From IMG/VR virus record IMGVR_UViG_3300032087_000550, positions 1-54,901 of that record: a stretch of 54,901 nt of DNA, one strand, 5' to 3'. The notes under the pieces are model-generated. The model searched no databases, was not told where the DNA came from, and saw nothing but the letters and a program-made list of their open reading frames with translations. Source of the DNA: a virus (taxonomy: Duplodnaviria > Caudoviricetes). Shown piece by piece: positions 1-54,901 of the stretch. Made by a program: the position numbers and the translations under genes. Positions within the stretch are counted from its first letter, which is position 1, and the number at the start of each line of letters is the position of its first letter.

Positions 1-91
1 CGCACCCGTACGCAAGGGCCATGGGGGTCCCCCGGCATTTGCTATGCAATCTCGACATATTTTTTGTAGTTTTAGGTTATCCATACGGTAT
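1..91. repeat. Terminal direct repeat, left copy (identical to 54811-54901)
   Basis: cgcacccgtacgcaagggcc...ccatacggtat occurs exactly at both ends; may be an assembly overlap of a circular contig. Confidence 0.95.
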
Positions 92-113
92 TCCCGCGAA
101 CCCGTTGGGTAAC

Positions 114-138
114 AAAAAGGCTCCCGACGAGGGGAGCC
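114..138 (-). terminator. Rho-independent terminator on the - strand
   Basis: On - strand: GGCTCCC-ctcgtc-GGGAGCC followed by TTTTT. Confidence 0.75.
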
Positions 139-191
139 GCGAACCTATTAGGGGAACCGGGGGGTACATGGGTGTATTCCCGGCGGGTTGT
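114..191 (-). ncRNA. Candidate ~78-nt small RNA
   Basis: Bounded by the 226-198 promoter and the 138-114 terminator; no convincing ORF. Confidence 0.5.
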
Positions 192-197
192 AACGCC

Positions 198-226
198 AGT
201 GTACAGTCAAATTTCGCATTTGTCAA
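198..226 (-). promoter_or_regulatory. Leftward sigma70-type promoter
   Basis: TTGACA (226-221), 17 nt, TACACT (203-198). Confidence 0.75.
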
Positions 227-256
227 CCATTTTTTTAATTTTTGGCAACTTTTAGG

Positions 257-285
257 TTGACAGGGCGGGTAACCACCCCTAAACT
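257..285 (+). promoter_or_regulatory. Rightward sigma70-type promoter for the packaging operon
   Basis: TTGACA (257-262), 17 nt, TAAACT (280-285); T-tract upstream. Confidence 0.75.
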
Positions 286-313
286 AATGGGTTGCAAGGA
301 GATTTTCCCCCCA

Positions 314-508
314 ATGTTCAAAGCTGTGTTGCTGGTTTGCGCCTTGGCCACGCCTAATGAGTGCCTCCAGTTCGAAGATACGCGTGGTCCGTACGCCACC
401 TACAAGGAATGCACTGATCGTGTACAGGAAATGGCAGCAAATGTGACTAGCCTGTTCCCCGTTCCGGCAACTTACAGCTTCAAATGCAGTGTTGGAGAGC
501 AAACGTGA
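314..508 (+). CDS. Hypothetical small Cys-containing protein (64 aa, MFKAVLLVC...)
   Basis: AAGGAG SD at 296-301; stop overlaps the GTG of terS. Confidence 0.65.
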   Translation: MFKAVLLVCALATPNECLQFEDTRGPYATYKECTDRVQEMAANVTSLFPVPATYSFKCSVGEQT

Positions 509-909
509 ACCTTTTACCCCAGCAAAACAACCGGAAACCCGCCCTCACGGACAAACAGGAAGCCTTTCTCGACGCCCTGTTCGACAATGGTGGTAACGTA
601 CGGGCCGCAGCGGAGGTTGCCGGGTACTCTGAGGGTTCGATCAAGTGGCTCAAGGACCGGTTAGCCGACGAAATCATCGAACGGACCAAAACCGTGTTAG
701 CGGGACAGTCCCTCAAGGCCGCGAACAAGCTGGTTAGCCTCGTGGACGCCGTCGATATCGAACGTGGGGACGATTTACGGATGAAAGCAGCCGAATCTAT
801 CCTCAACCGCGTAGGTTTAGGCCGACAGGACACCATGAACCACAATGTCACGGCGGTTCACGGCGTTGTCCTGCTGCCTCCAAAAAAAGAAGTAGTCATA
901 GATGGCTAA
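505..909 (+). CDS. terS: Terminase small subunit (HTH)
   Basis: LTDKQEAFLDALF...AAEVAGYS HTH typical of TerS; immediately upstream of terL; GTG start after GGAG. Confidence 0.8.
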   Translation: MNLLPQQNNRKPALTDKQEAFLDALFDNGGNVRAAAEVAGYSEGSIKWLKDRLADEIIERTKTVLAGQSLKAANKLVSLVDAVDIERGDDLRMKAAESILNRVGLGRQDTMNHNVTAVHGVVLLPPKKEVVIDG

Positions 910-2638
910 CAAGCCACGTAAACGTGTCCTAGTCCCCCCTGACCCGGCGACCGTGGACAAGCCGCGAACTCGCGGCAGACCCAAGAAAGACCCGAACCAA
1001 CCTAAAGCCGAGTACAAGCTCAGTGACAGGGAGCGGGCACGACGTTCCGTCCAAATGCGTCTTCGTAACGCGAAGAAGTCGGCAGCTACCCAGCAACGCA
1101 AAGCCGAATATAAGAAAAGCAAGGTCAAGAAACTGACCGAATCTGCAGACAAGATAGAGAAGGCACTACAGGGTGAAAAGACTAGAGTCGTTGATCAGGG
1201 CGATCTTACAAACCTGCCGGACGCAGTTGGCGATCTGGTGGATGGTAGCCCGGTTATCTTCAAGCCAAATCCGGGACCACAAGAAGAATTTCTTAGCGCG
1301 TCTGAACGAGACGTACTCTACGGCGGTGCTGCCGGTGGTGGAAAGAGCTTTGCACTTCTTGCTGATCCGCTACGTTATTGCCACAATTCTAATCATCGTG
1401 GTCTTCTTCTCCGCCGCACACTGGATGAACTTACCGAACTAATCGATAAGTCGAAGCAGCTATACCCCAAAGCGTTCCCGGGTGCAGTCTTTCGAGAAGC
1501 AAAGTCCACGTGGGTTTTCCCATCTGGGGCAACCATGTGGTTCACTTATCTCGACAGGGACAAGGACGTGACCCGCTTTCAGGGTCAGGCGTTCAACTGG
1601 ATCGGTATCGACGAGATTACACAGTATCCCACACCGTACGTTTGGGATTACCTTCGTTCACGACTCCGTTCGACGGACCCGGAACTCCAGCAACAGTTGT
1701 GTATGCGCTGCACAGCCAACCCCGGAGGAGTGGGTGGTTGGTGGGTCAAGAAGATGTACATCGACCACCGCGAGGCAAACAAGCCTTTTGGTGCCTACGA
1801 CTTAGAAACCGGAAAAACATTTGTGTGGCCTGATGGTCACGAAAAAGCAGGTCAACCGCTGTTCTATCGCAAGTTTGTTCCCGCGCGGTTGACTGATAAT
1901 CCCTACCTGATGGCAGATGGCCAGTACGAGGCTATGCTCAGGTCGCTCCCGGATGTCGAGCGTAGACGACTCCTAGAAGGGGATTGGGACGTGGCGGAGG
2001 GAGCGGCCTTCCCCGAATTTTCAAGGGTGCGACACGTTGTCGAACATTTCGAACTACCTACCAATTGGCCACGTATACGAGCGGCGGACTACGGCTATGC
2101 GAGTCCATCGTGCGTTCTTTGGGGGGCTATTGACTGGGATAACAATATCTGGGTTTATCGCGAGTTGTATGCAAAGCACTTGACAGCAGAGCAGTTGGCT
2201 GATAAAATACTAGAAGCAGAAGAGTTAGACCCACTTCCACACTACAATGTTCTAGACTCTTCTTGCTGGAACAAGACCGGGTTCGGCCCGTCCATTGCGG
2301 AGACAATGATGCGGGCGGGTGTTAGGTGGACGCCATCAGACCGTAACCGTCTACAAGGAAAAATGGAAGTTCACAGGCGGCTTTCTGACGACCCTTACAC
2401 CAACGAACCACGTCTAAGAATATTCTCCTCGTGCAAGCACACCATAGCTCAACTATCGGGCATACCTCTCTCCAAAACCAACAGTGAAGATGTAGACACG
2501 AAGGCAGAGGATCATGCGTACGATGCGTTGCGCTACATGGTGATGACGCGCACGTCTGGATATCAATCTATACACAAATCACTTCAGGGCATCAAGGATC
2601 AGGCGTTTAAGCCGTTTGATGCCACATTTGGATACTGA
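902..2638 (+). CDS. terL: Terminase large subunit with basic N-terminal extension
   Basis: Walker A YGGAAGGGKS, Walker B WIGIDE, motif III TANPGG, nuclease motifs ADYG and EDHAYDALRY. Confidence 0.95.
   Translation: MANKPRKRVLVPPDPATVDKPRTRGRPKKDPNQPKAEYKLSDRERARRSVQMRLRNAKKSAATQQRKAEYKKSKVKKLTESADKIEKALQGEKTRVVDQGDLTNLPDAVGDLVDGSPVIFKPNPGPQEEFLSASERDVLYGGAAGGGKSFALLADPLRYCHNSNHRGLLLRRTLDELTELIDKSKQLYPKAFPGAVFREAKSTWVFPSGATMWFTYLDRDKDVTRFQGQAFNWIGIDEITQYPTPYVWDYLRSRLRSTDPELQQQLCMRCTANPGGVGGWWVKKMYIDHREANKPFGAYDLETGKTFVWPDGHEKAGQPLFYRKFVPARLTDNPYLMADGQYEAMLRSLPDVERRRLLEGDWDVAEGAAFPEFSRVRHVVEHFELPTNWPRIRAADYGYASPSCVLWGAIDWDNNIWVYRELYAKHLTAEQLADKILEAEELDPLPHYNVLDSSCWNKTGFGPSIAETMMRAGVRWTPSDRNRLQGKMEVHRRLSDDPYTNEPRLRIFSSCKHTIAQLSGIPLSKTNSEDVDTKAEDHAYDALRYMVMTRTSGYQSIHKSLQGIKDQAFKPFDATFGY
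2180..2208 (+). promoter_or_regulatory. Internal sigma70-type promoter in terL, upstream of the recombinase-like gene
   Basis: TTGACA, 17 nt, TAAAAT with extended TG. Confidence 0.6.
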
Positions 2639-4422
2639 TGGCAGATATCACTACAAAGATTGGCGATCAAACTCTAACCATTCGTGAAGCTATCGAAGGC
2701 GCAGGTAAGTCTTTGAGTACCTCGAAGGGTGCGCCTAATGCGTTTGCTAAGAACATCGAAGCAGCAGGTCTGTCTTTGGATGACCCATGGTCTAGCTTGA
2801 AAGAGGAGTCTTTTCTTCGTAAACTAAATGAAGTTGGGACAGAAGGAAACTTCGTCACACTTCTCAGTGTAGAAAATGAGCTTCGTCGTCTCTCCAGTGT
2901 GGGGGATATTGCTTATCCATATTCTGATGTGTTTAGCCCTGAAGGAAAAGCCAGAGGATTAAAACTAGAAAAAGCACAACAGGCACGTCGAACCAAGAAG
3001 TTCAAAGGTGTTCCCGAGGCCAAGAAATCTCTCACTGCTTTGACAGAGGGCATTTCTGTTATCAAAGACCCGCGAACTCGCGCTGCTGTTGCTTTCAACG
3101 CTCTAGTCCCTCTACGTCCCGGAGAAGTTGCCGGAATTAAAGTGGAGGACATCGACTTCGAAACCGGCTCTTTTAAGGAGTCGTATCGTCGTGTGAACAA
3201 GATTCGCAATGAGCTTGACCTCCCGGAAGTTGCGTTAGAAATTATACGAGACGCTGCTGAAAAGGCCCGGGCAGAGGGTCGGGAATACGTGTTTCTTGAT
3301 AAGGATGTGAAAGACCCAAAGAAAGCAACCAGCAACTTTGTGAATAAGATGACCACCGGTATGAAGATGTCGGGAGGTGTCATTGAAAGATTCAAGCCAT
3401 TTGAAAAGGCAATGGGTCGTGCGGTTGCCGGTGCTTCTGACATTCGTAAAATCATTCCCTCTATTATTGCAAGTGAATTAGGATACACCACAGAAGCTAG
3501 TGCGATTATGGGTCACGCATCCTTCGATGAAACCATCGACGGCATGAAAGGTATTACTCGCAAGCACTACGTTTCTCAAATTATCACCGACGAAGGCACC
3601 ACAGCAAAGCAAGCCCTTCGTGCCCTACAAAACATGTACGGCGAAGTTCTTGGCTTGTCAACTCTAAACGAGATTCCTGCTTCTATGGGGGTCGATGCTG
3701 CTGGTCTGACTACTGAAGGTTCCGCCCGCCTAGCCGTCATTCCTAAAGGTTCCGAAATTGTCGGCACACAGGTTCAGGGGAAACTGACTGACGCCGACCT
3801 CGACCTGATAGAACAAGTGCGAGAAGCACGTAAGCAAGAACTGCGACTGCAAGCTGCAACGTCAGAAGAAGCGGCCTTACAAAAAGAAATTGCTATCGGT
3901 GCCCTTGATGAAGAGGCAGAGCGTGTAAAAGCACAAAAGCGTTTGCGTAAGCAAGAAATCTATCAAGAAGAAAAAGCTAAACGCGCTCCTTCTGACGAAA
4001 CTGTACCCGCATCCAATCCCGAAGCCCGCGCTTCCCTCGAACGCCGTGGGTTTGACGCTAAAGGTATGGCAGCAGCCATCAATAAACATCTGGGCAGGGC
4101 GGGTAAGCTTGTAGGTGCGGCAGCGGTTGTTGAAACTGCGCGACAGTTTATAGAAGCACCCCTCGAAACAGGAGCAGCAGTAGCTTCCGAAATAGGCTTG
4201 GAAAAAGCCTTGGGCCTCGGTCCTTCCGTCGCTGCTACCGTAGCACTGACACCCACGCCCACAGCCGGACCCGAACTAACCCAACCGCAACCCCGTCTGC
4301 GTTTCGATGACGATGACTTCCAGTATCGCGACGAGGGATTTGTGAGCAAAGAACAAGCTGACCGGAACCGCGAGGAAGCCGCCGGTCGAGCCGCCGAACC
4401 TATAGGCTTCCTTTCACCATAA
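2638..4422 (+). CDS. Tyrosine-recombinase-fold protein with long coiled-coil and Ala/Gly-rich C-terminus (594 aa)
   Basis: PLR160PGEVAGIKVEDIDF box I, K188, EYVF patch, S267DIR270, MGH293, RKHY311. Confidence 0.8.
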   Translation: MADITTKIGDQTLTIREAIEGAGKSLSTSKGAPNAFAKNIEAAGLSLDDPWSSLKEESFLRKLNEVGTEGNFVTLLSVENELRRLSSVGDIAYPYSDVFSPEGKARGLKLEKAQQARRTKKFKGVPEAKKSLTALTEGISVIKDPRTRAAVAFNALVPLRPGEVAGIKVEDIDFETGSFKESYRRVNKIRNELDLPEVALEIIRDAAEKARAEGREYVFLDKDVKDPKKATSNFVNKMTTGMKMSGGVIERFKPFEKAMGRAVAGASDIRKIIPSIIASELGYTTEASAIMGHASFDETIDGMKGITRKHYVSQIITDEGTTAKQALRALQNMYGEVLGLSTLNEIPASMGVDAAGLTTEGSARLAVIPKGSEIVGTQVQGKLTDADLDLIEQVREARKQELRLQAATSEEAALQKEIAIGALDEEAERVKAQKRLRKQEIYQEEKAKRAPSDETVPASNPEARASLERRGFDAKGMAAAINKHLGRAGKLVGAAAVVETARQFIEAPLETGAAVASEIGLEKALGLGPSVAATVALTPTPTAGPELTQPQPRLRFDDDDFQYRDEGFVSKEQADRNREEAAGRAAEPIGFLSP

Positions 4423-4437
4423 TTGGGGAGAAAACCG

Positions 4438-4656
4438 ATGCCGAACAACAACTACAATTACGGCGCAGCCTACATCATGGGTGCTTGCACGACTTCCGTG
4501 GATGACCAGATGGGTGCTGACCAGTTGTATCGTGAGGGACTTGAGTTCGATACCAAGACCGCACAGGGTGTTCTGACGGAAGATATGCCGAAGAAGCAGA
4601 CCAAGACTGCTGTTGACGGTTCTATCATGCGTCTGGCCGAAGAACGCGACTACTAA
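4438..4656 (+). CDS. Hypothetical small acidic protein (72 aa)
   Basis: GGGGAG SD; fills the gap before the portal gene. Confidence 0.7.
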   Translation: MPNNNYNYGAAYIMGACTTSVDDQMGADQLYREGLEFDTKTAQGVLTEDMPKKQTKTAVDGSIMRLAEERDY

Positions 4657-4659
4657 GAC

Positions 4660-6780
4660 ATGTCAGAAGATAATTTTCTCCAACCGGCGGATGATACCGC
4701 TGTAAGTCTGCTCAATCCTGAAGAGCAGATGCCCGGTCTTGCGGCTTACGTGCGGGCCAAGTTCGAAGACTCTGAGAATGGTCGGTACGCTCACGAGCAA
4801 CGCTGGCTTCAGTCGTACAAGAACTTTCGAGGCATCTACGACTCCACGACACAATACCGCGAGTCGGAAAAGTCACAAGTCTTCATCCGGATCACAAAGA
4901 CGAAAGTCCTTGCAGCTTACGGCCAGATCATCGACATCTTGTTCGCAAACAAGAAGTTTCCGCTGGTCGTCGAGTCCACTCCCGTGCCAGAAGGCATCGC
5001 GGAGTTTGCTCACATGGAGACCCCTCTCGATCAGATGCAGCCGCAGGACCCCTTCGGGTTCGCAGGAGACGGCAGGGAGCTTGCTCCCGGTGCCCTACAG
5101 GCGGAGGAGTCCAAAGCCTTTCTAGGAGGCTTACAGGGCGAATACGGGCAGTTGCCGCTGGCAGAGGGGCCAGCCAAGATAGGTGAACCGCAGATCGAAC
5201 CGGCCAAGATCGCGGCCCGCCGCATGGAGAAAACTATCCACGACCAACTGCTCGACACGAACGCTGTGAACGTGTTGCGTAGTTCCATCTTTGAATCGTG
5301 TTTGCTAGGAACCGGTATCGTCAAGGGACCGTTCAATTTCTACAAGCGCATCCACCGCTGGGAGCGGGACGATACGGGTGAGCGGCAGTACGTGCCGGAA
5401 GAAAAAACGGTCCCGCGTATTGAGATGGTTTCGGCTTGGGACTTCCATCCTGACCCGTCAGCAACCAGCATCGACGACTGTGAGTACGTCATCGAACGTC
5501 ACCGCATGAACCGCCAGCAACTTCGCGCTCTTATCAAGCGTCCGTACTTTAACGCGGAAGCTATTCAGGAGTGCCTTGTAAAAGGCCCGAACTACGAAGA
5601 CAAGTACTACGAGGATACCATTCGCGAGGATGAGACCGAGCCGTACTATCAAGGTAATCGCTACGAAGTCTTGGAATACTGGGGCGTCTTGGATTCCAAG
5701 CTAGCCAGAGAAGCAGGTCTCGAAGGCGCGGAACAGATGTCGGAGTTCGACGAGGTTCAGGTGAACGTCTGGGTGTGTGGTGGCATGGTGATCCGCTGTG
5801 TCCTCAATCCGTTCACGCCAGCCCGCATTCCGTATCAGGTGTTCCCGTACGAGATCAACCCCTACCAACTGTGGGGTGTTGGCGTAGCAGAGAACATGGA
5901 GGATGCACAGAAGCTGATGAACGGTCACGTTCGTATGGCTATCGACAACCTCGCTCTTGCTGGCAACCTTGTGTTTGACGTGGATGAGGCCAGTCTCGTA
6001 CCGGGACAGAACATGGACATCTTTCCGGGCAAGATATTCCGGCGTCAGTCCGGTGTCACAGGCACAGCCATCAACGGTCTCAAGTTCCCGAACACCGCTG
6101 GTGAAAACCTGCAGATGTATCAGATTAGCCGTCAACTGGCTGACGAGGAGACGGGCATCCCGTCCATCGTACACGGCCAGACGGGCGTAACCGGCACCGG
6201 TCGTACAGCAGCGGGCCTGTCTATGCTGATGGGTTCTGCGGGCTTGTCGATGAAGACGGTCATCAAGAACATCGATGATCATCTTTTGAAGCCTCTGGGG
6301 GAGTCGTACTTCCAGTGGAACATGCAATTCAACGAGGAATCCGAGGATATTATCGGTGATCTAGAGATCAAGCCGCGCGGTGTGGCGGCGGTTATGCAAA
6401 AAGAGGTTCGCACCCAGCGACTCACCTCTCTCCTGCAAACCGTATCGAACCCGATGCTTGCTCCCTTCATTAAGATTCCGAACCTCATGCGCGAGTTGGC
6501 CATCTCTCAGGACATCGATCCGGACAGCTTGGTCAACGATGCGAACGAGGCTCAACTCTACGCAAAGATGTTACAAGGATTGATGGCAAATGTACAGCAA
6601 GGAGCAAGCGAGGCTGGTGGGGCCGCTGGTCAAGAACCCGCAGGTATGGACGGGGCTGGAGGAGTATCTCCAAGCCCTGAAGGAACAGACGTTCAAGGGT
6701 CTGGTAACGGCACAATCGGAGTCGGAACTGCGCCAACTGCAGGGGAAAGCGGCTTTACTGGAAATGCTCCTCAAACTTAA
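4660..6780 (+). CDS. Portal protein
   Basis: 706 aa after terminase; FIRITKTKV, GTGIVK, DFHPDP, WGVGVAENMEDAQ...NG..RMAIDN and RTAAGLSMLM motifs of podovirus portals. Confidence 0.9.
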   Translation: MSEDNFLQPADDTAVSLLNPEEQMPGLAAYVRAKFEDSENGRYAHEQRWLQSYKNFRGIYDSTTQYRESEKSQVFIRITKTKVLAAYGQIIDILFANKKFPLVVESTPVPEGIAEFAHMETPLDQMQPQDPFGFAGDGRELAPGALQAEESKAFLGGLQGEYGQLPLAEGPAKIGEPQIEPAKIAARRMEKTIHDQLLDTNAVNVLRSSIFESCLLGTGIVKGPFNFYKRIHRWERDDTGERQYVPEEKTVPRIEMVSAWDFHPDPSATSIDDCEYVIERHRMNRQQLRALIKRPYFNAEAIQECLVKGPNYEDKYYEDTIREDETEPYYQGNRYEVLEYWGVLDSKLAREAGLEGAEQMSEFDEVQVNVWVCGGMVIRCVLNPFTPARIPYQVFPYEINPYQLWGVGVAENMEDAQKLMNGHVRMAIDNLALAGNLVFDVDEASLVPGQNMDIFPGKIFRRQSGVTGTAINGLKFPNTAGENLQMYQISRQLADEETGIPSIVHGQTGVTGTGRTAAGLSMLMGSAGLSMKTVIKNIDDHLLKPLGESYFQWNMQFNEESEDIIGDLEIKPRGVAAVMQKEVRTQRLTSLLQTVSNPMLAPFIKIPNLMRELAISQDIDPDSLVNDANEAQLYAKMLQGLMANVQQGASEAGGAAGQEPAGMDGAGGVSPSPEGTDVQGSGNGTIGVGTAPTAGESGFTGNAPQT

Positions 6781-6814
6781 AGAGAACCACGAGGCACTTG
6801 TGAAGAATGGTTGA
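6590..6814 (+). CDS. Small helical head-module protein overlapping the portal 3' end in another frame (74 aa)
   Basis: Amphipathic helices (ELRQLQGKAALLEMLLKLKE); its stop overlaps the start of the next gene. Confidence 0.7.
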   Translation: MYSKEQARLVGPLVKNPQVWTGLEEYLQALKEQTFKGLVTAQSESELRQLQGKAALLEMLLKLKENHEALVKNG

Positions 6815-9266
6815 CCGCATCCCCCTCTTTCCTGACGACGATACTTATCCGGGCTACACTCCTACAGAGTTTGAGACCGTGACTCCGGATGAGTATAGGG
6901 CAGGGCAGGTCAATTACTTCACACAGGTTCTCGGGCCTGAGACAGCCAGCTTGGAAGAAGAAACGGGCATCGAAGTTACTAAAGCCCCTGATGTTGATGG
7001 AGAAGAAACACGGGAAGAAGACCCGAGTTCAAAAATTCCAGACGCTATTCTTGGAGCTACACGGCCCACACTAGATGGCGGTGTCAGTGAAGCCTATGAG
7101 ATATCGTTCGATATTCCGGATATCGGTGGTAGCTATTCAGACTATTTAAAATCGGCAAACAAAACAGATCGCCTCTCTCTCGTAGAGAACATCTTTGAAC
7201 CGGGGTTCGATCCGGATGCCAGCATGGAATTGGGAAAGGGCATTTCGGGAGCATTCAAGGAAGGCGCGGAAAGAGTCAAGGCGTTTCCGGATAAACTAAA
7301 AAGCCCGGATGCTAAGGCTCGTACTGGAATAACGGGACTTGCAGCGGCAACTGGCCTTATTCCGGGTGCTATTGTAAGCGGGTTGCTAGGCGGCACCCGA
7401 GTGAAGAATGCTTTCAACAAAAACAGCTTTAGACCCCCCGGCTTGCTCGGTGGCATAGCTGACATGGTTCACTCGAAACAGTACGGGGATATGCAAGCCA
7501 TTCGAGCGGCCAGAATTGCGAACCCGTACGGCGACACGGGCTTCGCCATGTCTCTTGGTGGTTTTGGTGTTACCCGCGCTCCCGGCTCTAGAGTGTACAC
7601 GGGTAACACTGGCGGGATGGACATCGAAACCCTGACAAGTCTAGAGGCAATCAGTAAAGGTTACGATCCTATCAAGGGTCGTTACAATGCTCTCGATCCA
7701 AGTAAGAGCCAGACTGTGGTTGCTTCGGGGGGCATACAGGTGTCTAACAATCCGATGGACGGGTTCATTCGAGCTAACGGCACCGTCTATGACCCGAGGT
7801 TTATTGGCGCAGGAGCTTCGGCGGCGTACGCTCGTAGCGATATGATTGAGAAGGCCGCGCGGAGCTTTGGAATTTCAAGTGATGAAATGAGTGACGCGGT
7901 TGCTGTTGCTCGTTCTGGTCGAATGACCGTATCACAGGCTGTTCAGCAAATTCAATTTAAGAATGCTCGGGCCGTGCAACAGCAGAAGATAGCCGCCTAC
8001 AATCAGCAAAAGCAGGAGCAGCAAAGGGCGGGGCAGCAGCTTACGATTGCCCAAGCTAGGCCGGGTGAAATGCCTCAGAGCGAAGCCGCTGCAAAGGCAC
8101 AGCGGGAAGATAGTGGCGACGAGGGCTTCGACTATTCGAGCGCGGGTGTTGATGACGAAGGTGATGCTGCCCCAGACTACGATAGCAGCGGTTTGACTTC
8201 GTGGGCTTTGGGTGGTCGCATCGGTCTTGCGATGGGCGGCGCACCCGGAATGGCGTCCGGCTTTGTAGAACGTCCGCCTAGCCAAGTCCCCGAGGGCGAA
8301 ACCGTAGCCGATGATAAAAAGACCCAGCTTCCGGAGGGTGCGTTTGTTATCAACGCCGCAGCAGCCGAGTTTATGGGAACCAACGACGTTCGCACGATGC
8401 TGTTAGATGCACATAAAGAAGCACTTAGGCAGGGATTAGCAGTTGACAAACAAGGAAACGGTGCTAAACTAATAGACGTGGCGATATCTCGCGGTGAAGT
8501 CGTAGTCGCCCCACACCTCGCTAAAATAATTGGCTATGATCGCTTGACCAAGATCAACAATCGCGGCAAGCCCGAAACCCGCGAACGCATCGAAGAGAAC
8601 GGTCAGGCTCCGGCACCAGCCACTATGCAAGCCGCTACAGGTATGCTGGTTTCTGGTCAGATGGTGAACCCCACCCTCACACAACAAGACCTACGCGAAC
8701 AGGGTTTTCTTTCCAAAGAATACGCCCCGATGCCGGACACCCCCATCCCGTCCCGTGACGAAGATACCTTCTTCGGCTACACCGTGGGTGAATTGAAAAA
8801 AGCTATCAAGGATGTTGAGATTAAGGGTTTTGAAAAAGACCCGTACATTATCACAGGTGCTGCACGAGGAAAAAACAAATCGTCTGCCTTCGGACCTATG
8901 CAAGTTACCTATTCTACCCTAGAAGATTTTCAAAAGCGAAGCCCAGAATACAAACTCTTAGATAACGACAAAAAAGAATACGTCAACGACTTGATACAGC
9001 AGGGTCGTGATGTAGTCAACTATCAAAAGTTTGGCGCAGTCTATCGAAACGGCAAGCGTCAAAAAGTTTCTAAAGAACAAGCCAAAAATTTGAAGGCGTA
9101 CGGCAGCGGCACTATCGACCGCGCCCGCCACGAAGAACATTACGACGTTGTGGCTGATATGGTCCTTCGTCTTAAATTATCGGACCACGAGAACATTAAG
9201 GATGCTCTGGCTTCTTACGGCGAAGGCCCAGCCTATGCAAACAAGGTTCTCAAAGGTCTAGAATAA
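6807..9266 (+). CDS. Probable internal virion/ejection protein with C-terminal lysozyme-like (transglycosylase) domain
   Basis: IKDVE...SSAFGPMQVTYSTL...ALASYGEGPAYANKV; central GG..ADD..LPEGAFVINA..ISRGEVVV motif of tape-measure/pilot-like proteins. Confidence 0.65.
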   Translation: MVDRIPLFPDDDTYPGYTPTEFETVTPDEYRAGQVNYFTQVLGPETASLEEETGIEVTKAPDVDGEETREEDPSSKIPDAILGATRPTLDGGVSEAYEISFDIPDIGGSYSDYLKSANKTDRLSLVENIFEPGFDPDASMELGKGISGAFKEGAERVKAFPDKLKSPDAKARTGITGLAAATGLIPGAIVSGLLGGTRVKNAFNKNSFRPPGLLGGIADMVHSKQYGDMQAIRAARIANPYGDTGFAMSLGGFGVTRAPGSRVYTGNTGGMDIETLTSLEAISKGYDPIKGRYNALDPSKSQTVVASGGIQVSNNPMDGFIRANGTVYDPRFIGAGASAAYARSDMIEKAARSFGISSDEMSDAVAVARSGRMTVSQAVQQIQFKNARAVQQQKIAAYNQQKQEQQRAGQQLTIAQARPGEMPQSEAAAKAQREDSGDEGFDYSSAGVDDEGDAAPDYDSSGLTSWALGGRIGLAMGGAPGMASGFVERPPSQVPEGETVADDKKTQLPEGAFVINAAAAEFMGTNDVRTMLLDAHKEALRQGLAVDKQGNGAKLIDVAISRGEVVVAPHLAKIIGYDRLTKINNRGKPETRERIEENGQAPAPATMQAATGMLVSGQMVNPTLTQQDLREQGFLSKEYAPMPDTPIPSRDEDTFFGYTVGELKKAIKDVEIKGFEKDPYIITGAARGKNKSSAFGPMQVTYSTLEDFQKRSPEYKLLDNDKKEYVNDLIQQGRDVVNYQKFGAVYRNGKRQKVSKEQAKNLKAYGSGTIDRARHEEHYDVVADMVLRLKLSDHENIKDALASYGEGPAYANKVLKGLE
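8443..8470 (+). promoter_or_regulatory. Internal sigma70-type promoter upstream of scaffold/capsid genes
   Basis: TTGACA, 16 nt, TAAACT with extended TG. Confidence 0.5.
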
Positions 9267-9269
9267 TTC

Positions 9270-9341
9270 GCTGGCTACCCGCTACGTTCATTCGCGGCCC
9301 CAGCACAACCGGAGCGGCTACCCACAGCCAAGTGGCCCCGC
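9270..9341 (+). promoter_or_regulatory. Twin-hairpin cis-regulatory RNA element in the scaffold 5' UTR
   Basis: Two hairpins, each with GG-CUAC-CC / GG-CC-CC internal loop, ending just before the GAGGT SD. Confidence 0.65.
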
Positions 9342-9356
9342 AAGTGAGGTAAATAA

Positions 9357-10250
9357 ATGGCAAAAGCAAGAGGCCACCGTGCCAACAAAGCGAATGATTC
9401 GTTCGGAACCATCAACAATGATTCGCTCTATCGTGGGAAGTACCGCGACGAAGTCTACGAAGATGAAGACGACAATCAAGCGGAAGAAGCTGTAGAAGCA
9501 CAACAAGCGGACCCCGAAGAAGAGGCCACTCCGCAGGAAAGCACCAGTTTCGTAAAACAAAAACAAGAAGCTGACCACGACTACAAAAAACGGTATGACG
9601 ACTTGAAGCGTCACTACGACGAAAAGGTCGGAGAGTTCAAGAATGAAATCGAGACTCTTCGCAAGACCATGACCCAACACGCACAAGAAATGCCGCGTGG
9701 GGTCACGCCGCCAAAGACTGCAGAAGAACTGGAGGAGTTCAAGGAACGATATCCAGATGTGTTCGAGGTGGTGCAGACCGTATCAAGTCTCCAGACCGAA
9801 TCTCAGGTTGCACAACTCCGTGAGGAACTCGGTTCCATCAAGGAGCGGGAACAGGAGCTAGAAAAGCAGAAAGCCTTTGAGGAACTGCTTCGTCTCCAGC
9901 CCGATTTCAACGAGATCAAGACGGATGAAAAATTCCTTGCTTGGCTCGAAGAACAACCAACATCAATCTCAGACGGCATCTACAAAAACAACAAGGATGC
10001 CCGCTGGGCGGCACGGGTCGTAGACCTCTACAAGGCCGACGTTGGCCTTACCAAGAAGAAAGCCAAATCTTCGTCTGCTGCTGAAGCTGTCACCAAGACC
10101 CCTGTACGGGAAGTAAAGACAGAAGCAACAGACGGTAAGCGGATTTGGAAAGCTTCTGAAATCGGCAAGATGAAGCCGTGGCAATTCGAGAAGCTGGAAA
10201 GCGAACTCGACGCGGCACGTTCGGAAGGCCGAATCGACTACAACAACTAA
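9357..10250 (+). CDS. Capsid scaffolding protein
   Basis: Acidic coiled coil with YKKRYDDLKRHYD, directly upstream of the capsid gene; C-terminal ARSEGRI. Confidence 0.8.
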   Translation: MAKARGHRANKANDSFGTINNDSLYRGKYRDEVYEDEDDNQAEEAVEAQQADPEEEATPQESTSFVKQKQEADHDYKKRYDDLKRHYDEKVGEFKNEIETLRKTMTQHAQEMPRGVTPPKTAEELEEFKERYPDVFEVVQTVSSLQTESQVAQLREELGSIKEREQELEKQKAFEELLRLQPDFNEIKTDEKFLAWLEEQPTSISDGIYKNNKDARWAARVVDLYKADVGLTKKKAKSSSAAEAVTKTPVREVKTEATDGKRIWKASEIGKMKPWQFEKLESELDAARSEGRIDYNN

Positions 10251-10280
10251 CCTTAAACCTCAAATAGGAAGGAAAGACCA

Positions 10281-11255
10281 ATGGCTTTTGATAGTGCATC
10301 AGGTTACAATAACCTGCCTTCCGGCAATTTCACGCCGGAAATCTTCAGTCAAAAGGTTCTTAAGTTCTTCCGTCGCGCTTCGGTTGCTGAAGACATCACG
10401 AATACCGACTACGCTGGCGAAATTGAGAACTATGGTGATACCGTTCGTATCATCAAAGAGCCTACCATCACCGTTTCTAGCTACTCTCGTGGCTCGGTGG
10501 TAAACCCGCAAGACCTCGCTGACGATCAGACCACTATGGTGGTTGATCAGGCGAACGCCTTTGCATTTAAGATTGACGACATCGAAGAGCGTCAGTCTCA
10601 CGTCAACTTCGAGGCACTTGCCACCTCTTCGGGTGCGTACTCCTTGAAGCGTAACTACGACGCCAACATCCTGACTGCTATGGCATCGGGTGCGGGTCTG
10701 ACCGGCGAGTCCGGTGCCGCTACTGCACAGATTTCCGACATCGGTACTCTGGGTTCGGCTCTCGACATCGGTGGTGCAACCACTCCGGGCGACACTGCAG
10801 TCAACACCATGCTGGTGATGGCTCAAGCCCTCGACGACCAGTCTGTTCCAGAAGAGAACCGCTGGTTCGTTGCTCCCCCGGCTTTCTACAAGCACCTGTT
10901 CTCGGCTGGTGCGAAGTTCGCAGAAGTTCAGGTTACTGGCGATGCGACTTCCCCCCTGCGTAACGGCCTTGTGTCGCTGGGCAACATTGCTGGCTTCCAG
11001 TGCTACAAGTCTACTGCCCTCGTCTCGAACGGCGGCACTGACCAAGTAACGCTGTCCGGTCTGGCAACCGACGGGACTGAGAACCTGCTTCTTGCCGGTC
11101 ACATGTCCTCAACGGCTACTGCTTCGCACATCGCGAAGACCGAAGTTGTCCGTTCGACTGAAACCTTCTCTGACATCGTTCGTGGTCTGCACGTTTTCGG
11201 TCGCAAAGTTCTGCGTCCGGAGGCAATGGTTCGCGGCGTTGTTAGCCTCGACTAG
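10281..11255 (+). CDS. Major capsid protein
   Basis: NFTPEIFSQKVL...DYAGEI..YGDTVRI...FSDIVRGLHVFGRKVLRPEA, HK97-fold podovirus coat pattern; strong codon bias. Confidence 0.9.
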   Translation: MAFDSASGYNNLPSGNFTPEIFSQKVLKFFRRASVAEDITNTDYAGEIENYGDTVRIIKEPTITVSSYSRGSVVNPQDLADDQTTMVVDQANAFAFKIDDIEERQSHVNFEALATSSGAYSLKRNYDANILTAMASGAGLTGESGAATAQISDIGTLGSALDIGGATTPGDTAVNTMLVMAQALDDQSVPEENRWFVAPPAFYKHLFSAGAKFAEVQVTGDATSPLRNGLVSLGNIAGFQCYKSTALVSNGGTDQVTLSGLATDGTENLLLAGHMSSTATASHIAKTEVVRSTETFSDIVRGLHVFGRKVLRPEAMVRGVVSLD

Positions 11256-11272
11256 AACAGGGAGATTAGATA

Positions 11273-11686
11273 ATGGCTACTTACACTGTAACTAACGCTG
11301 TTGCTGGCGTCCCTGTCGGCATCAAGCCTCAACTCGTTGAGGTTGTCCTCGACTTCTCCACCACCAACATCGTTGCTGGTACGGACGTTGTTCAGGCAAT
11401 CGAGATGAAGGCCAACACTCTGGTCCTGATGGCTGGTGTTGAAATCCTCACTGCAGGTGGTGCAGGTTCGCTCATCGATTTGGGCGACACTGACGACGAC
11501 CTGTGGGTTTCGGACCTCGACGGTAACACTGCTAACGGCGTAGAGATGAGTGCTACTCCGAAGCTGTATACCGCCGCCGACACCATCGACCTCTCGGCTG
11601 ACACCGCTGACTTTGCTGGCAAGGTTCGCGTGTTCGCTCTGATGGCAGAACTGGGTGCGGGTGAAACTGCAGCCGCATTCGCCTAA
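11273..11686 (+). CDS. Probable capsid decoration/minor capsid protein
   Basis: 137-aa beta-rich protein after MCP with the same high-expression codon usage. Confidence 0.6.
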   Translation: MATYTVTNAVAGVPVGIKPQLVEVVLDFSTTNIVAGTDVVQAIEMKANTLVLMAGVEILTAGGAGSLIDLGDTDDDLWVSDLDGNTANGVEMSATPKLYTAADTIDLSADTADFAGKVRVFALMAELGAGETAAAFA

Positions 11687-11693
11687 CCAACCT

Positions 11694-11744
11694 GTCAGGG
11701 GGGCCACGTGCCCCCTTGACGCCTTTTTAATTTTATGATATAAG
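11694..11744 (+). terminator. Post-capsid hairpin/terminator overlapping a promoter
   Basis: GTCAGGGGGGC-cacgt-GCCCCCTTGAC then T-rich tract; TTGACG (11716), 17 nt, TATAAG (11739). Confidence 0.6.
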
Positions 11745-11773
11745 CAGCTAACCCTGCCGGGGGTAAACCCATT

Positions 11774-12070
11774 ATGCCACGCAAAAAGGAAACACCAATC
11801 AAACGTAGCACGTCTGGTAAGGGTGCAAACTATCGCCCGACCAAGTCGGGTGCTGGCATGACGGCAAAAGGGGTCAAAGAGTATCGTAAGAAGAACCCCG
11901 GTTCCAAACTCAAGACTGCAGTCACCGGCAAAGTGAAGCCCGGAAGCAAGGATGCAAAGCGGCGCAAGTCGTTTTGTGCCCGTTCTGCAGGTCAGATGAA
12001 AAAGTTCCCCAAAGCAGCAAAAGACCCGAACAGCCGCTTGAGACAGGCTCGGAAGAGGTGGAAATGCTAA
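11774..12070 (+). CDS. Small highly basic protein
   Basis: K/R-rich; GMTAKGV...RRKSFCARS...ARKRWKC. Confidence 0.75.
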   Translation: MPRKKETPIKRSTSGKGANYRPTKSGAGMTAKGVKEYRKKNPGSKLKTAVTGKVKPGSKDAKRRKSFCARSAGQMKKFPKAAKDPNSRLRQARKRWKC

Positions 12071-12447
12071 CTGCATTGATTGGCCCTATCTCGCAACTTG
12101 CGGGTACGTGGCTCGAAGGAAAGGTTGAAAAGACCAAAGCCGAAACCGGTGCGAAGGTTGCCAAAGCAAAAGCCGAAGCAACCATCATGGAAAAGAAAGC
12201 TACCGGTGAAATCGACTGGGACTTGGAAGCTATCAAGGGAAGCCAATCCTCGTGGAAAGACGAGTGGTTGGTTATTTTGTTTTCGGTACCCTTGATCCTT
12301 GCGTTCATCCCCGGAATGGAAGGCGTGGTTGCTAACGGCTTTGCACAACTCGATGCGATGCCCGAATGGTACCAATATTCGCTCGGTGTAATTGTTGCCG
12401 CATCGTTTGGCGTTCGTAGCGCAACCAAGTTCTTTGGAAAGAAATAA
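12064..12447 (+). CDS. Holin-like membrane protein
   Basis: SSWKDEW plus two TM segments and MPEWYQ...ASFGVR; upstream of endolysin. Confidence 0.7.
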   Translation: MLTALIGPISQLAGTWLEGKVEKTKAETGAKVAKAKAEATIMEKKATGEIDWDLEAIKGSQSSWKDEWLVILFSVPLILAFIPGMEGVVANGFAQLDAMPEWYQYSLGVIVAASFGVRSATKFFGKK

Positions 12448-12449
12448 CT

Positions 12450-12659
12450 ATGGCAGAGATGACCTTCGAACGCATTGCACAGTGGAAGCTTCTTCCCCGC
12501 TTTATGATGTTGATAATGACTCTGATGTCGTGGCGTTGTGCAGAGTGGTTTATGAACTTGGACGCCCCAACAGCTTCACAGTCCGCCTTTGTGAGCGTTG
12601 TGATGGGTGCTATGACCGGTGCGTTTGGCATATGGATGGGCGGAGAGAATAAAAAATGA
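12450..12659 (+). CDS. Two-TM membrane protein (lysis accessory?)
   Basis: Two hydrophobic segments; lies within the lysis cassette. Confidence 0.65.
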   Translation: MAEMTFERIAQWKLLPRFMMLIMTLMSWRCAEWFMNLDAPTASQSAFVSVVMGAMTGAFGIWMGGENKK

Positions 12660-13141
12660 AATATAACACATCGCATTTTCTCGACAAGCTGATTGCACAC
12701 GAGGGCATGGTCCTCACTGTGTATCAGGACACTCTCGGCATCGACACTATTGGTATCGGGCGCAATTTAAAAGACCGAGGGATCAGTAAAGAAGAACTCG
12801 ATTACATGGACATTCCGTCGATGGCTATTGTGTACGAACACGGTATCACGGAAGCGGATGCACGTTATCTTGCCATGAACGACATCAAGATCGTAGAGGA
12901 CGAACTGTGCCGCGTACATCCGTGCGTCAACGACCTCGACGCGGTACGTCAGCTAATCTTGATGGACATGGCCTTTAATATGGGTGTGCCACGCCTCTGT
13001 AAATTCAAAAACATGTGGAGTGCGATACACGAACAGAAGTTCGACATCGCAGCCGCAGAGATGCTCGACTCCCGTTGGGCGACACAGGTAGGTTCGCGGG
13101 CTGTTAAGCTTTCGGACGCAATGAAGAAGGGAGAGTTTTGA
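12656..13141 (+). CDS. Endolysin, T4-lysozyme-like (GH24)
   Basis: HEG-x-VYQD-x-TIGIG catalytic E-D-T pattern; MAFNMG; MLDSRWATQVGSRA. Confidence 0.9.
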   Translation: MKYNTSHFLDKLIAHEGMVLTVYQDTLGIDTIGIGRNLKDRGISKEELDYMDIPSMAIVYEHGITEADARYLAMNDIKIVEDELCRVHPCVNDLDAVRQLILMDMAFNMGVPRLCKFKNMWSAIHEQKFDIAAAEMLDSRWATQVGSRAVKLSDAMKKGEF

Positions 13142-13503
13142 TGCCTTTAACGGATAAAGGCAAAAAGATCATGTCTTCAATGAAACGTACCTACGGGGGC
13201 CGTAAGGGTGAGCAAGTCTTCTACGCAACACGCAACGCCGGAAAGATTGAAGGCGTGGAGAAAGAACAAGAACTCAAGAAGGGTGGCCGGGTTAGAAAAG
13301 CTAGCAAATCGTCGAAGTCTAAAGCGAAGAGCAAGAGTCGAGTTAATGAGGCTGGCAACTACACTAAGCCCGGAATGAGAAAGCGTCTGTTCGAACGTAT
13401 CAAGGCGGGTTCGAAGGGCGGCAAGCCGGGGCAGTGGTCAGCACGTAAAGCCCAGATGCTAGCACAACAGTATAAAAAAGCAGGAGGCGGTTACCGCGAC
13501 TAG
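13141..13503 (+). CDS. Basic protein (C-terminal half DUF5872-like)
   Basis: YTKP...GGKPGQWSARKAQ...YKKAGGGY. Confidence 0.7.
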   Translation: MPLTDKGKKIMSSMKRTYGGRKGEQVFYATRNAGKIEGVEKEQELKKGGRVRKASKSSKSKAKSKSRVNEAGNYTKPGMRKRLFERIKAGSKGGKPGQWSARKAQMLAQQYKKAGGGYRD

Positions 13504-13505
13504 CA

Positions 13506-13694
13506 ATGATGCACGTCTTTCTCCTGTTTGTTTTCTTGGGAACGGGAGAAGACAAGCGAAGAGTCAGCAACGACATGTATTTTCGCGACCTAAATGACTG
13601 CGTGTGGTACGCACAAAAACTCCACAAACAAGGAAACGAGGTTACGGCGTACTGCCTACCTAAACTGGTCGATAAAGATACGAAGGTATACTGA
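13506..13694 (+). CDS. Hypothetical protein
   Basis: Tightly packed ORF with hydrophobic N-terminus and YF...C...AYCLP. Confidence 0.65.
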   Translation: MMHVFLLFVFLGTGEDKRRVSNDMYFRDLNDCVWYAQKLHKQGNEVTAYCLPKLVDKDTKVY

Positions 13695-13695
13695 G

Positions 13696-14127
13696 ATGCT
13701 TGCTGAACTCGCTGCTGCCAATGCTGCATTCGCCGTAATCAAGACCGCTGTTCAGAACGGCAAGGATATTGCTGCTGCCGGTAGCGCGATTGCAAGCTTC
13801 GTCGGGGCTAAAGAAGACCTACAGAAAAAGGCACAGAAGAAGGGCAACGGCTCCGACCTCGAAGAGTTTATGGCTCTCGAACAGATTCGAGAACAAGAAG
13901 AGCAGCTAAAAACTATCATGATTTATGCGGGTCGTCCGGGTTTGTGGGGTGACTGGCAAAAGTTTCAAGCCAAAGCGCGGGTTGCCCGGAGAGAGGCGGA
14001 AGAGGCAGCGGCCCGCAAGCGTAAGCAGATGCTCGACATCGCCATTGTTACCTTCTTCTTTGTCTTGGGTTTGGTTATTTTGGGCTGTATCGTTGCCCTC
14101 GCTCTCCACGCACAGGGACGCCTCTAG
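13696..14127 (+). CDS. Coiled-coil protein with C-terminal TM helix
   Basis: MLAELAAANAAF... ending in a ~22-aa hydrophobic stretch. Confidence 0.7.
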   Translation: MLAELAAANAAFAVIKTAVQNGKDIAAAGSAIASFVGAKEDLQKKAQKKGNGSDLEEFMALEQIREQEEQLKTIMIYAGRPGLWGDWQKFQAKARVARREAEEAAARKRKQMLDIAIVTFFFVLGLVILGCIVALALHAQGRL

Positions 14128-14134
14128 TTTTTTC

Positions 14135-14163
14135 TTGTAAACTCTGGGTAACTGTGCTATAAT
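14135..14163 (+). promoter_or_regulatory. Sigma70-type promoter
   Basis: TTGTAA, 17 nt, TATAAT with extended TG. Confidence 0.7.
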
Positions 14164-14184
14164 AATGTTATTTGGGAGAGTTGC

Positions 14185-14406
14185 ATGGACCGCATGGTAA
14201 TCGAAGCCCTCAAGCACAAGTACGAATCTCTCAAGATGTCTGCACGGGAGACGTTCAAAACCTCCGACATCATGGAAGATATCGATGATGCCCTGCACAA
14301 GTGGTCCGTAGCAGATCGCAAGTTGCAAGAGATACAACTCATAGAGTGGGAACTCGAAGATTATGGCGAAGAAGAAGAGCCAACGCTCTTTGACAGCGTG
14401 GACTAA
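14185..14406 (+). CDS. Hypothetical acidic protein
   Basis: GGGAG SD downstream of the promoter. Confidence 0.65.
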   Translation: MDRMVIEALKHKYESLKMSARETFKTSDIMEDIDDALHKWSVADRKLQEIQLIEWELEDYGEEEEPTLFDSVD

Positions 14407-14623
14407 ACAGAAGTGGCGCACCAAGAGTGGGAAGCCGTCCACACAGGGTCCAAAAGCAACCGGGGAGCGATATCTACCGGAAAAGGCCATTAAAGCCCTC
14501 TCCGCGAAAGAGTACGCTGCTACGACTCGCGCGAAGCGTAAGGCCACGAAGGCCGGGAATCAGGTTTCGAAGCAGCCTAAAAAAATAGCGAAGAAGACAC
14601 GCGCGTATAGGAAGGTACGCTGA
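14363..14623 (+). CDS. Basic protein (DUF5872 second-half-like)
   Basis: QRSLTAWTKQKWRTKSGK...TGERYLPEKAIKALS..EYAATTRAKRK. Confidence 0.7.
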   Translation: MAKKKSQRSLTAWTKQKWRTKSGKPSTQGPKATGERYLPEKAIKALSAKEYAATTRAKRKATKAGNQVSKQPKKIAKKTRAYRKVR

Positions 14624-14985
14624 TGCCCATAGTTGATCGCGCTTCTAAATACTATACGGAATCTGTTTCGCTAACAACAACTGCGGATACGGATGTTTAC
14701 ACGGTACCCGCGAACTTTTCTTCTCACGTCGAACATTTCTTTATCAGCAACAACGACAGCAGTAATATAGACTACACACTAAAGTTTTATCACTCTGATG
14801 ATGATACAACCCATACTATTCTCGATAACCACGCTGTTGCAGGAAAGGGTATGGAATCCGTATTCACGGTGGACAAGCCACTGTATCTTCATACGGGCGA
14901 CAAGCTAATTGTGGCAGCAGGAACTGCTAATGAATTAGTTGCTACGATAAGCGTCGAAGAGTTTTTCGACCCAAACAAGACATAA
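14623..14985 (+). CDS. Putative structural beta-sandwich protein
   Basis: DVYTVPA...LYLHTGDKL pattern; TGATG coupling. Confidence 0.6.
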   Translation: MPIVDRASKYYTESVSLTTTADTDVYTVPANFSSHVEHFFISNNDSSNIDYTLKFYHSDDDTTHTILDNHAVAGKGMESVFTVDKPLYLHTGDKLIVAAGTANELVATISVEEFFDPNKT

Positions 14986-14996
14986 GGGAGTAAACT

Positions 14997-15401
14997 ATGT
15001 CTGCAAAATCTAACTACTTGGAGAAGGCGGTCTTGGACCACGTGTTAGGTACGTCGGCAATGACTTCCCCGACTGTCTATCTTTCACTCTACACGACCAA
15101 CCCTGCAGAAGACGACAGCGGCACGGAGCTTTCTGGCAACGGATACGCTCGTCAGGCTGTGTCGTTTAACGCTGCTTCTAGTGGCGCGGGTTCTGCGACA
15201 GGCCCGACAGTTGCAAAAGACTTTACAGCATCGGGGGGTAACTGGGGAACCGTAACCCACTTCGGGTTGCACGATGGTTCAACTGCGGGCGGGTCTCCTG
15301 ATAATCTACTTTATTACGGCGAACTATCAGAAGACAAGCTTATTGAGGACGGCGACACCCTTCGTTTTGCCGCAGATAGCATCACTATTACTGAGGCTTA
15401 A
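14997..15401 (+). CDS. Putative fibre-associated structural protein
   Basis: SNYLE...YLSLYT...GTELSGNGYARQ...WGTVTHFGL. Confidence 0.65.
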   Translation: MSAKSNYLEKAVLDHVLGTSAMTSPTVYLSLYTTNPAEDDSGTELSGNGYARQAVSFNAASSGAGSATGPTVAKDFTASGGNWGTVTHFGLHDGSTAGGSPDNLLYYGELSEDKLIEDGDTLRFAADSITITEA

Positions 15402-15404
15402 ACT

Positions 15405-17195
15405 GTGGCCCTCGTTGTTGCTGATCGCGTAAAAGAAACGACTACGACCACCGGAACTGGCACGTACACACTTGCTGGTGCCGAGACTGGGTTCGAGTCG
15501 TTTTCTGCTGTCGGGGATGGCAATACGACGTACTACTGTTGTACGGACGGCACGGACTTTGAGGTGGGCATCGGTACGTACACCGCTTCGGGTACGACCC
15601 TTGCGCGTACGACAATCTTACAGTCGAGCAACAGCGATGCGGCAGTCAATTGGTCGGCAGGTTCGCGGGACATTTTTGTCACGCAGCCAGCAGAGAAGGC
15701 GGTGTTCCTCGACGGGAGTGGGAACATCTCCATTCCCGGCACGATTGATGGCCGCGACCTTGCTACAGATGGTACAAAACTCGACGGCATAGAGGCGTCC
15801 GCTGATGTAACCGACACCGCCAATGTCACCGCCGCTGGTGCGTTGATGGACAGTGAGGTGACAAACCTTGCTGACGTGAAGTCATTCGACCCCGCTGATT
15901 ACGCTACTGCGGCGCAGGGAACTACTGCTGACTCTGCTATGCAGGATTTGGTTGACGACACTACCCCTCAACTCGGCGGCGACCTCCAGTCGAATGGCAA
16001 CAATATCGACCTTGCTGACAGCGACAAGTTGACCGCAGGAACTTCAGAAGACTTGCAGCTGTACCATGATGGAATAAACAGCTACATCGACAACAACACT
16101 GGCCACCTCTACATCCGTAACAACGTCGATGACGATGATGGTAGTAACATCTACATTCAAGCGAAGTCCGGCGAAACCTCTATTCAGTTACTAGACGATC
16201 AAGGCGTCTACTTCTACTATGACGGTAGTCTTAGAATGACGATGGTGTTTAACACCACGAACAGCTATAAGCCCATCAAGCTGCTTTCCAATAATGAGCT
16301 ACAATTTACGCCAGCTTCCGGCAGCAACGTGGTTAGCCTCAACTGTCCAAGTTCACTGTCATCCGACACAACAGTCACCCTGCCAAATCTAACCGGCACT
16401 GTGCCTGTGTTCAGCACCGCACCGACCTCTGCCATTACTGACGGAAGCAACGGACAGGTTCTGACCACCAATGGCTCGGGGGGTCTGTCGTTCACTACTG
16501 TTTCTGGAGGCATTTCTAATGTCGTTGACGACACCACCCCCCAGCTTGGAGGCGACCTCGACACCAACGGAAACGACATTAACTTTCCAGATAGTGCAAA
16601 CGCCACGTTTGGCGATGATGCCGACTTGGTTATGTTCCACTCTGGTACGGCGAGTGTAATCAGGGACACGGCGGCAACTGCTGCAAGACCTTTATACCTG
16701 CAAAGTAATGAAACTACGCACGGCGTAAGTATCACTAAAGTAAACGCCACTGAAAAGATGGCGAGGTTCATTCCTGACGGCGCGTGTGAACTTTATCACA
16801 ATGACAGTAAGAAGTTGGAGACAACCGCTACCGGCGTAACCGTCACCGGTCTTCTTTCCGCAACCACCAAGTCCTTTGACATTCCCCACCCCACCCAAGA
16901 CGGTATGCGTCTGCGCTACGGCTCTTTGGAGGGACCGGAGAACGGCGTCTATGTTCGTGGTAGACTGACTGGCTCGTCCGTAATCGAACTACCAGAGCAT
17001 TGGGCAGGGCTGGTTGATGAGGACAGCATCACCGTACAGCTTACCGCGATTGGCAAGTCGCAAGACCTGTGGGTCGAAGAGGTGAGCTTGCAAGAAGTGA
17101 AGATTTGTTCACGAAACGTGGACTGTTTCTACATGGTCATGGCAGAGCGTATCGACGTTGCCAAGCTAGAGGTTGAGTATGCGAATCAAGTTTGA
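15405..17195 (+). CDS. Tail fibre protein
   Basis: ADRVKETTTTTGTG N-terminus, DTTPQLGGDL repeats, C-terminal TKSFDIPHP...LEGPE chaperone-like domain. Confidence 0.8.
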   Translation: MALVVADRVKETTTTTGTGTYTLAGAETGFESFSAVGDGNTTYYCCTDGTDFEVGIGTYTASGTTLARTTILQSSNSDAAVNWSAGSRDIFVTQPAEKAVFLDGSGNISIPGTIDGRDLATDGTKLDGIEASADVTDTANVTAAGALMDSEVTNLADVKSFDPADYATAAQGTTADSAMQDLVDDTTPQLGGDLQSNGNNIDLADSDKLTAGTSEDLQLYHDGINSYIDNNTGHLYIRNNVDDDDGSNIYIQAKSGETSIQLLDDQGVYFYYDGSLRMTMVFNTTNSYKPIKLLSNNELQFTPASGSNVVSLNCPSSLSSDTTVTLPNLTGTVPVFSTAPTSAITDGSNGQVLTTNGSGGLSFTTVSGGISNVVDDTTPQLGGDLDTNGNDINFPDSANATFGDDADLVMFHSGTASVIRDTAATAARPLYLQSNETTHGVSITKVNATEKMARFIPDGACELYHNDSKKLETTATGVTVTGLLSATTKSFDIPHPTQDGMRLRYGSLEGPENGVYVRGRLTGSSVIELPEHWAGLVDEDSITVQLTAIGKSQDLWVEEVSLQEVKICSRNVDCFYMVMAERIDVAKLEVEYANQV

Positions 17196-17340
17196 GATTG
17201 CGGCTGACGACACGCCTACCGTTCTGGACAGCGAGGCTGATGCAGAGACCGTCGAGGTTGAGCGTGACGGTGACAGGCTGATTGTTCATGTCGTAGCAGA
17301 TATTCCACTGGAGCAAGACATTGGCGACGTACACGAGTAG
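17179..17340 (+). CDS. Small acidic protein (53 aa; not in ORF track)
   Basis: GAGGT SD, MRIKFEIAADD...; bridges two fibre genes. Confidence 0.55.
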   Translation: MRIKFEIAADDTPTVLDSEADAETVEVERDGDRLIVHVVADIPLEQDIGDVHE

Positions 17341-19792
17341 TCAAAGCGGCAACTTCAGCGCCTCTGCAACGTGGGGTGGCTCCGGTCCACCGGCTGACGG
17401 TGATGCGTTCAACGTATCGTCCGGCCATACAGTCACCATCGACAGCGGCATCACTCAGCCCACTAATGGCTATCATGACAGCTACGTCTATGGCGTCCTG
17501 AAAAACGATACATCTGCGAACACCGAGCTTCGCATGAACGGGCGGCTTTACATCAAGGGCGGTGGTCTGTTACACATCAATGACAATAATGGCGCATGTA
17601 CCTTCGACATGAAGATTAAGGGTACTTCTGGTGAAGCCCACGGCCTCTGGCATGAGAATGAAGATGAGGCCAGCCTTATCCTTGAGGGTGCGGACGGGAT
17701 GCCATCTACAACACTGGCATCTGCCCCTACTGAAAATGCCACCAGCCTGTCGTTTACGGATGCGTCTGATTTCGCAGTCGGGGAATGGTTCGCGGTCTTT
17801 GACAACAGCACCGCGCAGACTAGCGGCACCAACAACGCAACGTCTATGCGGGATGAAGGCTTTGTCGTCCACGACATTTCCTCAAACACAGTCTACTTCC
17901 GTCATTTCGTGGGACCAGATGATGTTACGGTTTCGAGCTATTCTGGCTCAACCCTTACGGTGAGCAACGCCAAGAAGTTTCGTAAGGGTCAGTATGTTAT
18001 TGTTGGTACGGGGTCTAACAGGACTGCGGGTAAGATTACGGGCATCAACTACACCTCAAACGAAATCACTTTGAGTGTTAGCATCACTGGTAACCCGACT
18101 GGTGCAACGCTCTACCTCACCGGTACTGAGAAGCCCCACGCATCTGGCGACAAAGTCCGCAAGGTTGCCACTATGACCACCACGTCCAGCGGCACTGGCA
18201 CAACAATCACTGTAGCGGACGCCACCCAGTTCGCGGCTGGTGACACCATCTGGATTGCGTCCCCGTGGGAAAGCTCAATCGCGTACTACAATGACTATTC
18301 GTCCTACTTGCATACTGTGTCGAGTGTAAGTGGCAACAGCATTACGTTAAGCTCTGCACCGTCTTACAGTGTTCTCAACGGTGTGTATGTTACCCGCGTA
18401 AGCCGCAACATCACCATCGGCGGAGCGAGTACAGACGACCACGTCTTTTACTACTCTGAGAGCTACACCTCGAACTACAACCGCATCAACATCCAGAAGG
18501 ATGTCCACTTCAAAGACATCGGCAACACGTCGAACAATAACTATGGCGGCTGGACGTTGCGGGGGTACTTCAACTCTAAGGCGTCACTGAAAAGCGTGAC
18601 GATGACCCAGACCGTCCCGGCCAACGACCAAGCGCCGTGGACAGAGGGTGTGACCGCTACCTTTCTACGGCAACGAGACCACAACGGACTGTGGCAGTGG
18701 TCAGTCCGGTATTCAAAGCTGCGCTGCTGTTTCGCACACAACGCCTATAATAACTATCACCCATACTGGCATGACGGAAACGGCGTCTATAACTGCATTT
18801 CATCTCGTAGCAGCAACCTCTGCTGCCGCGCTGAAGGACAGCGCAACAACAACGAGATTGCCTACAACTACTTCAACCGGCAGAACTACGGACTGCGTGT
18901 CACCGTCGGTGAGTATGAGGCTGGCTTCGGCATCCACCACAATATCTTCGATGCGTTCTCTCACTATGCTTCTAATGTATCTTCAGGCGTAGGATATGGA
19001 ATAGACGGCCTCTACTGTAACGACTTTAGAGGACCACGGTACGGTCACTACACTGAAGGCGGCGCAACGCATCTCTATAGCCGCACACAGGAAGCTGTTT
19101 CTGCTGTCGTCGGTAACTCTGGTGTGGGCATCCACGGCGGTACTAACCAAGCTGGCTCTACCTATCAAAGCCATCCATTCAGAAGCACCAAAGGCTATCA
19201 CAACGTCTCGACACATCTAGAGTGGGACTTCGAGGTGGACCTCGTTGCACAGTACGGATACAACTGCCGCCGCGTGTGGGACGTGGATAATCAAGCGTGG
19301 GCTTTCAGGAAGCGAAACAGCACTAATAGCCGCTTTGGCACCACTATCTATCTGCCTCCTAATTCAACCCTGCGCGTCAGCTTGGAGGTCAAGCTGGATG
19401 TTGCTCCACAGTCAGAGTATCCAAAGCTGCAAGTGTTAACCAACTTAGGTCAGCAATCACAGAACCGCTTGAGCAACTCTACGGCGGGTAACACTCGCTT
19501 CTCATCTGAACGCATTACAGTAAACGCCACGTCTGCATCGATTGGTGCCTATGAAGAGTTGCAGGTTACCTACCCGGCACGAGATTATGGCGCGACAGTC
19601 AACATCATTTGGGGTCAGCAGGAAAGCGCAGACGACTACGGCTTCTATCACAAAGACCCGATAATTCGCATCGACACCCCATACGAGCAATACATGTGGG
19701 TCGCAAACTCTTCGCAAAACCTTAACTTTGTGCCGGATATTCGCAACTCGTTTACACAACAGAAGAAGCGTCTGGGAGGAAGGATTAAATAA
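17321..19792 (+). CDS. Tailspike/receptor-binding protein (beta-helix-like)
   Basis: SGNFSASATWGG G8-like start; Asn/Tyr-rich parallel beta-helix-like region; TTG start after GGAG. Confidence 0.7.
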   Translation: MATYTSSQSGNFSASATWGGSGPPADGDAFNVSSGHTVTIDSGITQPTNGYHDSYVYGVLKNDTSANTELRMNGRLYIKGGGLLHINDNNGACTFDMKIKGTSGEAHGLWHENEDEASLILEGADGMPSTTLASAPTENATSLSFTDASDFAVGEWFAVFDNSTAQTSGTNNATSMRDEGFVVHDISSNTVYFRHFVGPDDVTVSSYSGSTLTVSNAKKFRKGQYVIVGTGSNRTAGKITGINYTSNEITLSVSITGNPTGATLYLTGTEKPHASGDKVRKVATMTTTSSGTGTTITVADATQFAAGDTIWIASPWESSIAYYNDYSSYLHTVSSVSGNSITLSSAPSYSVLNGVYVTRVSRNITIGGASTDDHVFYYSESYTSNYNRINIQKDVHFKDIGNTSNNNYGGWTLRGYFNSKASLKSVTMTQTVPANDQAPWTEGVTATFLRQRDHNGLWQWSVRYSKLRCCFAHNAYNNYHPYWHDGNGVYNCISSRSSNLCCRAEGQRNNNEIAYNYFNRQNYGLRVTVGEYEAGFGIHHNIFDAFSHYASNVSSGVGYGIDGLYCNDFRGPRYGHYTEGGATHLYSRTQEAVSAVVGNSGVGIHGGTNQAGSTYQSHPFRSTKGYHNVSTHLEWDFEVDLVAQYGYNCRRVWDVDNQAWAFRKRNSTNSRFGTTIYLPPNSTLRVSLEVKLDVAPQSEYPKLQVLTNLGQQSQNRLSNSTAGNTRFSSERITVNATSASIGAYEELQVTYPARDYGATVNIIWGQQESADDYGFYHKDPIIRIDTPYEQYMWVANSSQNLNFVPDIRNSFTQQKKRLGGRIK

Positions 19793-22107
19793 TGTCTGAT
19801 GATGTACTGATTACCCCTGCCAGTCGCAAGATTGAGTTCAAAGACAACTCCGGTAATGTTGACGGTAAAATCGAGTTGGACGCCAATGGCAACTTGAACA
19901 TTACCTCGCCGGGTGGCGACATTGGTCTTGGTGACGCTACTGCTGACGTGTACATCGGTGACGGCACCAACAACGTAGACATCGTGTTCGAGCAGAACGG
20001 TGAGATTCGGGGGTTGACGGGCCGTACTCTGACGTTGGGTCAGTCAGACAGTAATGTGACCATTACGGCCCAGAACTTCACAGCCAACGGCCTTTCCTAT
20101 CCGACATCTGACGGTACTAACGGTCAAGTCCTCACAACAGACGGCTCTGGTGGTCTTTCGTTCTCCACGATTTCTAGCAGCGGCGCGTATGACTTGAACG
20201 GGGGTAGGCTGACCCTCGACGCGGACGGTGACACTTATCTAGAAGCGGCGAGTGACGACTACCTCACTTTCAGTTTCCTAAATAATCAGAAATACTTTAT
20301 GAACCAATCGATGTTTGGTCCGGTAACAGGTGTAACCAATGCCCAGTTAGGTAGCTCTAACCAGTCTTGGTCATTTGGTTGGCTTACTAACCTTTACAGC
20401 ACGACCGTAAACGCTACGACGTACAATATTCAAACTGGTGGCAATCTTATATTCGAGGGTTCAACCAGCGATAACTTTGAAACCACGCTAACAGTCGCCG
20501 ACCCAACAGCCGACCGCACGATTACCCTGCCCAACGCAACCGGAACGGTCCTCCTGACTGACGGTGACGGAAGTAATCTTACAGGCATTGAAGGGTTCGC
20601 GGAAGATAGCACAACCAAAAACCTAAGTGCTGGTACAGGAGCAAACGATGGCTCTCTAGCCAGCGCGACCAGTGCGGTTTATAATATTGCGATTGGTCAG
20701 GACGCTAACGGCGGCAACACAAACTATTCCCAAAAAACTGTAGCAATCGGCTACGAGGCTCTGAAGGTAAACACAGATAACTATGAAACGGCAGTAGGTC
20801 ACCAAGCCTTGCTGGCGCGTAGCAGCACCTACTTGTTTCCGTGTGCAGCTTTTGGAAATCGTGCGGGTAGCAGGGTAACCTCTGGTTCAGCGAATACCTA
20901 CTTAGGTCCATACAACTACGGCTGTACAACCGGCGAATATAATACTGCCGTTGGCTCTTTCAATCATCAGGTTATGACCTCTGGAGAAGGGAACGCAGCC
21001 GTTGGATATTTTGCCGGTGCAGACATAACTACAGGAGACAACAATGTCACAATAGGTTATTTGACTGGTCAGAATCTTACTACCAGCGACGACAATATCC
21101 TAATAGGTCGTGAGGCAGGTGAGGCGCTTACTGGCTTTGGTCAAGACGACAATATTGCGATTGGTGCCCAAGCTCTGCATAGCTCCACAAGCTCACAAAA
21201 CAGTGTTGCCGTCGGACGTTTGGCACTAGGCGGGCTTGCCCCCGGCGATCACAACACGGGCATAGGCGATGCGGCTGGAAGTAGTTTAAGTAGTAGTTCC
21301 TCTTACAATACGTTTGTAGGATCAAGTGCTGGAGCTGTAATCACTACAGGTGCAAAAAACACCATACTCGGTGGCTACAACGGCAACGAGGGTGGCCTCG
21401 ACATCCGCACATCCAGCAACCGCATTGTCCTCAGTGATGGTGATGGTAATCCTCGTTTGCAAATCAACGGTCAGGGGGATATGAAGTACCCCGGAAGCAA
21501 TGCTGAAAGCATATTCACCAGTGACCACAGTGGTTCAGCAAGTGCTACCAACCGTCGGGGCATGAACGCATCTGGCGACCAGCTTATTATTCACTCCGGC
21601 AGTGGCACTGCGGATATTGACGCCATTAAACTTTACACAAGTCACGGCGGCGCTGTTGGATCATCTTTCGCAAAGCTGGCCTTCCTTGTGCAAAGCGACG
21701 GTGATGTACAAAACAAAAACAATTCTTACGGTCAAATTTCTGACCAGAGACTAAAGCAAGACATCGTTGATGCCGCCTCTCAATGGGATGACATCAAGGC
21801 CCTACAGGTTAAAAAGTTCCGTTTCATAGATGCAGTAACTAATCTTGGTTCTGACAATGTGCCTTTGCAGATTGGCGTAATTGCACAAGACCTTGAAGCC
21901 GCTAACATGAGCGGCCTTGTTGTTGAAAAACAGGATGTGATTGATGGTGTAGATCAAGGCACTACCACAAAATCAGTCAAATACAGCGTCCTCTACATGA
22001 AAGCAGTCAAAGCATTGCAAGAGGCAATGGAACGCATTGAAACACTGGAGGCACAGGTCACCGACCTGACCGCTCGTGTCACCGCCCTTGAAGGCGCAAC
22101 GGAGTGA
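19792..22107 (+). CDS. Tail fibre with C-terminal intramolecular chaperone (peptidase S74-like)
   Basis: N-x-A-[VI]-G repeats; SDQRLKQDI...GVIAQDLE...VKALQE coiled coil. Confidence 0.85.
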   Translation: MSDDVLITPASRKIEFKDNSGNVDGKIELDANGNLNITSPGGDIGLGDATADVYIGDGTNNVDIVFEQNGEIRGLTGRTLTLGQSDSNVTITAQNFTANGLSYPTSDGTNGQVLTTDGSGGLSFSTISSSGAYDLNGGRLTLDADGDTYLEAASDDYLTFSFLNNQKYFMNQSMFGPVTGVTNAQLGSSNQSWSFGWLTNLYSTTVNATTYNIQTGGNLIFEGSTSDNFETTLTVADPTADRTITLPNATGTVLLTDGDGSNLTGIEGFAEDSTTKNLSAGTGANDGSLASATSAVYNIAIGQDANGGNTNYSQKTVAIGYEALKVNTDNYETAVGHQALLARSSTYLFPCAAFGNRAGSRVTSGSANTYLGPYNYGCTTGEYNTAVGSFNHQVMTSGEGNAAVGYFAGADITTGDNNVTIGYLTGQNLTTSDDNILIGREAGEALTGFGQDDNIAIGAQALHSSTSSQNSVAVGRLALGGLAPGDHNTGIGDAAGSSLSSSSSYNTFVGSSAGAVITTGAKNTILGGYNGNEGGLDIRTSSNRIVLSDGDGNPRLQINGQGDMKYPGSNAESIFTSDHSGSASATNRRGMNASGDQLIIHSGSGTADIDAIKLYTSHGGAVGSSFAKLAFLVQSDGDVQNKNNSYGQISDQRLKQDIVDAASQWDDIKALQVKKFRFIDAVTNLGSDNVPLQIGVIAQDLEAANMSGLVVEKQDVIDGVDQGTTTKSVKYSVLYMKAVKALQEAMERIETLEAQVTDLTARVTALEGATE

Positions 22108-22114
22108 TTTATTA

Positions 22115-22363
22115 ATGTCTAGGACTGACGAAGAAAAAGCAAACGATTACGCTGCCATGGGTGACAGTGTTATGATGATCAATGCGATCATCGACGGCAC
22201 TATAAATGCAGATCGTTCTTTAGAGGATCGTAAAGAGAGAGTCCGACGTAACGTCGATCATCTCTCTGCAATGGTAGCACTTACAGACTGGGGAGACGAG
22301 GACATGACCGCCGTAAACGCAGCTATAACAGCCGGTCAAACGTACAGAGGAAGCAGCGAGTAA
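22115..22363 (+). CDS. Small fibre-assembly-like protein
   Basis: Follows the fibre gene; RNVDHL...DW..EDMT...AI. Confidence 0.6.
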   Translation: MSRTDEEKANDYAAMGDSVMMINAIIDGTINADRSLEDRKERVRRNVDHLSAMVALTDWGDEDMTAVNAAITAGQTYRGSSE

Positions 22364-22365
22364 TC

Positions 22366-23415
22366 ATGTTTTTTGGTGCAGGTCCATTTGCAACCGCAGC
22401 GTTCTCATCGCTGTTCGCCGCCATCCAACAGGCGACTGCATCTGTATCCGGTTCTGCGTCTGCGACGGCTACTCCAAGCACTGTTAACCTTGCATCTGCA
22501 TCCGTATCAGGTTCGGGTTCTGTAAGTGCAACAGCACAGACTATCGCAACTGCAGGTGCCTCTGTAACTGCAAGCGGAACTTCTACAGCAACAGGTCGCG
22601 GACTCCTAGACGGCGACGTTCTGATAGGCGGCTCGGCTACTGTATCGACTCCTGAAGCAAGGCTAATTGCAGCCGCATCTGCTAGTGTTGCAGGATCGGC
22701 ATCTACAACTGGCGCAGTATCATCGAGGCACGTAGGTGCTGCGTCTGTCTCCGGATCGGCAACTGTCTCGGCTGATGCAGCCACAATCCTGAATGTTGCT
22801 GCAGTCAGCATCTCTGGAAGCGCCTCTGCATCTGCCAGCCCGAAGGCACGAACACTAGCAGTAGGCAGCGTAAGCGGCAGTGCGACCACTGCAGGAACTG
22901 CACAGGCTGTTCTAGTAGGCGTTGCATCAGTACAGGGTGCAGCCACAGTCTCTGGAACAGCAGGAGCCTTGCTCGACGGAGAAGCAACAGTAACTGGCTC
23001 TGCATCTGTAGCAGCATCGCCGACTGTGTTTGCTACTGTATCCGCCACTGTCTCCGCATCCGGAAGCGTGGCTGGTTCGCCGAAGGTAGTTGCACAAGGA
23101 GTTTTCTCTGTCTCCGGTACGGCAACTACAGCGGGTGCCGCACAGACTATTGGCAGGGGCGCGGCATCCGTAGCGGGCACCACAACTGTAATTGCAGTTG
23201 GCTTCCGGTCCTTCCGCTTTGACGCAACCCTCTACGAACGAGATCGGGTTGCCTTCGTCGCCCAAGAACCCGCGCGAGAGGTCGCAGTCGGCAAGCCGAC
23301 ACAGCACGTTCTCTATGTAGTGCAGGACACGCAGCGTGTCGTACTTATCCCTGAAGATAAACCACGAACGGTATCCATACCACAAGCCGTTCAAAGACTA
23401 GCAAAGGTAGCGTAA
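22366..23415 (+). CDS. Ala/Ser/Thr/Gly-rich 20-aa repeat protein (fibre/whisker-like)
   Basis: About 13 repeats resembling ASASVSGSATVSAxxxxxxx. Confidence 0.7.
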   Translation: MFFGAGPFATAAFSSLFAAIQQATASVSGSASATATPSTVNLASASVSGSGSVSATAQTIATAGASVTASGTSTATGRGLLDGDVLIGGSATVSTPEARLIAAASASVAGSASTTGAVSSRHVGAASVSGSATVSADAATILNVAAVSISGSASASASPKARTLAVGSVSGSATTAGTAQAVLVGVASVQGAATVSGTAGALLDGEATVTGSASVAASPTVFATVSATVSASGSVAGSPKVVAQGVFSVSGTATTAGAAQTIGRGAASVAGTTTVIAVGFRSFRFDATLYERDRVAFVAQEPAREVAVGKPTQHVLYVVQDTQRVVLIPEDKPRTVSIPQAVQRLAKVA

Positions 23416-23417
23416 CG

Positions 23418-23810
23418 ATGGCACTTCGTTGGCCCGACAAAGACCCAGATGAACAACTGGACTACACTGTGGACTGGTCACGGTATCTCGACACGCTGAC
23501 CATCTCGTCTGTTGAGTGGCGGTATGTTTTGACAAACGATCTAGGGGATAAAAGCAAGGGTGAAGAATCTGTTGCCCTGTCTACGTCCTCAAACTTGGAC
23601 GCAACTGATGACGAGTCTAACCCGTCGGGGGGACTGATTGTTAACAGTCTTCCAAAAACAGATACCACAGCTACCATTGTGTTGTCTGGGGGGGTTGCGA
23701 ACAAAGACTATGTTCTTATCTGCGAAATAACAACCAGTACATCTTCAAAAACTAGCGCAGCAATCGTTACAAAACGTACGGTTAACCTGCGGGTAAGGGA
23801 GCGTAACTGA
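23418..23810 (+). CDS. Fibre-tail adaptor-like protein
   Basis: WPDKDPDEQLDYTVDW...LSGG...R.V.L.V. Confidence 0.65.
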   Translation: MALRWPDKDPDEQLDYTVDWSRYLDTLTISSVEWRYVLTNDLGDKSKGEESVALSTSSNLDATDDESNPSGGLIVNSLPKTDTTATIVLSGGVANKDYVLICEITTSTSSKTSAAIVTKRTVNLRVRERN

Positions 23811-24490
23811 TGCCGTACAATTATCTCGACATCGTCAATGAGGTTGCTCGGCGTTTGAATGAGACTGAGCTAACCAGTTCGAACTTTTCAACTGCGAGAG
23901 CCTTTCACGCAACCATCAAGGATGCTGTCAACTCCTCGATCCACGACATCAATCAGTATTACCTGTACTGGCCCTACAACCACAACTCGGATGAGATCAC
24001 GCTGGTTGCCGGGGAGACACGCTACTCGTTTGCAGACGAGGCTAAGTACGTAGACTTCGACACGTTTCGAGTGAAGCGGGACACGAGCCTCAACGTGGGA
24101 AGAGCGCGTAAACTCCGGAAAATCACCTATGTAGAGTACGTGGATCGGTACGTCGATCAGGAAGACGAGACGGACACCACGCGAGGCGGTGTTCCGGAAT
24201 ACGTGTTCCGCTCCCAAGACGGGTATTTCGGCGTCGTGCCTATGCCTGACAAGGCGTACGCCGTTGAGTACGAATACTTTATGCACCCCGTGAACCTGTC
24301 GCTGTTCGACGACGTTCCCACGATCCCCGAGCCGTACAAGCACGTGATCGTAGACGGTGCCATGTACTACTGTTACATGTTCCGCGACAACATGGAGATG
24401 GCATCTATCTCAAAGAACAAGTTCGACGAGGGCATGAAGAACATGCGAAAGATACTTGTAAACGAAAACTATTACGTAAGGTCTGTGTAA
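23810..24490 (+). CDS. Tail adaptor / tubular protein A-like
   Basis: YLDIVNEV..RLNE...P.PDKAY.V.YEY...P.IPE.YKHVIVDGA; position before the nozzle gene. Confidence 0.75.
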   Translation: MPYNYLDIVNEVARRLNETELTSSNFSTARAFHATIKDAVNSSIHDINQYYLYWPYNHNSDEITLVAGETRYSFADEAKYVDFDTFRVKRDTSLNVGRARKLRKITYVEYVDRYVDQEDETDTTRGGVPEYVFRSQDGYFGVVPMPDKAYAVEYEYFMHPVNLSLFDDVPTIPEPYKHVIVDGAMYYCYMFRDNMEMASISKNKFDEGMKNMRKILVNENYYVRSV

Positions 24491-24493
24491 GGG

Positions 24494-26359
24494 ATGCCGG
24501 ATCGTTGGCAAACATACGGGGTGGAGTTTCGCGGCGGCTTGATCTCCAATCTTAGCCCCTTGCAGCACGGCACTGCCGCCCCCGGCTCGGCCCGTGTCAT
24601 GAACAACTTCGAGCCGTCCACTGAGGGTGGTTACCGGCGTATCGAGGGTTTCACCAAGTACAACACGAACACGGTCACGGGGCAAGGTAACATACTCGGC
24701 GTGGTGTCTTACAAGGATACTGCCATCGTAGCCCGTGATCAGAGCGGTGGCAACCCGAAGCTCTTTAGCGGGGGCAGCGGATCGGGTTCGTGGACAGACC
24801 TCTCAACCACCCATACTCTCGGTGCAAACGTAGCACGGGTACGTTTTGCTAAGTACAACTTCGATGGCAACGACAAACTGTTTATCGTAGACGGCGTAGA
24901 CTACCCTCTCATCCTTACAAGTACGATTGCCAGCGGTTTGAGTAAGCTGACAACCCCTTCCGACCTACAGGGGGCAAGCCACGCAGTTGCATTTAAGAAC
25001 CACATCTTTGCTGCCAACGGCGAAAACATCGTTTTTTCGGCTCCATTTGAAGATGATGACTTTACAGCAGCTTCTGGTGGCGGTATAATCAATGTAGGTA
25101 CAACTGTAACAGACTTGATTGTTTTTCGCGAACAACTAATTGTTTTCGGGGAAGACAAGATTCTGCGTATCGTAGGCAGTAGCGTTGCGGACTTTCAGAT
25201 GCAACCGATTGCGGACGACGTGGGATGCGTAGAGTCTGACACAGCACAGGAGATATCTGGGGACGTTATATTCTTGGGTCCGGATGGATTGCGTACGGTT
25301 GCGGCAACTGAGCGCAACCAAGACTTCGAACTGGCGTCCGTATCCAAGCCCATCCAGAAACAGATGGTGCAGCTAACATCTCAAAATAGCTCCTTTGCAT
25401 CTGTGGTCATCCGAGAGAAGTCACAGTATCGACTCTTCGGGTTCACGGGATCGGCAACACCGGGCACATCGAAAGGGATTATTGGAACGCAGATTCAAGG
25501 GCAACAGGGCGTAGGCTTGAACTGGGCGGAGACTACCGGCATCAAGGCGTTCGTTGCAGATTCGACGTACAGCGGAACTACGGAGACCATCCTTTTTGCA
25601 CACAATGACGGCTACGTGTACAAGATGGAGTCGGGCAACAGCTTTGACGGGGGCAACATCGTTGCTAGCTTTTCTACCCCGTACTTCCCGATTAGTGATG
25701 CTCGTCTTCGCAAGACTATCTACAAGACCACAGTCTACACTGATCCGCAGGGCACCATCAATCTTTCCTTGAACCTGAAGTATGACTTGAGTGAATCGGG
25801 AGTTATCGAGCCGAGTACTATCACTCTGGAAAATACATCAACTGCAGGGGGTGTGTTTATTTTTGGAGAGCCTAATGTTCAGTTTGCGGACGGTGCTAAG
25901 ATAAATAACAGTGGAGGATACTCGTCGGGAGTGTCAAGTATGGTTGTGGACCTGATGTCTTTGGATAGCTCGTCGTCACCTACCCTAGCTTCAGGGGACA
26001 CATTTCAGATTCTTACAAGTAGCAGCAGTTCTGCCAACTTCAAAAAGACATACACGCTATCGAGTACGCCCTCTATAACAGGAGACGCATCCGCAGACCC
26101 GTCTACAGCAACAGCAACATTGACATTTACTCCTGCACTAGAAGCCGCTGTATCTGACAACGACGATGTCATTTTTACTAGTGTGGGCGGAGTTAATAAC
26201 ACGGCGGTGTACAGCGGAGAAACTTTGAAGTCTATTTTTGACAATCAAGCACAGGGGTCAGGATTTACTGTATCACTTCAGTTTTCTAGTGACGACACCA
26301 ACCCCCCTTACTCGCTCGACGCAGCGGTTCTCGAATACGGCCAGTACGGCAGAAGGTAA
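24494..26359 (+). CDS. Tail nozzle / tubular protein B-like
   Basis: GGL.SN...NFEPS..GGYRRI.G; beta-propeller-like repeats; FLGPDGLRT. Confidence 0.75.
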   Translation: MPDRWQTYGVEFRGGLISNLSPLQHGTAAPGSARVMNNFEPSTEGGYRRIEGFTKYNTNTVTGQGNILGVVSYKDTAIVARDQSGGNPKLFSGGSGSGSWTDLSTTHTLGANVARVRFAKYNFDGNDKLFIVDGVDYPLILTSTIASGLSKLTTPSDLQGASHAVAFKNHIFAANGENIVFSAPFEDDDFTAASGGGIINVGTTVTDLIVFREQLIVFGEDKILRIVGSSVADFQMQPIADDVGCVESDTAQEISGDVIFLGPDGLRTVAATERNQDFELASVSKPIQKQMVQLTSQNSSFASVVIREKSQYRLFGFTGSATPGTSKGIIGTQIQGQQGVGLNWAETTGIKAFVADSTYSGTTETILFAHNDGYVYKMESGNSFDGGNIVASFSTPYFPISDARLRKTIYKTTVYTDPQGTINLSLNLKYDLSESGVIEPSTITLENTSTAGGVFIFGEPNVQFADGAKINNSGGYSSGVSSMVVDLMSLDSSSSPTLASGDTFQILTSSSSSANFKKTYTLSSTPSITGDASADPSTATATLTFTPALEAAVSDNDDVIFTSVGGVNNTAVYSGETLKSIFDNQAQGSGFTVSLQFSSDDTNPPYSLDAAVLEYGQYGRR

Positions 26360-26364
26360 ACATC

Positions 26365-28236
26365 ATGGCAGGTTACACACGAAACGACACAGCCGGTAAC
26401 ATTGCAGACGGTAACGTCATCAGTGCCGCTCCCCTCGACGGCGAGTTCGACGCTATCCAAGATGCGTTTGCCCTTTCTACCGGCCACACACACGACGGCT
26501 CTACGACAGGTGACGGCGGACCCGTCAGCAAGCTCGGCCCGTCCCAGCAACTCGAACAGACCACCACAGCCCTCACCCCGGATGCTAACAACAGCATCGA
26601 CTTGGGTACAAGCTCTGCGGAGTTCAAAGACCTTTACCTCGATGGTATCGCCTACATCGACCGCCTGACGGTAGCAGCTTCAGACGGCTCTGCAGACGGC
26701 GTGGGTTCGCACCTACAGCCGATGACAGACGCTTCCTTTGATCTCGGCTCGACTACCTACCTATGGAACAACGCATATCTTGTCAACTTAAATGTTCGCA
26801 AAAACGATGCCCCCGTCATCACCCTGACCAACACATCCACCGACATGCTTACGGCGGACAGTGTTGGTTCTATTGTTTTTGAGACCCTAGACACACAACA
26901 GTCGGGTGTAGACGTTGCAAAGATCGAAGCCATTGTAGTTGACAGTCTCGATGACAGCGGCGGAGATGATGTAAAGCTTGTCTTCCAGACGGGCAACGCA
27001 GAAGCCCTGACTACTGCTCTCACTCTTCAAGACGACGATGTCGTAGCTCCGGACGATGTGTTCCTTCGTTCTGATGCTGCTGTTTTGAGCTTCGGTGCAG
27101 ACGACGATGTCAGCCTGACGCACGTTGCTGACACAGGTCTTCTCCTAAATGGTTCGCGGGAAATCCAGTTTCGTGACTCGGGCCTGACTATCGGCTCGAC
27201 TGCTGACGGACAACTCGACATCGACGCGGACACGAAGCTTGAGATTGTCGCTCCTACGGTAGAAATTACGGGTGCCGTAGATATTGACAACATCAACATC
27301 GACGGCAACGCCATCACTAGTACGAACACCAACGGTGACATTACAATCACACCGGACGGCGACGGCAAGATTGTCCTTGACGGCTTGAACTTTCCGATTG
27401 CAGACGGGACAGAAAACCAGTTCCTTCAGACTGATGGGTCGGGGCAGTTGGGGTTCGCAGATGTTATTACGGATGTTGTGGGGGACACGACACCTCAACT
27501 CGGCGGTATGCTCGACGTTAACGGCAACGCGATTGGTGACGGCACCCTCGAACTCATCAAGTTCTCTGAGACGGCTAGCGCAGTCAACGAAATCACCATC
27601 ACCAACGCCGCAACAGGGGGCCATCCTCTTATTCAGGCATCTGGTGACGACACCGACATCAATCTGCAACTCGACGGTAAGGGAAGTGGCGTAGTTGAGG
27701 TGGTTGACGACCTGACTATTGGTGGTAATCTGACAGTCAATGGAACCACCACCACAATCTCCACGACTAACACGGTTGTTTCTGACACCCTGATAGAGCT
27801 TGGTAACGGAACTACCGGCTCCCCTGTAAATGACTCAGGTCTGGTTATCGAGCGGGGGGATTCGGACAACGCCTTTATCGGTTTCGATGAAAGTGCTGAC
27901 AAGTTTACGATGGGCACCGGCACGTTCACAGGTGCAAGCACCGGAGACTTGACTATCACTGCCGGTACCCTCGTTGCTGATCTAGAGGGCGACGTTACTG
28001 GTGACGTTACTGCGGAAAAGGTAATCGCGTCGAACACTAATGCCAGCGACACTGGTACAGATGTGGCGATCCAGATTGGTGCAAGCACAGACTGGACCGT
28101 GCTGGTTACGTCTTCGGATGAACTTGTGTTCCGTCACAACGGTGTTGCCAAGATGTTGCTGACGACAACAGGCCACCTGAAGGTCATCGACGACATCACG
28201 GCATTTGCCGATCTGTCCAGCTACGACGGAGCGTAA
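26365..28236 (+). CDS. Tail fibre (proximal)
   Basis: MAGYTR...EFDAI..AF...GHTHDG N-terminal anchor; DTTPQLGG cassette. Confidence 0.8.
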   Translation: MAGYTRNDTAGNIADGNVISAAPLDGEFDAIQDAFALSTGHTHDGSTTGDGGPVSKLGPSQQLEQTTTALTPDANNSIDLGTSSAEFKDLYLDGIAYIDRLTVAASDGSADGVGSHLQPMTDASFDLGSTTYLWNNAYLVNLNVRKNDAPVITLTNTSTDMLTADSVGSIVFETLDTQQSGVDVAKIEAIVVDSLDDSGGDDVKLVFQTGNAEALTTALTLQDDDVVAPDDVFLRSDAAVLSFGADDDVSLTHVADTGLLLNGSREIQFRDSGLTIGSTADGQLDIDADTKLEIVAPTVEITGAVDIDNINIDGNAITSTNTNGDITITPDGDGKIVLDGLNFPIADGTENQFLQTDGSGQLGFADVITDVVGDTTPQLGGMLDVNGNAIGDGTLELIKFSETASAVNEITITNAATGGHPLIQASGDDTDINLQLDGKGSGVVEVVDDLTIGGNLTVNGTTTTISTTNTVVSDTLIELGNGTTGSPVNDSGLVIERGDSDNAFIGFDESADKFTMGTGTFTGASTGDLTITAGTLVADLEGDVTGDVTAEKVIASNTNASDTGTDVAIQIGASTDWTVLVTSSDELVFRHNGVAKMLLTTTGHLKVIDDITAFADLSSYDGA

Positions 28237-28238
28237 AG

Positions 28239-29252
28239 ATGGCAGTCGATGGTGGCGTAGGAAACGCAATTTCGTTTTCGGAACTCCAGACCTACTACGG
28301 CGGGTCTAACCCTATCAGCATGTCCGAATACTATCGTGGCGGCTCTGAGGTTCCTTCGACTCGAACCGACACCACAACGAACACGGGCGTAACTGCACTT
28401 GTAAACCAGTCGGCTTTATTTGGCACAGCAGGCTCGGGAGTTGACGGAAATCAATCTAGATTGACCATAGACGGGGCAAATAACACTGGCGTAAATTCTA
28501 GCCCCGCCACCGGAACTATCGTATTCAGCGAATCGACCACCGTATCTGCGACGAAAGATTATAGCATGAATAGCCTTCTGGAGTACCACCTAAATTCATA
28601 TAACAACACCTTTTACACCAGCACGTCCGCGCATCTTAGGCTCGGCGGATACGACTTTTTCGACGCCTCAAACTGCGTTCGCAGCATCACCACCAGTAGC
28701 AGCTTCGTAACCGCACAGACCCTGACCTCGGCTCTAACCGCCGGCACTTGTGGGATTGAAATATATTACGTCGCCTCCTCGTCCGATGCGGAGGGTAGCG
28801 TCCAACCTATTGTTACTATTAAACGTGGTGGAACTACACTTTACTCGTTCAACGTATCTTTCAGCAACGGTTCCGCCATCACCTCATCAGCAAACCTAAC
28901 CGGGTTGCAGAACGGGGACACCATTGAAGCTAGAACCGGGTCTTATGGCGGCCAGACAAGGGTTGTTTTTTTCCCTCGCGAGGCTGTGGGGGGCAACGCC
29001 AACAACACTTTTGCGGCGGGTAGCTACGCCCTTTCATTTTACGGTTTAGGCGGCAACAACAACCTCCCCGGCCTCGATGCTACTTTGAACTTCTCCACTA
29101 GCGGCACAGTTCAATACAACAGCTTTGGCGGCACGTTTACCAGCATCAGCACGACCAACACAGATGTAACTGTTAACACAAATACAAATGTACCAACCTC
29201 TGGTCCAGTAAACATGAACGTATTCAACGCGCCGGGGACGCCATCACCATGA
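28239..29252 (+). CDS. Tail fibre tip/adhesin-like protein
   Basis: ISFSELQTYYGGSNPISMSEYYRGG N-terminus; Ser/Thr/Gly-rich. Confidence 0.65.
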   Translation: MAVDGGVGNAISFSELQTYYGGSNPISMSEYYRGGSEVPSTRTDTTTNTGVTALVNQSALFGTAGSGVDGNQSRLTIDGANNTGVNSSPATGTIVFSESTTVSATKDYSMNSLLEYHLNSYNNTFYTSTSAHLRLGGYDFFDASNCVRSITTSSSFVTAQTLTSALTAGTCGIEIYYVASSSDAEGSVQPIVTIKRGGTTLYSFNVSFSNGSAITSSANLTGLQNGDTIEARTGSYGGQTRVVFFPREAVGGNANNTFAAGSYALSFYGLGGNNNLPGLDATLNFSTSGTVQYNSFGGTFTSISTTNTDVTVNTNTNVPTSGPVNMNVFNAPGTPSP

Positions 29253-29455
29253 TGAAACTAGAACATACAATGGAGCCTTTGATGAAGACCCAGATGGAAC
29301 TCGAAGCCCACGAAAAAGAGTGCGCCATCCGTTACGCTGCTGTACACGAAAAACTAGAAAGTCTAGACAAACGCATGTGGCGTTTAGAGGCAATGATCAT
29401 GGGCAGCACTGTTCTGGTGGTGGCGATGGTTGTGTCTGTATTTATGGGGACTTAG
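29249..29455 (+). CDS. Small coiled-coil plus TM protein
   Basis: HEKECAIRY...RMWRLE followed by a hydrophobic C-terminus. Confidence 0.65.
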   Translation: MMKLEHTMEPLMKTQMELEAHEKECAIRYAAVHEKLESLDKRMWRLEAMIMGSTVLVVAMVVSVFMGT

Positions 29456-29461
29456 ATAACG

Positions 29462-30790
29462 ATGGCTATTACAACCGATCAAGAACTCCGCGATGAGATG
29501 GGTAAGCTGGCAAGCCAAGACTTGCCCAAAACGCCCGTTGAAGAAATCGCGTCCAAACCAGACGAGGCAATTTCGGACATCACTCTAGGTGATATGCCTA
29601 CCACTACACCTGTGTTCGCAGATGAAACGGCTCTAGATGTTACTGTAACCGGGCCGTCTCGTCCGGACTTGGGGCAGGTAAAGGAAACTACGACCGTAAC
29701 TCCCGGCCTTCAAGAGTTGGGCGGCGCACAAGCGGCCCAGCTAACCCCGACCGGTCCCTACGTAGACATGACAGGCGTCGAGGGTACCGTATCTCAAGGC
29801 TCCCTTGCACAGGCTGCACAGGCGGAACTCGACCCCCGAGCAACTACCCAGTACCAACTCGGTGAACTGATGAAGAGCTTGGAGACGGGCGGTCCGATGC
29901 CCCCGTGGGCAGCACCACAGGTTCGCAAAGTAAACGCCCTGATGCAAGCCCGAGGGTTGCCAGCATCCTCTATGGCATCCGCAGCAGTTATGCAAGCTCT
30001 CATGGAGTCTGGCGTACAGATTGCTTCGAAGGACGCTGACAAGTTCGCCACGATCCAGTTGGCCAACCTGAACAATCGTCAGCAAACCGCGCTTGCGAAT
30101 GCAGCAACCTACGCTGCTATGGACCGCGCGAACCTCTCTGCCCGGTTGCAGGGAGCGGTTACAGAGGCACAGGCACTCCTGTCTGTAGACCTTAAAAATC
30201 TTGACAATAAACAAAAAAGTGATACACTAACATATAGTAGCCTTGTACAGGGGCTGTTCAAAGACGCAGCGGAAGAAAACGCGCGGAAACAGTTCAACGC
30301 CAAGAATGAACTGCAGGTTGAAGAGTACTTTGCCGAATTGAGTTCGCAGGTCGAGACGGCTAACGCGAACCGGACAGCGGCTATGCGACAGTTCAATACG
30401 TCCGAAGCTAACGCAATGTCCCAGTTCAACACGCAAGTCAAGGACTCGCGGGAAAAGTTCGAGGCACAGATGGGGTTTGCCATTGAACAGTCGAACGCCG
30501 TGTGGCGCAGGGAGATCAACACCGCGAACACGGCAGCACAAAACGAAGCGAACCGCCTCGATGTAATGAACATGTACAATGCCACGATGACGGCAATGAG
30601 CAACATGTGGCAGCAGATGCGGGACAATGCTTCGTGGAACTTTACAAAGTCAGAGAATGATCTGGCTCGTAGACACGACTTGGCGGCTATTGCAATGCAG
30701 TTCGCGAACTCACAAGAGATGTATTCTAGAGAGCAAAAGGACCGGATGGCGGGGGAGCTTGCTAGGTTCCTTGCAAATCTGGTGATATAA
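29462..30790 (+). CDS. Internal virion/ejection protein
   Basis: Gln/Asn/Ala-rich helical (QFNA repeats), WRREINTANTAAQN; located after tail genes. Confidence 0.7.
   Translation: MAITTDQELRDEMGKLASQDLPKTPVEEIASKPDEAISDITLGDMPTTTPVFADETALDVTVTGPSRPDLGQVKETTTVTPGLQELGGAQAAQLTPTGPYVDMTGVEGTVSQGSLAQAAQAELDPRATTQYQLGELMKSLETGGPMPPWAAPQVRKVNALMQARGLPASSMASAAVMQALMESGVQIASKDADKFATIQLANLNNRQQTALANAATYAAMDRANLSARLQGAVTEAQALLSVDLKNLDNKQKSDTLTYSSLVQGLFKDAAEENARKQFNAKNELQVEEYFAELSSQVETANANRTAAMRQFNTSEANAMSQFNTQVKDSREKFEAQMGFAIEQSNAVWRREINTANTAAQNEANRLDVMNMYNATMTAMSNMWQQMRDNASWNFTKSENDLARRHDLAAIAMQFANSQEMYSREQKDRMAGELARFLANLVI
30201..30228 (+). promoter_or_regulatory. Internal sigma70-type promoter
   Basis: TTGACA, 16 nt, TACACT with extended TG, in a local AT-rich patch. 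Confidence 0.55.
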
Positions 30791-30793
30791 CAT

Positions 30794-31273
30794 ATGTTTG
30801 ATTTTCCTAACCTAATCAAAAATGCTATCGACTTCGGGGCGGACTTTCTCCTCGGAGATAAAGAGTATGAAAGCGGTGATGTTGTCGGCCCTAGAAGCGG
30901 GGGGTTTCTCGACACGCTGCGCGGCGGCTTGAAGAAGACTATGGAACAGGGTGAAGCCCGCGAAAAACAGCAGCGGGAACAGTTGCGTCACGTACGTCCT
31001 GACTTGGTCCGTCCGGGTTCGCGGCCAGACTTTCAGGCGCAGAGCATGGCTCCCGTGAACCCGCTGCTTCGAAATCCCTCAGTGCAGAGGGCCATGCGGA
31101 ACCTGTCTAGCCGCGCCTACGCCAACTCCGACATGAACCGCTTGGGTCGTGACCTGCGCGTAGCGATGAACCGCCGTCAGGGGCAGCGGACCATTGGCGT
31201 CGAACCGGCACGTGCGCCGAAGGTAACAAAGACAACACCCGCTAACGTACGCAAAGAACCAAAGGTAACATAG
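30794..31273 (+). CDS. Hypothetical (probable internal virion) protein
   Basis: Tightly packed in the ejection-protein cluster. Confidence 0.6.
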   Translation: MFDFPNLIKNAIDFGADFLLGDKEYESGDVVGPRSGGFLDTLRGGLKKTMEQGEAREKQQREQLRHVRPDLVRPGSRPDFQAQSMAPVNPLLRNPSVQRAMRNLSSRAYANSDMNRLGRDLRVAMNRRQGQRTIGVEPARAPKVTKTTPANVRKEPKVT

Positions 31274-31275
31274 TT

Positions 31276-31824
31276 ATGGCTGAGACTGACGCACAGATTC
31301 TAGGCAGGGCTTCTCCTGAGAACATGGACCCGTTTGCCTACGCTCCCCCGGGCCACAGCCTGACGCAGGACAACTCGCGCTGGCCGTGGGGCAAGCCGCC
31401 TCGGGACGCTGACCCAGAGGTTGCATTCCAAAAAGTTATAGATGGCGTGGAGAAGAATAAAGACGAGCTAATGAAGCTCTTGATGGTCGGTGTGTCCATC
31501 GAGGTAGTTGTGGAAAGCATCCTGATGCAGGGGTTCCAAGAGGGCAAGTTCTCCCCTGACGTTGCCATGATGATGAAGCCGATGCTCGGTCTTGTGATTG
31601 CCGAGATGGCAGAAGACGAGAACGTCCCATTCCGTATGTTCGAGAACGATGGTGCCTTGGATCAGGGCAAGATGGACGACGAGACGTTCTTCCGCATGAT
31701 GAAAGAGAACAACCCGCGTATGTTCGAACAGCTACGCGAAGGCTTGAACAAGCAGATACGAGACGGCATGGCTCCCCGCGAACCTGCCGAGCGTAACTTC
31801 CTGAACATGGGAGGGAATGAGTAA
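31276..31824 (+). CDS. Conserved virion-module protein
   Basis: PPGHSLT....WPWGKPP...G.F.PD...M..P pattern typical of podovirus ejection clusters. Confidence 0.65.
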   Translation: MAETDAQILGRASPENMDPFAYAPPGHSLTQDNSRWPWGKPPRDADPEVAFQKVIDGVEKNKDELMKLLMVGVSIEVVVESILMQGFQEGKFSPDVAMMMKPMLGLVIAEMAEDENVPFRMFENDGALDQGKMDDETFFRMMKENNPRMFEQLREGLNKQIRDGMAPREPAERNFLNMGGNE

Positions 31825-33977
31825 TGGGCATGGGCGTAGCATTCGCAAGTGCGTTCTTTGGAGAACTCAACGACAAAAAAAGAGCGCAAGCGGCAGCGCA
31901 ACGAGAAGCTGCAATTAAGGCAGATGAGCGTCAAGCGGGATACGACCTAGCCACGTTTAAGGCAGGTCTCGACGAAGGCAACATAAAGCTCGAAGCAAAA
32001 CTGAAGCAGGAACAGAAAACCCGTGAGTTTGAACAGGGGAAACCAGAAAGACTGCGCCAACAATACATCGATCAATTAGAAGTCTTGTCTGAAGATCAAA
32101 GACTAATGCTGTTCCAAGACCCGGATTTTTTGAAGGGGTATAACGAAGTCTTTGGAACTAGTATTACTTCTGAAATGGCCGGTATGGCCAACGCTCTGAA
32201 TGATATAGATAGTAACTTTTTCGTAGGAAGTATAAAATTTCGAAATCCTTCTAAAGACCTTTCTACTGCAAATGTCTACAATAAAGGCTACGGTACTTTA
32301 GATAACATCGATCAACAGCTTGGAAATCCTGAGTTTTTTGACAGCGTGGTTGAAAAAGCAAAAGGCGATCAGGTCACTCGCGACAGTCTTGTTGGGTTGA
32401 TAACCCGCGCAGAACAGCAGCTTATTGAAGGCTACGGCATCTTGCAAACTCAAAAAGAAGTAACTCCGGGTAAAGTCTACACAACCAGCATAGATAACTT
32501 CAGTAATATTGCCCGACTTCACGAGGCTTTGAACTCTCAGCCAGAACGGGAAGCAGCACAAACTGAGATTGCGGGCAAAATTGCAAACACCCCAGATGGG
32601 TTTACACCTCTCGTCTTCACTGTTAGTACAGACGAAGTAGGCACTAAGCAAGGTTTGGTTCGAAACATTTCCACAGGGGATCAGAAGCTAGTTGCTGAAA
32701 TGGCTGCAAAGCACGGGCAAACTACACAGCAATTTGTAGATTCCTTTGCCGTATTTAGGGATATTCCCACCGTTGCTGAATTTCAAAGCGGCGTGTATCT
32801 TGGTATGGATGATGATGAGATCGTCGATGAACAGTACGCCATGTTCAACAATGTTCTTGAGATGCAACGACGGGGTTACGGGGAAATTTTGAACAATCCA
32901 CTAGCCGCTTCCCCTGAAAAGAAACAAGAAATCGCAGCGTTTTTAAGAGAAAAGTATGGCGATGATCGTTTTCGTATGAGTGTGGCGCTGGGCTACATGC
33001 TCCCTACAGATCAGATGTTCCTTGCCGCCCCCCAAACCGGGATGTTCTATACACCCGAAACTAAGAAAACGGGCAAGCAAGTCAACGGTCGCTCGTTCCT
33101 TAAAAACGAGTTGGGATATACCGATAAGCAAATTCAAGAAGTTATAGACGGTTTCGAATACTCGAAGCAAACTGTCGATATGCTGACACAGTTGAAGGAC
33201 TTGGAACTCGGAGTTCTTGCTGACGCGCAAGGTTTTTCCCGCGAACTTAAAAGGGTGTTGCTCGGTGCAGGTACGCAGCTAAAGCAAGCTGGTGGCGTTC
33301 TCAAAGACGTGTTCGTGGGAAATGACATCTTTAATGGTAACTACAAAGATGGCGAAACGAACTCTGAGTCGCTGATGGCAACTGCAGAGCGGCTGGTAGA
33401 AGAGGGTGTGTTCAAGCTAGAAAAGGGCAGCACACTTGCAGATATTTCCGAAGCTGACGCCTTGAAACTTGCACTGGCTGCTCGGATGGCTCGTGCAATC
33501 GATCCATCGGGTCGTCTCTCCAACCAAGACTTTGAAATTCAGCTTCGTCGTCTAGGCGGCGCGTTGCTCGGTGACGCTGAGTCCGTGAAAAGGCAGTTGA
33601 ATCTTCTTTTGACCGAGTTCAATGGAAACATTCGTCGTAACTCTGTCATAGCTACAGCGGCTTCTGTGGGGCAAAAGATTGATGCGGTCACTGCTCGGGC
33701 AATCCGTGCTGATCGTATGCTGGAAACCACGTTCGTTGGTTTCAGCACGGATACGTATCAACCGAGACAAGCTCCCGCTGCTGCTGCTGCCGAGGTGTCA
33801 GCAACTCCGGAAGTGGACATGAAAAATTACGTTCCAATAACGGACGAAAATGGTAACGAAACAGGAATGTTTGCACGAATTGGTGGTGGCGGACCTGAGA
33901 TCATCAACGCTGATGGTAAGGATGTGGAGGCTGCGTATATGGGCACTGACAACACTGCTGGACAGGGTACAAATTAA
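31824..33977 (+). CDS. Internal virion protein (717 aa)
   Basis: MARAIDPSGRLSNQDF motif; helical; TAATG coupling. Confidence 0.65.
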   Translation: MGMGVAFASAFFGELNDKKRAQAAAQREAAIKADERQAGYDLATFKAGLDEGNIKLEAKLKQEQKTREFEQGKPERLRQQYIDQLEVLSEDQRLMLFQDPDFLKGYNEVFGTSITSEMAGMANALNDIDSNFFVGSIKFRNPSKDLSTANVYNKGYGTLDNIDQQLGNPEFFDSVVEKAKGDQVTRDSLVGLITRAEQQLIEGYGILQTQKEVTPGKVYTTSIDNFSNIARLHEALNSQPEREAAQTEIAGKIANTPDGFTPLVFTVSTDEVGTKQGLVRNISTGDQKLVAEMAAKHGQTTQQFVDSFAVFRDIPTVAEFQSGVYLGMDDDEIVDEQYAMFNNVLEMQRRGYGEILNNPLAASPEKKQEIAAFLREKYGDDRFRMSVALGYMLPTDQMFLAAPQTGMFYTPETKKTGKQVNGRSFLKNELGYTDKQIQEVIDGFEYSKQTVDMLTQLKDLELGVLADAQGFSRELKRVLLGAGTQLKQAGGVLKDVFVGNDIFNGNYKDGETNSESLMATAERLVEEGVFKLEKGSTLADISEADALKLALAARMARAIDPSGRLSNQDFEIQLRRLGGALLGDAESVKRQLNLLLTEFNGNIRRNSVIATAASVGQKIDAVTARAIRADRMLETTFVGFSTDTYQPRQAPAAAAAEVSATPEVDMKNYVPITDENGNETGMFARIGGGGPEIINADGKDVEAAYMGTDNTAGQGTN

Positions 33978-36900
33978 TGGCAGAAGAAGCTAATCCGGTA
34001 ATCGTCGAAGAAAACGAAGAGACGCAAGCTGACGACCTGCAGCCTATGGCCCGCACGGTCGGAGAACAGGTCGAAGCTGGTGAAATGGCTCTTGCCGATG
34101 AAGGCAAGGTGACCACAGACGAATCCGGACGCCCCCGTATCTCTATCACGCCTGTCACTTTGGAACCCAAGCCCGAAGCAAGTGTTCCCACGCAGGTTCG
34201 CGGGCAGCTTGCTATTCCACCCGTAACCTTCAAATCCCTGCAACCTGAGATTTCTGCAGATGTAGCACCTGCTCCTGAAGAGAAGCTTACGTACAAGGGG
34301 ATTCTTGAGAAGCTAGACGCGGGTGAAACTGTCACGCTGCAAACTCCAGACGGAAAAGTTACGTACTCAGGAAGGGCACTTGCAAAAGCTGCACGTACCC
34401 CAACAGTCAGTAAACGTATCCAGCTACAGCTTGCACAAGACTCTTTTTACAAACAGCAACAAAAAGAAGAACAAGTTCCCACAGAACCCGAGATTGCTTT
34501 TATTACACCCACAGGCCGGGTAGACGTATCCTACCTCGACCCCGATCTTCAAGACACTGCCGCCGTTTACGCCGAGGGTCGCAAGGCTCTCGACGATACT
34601 TTGCGTCCGCTTGTCAACACGGGTCGCCCGGATATCGACGTTGCGGTGCGTCAATACTTTGTTGACGACTTCTCCACTGGTGAATTTTTTGACAACCTTG
34701 TAACCCGTCTTGCAGAGACAGGCCGCGCTGTTCCTACCCTTCCCAAGTATGGCATGGACATGGTGGGGAGTCTCGGCGAAGCAGTCGGTCGTGCCCTACA
34801 GCTTCAGACAGACGTATCTAGTGAATGGGCCGCACTCGCACCTAAACGGGAACAAAAGACAAAAGATTACCTGCGAACCCTTTCGACGGTCCTTCCGGCA
34901 CCGACAGCCGCTATGGGCATGAACGCTCAGATTCGCAAACGGATTCAAGATGATCCGAACCTGACGGACGAACAGAAAGACGACTTCTTGTACGACACGA
35001 CTGTGACGGGGGAGAAGTTTCTGCGAGAGTTCGTGGACGACGAGACAGCCTATGCGGTCATCGAAGAGTCGTTCAGTCAGATGAACGCTGTTGAGCAGTT
35101 TGGCGTGATGCTCACTGAAAACATGCTCGGTGGCGGCATCCTGTCACGAACAAAAAATACAAACGCCCTGCGTGAAGTACAACGCCTCACTGATCTGCGA
35201 AAGACATTGAAGCTTGCGGATGACACGCCCTTGGATGCGGTTGCTCGGATTGCAAAGCAACGAGACATGAAGTTCAAAGTTGACAACGATCTTCTCGAAC
35301 TCGGCATTTATAACAAGGCAATTGCACAACAGATGGACGACGCAGGTTTGCGGGTAAAGGAACTCTCAAAAGACCTTCAAGACGCGGCCCTCGAACACGG
35401 CAAAAACAGCCTACAGTATCGTCGGCTAGAATCCGAAATTATGAACCTGCGCCGCTTGCGCCGTCGTAACTATTTCCGCCAGAAGGTGAGTCCGTACTTG
35501 ACTGAGGTAATCGGTGACGAGGCTGCGCTGGCCATTGCCGGAACCGTGGGGCGTCAATACCTCGACGGATACATGGGCATGGATGGAGAGACCGCCGAAC
35601 TTCTAGGTGTCGTTGGCGGACTAACTTCTCAGATAACGGGCGTAACTTCCTTTGGCAAAAAGGTAGTTGGTACTGTCGCGGGAGGTATCGGAATTGGTAC
35701 AGGTAAACTTGCCACGGCGATCACGCCCGATGGTATTCTCAGTCCCACCAACGCACTCTATCGGAAACTCGTGCAAGCCGACACAACGGTAGAAGACTAC
35801 GAGAAGCTTTACTTCGAGCCTCGCGAAGGTCGTCCGATGAACCGAATGGAACGCAAGATGATCAAGTCTGCGTTTCGACAGGTCGAACGAATGGACGAAG
35901 AAACACGTGAAGCATTCCTAGACCGGCTACAAGCACAGATGGATTTACAGGCAGACCTCTTGAAGATGTTCCCAGAAGGGGAGGCCCGCGATACCGCTGA
36001 AAAATTCTTAGAGCAATCCTTTGCAGAAGCCAGCACTCTGCCAGATGCCATTTCTGCTTATCAAATGGCTACGGAAATGGCTATGGCAAAGGGTATAAAG
36101 AAGGGCGGCATGGGTGCTATGCTCAATGCCGCTTCAGAGATGGAGCGTCGTGCGGCTCGGGCACAAACTCTAATTGAAGGGTTCGAAAAGCACGTTGCAA
36201 AATTCGGTGATCCGAACCAGACAGAAGCTGTCACCAAGCTCATCCAGCAAACAAAGTCTAGTCTCATGGCCGTCGAAGAGATGGTGGACATGGAGTTCGT
36301 CAAGTTGAATAAGAACTTGGATGCAATGATGGACAGTGCCTTGGAAGACATCTCCGAACCTATGGATGAAACCTTCTTCGAAGATTACTTGGCAGCAAAA
36401 GAGTTGCTGGCTCGTCGCATATCTCCAGAGTCTGCCGAGGAACTTGCTGGGGTTGTTGCAGACCTTGAAAGCATTAAGGATGCGGCTATCAAAACCGACA
36501 AGGCACTTCTCGAAAAATTCCGCACCATACGAGCAATTCGTGATCGAAAGACCCTTCACAGTTCGAGCCTTGCAACCGCCGTCGAAACTTTAATGTTCCA
36601 GCGGTACGGGAAGTTATCTGCCGAGATGGACGCTGCGTACAACGACTTCCGCAAGTTCGTGGCATCCGGCCCTCGTCCGAATATTGATATTTCTAGTTCA
36701 GTCGAAGAGATGCTGTCTCTTGCAGATGCTGGCGATATAGCCACCTTCTTCGGTCCTCAATCTACCTTCTTCTCCGGCTATCTGGGCCGCAAAGCACGGA
36801 CGATGTTTGAGCGCATGGTTCGACGCACTCTCAACGAACTTCCAGAAGAAGAACTCACGGAGATGTTCACTTCTCTCGTAGAAGAGGGTGTCAACCCGGG

Positions 36901-38635
36901 AGACCTCGAACTTCTCATGCGTAATGATCCGGTTCAGTTCGGCCTCATCCTTCATCAGAGTGGCAACTTGAACGTGTTTGCACGAGCAAATATCGAGGAA
37001 GCCGAGGACTTCCGCCGAGCCTTCCGGGACTACGGTTACAAGACATCCAACAAAGCTGTGTCCCGTGAGTTCAAGCAATTTGAAGATATTATTGACAAGG
37101 CCATCGAGTCTAGCGATCCGGAGGGTCACAAGGAACTTGTAAAGGCCCGGGGAATCTATCGACAGCTAAACGACCCTCTTCGTCCCGGTACTCCCATGAA
37201 CCGCATCCTCGGTTCCAAGGTCGGAGATAAAGTTACTCCAGACTCGGGTCCGTACTCGGGCATGTACAAAGGAGCGACACCAGCCCAGATTCTCGGCGAA
37301 ATGGGAGAAACCGTCGCCGATATAATGGCGGGTGGTCGCGGAAAGCTTCAAGCTGCGCAAAAGCTAGAAGATCAAATTGCAGCTATGACGCAACTCTTTG
37401 GCACTGTGGCTGACGACGGAAAGATGCGTATCGATCTTCGAACCGAAGAGGGTAGGCTAGCCGCCGAACTCATGGAAGAGGTTATCGGGGCAATCGTCTA
37501 CGACGGATGGGCTGCGGACTTCTTGGCAAAAAAACCAGCCGTCGGTCAGAGGATAGGTGATCCACGCGGGATCGGGTTCAAGGCAAACATCATCGAGGAA
37601 CTAGAAGGTATCAACAATATCTTTAATATGGATGTTGTTGACCTCGACGGGAAGAATGACAAGTCGCTTGTGTTTAACATCACTAAAATGATTTCTGATG
37701 AAAAAGACATATCGAAGTTGATCGTGGATGGGGGCGCACTTCACGACAGAGGAAAGCGTGTAGTCACTAAATTGAAGCGCACTCTCAAAGCTACCAAGGA
37801 TGAAATCCAGATCAAGATTAAAGGCGAAAAGAGGGCTATGGAAACACTCCAGACGCTCACTAACTTGAAAGACCCGGGATCGTTCTACGAAGAATTTATC
37901 GGTGCAGATGCGTACGGAGACATCGATCTCTTGCGGGATCAGTTCATGGAAACCTTGAAACGCGATAAATCTCTTGAGGGTGTCGATCTCGAAAAGCTGT
38001 TCGATAACGCAATCTATAATATAACTTACAAGGGTCTCATTGAGAGAGGTGGTTACGGTCCTGCAGGGCGAACAGCAACAGACGAACTAAAAGGGTTGCT
38101 CGGAGAAAACATTGTCATCCATGGGTTCGCGAACACCATAGGTGCGCTTGACGAATTAGAAAACCCACAAGTTTTACGCAATCTTGAAAAGGTTATGCCC
38201 CCCGAACACATTGAGAATGTCAAGAACATTTTGACGTATCTTGTAAGGCAACAAGCATCCAAAGCGGCTATGGCTGCTGTCACACAAGGCGCAAAAGGTA
38301 TGTCCGCAAACGAGGCTCTCAGCCGCGCTTACAACATCGCTCGACAGATGGTCAGCCCGACATACGTTGCCTCAGAAGTGACAATCCGAATGTTACAAAA
38401 GAAAGGCGCAGATGCGTTCCTTCTTTCCCTGCAGAGTCCAGATGCGGCGGCAATCATGGACAAGATGCTGAGATTCCCGAAGCTAGTAACGCCAAAGGAA
38501 CTCAAAACTTTCGACACCCTTGTGCAAGAGTTTCTCTTTACAGAGGTTGCTCGGAAGGGCCAAGAGGCCGCACTAACTGATTATTTCAACATGTATCTCG
38601 GAGAAGAGGAAACTACCGATGAAGAAAATGAATAA
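33977..38635 (+). CDS. Large internal virion/ejectosome protein (1552 aa)
   Basis: Largest ORF at the end of the late operon; all-alpha; SRAYNIARQMVSPTYVASE. Confidence 0.7.
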   Translation: MAEEANPVIVEENEETQADDLQPMARTVGEQVEAGEMALADEGKVTTDESGRPRISITPVTLEPKPEASVPTQVRGQLAIPPVTFKSLQPEISADVAPAPEEKLTYKGILEKLDAGETVTLQTPDGKVTYSGRALAKAARTPTVSKRIQLQLAQDSFYKQQQKEEQVPTEPEIAFITPTGRVDVSYLDPDLQDTAAVYAEGRKALDDTLRPLVNTGRPDIDVAVRQYFVDDFSTGEFFDNLVTRLAETGRAVPTLPKYGMDMVGSLGEAVGRALQLQTDVSSEWAALAPKREQKTKDYLRTLSTVLPAPTAAMGMNAQIRKRIQDDPNLTDEQKDDFLYDTTVTGEKFLREFVDDETAYAVIEESFSQMNAVEQFGVMLTENMLGGGILSRTKNTNALREVQRLTDLRKTLKLADDTPLDAVARIAKQRDMKFKVDNDLLELGIYNKAIAQQMDDAGLRVKELSKDLQDAALEHGKNSLQYRRLESEIMNLRRLRRRNYFRQKVSPYLTEVIGDEAALAIAGTVGRQYLDGYMGMDGETAELLGVVGGLTSQITGVTSFGKKVVGTVAGGIGIGTGKLATAITPDGILSPTNALYRKLVQADTTVEDYEKLYFEPREGRPMNRMERKMIKSAFRQVERMDEETREAFLDRLQAQMDLQADLLKMFPEGEARDTAEKFLEQSFAEASTLPDAISAYQMATEMAMAKGIKKGGMGAMLNAASEMERRAARAQTLIEGFEKHVAKFGDPNQTEAVTKLIQQTKSSLMAVEEMVDMEFVKLNKNLDAMMDSALEDISEPMDETFFEDYLAAKELLARRISPESAEELAGVVADLESIKDAAIKTDKALLEKFRTIRAIRDRKTLHSSSLATAVETLMFQRYGKLSAEMDAAYNDFRKFVASGPRPNIDISSSVEEMLSLADAGDIATFFGPQSTFFSGYLGRKARTMFERMVRRTLNELPEEELTEMFTSLVEEGVNPGDLELLMRNDPVQFGLILHQSGNLNVFARANIEEAEDFRRAFRDYGYKTSNKAVSREFKQFEDIIDKAIESSDPEGHKELVKARGIYRQLNDPLRPGTPMNRILGSKVGDKVTPDSGPYSGMYKGATPAQILGEMGETVADIMAGGRGKLQAAQKLEDQIAAMTQLFGTVADDGKMRIDLRTEEGRLAAELMEEVIGAIVYDGWAADFLAKKPAVGQRIGDPRGIGFKANIIEELEGINNIFNMDVVDLDGKNDKSLVFNITKMISDEKDISKLIVDGGALHDRGKRVVTKLKRTLKATKDEIQIKIKGEKRAMETLQTLTNLKDPGSFYEEFIGADAYGDIDLLRDQFMETLKRDKSLEGVDLEKLFDNAIYNITYKGLIERGGYGPAGRTATDELKGLLGENIVIHGFANTIGALDELENPQVLRNLEKVMPPEHIENVKNILTYLVRQQASKAAMAAVTQGAKGMSANEALSRAYNIARQMVSPTYVASEVTIRMLQKKGADAFLLSLQSPDAAAIMDKMLRFPKLVTPKELKTFDTLVQEFLFTEVARKGQEAALTDYFNMYLGEEETTDEENE

Positions 38636-38804
38636 AAAGCCAAAGGGCTATGCGTACGGATCGATGGTCCGTAAGCCCATGCAAGCTGGCGGCATGACCA
38701 TGTCCGCGAACCCGATGATGGATCGCAAAGACAAGATGGGCATGACCGGCAACATGGGCATGGGTATGATGTACGGCGGCAAGATGAACAAAAAGATGCG
38801 CTAG
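38619..38804 (+). CDS. Small Met/Lys/Gly-rich basic protein (61 aa)
   Basis: GAGGA SD; 16 of 61 residues are Met. Confidence 0.6.
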   Translation: MKKMNKKPKGYAYGSMVRKPMQAGGMTMSANPMMDRKDKMGMTGNMGMGMMYGGKMNKKMR

Positions 38805-39028
38805 ACGTAGCGGCCAGACTTCTCGTATATCTCGTCGTTGATTGACTTGAGATACCTGATCAAGCTGGCAACCTTGTAGGTAGCTTCGTAGCTAGGCATA
38901 CCTGCTTCCATAGTTTTGATAAATGTATCGGGGTCAACGGACTGGGTCTCCAGTTCGATGTCCCCGTTTTCATTTAGGAACACCTGTAGGTTAAACAGGG
39001 TGGCCTTCGATTTCTTTTGCTTGCTCAT
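38801..39028 (-). CDS. Hypothetical protein
   Basis: Last ORF of the - strand operon. Confidence 0.65.
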   Translation of the reverse strand: MSKQKKSKATLFNLQVFLNENGDIELETQSVDPDTFIKTMEAGMPSYEATYKVASLIRYLKSINDEIYEKSGRYV

Positions 39029-39500
39029 AGTGGGTTCGCAGGTCCGAGATAGCTAGGTTGTGGCAGTCTGCCCGTACTTCGTAGCCGTTGTCCGGATCGA
39101 GTTGACCCTTCTTCATAAACACGGACTTGTCGAAGTATTCTTCTTTTGACAGGTATCCGAGGAACCAGCCTTTTGAAAAATCTTTGAGGATGCGCGTGAA
39201 GGCGTAGATATCGCAGTCTTGCTTCGTGTTGAAGTTGCTGATGCTACACGAATAGTGAGGCAAGGGGGTTGCTGACGTTTGCTTCGTCTTCACCTCTACC
39301 TTGCGACCATCATCCAAGACGATGTCGTAGTCGTACGAGTTGAGCCACGAACCCCCGAGGACGTTGAGGACCACCTGCTCTCCGAGGAAGCCCGCTACAC
39401 TGCCGCCGCCCCGCAGGATAGAGTTGTTCAACTGACCCATCTCAGTGGCCTTGCCACGGGCCTTGAGGAGCATTTCGTCACTTATCTTCACTTCGATCAT
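38991..39500 (-). CDS. PD-(D/E)xK-type nuclease-like protein
   Basis: GFLGE...YDYDIV...KVEVKTK. Confidence 0.65.
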   Translation of the reverse strand: MIEVKISDEMLLKARGKATEMGQLNNSILRGGGSVAGFLGEQVVLNVLGGSWLNSYDYDIVLDDGRKVEVKTKQTSATPLPHYSCSISNFNTKQDCDIYAFTRILKDFSKGWFLGYLSKEEYFDKSVFMKKGQLDPDNGYEVRADCHNLAISDLRTHYEQAKEIEGHPV

Positions 39501-39906
39501 CGTTCAAGTACCCTATTGCTCGTTGCAAAACTTCTATGCTGTCGTGGAAACAACCAAGCCCTCTGTTACAGGCGTGACACAGCCATCCTCTGAATGTGTC
39601 TGTCTCGTGATCGTGGTCTATAACCCACGAGCCGTTCCTGTTGTTTCCTTTACCTGACACATCCTGCTGATTACCTAGACAGATGGGACAGATATAATCT
39701 TCTGGTGGATTACCCACACTGTCGCGTATTTCTTGTCTTACCTTACTAAGCTTATTGTTACACGACTTGCATTCCGGACGCAAGTAGTTTGCAGCCGAGC
39801 AGCGCGAGAAAGCGGAGAGAGGAAGGAACTGCTTACACTTGTTGCAAACTTTTCCCTCTTTTCCCTTGTATTCTGTATCACTGCTCTGGAACAGTTCTAG
39901 CTGCAA
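39478..39906 (-). CDS. Endonuclease VII-family (His-Me finger) nuclease, probable homing endonuclease
   Basis: CPIC...IDHDH..FRGWLCHACNRGLG; N-terminal CxxC..CxxC; TTG start after GGAG. Confidence 0.85.
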   Translation of the reverse strand: MQLELFQSSDTEYKGKEGKVCNKCKQFLPLSAFSRCSAANYLRPECKSCNNKLSKVRQEIRDSVGNPPEDYICPICLGNQQDVSGKGNNRNGSWVIDHDHETDTFRGWLCHACNRGLGCFHDSIEVLQRAIGYLNDDRSEDK

Positions 39907-40030
39907 AGTGCTTCTCCAAAACTTTGAGCCATTCCTCGTATCCCGGATGGTTGCGAGGCGGGTCGTACTGAACCCATCCATCGCCCTGCTTCCACACCGG
40001 ACGCAACAACTCAGTCTTCTTCTTGGGCAT
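39878..40030 (-). CDS. Small hypothetical protein (50 aa; not in ORF track)
   Basis: MPKKKTELLRPVWKQGDGWVQYDPPRNHPGYEEW... Confidence 0.5.
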   Translation of the reverse strand: MPKKKTELLRPVWKQGDGWVQYDPPRNHPGYEEWLKVLEKHFAARTVPEQ

Positions 40031-40172
40031 CCGGCATCCTTTCCAAGCCTTCAATGAGTCTACGCTGTAGAGCCTCTGAAATCAGACCGGCGCGTGTGTC
40101 CTCGTCCATCTCGAAGGTGACGACTGCACCGCCGTCCTTGAGTTCAACGTACTCTATGACTTCAAGCCGCAT
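40011..40172 (-). CDS. Small hypothetical protein (53 aa; not in ORF track)
   Basis: MRLEVIEYVELKDGGAVVTFEMD...; overlaps the RNR stop. Confidence 0.55.
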   Translation of the reverse strand: MRLEVIEYVELKDGGAVVTFEMDEDTRAGLISEALQRRLIEGLERMPDAQEED

Positions 40173-42090
40173 TGAGGTCTACCACTTCACACACACCCGC
40201 CGTACACGCGAGTTCGCGGGAACCAGAGGTGTTGTCCTCACGCTCGTACTCCGAAAGGGCTTGCCAGTCAATCTGCAAACCACCATACGCAAGTTGCCAC
40301 TCCGCGTAGTCATCAGCCTCAATGTCCTGATACGGAGCCTGTTGATACGTGTGGTCCGAGTGCGGAAGGAACGATACGCCTGACGCAACGTCAAAGTTTT
40401 CGAACACCCACGAACCCACGTCCATCCACTCGTGTTCCTTTACCGTGATGGTTACGGACGGCTTGTGTTCACACCAGCTAAGAGCGTACACCTTCCACAA
40501 CTCAAGCTGTTCGATAGCTGTCATCTGTGTGCGGGTCACTGCGTTATCCGGAGACTTCATGGCAAAGGAAAAGACAGTAGTCGAGTCCGGCTTCATCACA
40601 CACGCCTCACTGTGTACGCCCCGATCCTTGAGGAACTGAGTAAGCGGGTCTTTGTTGTCTCCACGAACAGTACGAATGTAATAGTCGTTATGTCTAGCGT
40701 GAATGCCGCTTGCAGCGTCCACCAGTTGCGATACAGTACCCGACGGTTTTACACAGGTGATGGCAGCCGACTGTGGAATACCAAGCTTCTCCGCGAACTC
40801 CTTGTTCGTATCGACGGCGACTTGCCTCATTTCTTCGAGCCAACGAGGGGAATCGACGATCTTTGATAAGATCGAGTGATCCATGATACCAGTCAATGAT
40901 ACGCCTAAGAGGCGTTCTTCTTCCGTGTTTGTTTTCCATACCTTCCTCAAATATTTGAAGTCAGTCAGAGTAGACTGCAGGGTTCCAAGGATGGTTGCGA
41001 GGCGAACCTTGCGCTTCAAGGAGTCGAGCGTGTCGTGTTCGCGGACCACAACCTCTGACAGGTTGCAGAACTGGTACGGACGCAGGATGATCTCGGAGCA
41101 TGGGTTCGTGCCCCACATGTGGCCAACCTCACGCCGTCCGTTCCGGGCAACTTGTACGTCAGCAGCCTCACGGTTGAAGATGCCACGCTCACCCGACTTG
41201 GAGTCGTACAGAGCAAGCCACTCGCGCATAAACGTACCCATTTCCGGCTTACCCTTGTACGCAACCGAGTTGTTGGCAAGGGCACGTTGACCCTCGTGTT
41301 CCCACCACATACCCGACTTGGCATGTGCCATCTGATCATCGTTCAAGTTGCTGAGTGAGATGAGGGCCGAGCGGCGAACCCCACCAACCACGACAATCTC
41401 CCCAATCTTGCACATCAGGTCGTGGCACTCGATAGGAAATAGCTTGCGACCCTGTGCCTTCTTGAACAGGGCAACGGTAAACTTGAACAGGTCGTCGAGT
41501 GGTCCGGGACCAGACGCACGGCCACCCATGGTCTTGAGGCGTTCACCGGACGCGCGTACCCCCGACAAGTCCCACGTAGGGATTTGTCCGACGTACAAAA
41601 GACCGATGAGTTCGCGCAGAGACTTGGCCCATCCGGGCTTCGAGTCTCCGACTTTAATCACGGTGTCCGAGTCGTGCATCGCATCGCTGACAACCGGAAG
41701 CTTGTCCACGTTCTCACGCTCTACAGAGAAGCCCACACCCGTACCGCACATCAGGATATACATACACTCGTCGAACGAACGAGGGCTGTCCACGGGGATG
41801 TACGAACAGTTGTAGCCACAGATGTTGTCACGGGCTAGGGCGGGTCCGGATGTCATCATCGCCCGCATCGACGGCATAACCTCTAAGGACATGATGCCAT
41901 CTGTGATCTCACGTGTTAGTGAATCAGAAAGCTTATAGCCGTGATTGTCACGCACATGGCCACCCATAAAAGAAACATACCTAGATACTGTTTCATCCCA
42001 GTTCTCCCTGCGCTGTTCGTCATCGAGCCAACGAGCGTACCGCGACTTGTGGATAAACTGTTGGTATGGTGTGGGTAACATATTGTTCAT
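40162..42090 (-). CDS. nrdJ: Class II (B12-dependent) ribonucleotide reductase
   Basis: YNCSY, GTNPCSEI, TCVKPSGT, C-terminal ACTAGVC; no beta-subunit gene present. Confidence 0.9.
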   Translation of the reverse strand: MNNMLPTPYQQFIHKSRYARWLDDEQRRENWDETVSRYVSFMGGHVRDNHGYKLSDSLTREITDGIMSLEVMPSMRAMMTSGPALARDNICGYNCSYIPVDSPRSFDECMYILMCGTGVGFSVERENVDKLPVVSDAMHDSDTVIKVGDSKPGWAKSLRELIGLLYVGQIPTWDLSGVRASGERLKTMGGRASGPGPLDDLFKFTVALFKKAQGRKLFPIECHDLMCKIGEIVVVGGVRRSALISLSNLNDDQMAHAKSGMWWEHEGQRALANNSVAYKGKPEMGTFMREWLALYDSKSGERGIFNREAADVQVARNGRREVGHMWGTNPCSEIILRPYQFCNLSEVVVREHDTLDSLKRKVRLATILGTLQSTLTDFKYLRKVWKTNTEEERLLGVSLTGIMDHSILSKIVDSPRWLEEMRQVAVDTNKEFAEKLGIPQSAAITCVKPSGTVSQLVDAASGIHARHNDYYIRTVRGDNKDPLTQFLKDRGVHSEACVMKPDSTTVFSFAMKSPDNAVTRTQMTAIEQLELWKVYALSWCEHKPSVTITVKEHEWMDVGSWVFENFDVASGVSFLPHSDHTYQQAPYQDIEADDYAEWQLAYGGLQIDWQALSEYEREDNTSGSRELACTAGVCEVVDLNAA

Positions 42091-42377
42091 TATTCTATCT
42101 CCTCAATTAGCTTGCTAAGATACCACTGTGCCTTTTTCAGGTCTTCAACGCCATTCTTGTAACGATAGCGCCAGAGGTACTTTATGATGTTTCCTTGCAG
42201 GTAATATTCGTAGCCGTCACTCGTTGCGGCTTCGATAGCATCGATGCACTCAATACCTGCTTGATTGTAGTGCGGTGGCGAATTGACCATGTCAGATCGA
42301 TCCGCATAAAACTCGTTCAGCAGCTTATCTTCGTCTGCTTCTGTTGCCTTCATCTTCATGTACGCCTCGTGTCTCAC
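42090..42377 (-). CDS. DUF3310 / T7 gp1.7-like nucleotide kinase-like protein
   Basis: VNSPPHY...ECIDAI...GNIIKYLWRY..KNG.EDL.KA.WYL. Confidence 0.85.
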   Translation of the reverse strand: MRHEAYMKMKATEADEDKLLNEFYADRSDMVNSPPHYNQAGIECIDAIEAATSDGYEYYLQGNIIKYLWRYRYKNGVEDLKKAQWYLSKLIEEIE

Positions 42378-42709
42378 CGATCATCTCCACTGCCACCGAT
42401 CTTACCAGCAGCCTTGCGAGACTTCAACTTGTAAATGTTCATTTCCGCAACTTGCTGCAGGTCGAACCCCAAGTCGTTTGCGAGAGCAGCACAGTACCAC
42501 ATCACGTCGCCAATCTCTTTGGCAATCTCCGCAAGAAACCGTGCATCGGTCCTGTCATCACGGTAAATTTTCTTTACTTTATCGGCAACCTCACCGGCTT
42601 CACCCGCGAGTCCGAGAGCAGGATATACGACCTTCATGTGTTCTGGATAAATAGCAAACTTCTTGGCTTGCATCTGATAGTTGTTCAAGTTCCAGTTGTC
42701 TTTGATCAT
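42374..42709 (-). CDS. mazG: MazG-like NTP pyrophosphohydrolase
   Basis: LGLAGEAGEVADKVKK...KEIGDVMWY...N..KL..R. Confidence 0.9.
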   Translation of the reverse strand: MIKDNWNLNNYQMQAKKFAIYPEHMKVVYPALGLAGEAGEVADKVKKIYRDDRTDARFLAEIAKEIGDVMWYCAALANDLGFDLQQVAEMNIYKLKSRKAAGKIGGSGDDR

Positions 42710-43050
42710 TGCGTCTTTCCAAAATTTATCTTGACGATGTTAGTATCCGGATCGTGGGTAACATCGGGCGAATTGTCCGTTTCTTCGACCATAGCTTCCT
42801 TTACGGCTTCAAACTGTAGCCGTGCCAGACCGGCTTGCATAACGCGGTCGAAGTCCGACTCCATAAGTTCGACGAGTCCGGACAGGATCACCGTACCGGC
42901 GGGGATGTATTCATCGTCATCTTCGTCCGTGGTATCATACGCCGTCATCATCACATGATCGTCGTCGTCGCCCTGCCTAAAGATAAGGTACCACCTATCC
43001 TTGAGAAGGCTGGCACGTTCCAAGGTGCCTTGAATCTCACTGTCATCCAT
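42706..43050 (-). CDS. Hypothetical acidic protein
   Basis: GGAG SD, MDDSEIQ...; ends NIVKINFG. Confidence 0.7.
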   Translation of the reverse strand: MDDSEIQGTLERASLLKDRWYLIFRQGDDDDHVMMTAYDTTDEDDDEYIPAGTVILSGLVELMESDFDRVMQAGLARLQFEAVKEAMVEETDNSPDVTHDPDTNIVKINFGKTQ

Positions 43051-43414
43051 TTGTACACCACTCCTCTGGTATAGACCCCTCGGCCCACTCGAAGCCGTGT
43101 TTGCTAGCCCACTGACCATACGTGGTCTTCGAGCCTTTGTAAATCTTGTTCGAGGCACGGACGAACACGAACCGGATATCCATGTCAGGGTTTTGCTCCT
43201 TGACCAACAACATCTTTACACGGTCGCCCTTGTCGAGATGACCCTTGGTTTCCACGTACACGTTTGTTTCCGGGAAGTAAAAGTCCGGCGTGTAGGTTCG
43301 CGGCTTGGGGATGTACACAATCCGCTCCTTTTCGTACTCGAACGCGATACCCCGCTCCACAAGTTTGCGGGCGACGTTGGATTCGAACTGTGATCTGAAT
43401 TTGATTTTTCTCAT
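43043..43414 (-). CDS. T7 endonuclease I-like Holliday junction resolvase
   Basis: FRSQFE...YTPDF...YVETKG...DIRFVF...TTY..WA..HGF. Confidence 0.9.
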   Translation of the reverse strand: MRKIKFRSQFESNVARKLVERGIAFEYEKERIVYIPKPRTYTPDFYFPETNVYVETKGHLDKGDRVKMLLVKEQNPDMDIRFVFVRASNKIYKGSKTTYGQWASKHGFEWAEGSIPEEWCTNG

Positions 43415-43806
43415 CAGCCTTGAAGCGGAAACGCCCCCTTGATTAAGTTTAGCCGCTTTAGCAGATACTGTTCTACTTTTGGGGTAAACTTTCTTAAACG
43501 TGATAGTTCCTCGTTTAATGGGATCGTCGGTATACATATGGTTGTGCCCATCCTCAAATGTTGATTGATCTGTTGAAACTCTTCTTCGATACGCACGATG
43601 TCCCGCGCCTCTGTTTCAGAAACAAGGTAGCCGGACTCGGAGTAATTGTTACGCAAAGTTAAAGGCAGCGAACCCTCAAGGTTTCGTACCTTGACTAAGG
43701 CAGGTTCGCCGCCCTTACTTTCGTGGCTATCGATATACAGGTGCCGAATCTGCGGGTTTAGGCCCAGCAACTTGAGGTCGTACCCGCTGGTGTACAGGAT
43801 AGGCAT
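43414..43806 (-). CDS. Hypothetical protein
   Basis: Fills the operon with TGATG coupling to endonuclease I. Confidence 0.65.
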   Translation of the reverse strand: MPILYTSGYDLKLLGLNPQIRHLYIDSHESKGGEPALVKVRNLEGSLPLTLRNNYSESGYLVSETEARDIVRIEEEFQQINQHLRMGTTICIPTIPLNEELSRLRKFTPKVEQYLLKRLNLIKGAFPLQG

Positions 43807-43807
43807 A

Positions 43808-44686
43808 TCATAGCTCCTTCTTCACCAGCTTTGTGTACCACGTCATCGGCGGGTTCTTGGCCTTCGAGGTAATCTTCGGGTGGTACTCTGCACTCTTCCA
43901 GCAGTGTTCCTTGAACGAGCAGAAGGTGCAGGTCTTTGGCATGAGCCGGTTGCCTGTTTCAATCTTCTCGCCCTTGAGGGTATACACTTCCGGTACAGAT
44001 GTAAACGGCACCTTGAACTTGGCGTCGTTGACGATAGCGTGGACACGCTTGGCAGCTTCTTCGAGATATGCCTTCCGGTCCTCTTCCTGATCGTCTGGTG
44101 CCTCTACAAAGTCCCACTCACCACTCGACTTGTTGATGGCAATCCAGCCACCGAAGGGCAACCCCTTGGACTCGGAGTACAGGAACCCCTGCATGATGTA
44201 ACCAAACGGATCATCTTCCTTGATCGCGTCGTAGCCACCACGTCCCGAGAACTTGTTTTCAAATGACCACGGACTTGTGGACTTGATGTCCCACACCTTT
44301 TCGTCGATGATGACATCCAAGGTTCCGTTGACGGTCTGCCCATCGAGTTCGAGGGAACATTGGCTCTGTTCCTCTTCGACCTTGATGCCAGCACCCTTCA
44401 TGATAAGGACTGCTGCAGCCTCTACCAGATCACCAATAAGAAAACGTACCAGATCGTTGTAAGCGACATCTTGCTTGTGCCCCTGCTTCTCTAGCTGTTG
44501 CTGGCAGAGGGGACGACCAATGCCAGACATCCGGATTCGGTAGTCCGATCTCCGGCTGAACTGCTTGCGTATTGCTGCCTTACAGTCTTCCCCAAACGCC
44601 TCAATGAGGTCGTCGAGACGGGAGGAGTCGATCTCCCCCCGCCCCGCTTTTTGCAGGAAGTCCTGAACTTCCAAGAGATGAAGCAT
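43808..44686 (-). CDS. PD-(D/E)xK (Cas4/RecB-like) exonuclease
   Basis: RMSGIGRPLC...GTLD...WDIKS...GYIMQ...CTFCSFKEHCW. Confidence 0.8.
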   Translation of the reverse strand: MLHLLEVQDFLQKAGRGEIDSSRLDDLIEAFGEDCKAAIRKQFSRRSDYRIRMSGIGRPLCQQQLEKQGHKQDVAYNDLVRFLIGDLVEAAAVLIMKGAGIKVEEEQSQCSLELDGQTVNGTLDVIIDEKVWDIKSTSPWSFENKFSGRGGYDAIKEDDPFGYIMQGFLYSESKGLPFGGWIAINKSSGEWDFVEAPDDQEEDRKAYLEEAAKRVHAIVNDAKFKVPFTSVPEVYTLKGEKIETGNRLMPKTCTFCSFKEHCWKSAEYHPKITSKAKNPPMTWYTKLVKKEL

Positions 44687-45540
44687 CAGCTTGCGAAACG
44701 CTGTGCAAGGTCGATGTCATCGTCGCTAGCGGCCATCTTCACGGCGTCCTTGTATTCGGACATTACCGAGTCGTTGTGACCCTTCACGGTCTCCGCAAAC
44801 TGCTTGATCAGTTCCTTGTCAGTATCCGTGATAGATACTTCCTTGACCAAGGACAGCTTCGGGGTCCAGTAGATCACGCCGCCGTTCTTCTGCTTCTCGG
44901 TAGCGAGTTCGATCACAGCCTTCTGCATCAGGATTTTCCGGCGAGTAAGCTGGGTGTCGATGAACTCACGAACCGGACGGAAGCCCGACCGCTTGAAGTA
45001 CGCCATGAACGGCACCGACTCCAAAGGTGATGGCGAACCGTCCGCAGTAGTCGCGTCGGGTGCGTCGATGATGCCGTAGATCACCTGATTACAGCTTACC
45101 GACTTACTCAGGATCACACGCGGATCATCCGAAGCAAGCTGGTCTTCTTCGGCGCGGGTCAGGCGACCACACTTATTTCCGCCAGCAGAGTCCGGAAACT
45201 CACCAGACAGGCTGGTACGCTGCACAGACTTACAGGAGAACTTCTGTTCTTCCTGATCCCACACAGACCATTCGTAGGTCCGCATCAGGGGGCGAATCTG
45301 CACCTTATCGGCATAGGCAAGGCCCGAGCCGTTCCAGATGCGCCAAGCACCACGCTTGAGCGGCAGACCTTCGTCGGTCTCTGCTTCGTAGTTGATTGTC
45401 AGGCGGGGCAAGCCCACACGCGGGGTGGAGTCCACGTCGGCCTGACCAGACATCTTCATCAGGGCTTCTTCGTCGCCCGAGTCGAATGCGGTTACAAAGT
45501 TATTCAGTTCGTCGTTCATCAGAGAAAGTTCGTTACCCAT
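44686..45540 (-). CDS. Probable ssDNA-binding protein
   Basis: Between polymerase and exonuclease; LPRL.I N-terminus; acidic-aromatic C-terminal tail. Confidence 0.6.
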   Translation of the reverse strand: MGNELSLMNDELNNFVTAFDSGDEEALMKMSGQADVDSTPRVGLPRLTINYEAETDEGLPLKRGAWRIWNGSGLAYADKVQIRPLMRTYEWSVWDQEEQKFSCKSVQRTSLSGEFPDSAGGNKCGRLTRAEEDQLASDDPRVILSKSVSCNQVIYGIIDAPDATTADGSPSPLESVPFMAYFKRSGFRPVREFIDTQLTRRKILMQKAVIELATEKQKNGGVIYWTPKLSLVKEVSITDTDKELIKQFAETVKGHNDSVMSEYKDAVKMAASDDDIDLAQRFAS

Positions 45541-45574
45541 GTTATCCTCACAGTTGGGTGTTGAAGGTAGGGGT

Positions 45575-45604
45575 ATTATACTGTCAGGACTTCTTCCAAG
45601 TCAA
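45575..45604 (-). promoter_or_regulatory. Sigma70-type promoter at the polymerase 3' end, driving SSB onward
   Basis: TTGACT, 18 nt, TATAAT. Confidence 0.6.
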
Positions 45605-47123
45605 GCCAGTTTTTTCCCATTTTTAATTCTATTCCTACAGGCATGTCATAGCGGATGCCGTAGCGACGTTCCGTCTCCTGCGGTATGGCTAGCATACTTT
45701 TCGCCATGATCTCAATGCACTGCTTCTCTTCTCCCGGGAACACGTCCATAACAATCGAGTCGTGTACCGTGTTGCAAATCACGGACTGTAACCCACTGTC
45801 TTTCAACAGATTATGCAGCATCACAAGAGATAAGGGCAGCAGGTCTGCGGTGGCGAACCCCTGCACGGGATAGTTGCAGATAGCTGTCCGGTTCGTGGCG
45901 GTGCCCCATTCGGTCCAGCGGGTTCCCGGGAAACAATACTGTCGCCCGGATGGAAGCTTGATGTGGCTCTTGGTTACGGCGTCCCGCTGCAAGAGTTCGT
46001 GCCAGTCACTCACGCCGCTGTACTTCTGCTTAAAGGCACGGTAGTACCGCTTCTGATCTTCGGTGCCGCTCACGCCGCCGTAGAGGGGCTTGAAGGTGTG
46101 TGCCTTGGCCTCTTGGCGGGTACAGCCAATGATGCTGGCGGTATAGCTGTGAACGTCCGTGCCAGCCTCGACATCGTTGCGGATGCCCTCATCCTTTGCA
46201 AGGAACCCGGCAACCCGAAACTCTAGCTGTGCGTAGTCACCCTCAAGGATCGAACCACCCTCGAACCGGCTTTCGACAGCGCGGCGGATAATGAAGGTCG
46301 AGCCGCGTGGCATGTTCTGGAAGTTCGGGTTGCGGGACGACAGGCGACCGGTAGCTGTCACACACTGCATATATTCTGTGTGTATGAAGCCGTTCGGGTC
46401 CATGTTGTTTTCCATGCCCTCGACAAAGGATCGCAGGTAGGTTCGCACAGCAGAGTAACGAACGTACGCCTCGGCAAACTCCCGGGCGTCACCCCGCAGG
46501 TCTGTCATCATTTCTTCGAGCGTTGTCTTGTCAGTCTTGAAACCGCCCGCAGCCGTATCGAATGTGTCGCGGGGAACGAGCTTGAACCCGGCAACCTCTC
46601 CAGTACTATGGTAGCGGACGCCAGAGCCGCCACAGGTCTTGCAGATACGCACGGCCTTACCGGGGGTGCCATCCTTGCGTGGCGGAGTGTAGCGGCCCTT
46701 ACCAGAGCAGTCCGGGCACTGTTCACCGATAGTCTTGTGCAAGATTGTGGTCTCATTGAGGATGTGCCGCTTGAACTCGCCCTTTGCCATGCGGGTTCGC
46801 TGCTTGGGCTTCTTGGTTGCGCCGCGAACCTCATGACCGAGATTGAAGATAGCAGCCCACCGCTTCTTGTCCTTGATCGCACAGGAGTAAAACAGGCGGG
46901 AGCGGTCATCTGGACTGTCGAGGTTGACCGGTGTGTCTCCCATCGCGTTCGCGGCAAGTTCCTGCAAGCGGCGTTCTAGGGTGAACAGTTCGTCCTCGTA
47001 CTCCTTGCGGATGTCGGCAAGGGTTGTCCGGTTGATCTTGATGCCGTTGCGTTCGATGTCCGCAAGAACGTCCGTGACTTCAAGCGACAGACGCAAAGTG
47101 GGCAAGAGAGCTTGGTTCTTCAT
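45576..47123 (-). CDS. polA: Family A DNA polymerase, polymerase domain with DnaJ-type Zn-finger insert
   Basis: TATGRLSS, motif A DYAQLEFR, motif B RQEAKAHTFKPLYG (Phe at the 762-equivalent position), motif C VHDS; CPDCSGKG and CKTCGGSG; own GAGGA SD. Confidence 0.92.
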   Translation of the reverse strand: MKNQALLPTLRLSLEVTDVLADIERNGIKINRTTLADIRKEYEDELFTLERRLQELAANAMGDTPVNLDSPDDRSRLFYSCAIKDKKRWAAIFNLGHEVRGATKKPKQRTRMAKGEFKRHILNETTILHKTIGEQCPDCSGKGRYTPPRKDGTPGKAVRICKTCGGSGVRYHSTGEVAGFKLVPRDTFDTAAGGFKTDKTTLEEMMTDLRGDAREFAEAYVRYSAVRTYLRSFVEGMENNMDPNGFIHTEYMQCVTATGRLSSRNPNFQNMPRGSTFIIRRAVESRFEGGSILEGDYAQLEFRVAGFLAKDEGIRNDVEAGTDVHSYTASIIGCTRQEAKAHTFKPLYGGVSGTEDQKRYYRAFKQKYSGVSDWHELLQRDAVTKSHIKLPSGRQYCFPGTRWTEWGTATNRTAICNYPVQGFATADLLPLSLVMLHNLLKDSGLQSVICNTVHDSIVMDVFPGEEKQCIEIMAKSMLAIPQETERRYGIRYDMPVGIELKMGKNWLDLEEVLTV

Positions 47124-47664
47124 TGAATAGTTCCTCAAATGTGGTGCCAAAGGCTTCGAGTTGTGCAAGTGCTACTTGCTCGGTTGCAAGGACATCAGCC
47201 TTGCCATATGTTTCAATTATATGCCAAGGAATGTCATAAAACGTCTTACCTTCCTTGAAATACGGCGCGACAAGGTCTGCTTCCTTTTGCACTCCACTAT
47301 ACTTCTCTGCAAGAGCAGCAAGTCCCAGAGGCCAACGACGCGCCCGCGCCAGTATATATTCCGCAACCATCGTGTCATAGATATGTCCCTCGTATGTGAA
47401 TCCACAATCGCGAATCCAAGATAGATCGAACTTGATGTTTTGTCCAACGATAACGTCGGCGTGGTTCAAGGCAGCTTGAAATTTTGTGAACGCTCCCTCT
47501 GTGGGTGGCTCGGTTGAGTGGTAGTAGCAGTCGTAATCAACGGTGCTGTTGAGCCACTTGTAACCAATCGACACGAGCGAGTTGCCAAAGTACGGCAACG
47601 GTGTGGACGAGCCGTTCGCCTTCTCACGGTGTGTGGTTTCGATGTCAAAGGTCAAGACGTTCAT
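47080..47664 (-). CDS. Stand-alone 3'-5' proofreading exonuclease (DEDDy) of the split PolA
   Basis: ExoI DIETT, ExoII GQNIKFD, ExoIII YGKAD. Confidence 0.88.
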   Translation of the reverse strand: MNVLTFDIETTHREKANGSSTPLPYFGNSLVSIGYKWLNSTVDYDCYYHSTEPPTEGAFTKFQAALNHADVIVGQNIKFDLSWIRDCGFTYEGHIYDTMVAEYILARARRWPLGLAALAEKYSGVQKEADLVAPYFKEGKTFYDIPWHIIETYGKADVLATEQVALAQLEAFGTTFEELFNEEPSSLAHFASVA

Positions 47665-48902
47665 TAGTAGTATACCCCGCGATGTACATCAATGTGGCAG
47701 GTCTCCATGCCGTGCCAGCCATTGACCTTGTTCTTGGAGATGCAGATGTGCCGCACCGTGTTCTCTTCCTCAGACGTGCCGGTCTTGCCGATACCGATGA
47801 TAACATCAGCCTCACCAGCCTTGCCAGTCTTTGAGTTGTCCATCATAGAGTAGTCAATAAATTGACGGTCGTGTCCGTCGTATGACGCCTGACTAACGGC
47901 CCACACCAGAAGCTTATTCCGTTTGGCAACCTCACGAGCAAGCACGTACGTTTCCTTGAGGCGTTCATCGCCACGGCTGAAATTACCCTCAACCCGAAAC
48001 TTGTCAAGCTGATCACAGAACATCACGTCTGGCTCGTTCAACTGCGCGTACTCGTTGAGTTCGTCCATCGACATGCCAACCGCATCCATCACGGTCAGGT
48101 ACGGATCGATCTCCTCAAGGTAGCGGGCGTCGAACTCGGCAGACGAGGAACGCAACTCATCCGAAGTCATTTCAAAGTAAGACTGCAGGATACGCGACTT
48201 GATCTTGGCAGCTTCTTCCTCGTTCGCCCAGTACACAACCTTTTGTTTTTGCTTGATATACTTGCTAGCAAGGAAAGAGCAGAAGGTCGTCTTACCTGTC
48301 TCTGGACGCGCAAAGATGATGCCTAATCCGCCACGGTCCATTCCCGGCAACCTGTGGGAGATGATGTCGAAGTCGAAGGGGAAGTCCGGCTCCGACGACT
48401 CCTGTGAGAAAAGCTCGGCAAGACCCGTGGTAACCTCGGTATAGGTCGTCTTGTCGGACATGCGTCCGTCCTCGACCATATCAATCAGGGTCTTGAGTTC
48501 ACCAAAGTGTTCGGACTCGCCAGTGAAGATGGCAATCGCCTTTTCACCAATCTGTCGCGCACGGTCGCGAACCCAGAAATTCTTCACCACATCGTATTCG
48601 AGTTCGGCGGTGTCAGAAATCTGATCCGGCAGGGTGTCAATTATTTGATAGATTTCCTGCATAGCTGACGACGGCATCGCCGGATTACGGTCAGCAACCA
48701 CCGCTGCCAACTGGCGAGGGTGCAAGTCAACGGCGTACTGCTTGTGGCTATATGATATGCTGTCGAATATCGTGACCATGCGTCCCTCGAACATGTCGCG
48801 AGTGACAATGTTCTTGACGCGGTCGTAGAAATCTTTGTTTAGGATATACCCAAGAACTTGATTCTCAAGTGATATACTTGTCGAAAGTACGTTTTCGCTC
48901 AT
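47664..48902 (-). CDS. SF4 (DnaB/T7 gp4-like) replicative helicase
   Basis: Walker A ARPETGKTT, NEE, CDQLDK, VSQAS, SKTGKAGEAD, KNK. Confidence 0.92.
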   Translation of the reverse strand: MSENVLSTSISLENQVLGYILNKDFYDRVKNIVTRDMFEGRMVTIFDSISYSHKQYAVDLHPRQLAAVVADRNPAMPSSAMQEIYQIIDTLPDQISDTAELEYDVVKNFWVRDRARQIGEKAIAIFTGESEHFGELKTLIDMVEDGRMSDKTTYTEVTTGLAELFSQESSEPDFPFDFDIISHRLPGMDRGGLGIIFARPETGKTTFCSFLASKYIKQKQKVVYWANEEEAAKIKSRILQSYFEMTSDELRSSSAEFDARYLEEIDPYLTVMDAVGMSMDELNEYAQLNEPDVMFCDQLDKFRVEGNFSRGDERLKETYVLAREVAKRNKLLVWAVSQASYDGHDRQFIDYSMMDNSKTGKAGEADVIIGIGKTGTSEEENTVRHICISKNKVNGWHGMETCHIDVHRGVYY

Positions 48903-49668
48903 CGGCTGTCATTTCCTTCACATCTTTATCTAAGATAACTAAGCTGGTAGGCCGGATGGCCTGTAACCTGCGAACCAACCCTAATGCCTTCTTTGTGGCG
49001 TCCTTGTCAAGAGCCACGACGAGACGATCATAGGTTCGCAGCGTCGGTATGTACGAGTCTACAAGACTGGTTCCGAGCAAGGCTATGCCCGAAAGAATAT
49101 CAGAAACACTGCAAGCACTAGCACAATCTTCCAGAAGAACACCGATACGTCCGCTGCCGCAAACGAAAGGATGACCTGACTTTCCATATCTCCACCATTT
49201 TGGTTTGACATTTTTGTCCAAGGCTCGGCCCGCCGCATCGACGATCCGGTTGTTGTGACGAACTAGATAGACGACCCGCTTCGACCGGAAGTCGTACCGG
49301 ATGTCGGCCAAGCCGTTGCGATACGCCTCGTAAGCATTGACCCGGCGCACATAGGATTCGGCATCGGGTTCGCGGGACAACGAGACGAACGTGTCTGGCA
49401 ACTCGAACCCCCCCTCATAAGTGTCGGGTCTTGGGTTCGCGGGCTTGACCTTGGCCAACAGGGGATGGTATGGAGTGTCCTTGCGGATGCGAAACCCGGT
49501 GCGGCCCTTCACATCGCAGTCGGCGTGGAAGCAGTACCAGAGGCGTTCGCCATTCACCTCGGACACGCTGAACGTGTTCTTGTGTGAACAGGCAGGGCAA
49601 TCCATCCGCAAGCTTCCGGAGCCGCCGATTGGCAAATCTTCAACGAAGTCTTTGATCCAGTCAGTCAT
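48865..49668 (-). CDS. DNA primase (Zn finger plus TOPRIM)
   Basis: CPAC...CFHADC; EDCASA...GTSL...ALDKDA. Confidence 0.9.
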   Translation of the reverse strand: MTDWIKDFVEDLPIGGSGSLRMDCPACSHKNTFSVSEVNGERLWYCFHADCDVKGRTGFRIRKDTPYHPLLAKVKPANPRPDTYEGGFELPDTFVSLSREPDAESYVRRVNAYEAYRNGLADIRYDFRSKRVVYLVRHNNRIVDAAGRALDKNVKPKWWRYGKSGHPFVCGSGRIGVLLEDCASACSVSDILSGIALLGTSLVDSYIPTLRTYDRLVVALDKDATKKALGLVRRLQAIRPTSLVILDKDVKEMTADERKRTFDKYIT

Positions 49669-49675
49669 GGGTTCG

Positions 49676-49749
49676 GAGATACAGCATATCGGAAACTCGG
49701 TCAAGACAAAAAAAAATCGCTTGACAGGTTCGCGGCTACAGATTACTCT
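49676..49749. promoter_or_regulatory. Back-to-back divergent sigma70 promoters sharing an A-tract
   Basis: - strand: TTGACC (49704-49699), 17 nt, TATCTC; + strand: TTGACA (49721), 17 nt, TACTCT. Confidence 0.75.
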
Positions 49750-49783
49750 CTAGTTACAATATACCCCTATAGGTTTACCTGTT

Positions 49784-49924
49784 ATGAATAAAATCAATAG
49801 AATAAACCCTATAGCTAAACAGCTACCTAAACTGGGTAAAAGAATTGTTCCGAATAAAAAACGGACAAAAGAAGACAAACGAATGACAAAAGAGGTACGG
49901 GATGCCAAGACCGCCAAAGATTGA
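49784..49924 (+). CDS. Small basic protein (46 aa; not in ORF track)
   Basis: MNKINRINPIAKQL...RIVPNKK, first ORF after the promoter. Confidence 0.5.
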   Translation: MNKINRINPIAKQLPKLGKRIVPNKKRTKEDKRMTKEVRDAKTAKD

Positions 49925-50117
49925 TGAACCGACAAAAACCTACAACCTGTTGATGACAAAAGCTCAGTATGACAAGCTGGCAACCTATTCTGAATCTATG
50001 CAAAAAAGAAGCTTGGAACAGGTGGCGGTTGCTGACTTGATACGAGATGCCATCGATATCTACTTGGAGATTTTAGATGAGGAAGCTGAAGCTGTTCAAG
50101 GATCGGAGGGGCAATGA
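49902..50117 (+). CDS. Ribbon-helix-helix (CopG/Arc-like) regulator
   Basis: KTYNLLM beta strand, helix A (KAQYDKL), helix B (VADLIRDAIDIYL); GAGGT SD. Confidence 0.7.
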   Translation: MPRPPKIDEPTKTYNLLMTKAQYDKLATYSESMQKRSLEQVAVADLIRDAIDIYLEILDEEAEAVQGSEGQ

Positions 50118-50349
50118 CCTCGTTCCGTACATCGTATCGAAAGATAACCGGCACGAAGTCGTCGCTCCGGTTTCATCCGTCCGGATCGGAGAGACAAATC
50201 GAGACGCTATCAAATCAAAGCACTGCGTCGATTACCCGCGATGGGTTGCCCTGTACGTCGGAAAAAATCACACCGAGTGTTCGAAGTGGCTTGACAAGTA
50301 CAAAACGTCCGTGCTAAAGCTTTGCATACCCTATGAGGTATCCTCGTAG
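50077..50349 (+). CDS. Hypothetical protein
   Basis: GGAG SD; overlaps the RHH gene. Confidence 0.6.
   Translation: MRKLKLFKDRRGNDLVPYIVSKDNRHEVVAPVSSVRIGETNRDAIKSKHCVDYPRWVALYVGKNHTECSKWLDKYKTSVLKLCIPYEVSS
50291..50320 (+). promoter_or_regulatory. Sigma70-type promoter for the sRNA
   Basis: TTGACA ... TGCTAAAGC. Confidence 0.6.
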
Positions 50350-50429
50350 GGGACATGGTTTCTCCTATGCCGTGTTGCTAAAAAACTTTGAGTGGGGCTG
50401 GTCTACGGGCTGGCCCCTCTTTTTTTTTT
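50327..50429 (+). ncRNA. Candidate ~100-nt trans-acting antisense sRNA
   Basis: 5' 10-bp hairpin (50329-50351), single-stranded seed TTTCTCCTATG, 3' terminator. Confidence 0.65.
50394..50429 (+). terminator. Rho-independent terminator with UNCG loop
   Basis: GGGGCTGGTC-TACG-GGCTGGCCCC followed by a T10 run. Confidence 0.85.
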
Positions 50430-50495
50430 GCTTGACGCACCATTTTATTATCTGTATCGATAAAGCATCGAAACGCCAGCAATGGAGATTGGCAC

Positions 50496-50738
50496 ATGGA
50501 AATTTCGAACGATCAACGATCTGACTTGCTCCGCATACACAACAAACTGCGTGACGTTATCAACTATGTAGATGACTGTCGTGATCTCAGTTTGTGTCAC
50601 CTACGGGATATCGAAGAGGCTATCTGCGTTCTTCATCAGGTGGGTGATTTCAAGCCGAAGAAGCGATATGATGGCAGCAGTGTGTGGTGGACTGAATGGG
50701 TGTTTTCTGAGGAGGTGCCGAGCGATGCGGACGATTGA
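50496..50738 (+). CDS. Hypothetical early protein
   Basis: GGAG SD; candidate promoter TTGACG at 50432. Confidence 0.65.
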   Translation: MEISNDQRSDLLRIHNKLRDVINYVDDCRDLSLCHLRDIEEAICVLHQVGDFKPKKRYDGSSVWWTEWVFSEEVPSDADD

Positions 50739-51060
50739 GAACCACGTCGAACGGTGCCACTGCTGGGAATGCGGCGGCTACGGCAAGAAGGAGTACGAAC
50801 AGGCTGTCCCGGACCCGATCCGGGGCGGCGACCTTGTCGGTGTCATGGGTGAGTGCGATGGCTGCGAGGGTAACGGCGAACTGTTACGCGCAAAGATAAC
50901 GCAGACAACGGTGATCCGTGCCTTCCTCACACAGGCGAAACACGCACTCGAAGACATCGAACTGCTTGACACAGACCTCGACGCCATCTATGGCAAAATA
51001 GATGACGCAATCGGTGACATCGAACGCTACGAACGAAAGGTAGGTACACGCGATGGGTAA
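50725..51060 (+). CDS. DnaJ-type Zn-finger protein
   Basis: CWECGGYG and CDGCEGNG; GGAGG SD. Confidence 0.75.
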   Translation: MRTIENHVERCHCWECGGYGKKEYEQAVPDPIRGGDLVGVMGECDGCEGNGELLRAKITQTTVIRAFLTQAKHALEDIELLDTDLDAIYGKIDDAIGDIERYERKVGTRDG

Positions 51061-51226
51061 AGTCAAAGACTGGGTAATCGAAATGGAAGAGGACGCATCG
51101 TACATGACGCGCCAAGAATTCGTTGACAAGCACGGCGAAACGGTTATCGAATTGTACGACGAACTTCAACTGAAATGGCAGTACGATCATGCAGAACCAC
51201 CCGAACCGGATTTCGATGCTGACTGA
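51053..51226 (+). CDS. Small acidic protein (57 aa; not in ORF track)
   Basis: MGKVKDWVIEMEEDA...; overlapping start and stop with neighbours. Confidence 0.65.
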   Translation: MGKVKDWVIEMEEDASYMTRQEFVDKHGETVIELYDELQLKWQYDHAEPPEPDFDAD

Positions 51227-51398
51227 ACCGGAGGACGATCCGCGTCTGGAAAGTGTGGCTGACAAATTGGCCACGCTTCGAAGACAAATCGATGACGCCG
51301 ACTGGCATGGCAAGCCGGTGACAAACGCGCAACGCCAAAGGGCAAGGCGGCTGACAAATCTTCTACACAATGGAATCTTGTGGGAGCCGACGTTTTGA
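51216..51398 (+). CDS. Hypothetical protein
   Basis: MLTEPEDD...DDADWHG...WEPTF. Confidence 0.55.
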   Translation: MLTEPEDDPRLESVADKLATLRRQIDDADWHGKPVTNAQRQRARRLTNLLHNGILWEPTF

Positions 51399-51598
51399 CG
51401 CTGACAAATGACAAACGCCAGACGCTGACAAAAACCAGACGAGACAAACCGACCACGCTTTCCCGCGAACACGTCTGCGATAATTGCGGCGAACCCGCCA
51501 TGACCAAGGAAGGGGACCGGCTCCGCTGTCCGTCGTGCTGGCTCCGGGAACAGGGCCGGAAAATAAAACCGCTTGACCACAGAGGATATCGCCCGTAA
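51380..51598 (+). CDS. Small Zn-ribbon protein (start uncertain)
   Basis: CDNC...CPSC. Confidence 0.55.
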   Translation: MGADVLTLTNDKRQTLTKTRRDKPTTLSREHVCDNCGEPAMTKEGDRLRCPSCWLREQGRKIKPLDHRGYRP

Positions 51599-51601
51599 CG
51601 T
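51573..51601 (+). promoter_or_regulatory. Sigma70-type promoter
   Basis: TTGACC, 17 nt, TAACGT. Confidence 0.55.
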
Positions 51602-51636
51602 GTTCCCATCGTTTTCTAACGAAGGGAAATAACGAC

Positions 51637-52254
51637 ATGGCAAAACAAGCCACACTATTTGATCATGAGTGCATGATCCACAACATCATCGCGGTTTACC
51701 GTGACGCCGACGCGGTACAGTATAACGAAGGCTTGGCATGGTATTCGGACGCACAAAAGGCGGCGCACGATATCGCGGTAAAATATGACATTGCCGTTTA
51801 TATTGTGGCTGCTGTCATCGCCGCGCTTTCACCCAATAACAAATGGTCCCGGAACGTGACAAACGCCGACGCATTGATCGGCGCGTTTATTCGGGGCGAC
51901 GGTATCGATTCCGTGAAAGTCTCGACCTACAACAAGATGAAGGCGAAAGCTTGGGACATTTTGGCGGCGCGTCCGGACTATGACGGCGCAAAAAAGATGC
52001 TTAAGGGACAAAAGATCACGTCCTTTTTTATGGACATTATGGGCGAGTTTAACGTCACGATTGACGGCCACGCCCGGAATATCGCTTACAATGAAAGAGT
52101 CGGATTGACCGACGACCGGACAAATATCGGCGTCCGTGAATACCGCGCACTTCAAGCCGCTTACGAAGAGGCGGCGCGACGTGTTGGCCTCATGCCCTAC
52201 CAGCTACAGGCGATCACTTGGCGCGTCTGGCGGGACCGGCACGGCATAACCTGA
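51637..52254 (+). CDS. HhH-GPD / DNA-glycosylase-fold-like protein
   Basis: GLAWY...AALSP...W..N...KITSF...VTIDGHA...LQAITW. Confidence 0.55.
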   Translation: MAKQATLFDHECMIHNIIAVYRDADAVQYNEGLAWYSDAQKAAHDIAVKYDIAVYIVAAVIAALSPNNKWSRNVTNADALIGAFIRGDGIDSVKVSTYNKMKAKAWDILAARPDYDGAKKMLKGQKITSFFMDIMGEFNVTIDGHARNIAYNERVGLTDDRTNIGVREYRALQAAYEEAARRVGLMPYQLQAITWRVWRDRHGIT

Positions 52255-52399
52255 CAAATCAGCCACGCTAAAAGATGACAAAAATGCCACGCTAAAAAAA
52301 TTGGAGCCAGTTTGCGCTATCGGGTTGCCGGGTCACTGGGGGACTGGGCGCGGGGCTGGCATCGGTTGCCGCGAGTCGCGGGGCGGCAATCACCGGGGG

Positions 52400-52436
52400 C
52401 GGGGCTGGCCAGCGGGCCGGTCCCGTTTCTTTTTTT
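52400..52436 (+). terminator. Rho-independent terminator
   Basis: CGGGGCTGGCC-agcg-GGCCGGTCCCG followed by TTTCTTTTTTT. Confidence 0.8.
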
Positions 52437-52516
52437 ACTTGCCTATGAATCTGGCCGGTGCCATGATTCGGGACCGGTCGGGATTGTCCCGGCCCGGCAA
52501 CCATAGGAGAAAAGCA

Positions 52517-53560
52517 GTGTTAGACATTGTGACGAGAACACCAAAAGCGATCGAGAATTGTAAAGCCCGGGGCGGCGACATCTGGTCAACCCATCATGAT
52601 ATTGGGGATTTCAGCCTATACGAGCGGTTTGCCAACTTTAAGAAAATCCCGATCGAAGCCTTAACCAGCAAGCCGGACCTGACGCCGTCCGGTGAGGTGA
52701 TCCGTGAAATAGTCACGCCGCAGCGCATGGAAAACTTTTCCGCCCTGCAAAATGTGGCGACCGGAAACGTGATCGACGTAACACCCTTTAAGGGTTCCTA
52801 TACTTTCAAGCCGCATCTTGAGGCCATGAAAGAACAGGCCGGGGTTGTCGAGCGGTCCCCGCTGCCGACTGGCAACGTCGAGGTGATCGACCGGATATTT
52901 GACGAGGGGGTGCGGGTTCACCGAACTATTTACTTTCACGAAATGACCCACGCCCTCGGCTACACCAAGAACGGTGAGGGTGACACGGTCCGCTGCCGGT
53001 TGGACATCTTCAACAGCGTCGATAAATCTTGGTCGCTTCAAGTATTTTCTGGTGCTTACCGCGACCTGTGCCGGAACACTTTGGTTTTTGGTGGTGAGAA
53101 GGCGTATCACACAAAGCAGAAACACACTGGCACCATGTCGAACGAAGCCGCGAACCAGAAGGCGGTCCTCGGCCTAGAAATGTGGGCGAACCAGTCCGAG
53201 CAGATGAAACTGTGGCGACAGGCTGAAATGACCAACCGCCAGTTTGCAGACGTGATCAAGCCGTTTTGCCGGAAGAACACCAAAGGCGCGGAACTCGAGG
53301 ACTCGATCTCGATCAACGAGCGGAAATTTAATTATCTGCTGGAGAGGTTCACCGAAGAAAAACGCGAACTGGGGGGAACCATGTGGGCCGCTTACAATGC
53401 CCTGACCCATTGGGCGACCCATCTGCCGGACGCGTACGAAAAAGGCCGGGCTGAAAAGAAACGGTTTGATCGGAACAATGAGGTCCGGCAGATCATCACC
53501 GGTCCGGATTGGCTCTATTTCGAGGGGCTGGCCGGACGTAAAGAAATGGCGGTGCAATAG
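52517..53560 (+). CDS. DUF932-family (TIGR03299-like) protein
   Basis: FNSVDKS.....GAYRDLCRN....KH T; GTMWAAYNALTHWATH; GTG start after ATAGGAG. Confidence 0.75.
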   Translation: MLDIVTRTPKAIENCKARGGDIWSTHHDIGDFSLYERFANFKKIPIEALTSKPDLTPSGEVIREIVTPQRMENFSALQNVATGNVIDVTPFKGSYTFKPHLEAMKEQAGVVERSPLPTGNVEVIDRIFDEGVRVHRTIYFHEMTHALGYTKNGEGDTVRCRLDIFNSVDKSWSLQVFSGAYRDLCRNTLVFGGEKAYHTKQKHTGTMSNEAANQKAVLGLEMWANQSEQMKLWRQAEMTNRQFADVIKPFCRKNTKGAELEDSISINERKFNYLLERFTEEKRELGGTMWAAYNALTHWATHLPDAYEKGRAEKKRFDRNNEVRQIITGPDWLYFEGLAGRKEMAVQ

Positions 53561-53640
53561 TGGAAGCTTTGTACGTCATCTATAGGACGATCACGGTTGT
53601 CCTGTTTTGCCTGATCATCTGGGCAATTTTCATTGGCTAA
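53560..53640 (+). CDS. 26-aa single-TM peptide (not in ORF track)
   Basis: MEALYVIYRTITVVLFCLIIWAIFIG; GTG overlaps the upstream TAG and exactly fills the gap. Confidence 0.55.
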   Translation: MEALYVIYRTITVVLFCLIIWAIFIG

Positions 53641-53659
53641 CACATAGGAGAAAAAAGCC

Positions 53660-54205
53660 ATGTCTAAGAACGCAAACGACATCACCAAGACCATCCCCGC
53701 AGCCCTTGCAACCAAGATCGGGAACCTGACCGACATTATGTCCGCCTGTTACGACAGCGGGTTCGAGGATGGGTTCCGGGATGGCAAACGCGAGGGATCG
53801 CAGCAGGAAGCAGAGAAGCGCCGCAACTTGGCGGAAGCTTGGAACGATCACGGCCAGCCGCTTGTTACTGGCATCAAGAACGCGATCGATCAAACCGACT
53901 TGCACGGTGAGCCGCTGCACGAATCCGGCCAGCAGCCGGTCCCGGCAACCCGCAAGCCCTACCGTGAGAAACTCAACCGGGGCCACGAGCGGGTTCGCAA
54001 GCTTCTCGACACGTCCAGCTATACAGCCGCGCCGACCTTGGCGGGGTTGCTTGGCTACTCCCGCGCCACCGTCCGGACCTACATGCGAGACCTGATGGCG
54101 CATGGTGTCGAGATCGAGACCAAGGCGTTGAAAGGTGGGTATCGCGGAAGCGGTCGGGGCCGTACTGGCTACCGTGTTGGCTACCGGCTTGCCAAGACCG
54201 GCTAA
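53660..54205 (+). CDS. Winged-HTH DNA-binding protein
   Basis: TLAGLLGYSRATVRTYMRDL..HGVEIET...GYRL (BirA-N-like wHTH); ATAGGAG SD. Confidence 0.7.
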   Translation: MSKNANDITKTIPAALATKIGNLTDIMSACYDSGFEDGFRDGKREGSQQEAEKRRNLAEAWNDHGQPLVTGIKNAIDQTDLHGEPLHESGQQPVPATRKPYREKLNRGHERVRKLLDTSSYTAAPTLAGLLGYSRATVRTYMRDLMAHGVEIETKALKGGYRGSGRGRTGYRVGYRLAKTG

Positions 54206-54266
54206 CCTGTGCTTAAACTATGGGGCGGGCGCTGTTGCCCGCCTCAACCAACTGGAGATTTAACCG

Positions 54267-54470
54267 ATGAAGCTTTCAATCCATGCCCATGCTAAAGACG
54301 TCTATAACGAGTCTCTGAAGGGGAATGCGGAAGTGATTTTGCATACCAACATTCACGACACATTCAAGACCGTCAAGCTTACCGGCACTGACCAGTATGG
54401 CCACCCGATCGATGTGATCGTTTACATGGACAAGAAACAGCCTTTGAAACGCACAAAGCGCATCGTCTAG
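54267..54470 (+). CDS. Hypothetical protein
   Basis: GGAG SD; last early ORF. Confidence 0.65.
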   Translation: MKLSIHAHAKDVYNESLKGNAEVILHTNIHDTFKTVKLTGTDQYGHPIDVIVYMDKKQPLKRTKRIV

Positions 54471-54526
54471 CCGCGAACCCATACCCTTCCCGGCGGGGCT
54501 AATAGCCGGGTTCCTCCCTTAACCTT

Positions 54527-54558
54527 GCCCCCGGCCTTTGCGCTGGGGGTTCTTTTTT
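54527..54558 (+). terminator. Rho-independent terminator ending the early operon
   Basis: GCCCCCGGC-ctttgc-GCTGGGGGT followed by TCTTTTTT. Confidence 0.75.
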
Positions 54559-54810
54559 GTGGCCCGTCGTGTTTATTGCCGGACGGGCTTTGTATTCCTT
54601 GGGGAAATCGGCGGGAACTTGTGCCGGGGATTGTTACTATATCCGAGCGGGGCGGGGCCATCTCAAGTTATCCGGCATGACAAATCACAGACGCGGGTGT
54701 GCGCGGGCGGGCTTACATGTAGGTTGCCGGGGTGGTTGCCGGGGTTGGCGACCGGCCAGAATCCTGCCGATCCGACGACATCACCGATGGAAAACAAAAA
54801 ATTCTCTACG

Positions 54811-54901
54811 CGCACCCGTACGCAAGGGCCATGGGGGTCCCCCGGCATTTGCTATGCAATCTCGACATATTTTTTGTAGTTTTAGGTTATCCATACGGTA
54901 T
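54811..54901. repeat. Terminal direct repeat, right copy
   Basis: Identical to 1-91. Confidence 0.95.

Follow-up and report, generated by a model that had tools for sequence, protein, structure and literature searches.

A selected octamer of a clade of marine HMO-2011-type podophages, possibly a host-specified Chi-like signal

Why is a single octamer repeated dozens of times in the genome of a marine podophage? The question was raised by a 54.9-kb HMO-2011-type genome (hereafter the window, the whole stretch of 54,901 nucleotides that was analysed), in which GTTCGCGG/CCGCGAAC occurred in 32 exact copies, 16 on the plus and 16 on the minus strand. HMO-2011-type phages are among the most abundant virus types of the sea, and for most of them no host is known. 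A word under selection, specific to a lineage or a host and present in dozens of copies per genome, would be a candidate handle on how such phages deal with the processing of DNA ends by their hosts.

All 31 coordinates listed in an earlier note on this DNA were correct, and one additional copy at 41037 (+) had been overlooked. The note had also predicted about two copies from base composition, in agreement with the computed expectation of 1.97. Dinucleotide-preserving shuffles yielded a mean of 2.49 copies (sd 1.42, maximum 6), and none of 100 reached 32. The copy numbers expected from Markov models of orders 1, 2, 3, and 4 were 2.6, 2.6, 3.3, and 6.1, respectively, while those from orders 5 and 6 were 15 and 27. 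Synonymous-codon shuffles of 65 heuristic ORFs (n = 300) gave a mean of 6.5 (sd 2.0, maximum 13), about five-fold below the number found, and permutation of codons in the same ORFs (n = 300) gave a mean of 4.6 and a maximum of 10. Thus, under the Markov and codon-shuffle checks that had been suggested, the excess survived orders 3 and 4 and the codon-preserving null but shrank at orders 5 and 6. Because models of the latter orders were trained on 6- and 7-mers dominated by the motif itself in 55 kb of DNA (the motif-derived 7-mers GTTCGCG and TTCGCGG occurred 44 and 36 times), this shrinkage was not taken as a refutation. GTTCGCGG is about ten times commoner than chance or coding needs allow.

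GTTCGCGG was the commonest octamer of the genome and ranked first by order-3 and order-4 z-scores. Its reversed word, GGCGCTTG, occurred once in the window, and its single-base variants occurred 0 to 12 times each versus 32. The specificity was sharp at positions 1–5 and 8. Similar to Chi sites, which are 5–8 nt long, the word was short (an 8-mer), non-palindromic and sharply defined. The favoured flanks were C-R-G before the word and G or C after it, and 16 of the 32 window copies carried them. Related words were also frequent in the window (GTTCGC 89, GGTTCG 86, GTTCGAGG 12, and GTTCGTGG 12 occurrences), as were several additional enriched words that begin with GT. The excess might be without function, arising as a by-product of biased mutation or repair or of the lineage's oligonucleotide style, similar to the word families that are enriched in certain bacterial lineages. 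The common sub-words and neighbours, the other GT-initial words and the order-5 and order-6 models, which take up most of the excess, are all consistent with such a by-product. The five-fold enrichment over synonymous shuffles and the sharply defined positions, however, argue against it.

The copies were found in genes on both strands and in non-coding DNA, as the earlier note had stated (Table 1). Thirty copies were inside ORFs, of which 11 were in sense orientation (3, 4, and 4 in frames 0, 1, and 2) and 19 in antisense orientation (3, 8, and 8), so that all six reading frames were used. Two copies, at 49728 and 54471, were outside ORFs. The first of these had been placed in a promoter spacer, but a sigma-70 scan gave no promoter spanning it. 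The copies at 137 and 54471 had been placed in sRNA candidates. A search of the window for Rfam matches found none. The window begins and ends with the same 91 bases, an assembly overlap that is free of GTTCGCGG.

Table 1. Positions of the GTTCGCGG copies and of related features in the window.
Feature	Position	Strand	Context
GTTCGCGG copy	94..101	-	antisense, ORF 21-260
GTTCGCGG copy	137..144	-	antisense, ORF 21-260
GTTCGCGG copy	719..726	-	antisense, small-terminase ORF 484-909; intact in 27/45 aligned relatives
GTTCGCGG copy	962..969	-	antisense, large-terminase ORF 902-2638
GTTCGCGG copy	3070..3077	-	antisense, ORF 2638-4422
GTTCGCGG copy	8579..8586	-	antisense, ORF 6807-9266
GTTCGCGG copy	11229..11236	+	sense, major head protein ORF 10281-11255
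GTTCGCGG copy	13092..13099	+	sense, ORF 12656-13141
GTTCGCGG copy	14708..14715	-	antisense, ORF 14623-14985
GTTCGCGG copy	15661..15668	+	sense, tail-fibre-like ORF 15405-17195
GTTCGCGG copy	17788..17795	+	sense, ORF 17321-19792
GTTCGCGG copy	18229..18236	+	sense, ORF 17321-19792
GTTCGCGG copy	20595..20602	+	sense, ORF 19792-22107
GTTCGCGG copy	27152..27159	+	sense, ORF 26365-28236
GTTCGCGG copy	30522..30529	-	antisense, ORF 29462-30790
GTTCGCGG copy	31017..31024	+	sense, ORF 30794-31273
GTTCGCGG copy	31776..31783	-	antisense, ORF 31276-31824
GTTCGCGG copy	33239..33246	-	antisense, ORF 31824-33977
GTTCGCGG copy	34196..34203	+	sense, ORF 33977-38635
GTTCGCGG copy	38704..38711	-	antisense, ORF 38619-38804
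GTTCGCGG copy	40212..40219	+	antisense, ribonucleotide reductase ORF 40162-42090 (-)
GTTCGCGG copy	40791..40798	-	sense, ribonucleotide reductase ORF 40162-42090 (-)
GTTCGCGG copy	41037..41044	+	antisense, ribonucleotide reductase ORF 40162-42090 (-); absent from earlier list
GTTCGCGG copy	43296..43303	+	antisense, endonuclease I ORF 43043-43537 (-)
GTTCGCGG copy	46822..46829	-	sense, DNA polymerase ORF 45576-47168 (-)
GTTCGCGG copy	46947..46954	+	antisense, DNA polymerase ORF 45576-47168 (-)
GTTCGCGG copy	49368..49375	+	antisense, primase ORF 48865-49704 (-)
GTTCGCGG copy	49435..49442	+	antisense, primase ORF 48865-49704 (-)
GTTCGCGG copy	49728..49735	+	intergenic, ORFs 48865-49704 / 49750-49983
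GTTCGCGG copy	51463..51470	-	antisense, ORF 51380-51598
GTTCGCGG copy	53148..53155	-	antisense, DUF932 ORF 52301-53560
GTTCGCGG copy	54471..54478	-	directly past end of ORF 54267-54470, outside called ORFs
Motif-dense zone (circular map)	49368..54901 and on to 1-969		10/32 copies in ~6.5 kb
Cas4-like (Cas4-domain) exonuclease	43808-44686		
HTH protein	53660-54205		

In motif-bearing relatives, the GTTCGCGG sites of the window were intact in 42 of 76 cases, whereas other octamers were intact in 18,934 of 105,964 (18%). The corresponding figures in motif-lacking relatives were 3 of 43 cases and 14%. The positions of GTTCGCGG turned over between sub-lineages and its density was kept. In a tree of TerL, motif-bearing rows were almost entirely within two clades, one of 33 rows (21 with the motif, 2 without it and 10 unclear) and one of 6 rows (4 with the motif and 2 unclear); another clade of 30 rows had no motif-bearing member. 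Given that the excess survived the codon-preserving null, that all six frames were used and that sites were retained in this way, our results support the core inference of the earlier note, a selected DNA-level signal. In our reading, selection builds up and maintains GTTCGCGG in one HMO-2011-type clade. Retention at three times the level of other octamers in motif-bearing kin and below that level in motif-lacking kin, together with the six-fold regional contrast in density described next, makes a functionless by-product very unlikely.

Upstream of the large-terminase gene, the dense zone takes in the gene for the small terminase together with small early ORFs. Its scan statistic on the window by itself gave p = 0.13. 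Among 27 motif-bearing relatives, the DNA upstream of TerL (68,138 bp) contained 109 copies and the remainder, beginning with TerL (165,637 bp), contained 44, so that the density was 1.6 per kb on the upstream side of the terminase genes versus 0.27 per kb downstream, a difference of about six-fold. The density of the word was 0.6–1.9 per kb. Nine consecutive copies from 51463 through 8579 had been noted to share one orientation. This run of minus-strand copies was real, and runs of at least nine were found in 1.6% of orientation shuffles (p = 0.016). The best two-arc split of the window copies, however, covered 25 of 32 (p = 0.065), the copies around the terminase gene in relatives were 75 plus and 82 minus, and the pattern was absent from more distant relatives. 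Polarity around the end junction is therefore weak. Physical genome ends were sought in contigs of public runs and none was found.

The word may alternatively be recognised by a protein that the phage itself encodes, with a specificity that varies by lineage, and may serve packaging, replication or DNA organisation. The candidates are the small terminase (acting on pac-type repeats), a replication initiator or primase, the HTH protein listed in Table 1 or a site-specific nickase. Motif status was strongly structured by TerL phylogeny, the density peaked beside and inside the small-terminase/early region, and the terS copy was kept in 27 of 45 relatives, all of which argue for this possibility. 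However, 22 of the 32 copies were outside the 6.5-kb terS zone and spread over the genome, in structural and replication genes and on both strands, different from pac-type repeats that are confined to the packaging site. TerS similarity was also mismatched with the motif. The TerS of the close relatives L008 and L011 was 75–78% identical to that of the window, as in motif-bearing kin, yet these relatives had no hyper-abundant word at all, whereas the TerS of L046, L048, and L049, in which GTTCGCGG was present, was only 69% identical. Moreover, no gene exclusive to motif-bearing contigs was found in the 10 kb upstream of TerL. A phage-protein site is thus fairly unlikely but is a serious rival.

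Analogous words were identified in other lineages. The HMO-2011-type lineage L059 had 20 copies of GTACGTTT in 19 kb, of which 16 were in the 10 kb upstream of TerL, a regional pattern like that of GTTCGCGG, and the HMO-2011-type lineages L058 and L066 had a TTGTCAGC-type word with 12 copies in 21.7 kb. That different words peak in the same region is also consistent with a phage-encoded protein. Among eight cultured phages of RCA roseobacters, GCGCTGG(G) was the top or second octamer in four, which belong to two unrelated phage families. It was found 17 times in CRP-2 (0.46 expected) and 10 times in CRP-207, both of the HMO-2011 type, and 7 times in CRP-4 of the unrelated Zobellviridae (0.09 expected). 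The fourth, CRP-3, also of the HMO-2011 type, contained 14 copies of GGCGCTGG, and CRP-1 and CRP-5 had no GCGCTGG(G)-type word. HMO-2011 itself, whose host belongs to SAR116, had 0 copies of GCGCTGG(G) and the window had 2. Because one octamer is common to two unrelated families of RCA phages, words of this kind can go with the host rather than with the phage, which argues against a determinant encoded by the phage. In two probable Rhodobacteraceae genomes, GCGCTGGG showed no specific enrichment.

A specific excess of GTTCGCGG was sought in 1,147 sampled bacterial genomes, and none was found. The sample consisted of overlapping sets: 401 genomes of Pseudomonadota and, for a probable Rhodobacteraceae genome, 391 of its family and 396 of its class. 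The highest density was 0.25 per kb, in a 7.1-Mb genome (0.08 per kb for the reversed control). The three best candidate genomes were rejected on inspection: G182 had 58 copies versus 42 expected at order 3 (29 on each strand), G962 had 64 versus 63.5 expected, and in G539 only 149 of 978 copies carried the phage flanks, versus 16 of 32 in the window. Three IMG/VR pair scans also revealed no other phage family with GTTCGCGG as a top word among the matches listed. The lack of a specific excess in the sampled genomes, and in other phage families among those matches, would suit a phage-encoded protein.

The explanation that we tentatively prefer, as possible rather than probable, is that GTTCGCGG is specified by the host and acts as a Chi-like signal for an enzyme of the AddAB/RecBCD type, in the manner of phage P1. 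Of the three options in the earlier note, precedent and the host tracking of roseophage words favour this one, although neither polarity nor the sampled bacterial genomes spoke for it; nothing supported the third, a host nucleoid or segregation protein site. By analogy with the cultured roseophages, the word would be set by the host as the recognition sequence of its AddAB/RecBCD-type helicase-nuclease, an identity that we infer. The enzyme would enter a free end of phage DNA, be it injected, broken or packaged, and on meeting GTTCGCGG would switch from degradation to recombination-promoting resection. The phage genome would be spared, and its circularisation or recombination helped. Copies on both strands could serve ends of either polarity, and the ends of virion DNA might be located in the densest zone, beside the packaging genes, as has been suggested for P1. 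The last four letters of GTTCGCGG, GCGG, are also those of the AddAB Chi words AGCGG (PMC3925955) and GAAGCGG (bioRxiv 10.1101/2021.07.08.451572), which is a weak lead toward Chi. The almost complete confinement of the motif to two TerL clades would be explained equally well by a phage-encoded determinant. Further enriched words in the window were GGTTGCCGGG (x10), GTTGCTGA (x17), GTCTTTGA (x14), and GTACGTTT (x9), for which one Chi word does not account.

Phage P1 is described as carrying Chi on both strands, with 31 of its 50 sites on the top strand and the highest density at the packaged-DNA ends beside the packaging site. These sites were proposed to enable circularisation of terminally redundant DNA by the host enzyme (Subramaniam & Smith, bioRxiv 10.1101/2021.07.08.451572). 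Similar to P1, the window has an octamer far above chance, on both strands and with a regional density peak. Different from P1, whose word is the proven Chi of E. coli with a known enzyme, GTTCGCGG is a candidate in a lytic-type podovirus of marine bacteria, in which the dense zone precedes the terminase genes. Two lambdoid phages, LLS and MD8, are reported to have 23 and 32 Chi sites, of which 20 and 32, respectively, are in one orientation relative to cos (Genome Res 2025, PMC12315714). Similar to these phages, the window had copies concentrated toward one genome region and a common near-variant word, and its 32 copies equal those of MD8. Its orientation, however, was 16:16 and theirs is nearly all one way. 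LLS and MD8 are described as having no recombination module. In the window phage, in contrast, a Cas4-like exonuclease is encoded alongside endonucleases I and VII, both of which cut junctions, and the phage thus does not clearly belong to a class without such a module. Comparison of 40 ORFs with PHROGs (20 of them also with Pfam) found no methyltransferase and no Gam-like or other known anti-RecBCD protein.

The word may also be host-specified without being Chi, as a site for another host factor that phages make use of or have to present, such as a DNA-uptake-type signal, a mark of self for a defence system or the site of a host DNA-binding protein. The argument from roseophages applies equally here, and equal use of both strands fits a signal read in duplex DNA better than a polar one. 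The uptake sequences (DUS/USS) of Neisseriaceae and Pasteurellaceae are short, non-palindromic and lineage-specific words on both strands at about 1 per kb. GTTCGCGG resembles them in each of the qualitative features, and its 0.6–1.9 per kb is within their range. They are, however, features of bacterial genomes tied to competence, and we know of them only in these two families; no sampled genome had GTTCGCGG at such a density or in specific excess, and a lytic phage has no evident benefit from them. A host-specified signal other than Chi is therefore unlikely. HIP1 of cyanobacteria is a hyper-abundant octamer of cellular genomes. Similar to HIP1, GTTCGCGG is the commonest octamer of its genome, and its enrichment is a DNA-level feature that extends to every reading frame. 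Different from HIP1, which is palindromic, it is non-palindromic and found in a phage clade with a regional peak.

The preferred Chi-like reading would offer a possible route to the Chi words of Alphaproteobacteria, which are described in one account as not identified (PMC8022716), and a possible marker for assigning phages to hosts. More generally, and more doubtfully, the hyper-abundant octamers of marine podophages might be the Chi words of AddAB in their alphaproteobacterial hosts, with GCGCTGGG belonging to RCA roseobacters and GTTCGCGG to the uncultured host of the present clade. In that case, Chi words of uncultured bacteria could be discovered from phage genomes, and abundant ocean viruses could be assigned to hosts by their top octamer. 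The cultured RCA phage–host pairs make this idea directly testable, since CRP-2 and CRP-4 carry the analogous word and CRP-1 and CRP-5 lack it.

The octamer GTTCGCGG is a sharply defined, non-palindromic word that is selected as DNA in a lineage-specific manner. Its copies lie on both strands and are concentrated beside the packaging and early genes, and in other lineages other words take its place. It occurred 32 times in the window, 16 times per strand. The 31 coordinates listed in the earlier note were all correct, and one copy, 41037(+), had been overlooked. Base composition alone predicted 1.97 copies, and the other expectations were 2.49 for dinucleotide shuffles (largest count of 6 in 100 shuffles), 2.6–6.1 for Markov models of orders 1–4, 4.6 after codon permutation and 6.5 after synonymous-codon shuffling in 65 heuristic ORFs (standard deviation of 2.0; maximum of 13 in 300 shuffles). 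The earlier note had named higher-order Markov and codon-preserving models as those under which the enrichment might vanish. It persisted under the latter, whereas Markov models of orders 5 and 6 predicted 15 and 27 copies, respectively. Because these two models were fitted on 55 kb to sub-words contributed by the motif, their predictions mark a limit of the test and not a refutation. GTTCGCGG was the commonest octamer of the window and had the top z-score at Markov orders 3 and 4. An excess arising from a bias without function is improbable.

Within ORFs, 11 copies were in sense and 19 in antisense orientation, each in three phases, and two copies were outside ORFs. Neither a peptide nor a codon pair accounts for the excess. 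The specificity was sharp at positions 1–5 and 8 and looser at positions 6–7, where the variants GTTCGAGG, GTTCGTGG and GTTCGCAG had 12, 12, and 11 copies, respectively. The flanks showed a preference for C at -3, G/A at -2 and G at -1, followed by G/C 3' of the word, and the extended form GGTTCGCGG[G/C] was found in 16 of the 32 copies. LexA-type boxes have the form GTTC-N7-GTTC. Such a box was suggested by the flanks and was fitted by none of the GTTCGCGG copies.

A search of IMG/VR with the large terminase (TerL) identified 80 loci with 79–95% identity. GTTCGCGG was dense (0.3–1.9 per kb) in 24 of these loci, such as L014 (16 copies in 8.4 kb), L004 (11 in 9 kb) and L023 (15 in 21.7 kb), and was practically missing from 29. 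In the TerL tree, which had 81 rows in all, a clade of 33 rows comprised 21 motif-bearing, 10 unclear and 2 motif-lacking rows. A second clade of six rows comprised four motif-bearing and two unclear rows, and a clade of 30 rows had no motif-bearing member. Among the motif-bearing loci, 42 of 76 aligned sites of the window were intact vs. 18% for all other octamers; among the motif-lacking loci, 3 of 43 were intact vs. 14% for other octamers. The positions of GTTCGCGG varied among sub-lineages, and its density was maintained. The word thus arises, persists and disappears as one unit of selection.

The clade structure of the motif-bearing relatives also fits a different reading, in which GTTCGCGG is the site for a phage-encoded protein, as do its regional density peak and the negative outcome of the searches outside the phage clade. 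The identity of the small terminase (TerS), however, fails to separate motif-bearing from motif-lacking relatives. The motif-lacking rows L008 and L011 had a TerS that was 75–78% identical to that of the window, the same as their motif-bearing kin, and the word was present in L046, L048, and L049, whose TerS was just 69% identical to that of the window. Moreover, the upstream 10 kb holds no gene specific to the motif-bearing contigs. A phage-encoded reader of GTTCGCGG is ranked second and considered somewhat unlikely.

The window is a complete virus record of 54,901 bases, classed in IMG/VR under direct terminal repeats. The exact 91-base direct repeat at the record ends, which leaves a unique length of 54,810 bases, is an overlap from the assembly of a genome that is circular or permuted. 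Contigs of 4 of the 23 public runs carrying the stretch contained no ends and no integration junction. By gene content and order, the window was an HMO-2011-type podophage. Its nearest named phages were Roseobacter CRP phages, Pelagibacter HTVC phages and Puniceispirillum phage HMO-2011, to which the identities were 46–57% for TerL and 36–47% for the polymerase. No tRNA genes and no Rfam matches were found in the window. An ORF between the large terminase and portal genes showed a weak, sub-threshold match to a tyrosine-recombinase catalytic domain (PF00589; 22.4 bits vs. a cut-off of 27.1) and was found only in some relatives (L018, L022, L037, L050, and L079), whatever their motif status. 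In addition, in contigs from two public runs of one sample, labeled with a single organism ("organism A"), a 208-base stretch was swapped for 214 other letters, and the rest of 43–54.8 kb was covered at low depth.

Coordinates of genes, repeats and enriched words in the window
Feature	Coordinates	Remarks
Exact 91-base direct repeat	1–91; 54811–54901	record ends
Small terminase	484–909	
Large terminase	902–2638	
ORF of 594 amino acid residues	2638–4422	
Portal or adaptor	4660–6780	
Major head protein	10281–11255	
Tail fibres		
Endonuclease VII	39478–39981	other strand, replication block
Class II ribonucleotide reductase	40162–42090	other strand, replication block
MazG		other strand, replication block
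Endonuclease I	43043–43537	other strand, replication block
Cas4-domain exonuclease	43808–44686	other strand, replication block
Family-A DNA polymerase	45576–47168	other strand, replication block
DnaB-like helicase	47664–48902	other strand, replication block
Primase	48865–49704	other strand, replication block
Small ORF set	50077–54879	
Swapped stretch	50503–50712	
Four TTGTCAGC copies in one orientation	51258–51424	
Four TTTGTCAGC copies in one orientation	51258–51431	
GGTTGCCGG(G) sites	464, 616, 3127, 3424, 24005, 38746, 46207, 46588, 48344, 52324, 52494, 53942, 54723, 54735	range 464–54742

Ten GTTCGCGG copies fell within a 6.5-kb zone that spans the primase gene, the small ORFs and the beginning of the large-terminase gene; for the window taken by itself, this clustering did not reach significance (p = 0.13). 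In 27 motif-bearing relatives, the 68 kb upstream of TerL contained 109 copies and the 166 kb that begin with TerL contained 44, a contrast that is only descriptive because these loci are kin. The location of the copies is more telling than their orientation. The nine successive "-" copies across the record ends reported in the earlier note were real. Orientation shuffles gave a run of such length in 1.6% of cases and a match for the best two-arc split (25/32) in 6.5%. The "-" bias around the terminase genes was also present in the closest relatives, and many of those sites were inherited. Orientation was mixed in the more distant motif-bearing relatives, and 28 loci totaled 75 "+" and 82 "-" copies. 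Given the inherited sites in close kin and the mixed orientation in distant kin, a polarity of the copies is not accepted.

The closest documented phenomenon is the accumulation by phages of the Chi word of their host. Phage LLS has 23 Chi copies, and nearly all copies of LLS and MD8 are on one strand (PMC12315714). Phage P1 has 50 Chi sites on both strands, which are densest where the ends of its headful-packaged, terminally redundant DNA fall, and its injected DNA was proposed to be circularised by RecBCD via Chi sites (bioRxiv 10.1101/2021.07.08.451572). The pattern of GTTCGCGG is closer to the Chi pattern of P1 than to that of LLS or MD8. The enzyme of Alphaproteobacteria is AddAB, and one survey did not identify their Chi words (PMC8022716). 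Given these precedents, the P1-like pattern and the AddAB of Alphaproteobacteria, a Chi-like, host-specified signal is ranked first, as a tentative reading. By analogy with the cultured roseophages described below, the host would specify the word. In the main texts searched, GTTCGCGG, CCGCGAAC, and GCGCTGGG were not found in a bacterial or phage context, and three hits were unrelated. Searches of main texts for motifs of HMO-2011 and for the AddAB Chi of Alphaproteobacteria likewise found no such words reported in marine phages.

GTTCGCGG was counted in 401 genomes of Pseudomonadota, 391 of the family of G040 and 396 of its class (1,147 distinct genomes). G040 is probably a member of Rhodobacteraceae, as its MetK shares 90% identity with the Ruegeria pomeroyi protein. 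The samples took in the unpublished G374, G817, and G1001, on which no result depends. A specific excess of GTTCGCGG was absent from all 1,147 sampled bacterial genomes. The highest density among the samples was 0.25 per kb in G079, whose reversed control was 0.08 per kb; the densities were 0.20 per kb in G539 and 0.16 per kb in G962 (control ratio of 8). As hosts, G962 was rejected for having 64 copies in 400 kb vs. 63.5 expected at order 3, G182 for 58 copies vs. 42 expected and absence of skew, and G539 for phage-type flanks on just 15% of its copies. No convincing host was found among the sampled genomes, and since the samples cover little of bacterial diversity, the verdict is only "not found in those searched." A TerL search of genome contigs yielded four distant loci only and no host, and comparison of the tail fibres with those of named phages did not point to a host either. 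Some other host-linked role for GTTCGCGG is unlikely. Among the matches listed from three pair-pattern scans of IMG/VR, no other phage family had GTTCGCGG as a top octamer. Most of these matches were contigs of high GC content, where GTTCGCGG ranked only 30–235 among the octamers, and only the HMO-type relatives L161, L191, and L258 were clearly dense.

The analysis also covered 30–50 kb of each of eight cultured phages that infect RCA-lineage Rhodobacteraceae strains. GCGCTGG(G), or GCGCTGGG, was the top or second octamer in four of them, on both strands, where 0.1–1.6 copies were expected. There were 17 copies in CRP-2 (L086; 0.46 expected), 10 in CRP-207 (L088) and 7 in CRP-4 (L089; 0.09 expected), and CRP-3 (L087) had 14 copies of GGCGCTGG. 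CRP-6 had four copies of the GCGCTGG(G) word, and CRP-1, CRP-5, and CRP-7 had 0–2. CRP-4 is a member of the Zobellviridae, which are unrelated to the HMO-2011 type, and its word sites were in different genes from those of CRP-2, except for the reductase. CRP-4 and CRP-5 are of one genus, in which only CRP-4 had the word. The word was missing from HMO-2011, whose host is SAR116, and nearly so from the window and its 80 relatives, with 15 copies in 705 kb. Thus, a hyper-abundant octamer can recur in unrelated phages that share a host group and yet be missing in close kin. Such sharing across families and absence in kin are what a host-specified, optional signal predicts. In many Pseudomonadota, GCGCTGGG was generically 3–9 times as frequent as its reversed control. 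No specific enrichment of GCGCTGGG was found in two probable Rhodobacteraceae genomes, G400 and G179; its skew in the first 400 kb of G179 was 33:10. The most robustly over-represented well-populated octamer of G400 (20 stretches, L406–L425) was AGGCGCTG/CAGCGCCT, with 177 copies vs. 55–92 expected at Markov orders 3–5. It overlaps the GGCGCTGG word of CRP-3 and was not seen in G179.

Other words were enriched in the window and its relatives, and no strong word was found in HMO-2011 or CRP-1. The relative L059 had its own top octamer, GTACGTTT, with 20 copies in 19 kb (1889–17547), of which 16 were in the 10 kb upstream of TerL. Its regional pattern was as for GTTCGCGG with a different word, and the window had nine copies of GTACGTTT. 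In L058, the top octamer was TTGTCAGC/TTTTGTCA, with 12 copies in 21.7 kb. The window contained 17 copies of GTTGCTGA, 14 of GTCTTTGA and 8 of TTGTCAGC, of which four were in one orientation within ~170 bp. Four same-orientation copies of TTTGTCAGC, whose core is the top octamer of L058 and L066, lay among the small early ORFs and look like iterons or operator repeats. Finally, a second enriched word of the window, GGTTGCCGG(G), had 14 sites. As the 10-mer GGTTGCCGGG, it occurred 10 times vs. 0.1–0.3 expected, mostly outside the structural genes and with a tandem pair at 54723/54735. It differed from GGTTCGCGGG solely in its two middle letters and was common only to the window and its closest relatives L002–L004 (GTTGCCGG: 4, 6, and 9 copies, respectively).

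Follow-up and report, generated by a model that had tools for sequence, protein, structure and literature searches.

A candidate anti-Shine–Dalgarno regulatory RNA overlapping the end of a protein-coding gene in an uncultured HMO-2011-type marine podophage

The segment 50326-50429 in the early arm of an uncultured marine podophage of the HMO-2011 type probably encodes a regulatory RNA of about 100 nt. We consider it likely that this RNA represents a new family of phage anti-Shine–Dalgarno (anti-SD) regulatory RNAs that works like the c4 RNA of phage P1 without being a member of the c4 family. The decisive evidence is the covariation, in related phages, of the seed of the RNA with the ribosome-binding site (RBS) that it would cover, which appears to point to a working translational switch. 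The anti-SD type is a functional class, not a homology family, distinguished by an accessible seed complementary to a start region at another locus; here, the seed is predicted to be accessible with P of at least 0.92 and has two 11-nt RBS matches. Unusual features are the location of the putative promoter and the 5' hairpin in a coding end, several targets in the early arm, and rapid co-diversification of seeds and targets.

The stretch of DNA analysed (the window, 54.9 kb) comprises a whole virus record, has direct terminal repeats, and comes from a podophage of the HMO-2011 type. Structural genes occupy the + strand up to ~38.6 kb, replication genes the - strand up to 49704, and small + strand genes form an arm from 49902 to the window end. 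In tblastn searches covering 96–99% of the protein, the DNA polymerase of the window shows 47% identity to that of Pelagibacter phage HTVC033P, 40% to Roseobacter phage CRP-1, and 39% to HMO-2011; by this kinship, the phage belongs to the HMO-2011-type group. Judged from sequence comparison, its host is probably an alphaproteobacterium. The polymerase gene (45576-47168, - strand) holds a CxxCxGxG-type zinc-finger insert (CPDCSGKG...CKTCGGSG), which we take to be the DnaJ-like insert typical of HMO-2011-type phages. Neither an integrase nor a recombinase is found among the ten replication-arm ORFs scanned, and the phage is apparently lytic. A 2022 ISME J article (PMC9038755) calls HMO-2011-type phages a dominant marine viral group and describes their subgroups IV–X as devoid of lysogeny genes; a term search of its main text finds none of sRNA, non-coding, promoter, terminator, or DUF932. 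A literature search found no paper joining "HMO-2011" and "small RNA". The module is present in no cultured phage of the collection searched, which gave no match in a DNA search with 49700-52600 or in protein searches with the DUF932 protein and with p90, the product of the 90-aa gene described below. A p90 profile search of species-representative bacterial genomes finds no relative either, and thus gives no clue to a host or a prophage.

The elements of the proposed RNA, its surroundings, and its candidate targets are the following.

50077-50349, + strand: p90, a 90-aa gene of no family, with 55 viral-contig relatives (52–93% identity, full length)
50291-50296, + strand: -35 hexamer TTGACA, in p90 codons Leu72-Asp73-Lys74
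50312-50320, + strand: putative extended -10 element TGcTAAAGC, 15 nt past the -35 hexamer
50326-50429, + strand: proposed RNA, ~102–104 nt, with its putative start at A50326 or A50328
50329-50351, + strand: hairpin 1, 10 bp with loop UAU, CCCUAUGAGG / UAU / CCUCGUAGGG
50352-50376, + strand: predicted hairpin 2, a weak 8-bp stem with three G-U pairs, GACAUGGU / GCCGUGUU
50359-50369, + strand: seed, TTTCTCCTATG as DNA and UUUCUCCUAUG as RNA, adjoined by the GACATGG block at 50352-50358
50394-50429, + strand: intrinsic terminator, a 10-bp stem (50394-50417) with a UACG loop, and T10 (50420-50429)
50432-50460, + strand: next promoter, TTGACG-N17-TATCGA, straight after the terminator, driving an 80-aa gene at 50496
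52439-52467, + strand: promoter of the DUF932 unit, TTGCCT-N17-CATGAT, with a leader of ~43 nt, preceded by a terminator at 52395-52430
52502-52519, + strand: target 1, CAUAGGAGAAA and the GTG start of the DUF932 gene (52517-53560)
53643-53664, + strand: target 2, CAUAGGAGAAA, an AAAG bulge, and CCAUGUC, at the start of the HTH_11 gene (53660-54205)

The segment 50326-50429 folds with -47.9 kcal/mol (z = -5.6; none of 200 shuffles is equal), and its equivalents in relatives free of inserts measure 78–116 nt. In the sequences compared, hairpin 1 is backed by compensatory changes: at least 7 of 8 pairs are kept in 28 of the 32 distinct sequences, and position 3, the third position of a Pro codon, is occupied by C-G in 7, G-C in 8, U-A in 4, G-U in 6, and U-G in 2 of them. 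The predicted hairpin 2 exposes the anti-SD sequence UUCUCCUAU as its 9-nt loop, with a predicted unpaired probability of 0.92–1.00 for positions 50360-50368. The preliminary description located the hairpin, the GACATGG block, the seed, and the UNCG terminator with its T10 correctly throughout; of its "unpaired seed", the accessibility (P of at least 0.92) stands, but the seed is not simply single-stranded, being the loop of predicted hairpin 2. An Rfam search with 50326-50429 at E <= 10 gives only a chance-level L20_leader hit (18 bits, E 6.5).

A terminator follows p90 in 52 of the 55 relatives, 25–240 nt past the stop codon; of the remaining three loci, one is cut off and two have no terminator within 420 nt. 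The stems at 50394-50434 and 52401-52441 have sequence in common (GGGGCTGG...CTGGCCCC; 78% identical), and the same terminator words recur in relatives with only 52% p90 identity, a likeness that hints at a bound factor or at frequent recombination. Insertions are seen in the loop of hairpin 1, where about 100 nt are added, with the stem retained, in four relatives (L002:4251-4446, L023:4251-4463, L025:4251-4511, and L026:4245-4425); the inserts of L002 and L026 are alike, and a contig from an RNA library (X1) has the end of such an insert.

Comparison with the relatives indicates that p90 is a real, conserved gene, with an SSVRIGET motif and 18 residues invariant in 14 sequences. Hence, the last 20 codons of p90, being coding sequence, also hold the putative promoter and start site together with one side of hairpin 1, its 5' arm; the stop codon TAG (50347-50349) falls inside hairpin 1. 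Searches of Pfam and PHROG with p90 give no match. Its AF2 model (pLDDT 84) matches no fold in the PDB (best E 0.41), and Atlas shows no named neighbour, leaving a role of p90 as an RNA chaperone unsupported.

We infer that a promoter TTGACA-N15-TGnTAAAGC is buried in the end of p90, with a start near A50326 or A50328, because TTGAC, TGnTAAA, and ATA are frozen at synonymous sites. Among 46 distinct p90 coding sequences, the Leu72 codon is CTT in 44 of 44 and the Asp73 codon is GAC in 46 of 46, while other invariant Leu columns of p90 use four to five codons. Val79 is encoded by GTG in 40 of 44 sequences, Leu80 by CTA or TTA only (39 of 39), and Ile84, which supplies the ATA near the start site, by ATA in 40 of 43. 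Relatives with other residues at the -10 codons nonetheless read TGnTAAAAC or TATAAG. The -10 element is weak compared with the E. coli consensus, and a simple promoter scan did not report the embedded promoter. A + strand promoter at 50291 had been part of the preliminary description; the TTGACA is indeed at that position, but its location inside a conserved 90-aa gene had been overlooked. Other promoter-like sequences flank the locus: a site at 49774-49803 precedes the RHH gene upstream of p90, and TTGAC comes after the T-run in most relatives.

The 11-mer complement of the seed, CATAGGAGAAA, has exactly three exact matches in the window, at 50359-50369 (-), 52502-52512 (+), and 53643-53653 (+), and no further match at one mismatch; the expected count is 0.64, and three matches are reached in 1 of 100 shuffles. 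The site at 52502 ends 4 nt ahead of the GTG (52517) of the DUF932 gene, whose product matches Pfam PF06067 (E 7e-19), and the site at 53643 ends 6 nt ahead of the ATG (53660) of the HTH_11 protein (E 1e-5). At the HTH gene, CCATGTC (53658-53664) spans the ATG and pairs with GACAUGG after a 4-nt AAAG bulge, so that the seed and GACAUGG form a two-block match (11+7 nt) to the start region. Both observations, the exact complement at the two RBSs and the second block across the start codon, had been made before and are reproduced here in full. The two genes had also been called the first-expressed genes of the phage, which their position does not support: the DUF932 and HTH genes belong to the early arm's third transcription unit, which is preceded by two terminators and has its own promoter. 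At this promoter, relatives conserve TGCCATGATTC and, upstream of it, TTCAAC or TTGCCT. Since DUF932 stands behind a terminator and has its own promoter, the pairing would act in trans.

The 8-mer AGGAGAAA occurs five times in the window and only the two targets have it at an RBS; therefore, it is not the generic RBS of the phage. Both target RBSs are predicted to be open. A sliding duplex-energy scan of the whole genome does not discriminate, as many sites are equally stable and the targets are not singled out: the HTH site ranks 6th (5th without the antisense strand of the RNA itself) and DUF932 is outside the top 15. It was replaced by a ranking restricted to start regions, and here the proposed targets lead. 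The DUF932 start region is first of 53 crude start regions, a set that left out the HTH gene, with -24.5 kcal/mol (mean -13.5, sd 4.0), and the other regions of this set share at most 6 nt with the seed. Among 11 early start regions, the HTH gene is best with -27.4 kcal/mol, followed by DUF932 with -24.5, the others ranging from -9 to -20.

Covariation was analysed in 34 relatives and the window, all of which hold both the region following p90 and a DUF932 homologue. The stretch between the p90 stop codon and the terminator is nearly always CU-rich, and its sequence varies by lineage. There are at least nine different seeds, each matching the DUF932 RBS of its own phage, and in most of these phages the complementarity is exact; examples are given below.

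Window: seed UUUCUCCUAUG, DUF932 RBS CAUAGGAGAAA
L006 group: seed GCGGUUCCUUU, DUF932 RBS AAAGGAACCGC
L028: seed AGUUCCUUU, DUF932 RBS AAAGGAACU
L031: seed AUGUCCUUUU, DUF932 RBS AAAAGGACAU
L041: seed CCUUUCGUUGU, DUF932 RBS ACAACGAAAGG
L054: seed CUUUCGUUG, DUF932 RBS CAACGAAAG
L046: seed UAGUUCUCCUUU and GUUGUUGGUAG, a match of 12+11 nt, with RBS AAAGGAGAACUA and, eight bases upstream, CUACCAACAAC
L011: seed GUUUCUCCU, DUF932 RBS AGGAGAAAC in L011 and L021

The covariation that the preliminary description had looked to in relatives is thus present: seed and RBS have at least 9 nt in common in 21 of the 28 distinct pairs, and at least 7 nt in 26. For 13 lineage representatives, the mean match length is 9.4 nt in native pairs versus 6.8 nt in swapped ones (none of 100,000 permutations is as good). 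Duplex energies agree, with -27.2 for native and -22.7 for swapped pairs (none of 10,000 permutations is as good). As the loci are related to one another, these permutation figures overstate independence and are not true probabilities. Matches of at least 10 nt are complementary in 46 cases, 39 of them at start regions, and same-sense in 13 cases, with two at start regions.

Targets other than DUF932 are matched as well. The start region of the HTH gene is matched in six of the nine relatives carrying this gene, with 9–10 nt in L010, L011, L013, and L021, 8 nt in L012, and 11 nt, at +4 to +14, in L051. Further candidate targets are an 81–89-aa gene starting with MKKRIH (13 nt) and the DUF7178 gene in L013 (13 nt). 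Exceptions are L018 and L050, which share just 6 nt with their own DUF932 RBS, and L042–L045, with 7 nt; the seeds of L042 and L043 fit each other's targets better than their own. Pairing stops at the exact core, as Watson–Crick pairs in the 4-nt flanks (61 of 256) are at the chance level. Nor is there an excess of G-U pairs (35) over A-C pairs (34) in the flanks; hence, wobble pairs do not identify the RNA strand, and the antisense-strand energy control shows no consistent asymmetry. On this comparative evidence, seed–target pairing is kept through compensatory change.

In the mechanism that we propose, the host RNA polymerase would start at the sigma-70-type promoter within the last p90 codons, the upstream RHH–p90 mRNA would yield the same 3' end, and transcription would be ended by the UACG/T10 terminator. 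The resulting RNA would comprise the 5' hairpin, the CU-rich anti-SD seed held open in a loop, and the terminator hairpin. The seed would pair with the open ribosome-binding regions of the DUF932 mRNA and of the mRNA of the HTH regulator, whose genes belong to a transcription unit of their own farther downstream; with the RNA in place, 30S subunits would be kept from binding, so that less DUF932 and HTH protein would be made as the RNA builds up. In relatives, the same RNA would also cover one or two more early genes. Within this scheme, we infer three things: that the RNA is transcribed on its own, that it represses its targets instead of activating them, and what purpose this serves. A timer function and action on host mRNAs, both raised in the preliminary description, are conceivable additions.

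The serious rival differs in the origin of the regulator: the pairing would be the same, but there would be no separately started RNA, its place being taken by the 3' end of the RHH–p90 mRNA, possibly trimmed by an RNase, or by a read-through transcript folding in cis. We regard this as unlikely, though deserving of attention. The segment lies directly behind p90 and has the p90 terminator in common with it, a promoter-like site (49774-49803) stands ahead of the RHH gene, and the internal -10 element is weak and was missed by the promoter scan; on the other hand, an mRNA 3' end alone does not explain why TTGAC, TGn, TAAA, and ATA are frozen at synonymous positions. The RNA data come from four runs (X1–X4) of one seawater metatranscriptome study, in the form of Logan contigs (6–7% of sampled words). 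Contigs of relatives cover 50219-50347 and 50343-50496, contigs being by nature silent on ends, strand, and level; the latter contig bridges the terminator, in agreement with read-through from upstream. Folding in cis is made unlikely by the 2.1 kb between the seed and DUF932 and by the two strong terminators and the conserved promoter that separate them. Given its overlap with p90, the RNA may represent the 3' end of the RHH–p90 mRNA, either in addition to or in place of a separately started transcript.

The remaining explanations would do away with the regulatory RNA altogether. It is highly improbable that the 11-mer acts at the DNA level, as a protein-binding or recombination site, e.g., for the RHH or the HTH protein. 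Three copies within 3.3 kb, one of them inverted, regulator-like genes nearby, and the lack of an RNA-strand signal from wobble pairs would fit such a site. Yet in every lineage the repeat includes the SD sequence and sits at a start codon or immediately ahead of one; the copy following p90 is regularly the complementary one (at start regions, 39 complementary and 2 same-sense matches reach 10 nt or more); the sites are devoid of dyad symmetry; no recombinase is seen in the 10 replication-arm ORFs scanned; and the lengths and positions of the cores shift relative to the SD between lineages, as base pairing predicts. Still more improbable is an ordinary terminator with a 3' UTR, whose complementarity would be a by-product of CU-rich sequence meeting purine-rich RBSs. 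Any stretch containing CUCC matches SD cores, and the whole-genome duplex scan gave many equally strong matches elsewhere; but the matches reach 9–13 nt, beyond the 4–5 nt of an SD core, and vary by lineage along with the target, while other start regions of the window share at most 6 nt. The - strand could, finally, encode a small protein, with its RBS here and its ATG start at 50356, as AGGAGAAACCATG opens a frame at 50210-50356 (-), of 48 aa rather than the 28 aa given in the preliminary description. That this frame is a translated gene, the outcome named there as fatal to the RNA, is barely conceivable: an SD and a start opening at least 25 codons occur in only 4 of 33 distinct relatives and are absent from the closest one, L002; the ATG reads ACG in L011 and L021; and the frame is antisense to the conserved p90 gene.

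Our preferred reading, an anti-SD RNA acting in trans, can be compared with several known systems. By analogy, the nearest functional counterpart is c4, an RNA found in phages P1 and P7. The c4 RNA pairs through two loops, is encoded upstream in the operon of its target, and is processed from that transcript. Like c4, the proposed RNA belongs to a phage, bears a loop-borne complement to RBSs of the phage itself, and varies in specificity between relatives; the two-block pairing seen here (11+7 nt at the HTH gene, 12+11 nt in L046) recalls the two loops of c4. Unlike c4, it has no Rfam C4 match (E <= 10, 49000-54901), its targets are 2.1–3.3 kb away, beyond two terminators (50394-50429 and 52395-52430) and a promoter (52439-52467), it shares sequence with the 3' end of p90, a protein gene, and its phage is apparently lytic, the ORFs scanned including no integrase; moreover, it would act on genes for a DUF932 and an HTH protein rather than on icd/ant. 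According to the review PMC12197685, which also refers to Citron and Schuster, 1990, c4 blocks translation of the immI genes of its own phage by covering the RBS from its loops, and its specificity differs between P1 and P7, which is the basis of heteroimmunity.

The alphaproteobacterial anti-SD sRNAs MmgR/suhB (RF00519) and SorX (RF02784) have the same layout of a hairpin, a CU-rich single strand, and a terminator, and repress by covering RBSs, as proposed for the RNA described here, whose host is probably an alphaproteobacterium too; the AbcR and CcsR types are further examples of such sRNAs. In contrast to MmgR and SorX, the present RNA is phage-borne, would be aimed at phage mRNAs, and has no Rfam match for 50326-50429. 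Phage trans-acting base-pairing RNAs that tune both phage and host mRNAs are described, in the same review, for VP882 (VpdS) and lambda (PreS). Those belong to temperate enterobacterial or Vibrio phages, with Hfq dependence shown, whereas the RNA described here is known from comparison only; neither VpdS nor PreS appears in the Rfam scan output, and no sequence relation to them is found. sRNAs derived from 3' UTRs, of the CpxQ and SroC type, are usually released by RNase E. The proposed RNA resembles them in having its 3' end and terminator in common with the upstream mRNA and in overlapping the coding end, and differs in the internal promoter indicated by synonymous-site constraint.

Other elements are seen in the same arm. 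A second sRNA-like element (54476-54565, +) follows a 67-aa gene and consists of a hairpin CCCGGC...GCCGGG, the single-stranded UUCCUCCCUUAACCUU, and a terminator. It scores 32.4 bits with MmgR/suhB RF00519 (below the GA of 41; E 7.5e-5) and 27.5 bits with SorX RF02784 (below the GA of 46.6). As no complementary phage site beyond chance is found for it, it may mimic a host anti-SD sRNA; a motif search did not find it in relatives, few of whose loci extend that far. Between the DUF7178 gene and DUF932 lies a GC-rich conserved non-coding element (52295-52395, +), followed by the terminator at 52395-52430, with an invariant GGCGAG(A/T)CG...GGGGC loop in a variable stem and a long-range helix with compensatory changes (one pair is U-A in 9, C-G in 8, and U-G in 5 sequences). 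It has no Rfam match, is covered by several metatranscriptome contigs, and may be another structured RNA. The motif TGACAAA-N6-9-(C)ACGC(TAAAA) is repeated at 51259-51459, 52251-52301, and 54677-54694, partly within small genes and in tandem just ahead of the 52295-52395 element. A sigma-70 promoter would need wider spacing; the repeats may be operator or iteron sites.

The regulation of HMO-2011-type phages is essentially unstudied. If true, the proposed RNA, recognised purely from sequence, would regulate phage genes post-transcriptionally in ocean phages that are uncultured and apparently lytic, and the pairing is directly testable, since the relatives provide natural compensatory mutants. 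The RNA would also exemplify how the end of a protein-coding gene can accommodate a promoter, here a putative one, together with an RNA structure. DUF932, a protein of unknown function that is widespread in phages and plasmids, would emerge as one needing tight control of its dose.

The co-diversification of seeds and targets leaves room for exclusion groups among competing phages. As a tentative and rather doubtful extension, the seed may serve as an address label, the RNA silencing DUF932 and HTH genes of co-infecting or superinfecting relatives with the same RBS label; seeds and RBS flanks would therefore diversify together, in a form of RNA-based exclusion, or heteroimmunity, in ocean phages that are very abundant and obligately lytic. 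If so, the same RNA would also set the window of DUF932 expression in the phage's own cycle, and an arms race would have left its traces in the changing set of additional targets and in the mismatches that look recombinant (L050, L042/L043).
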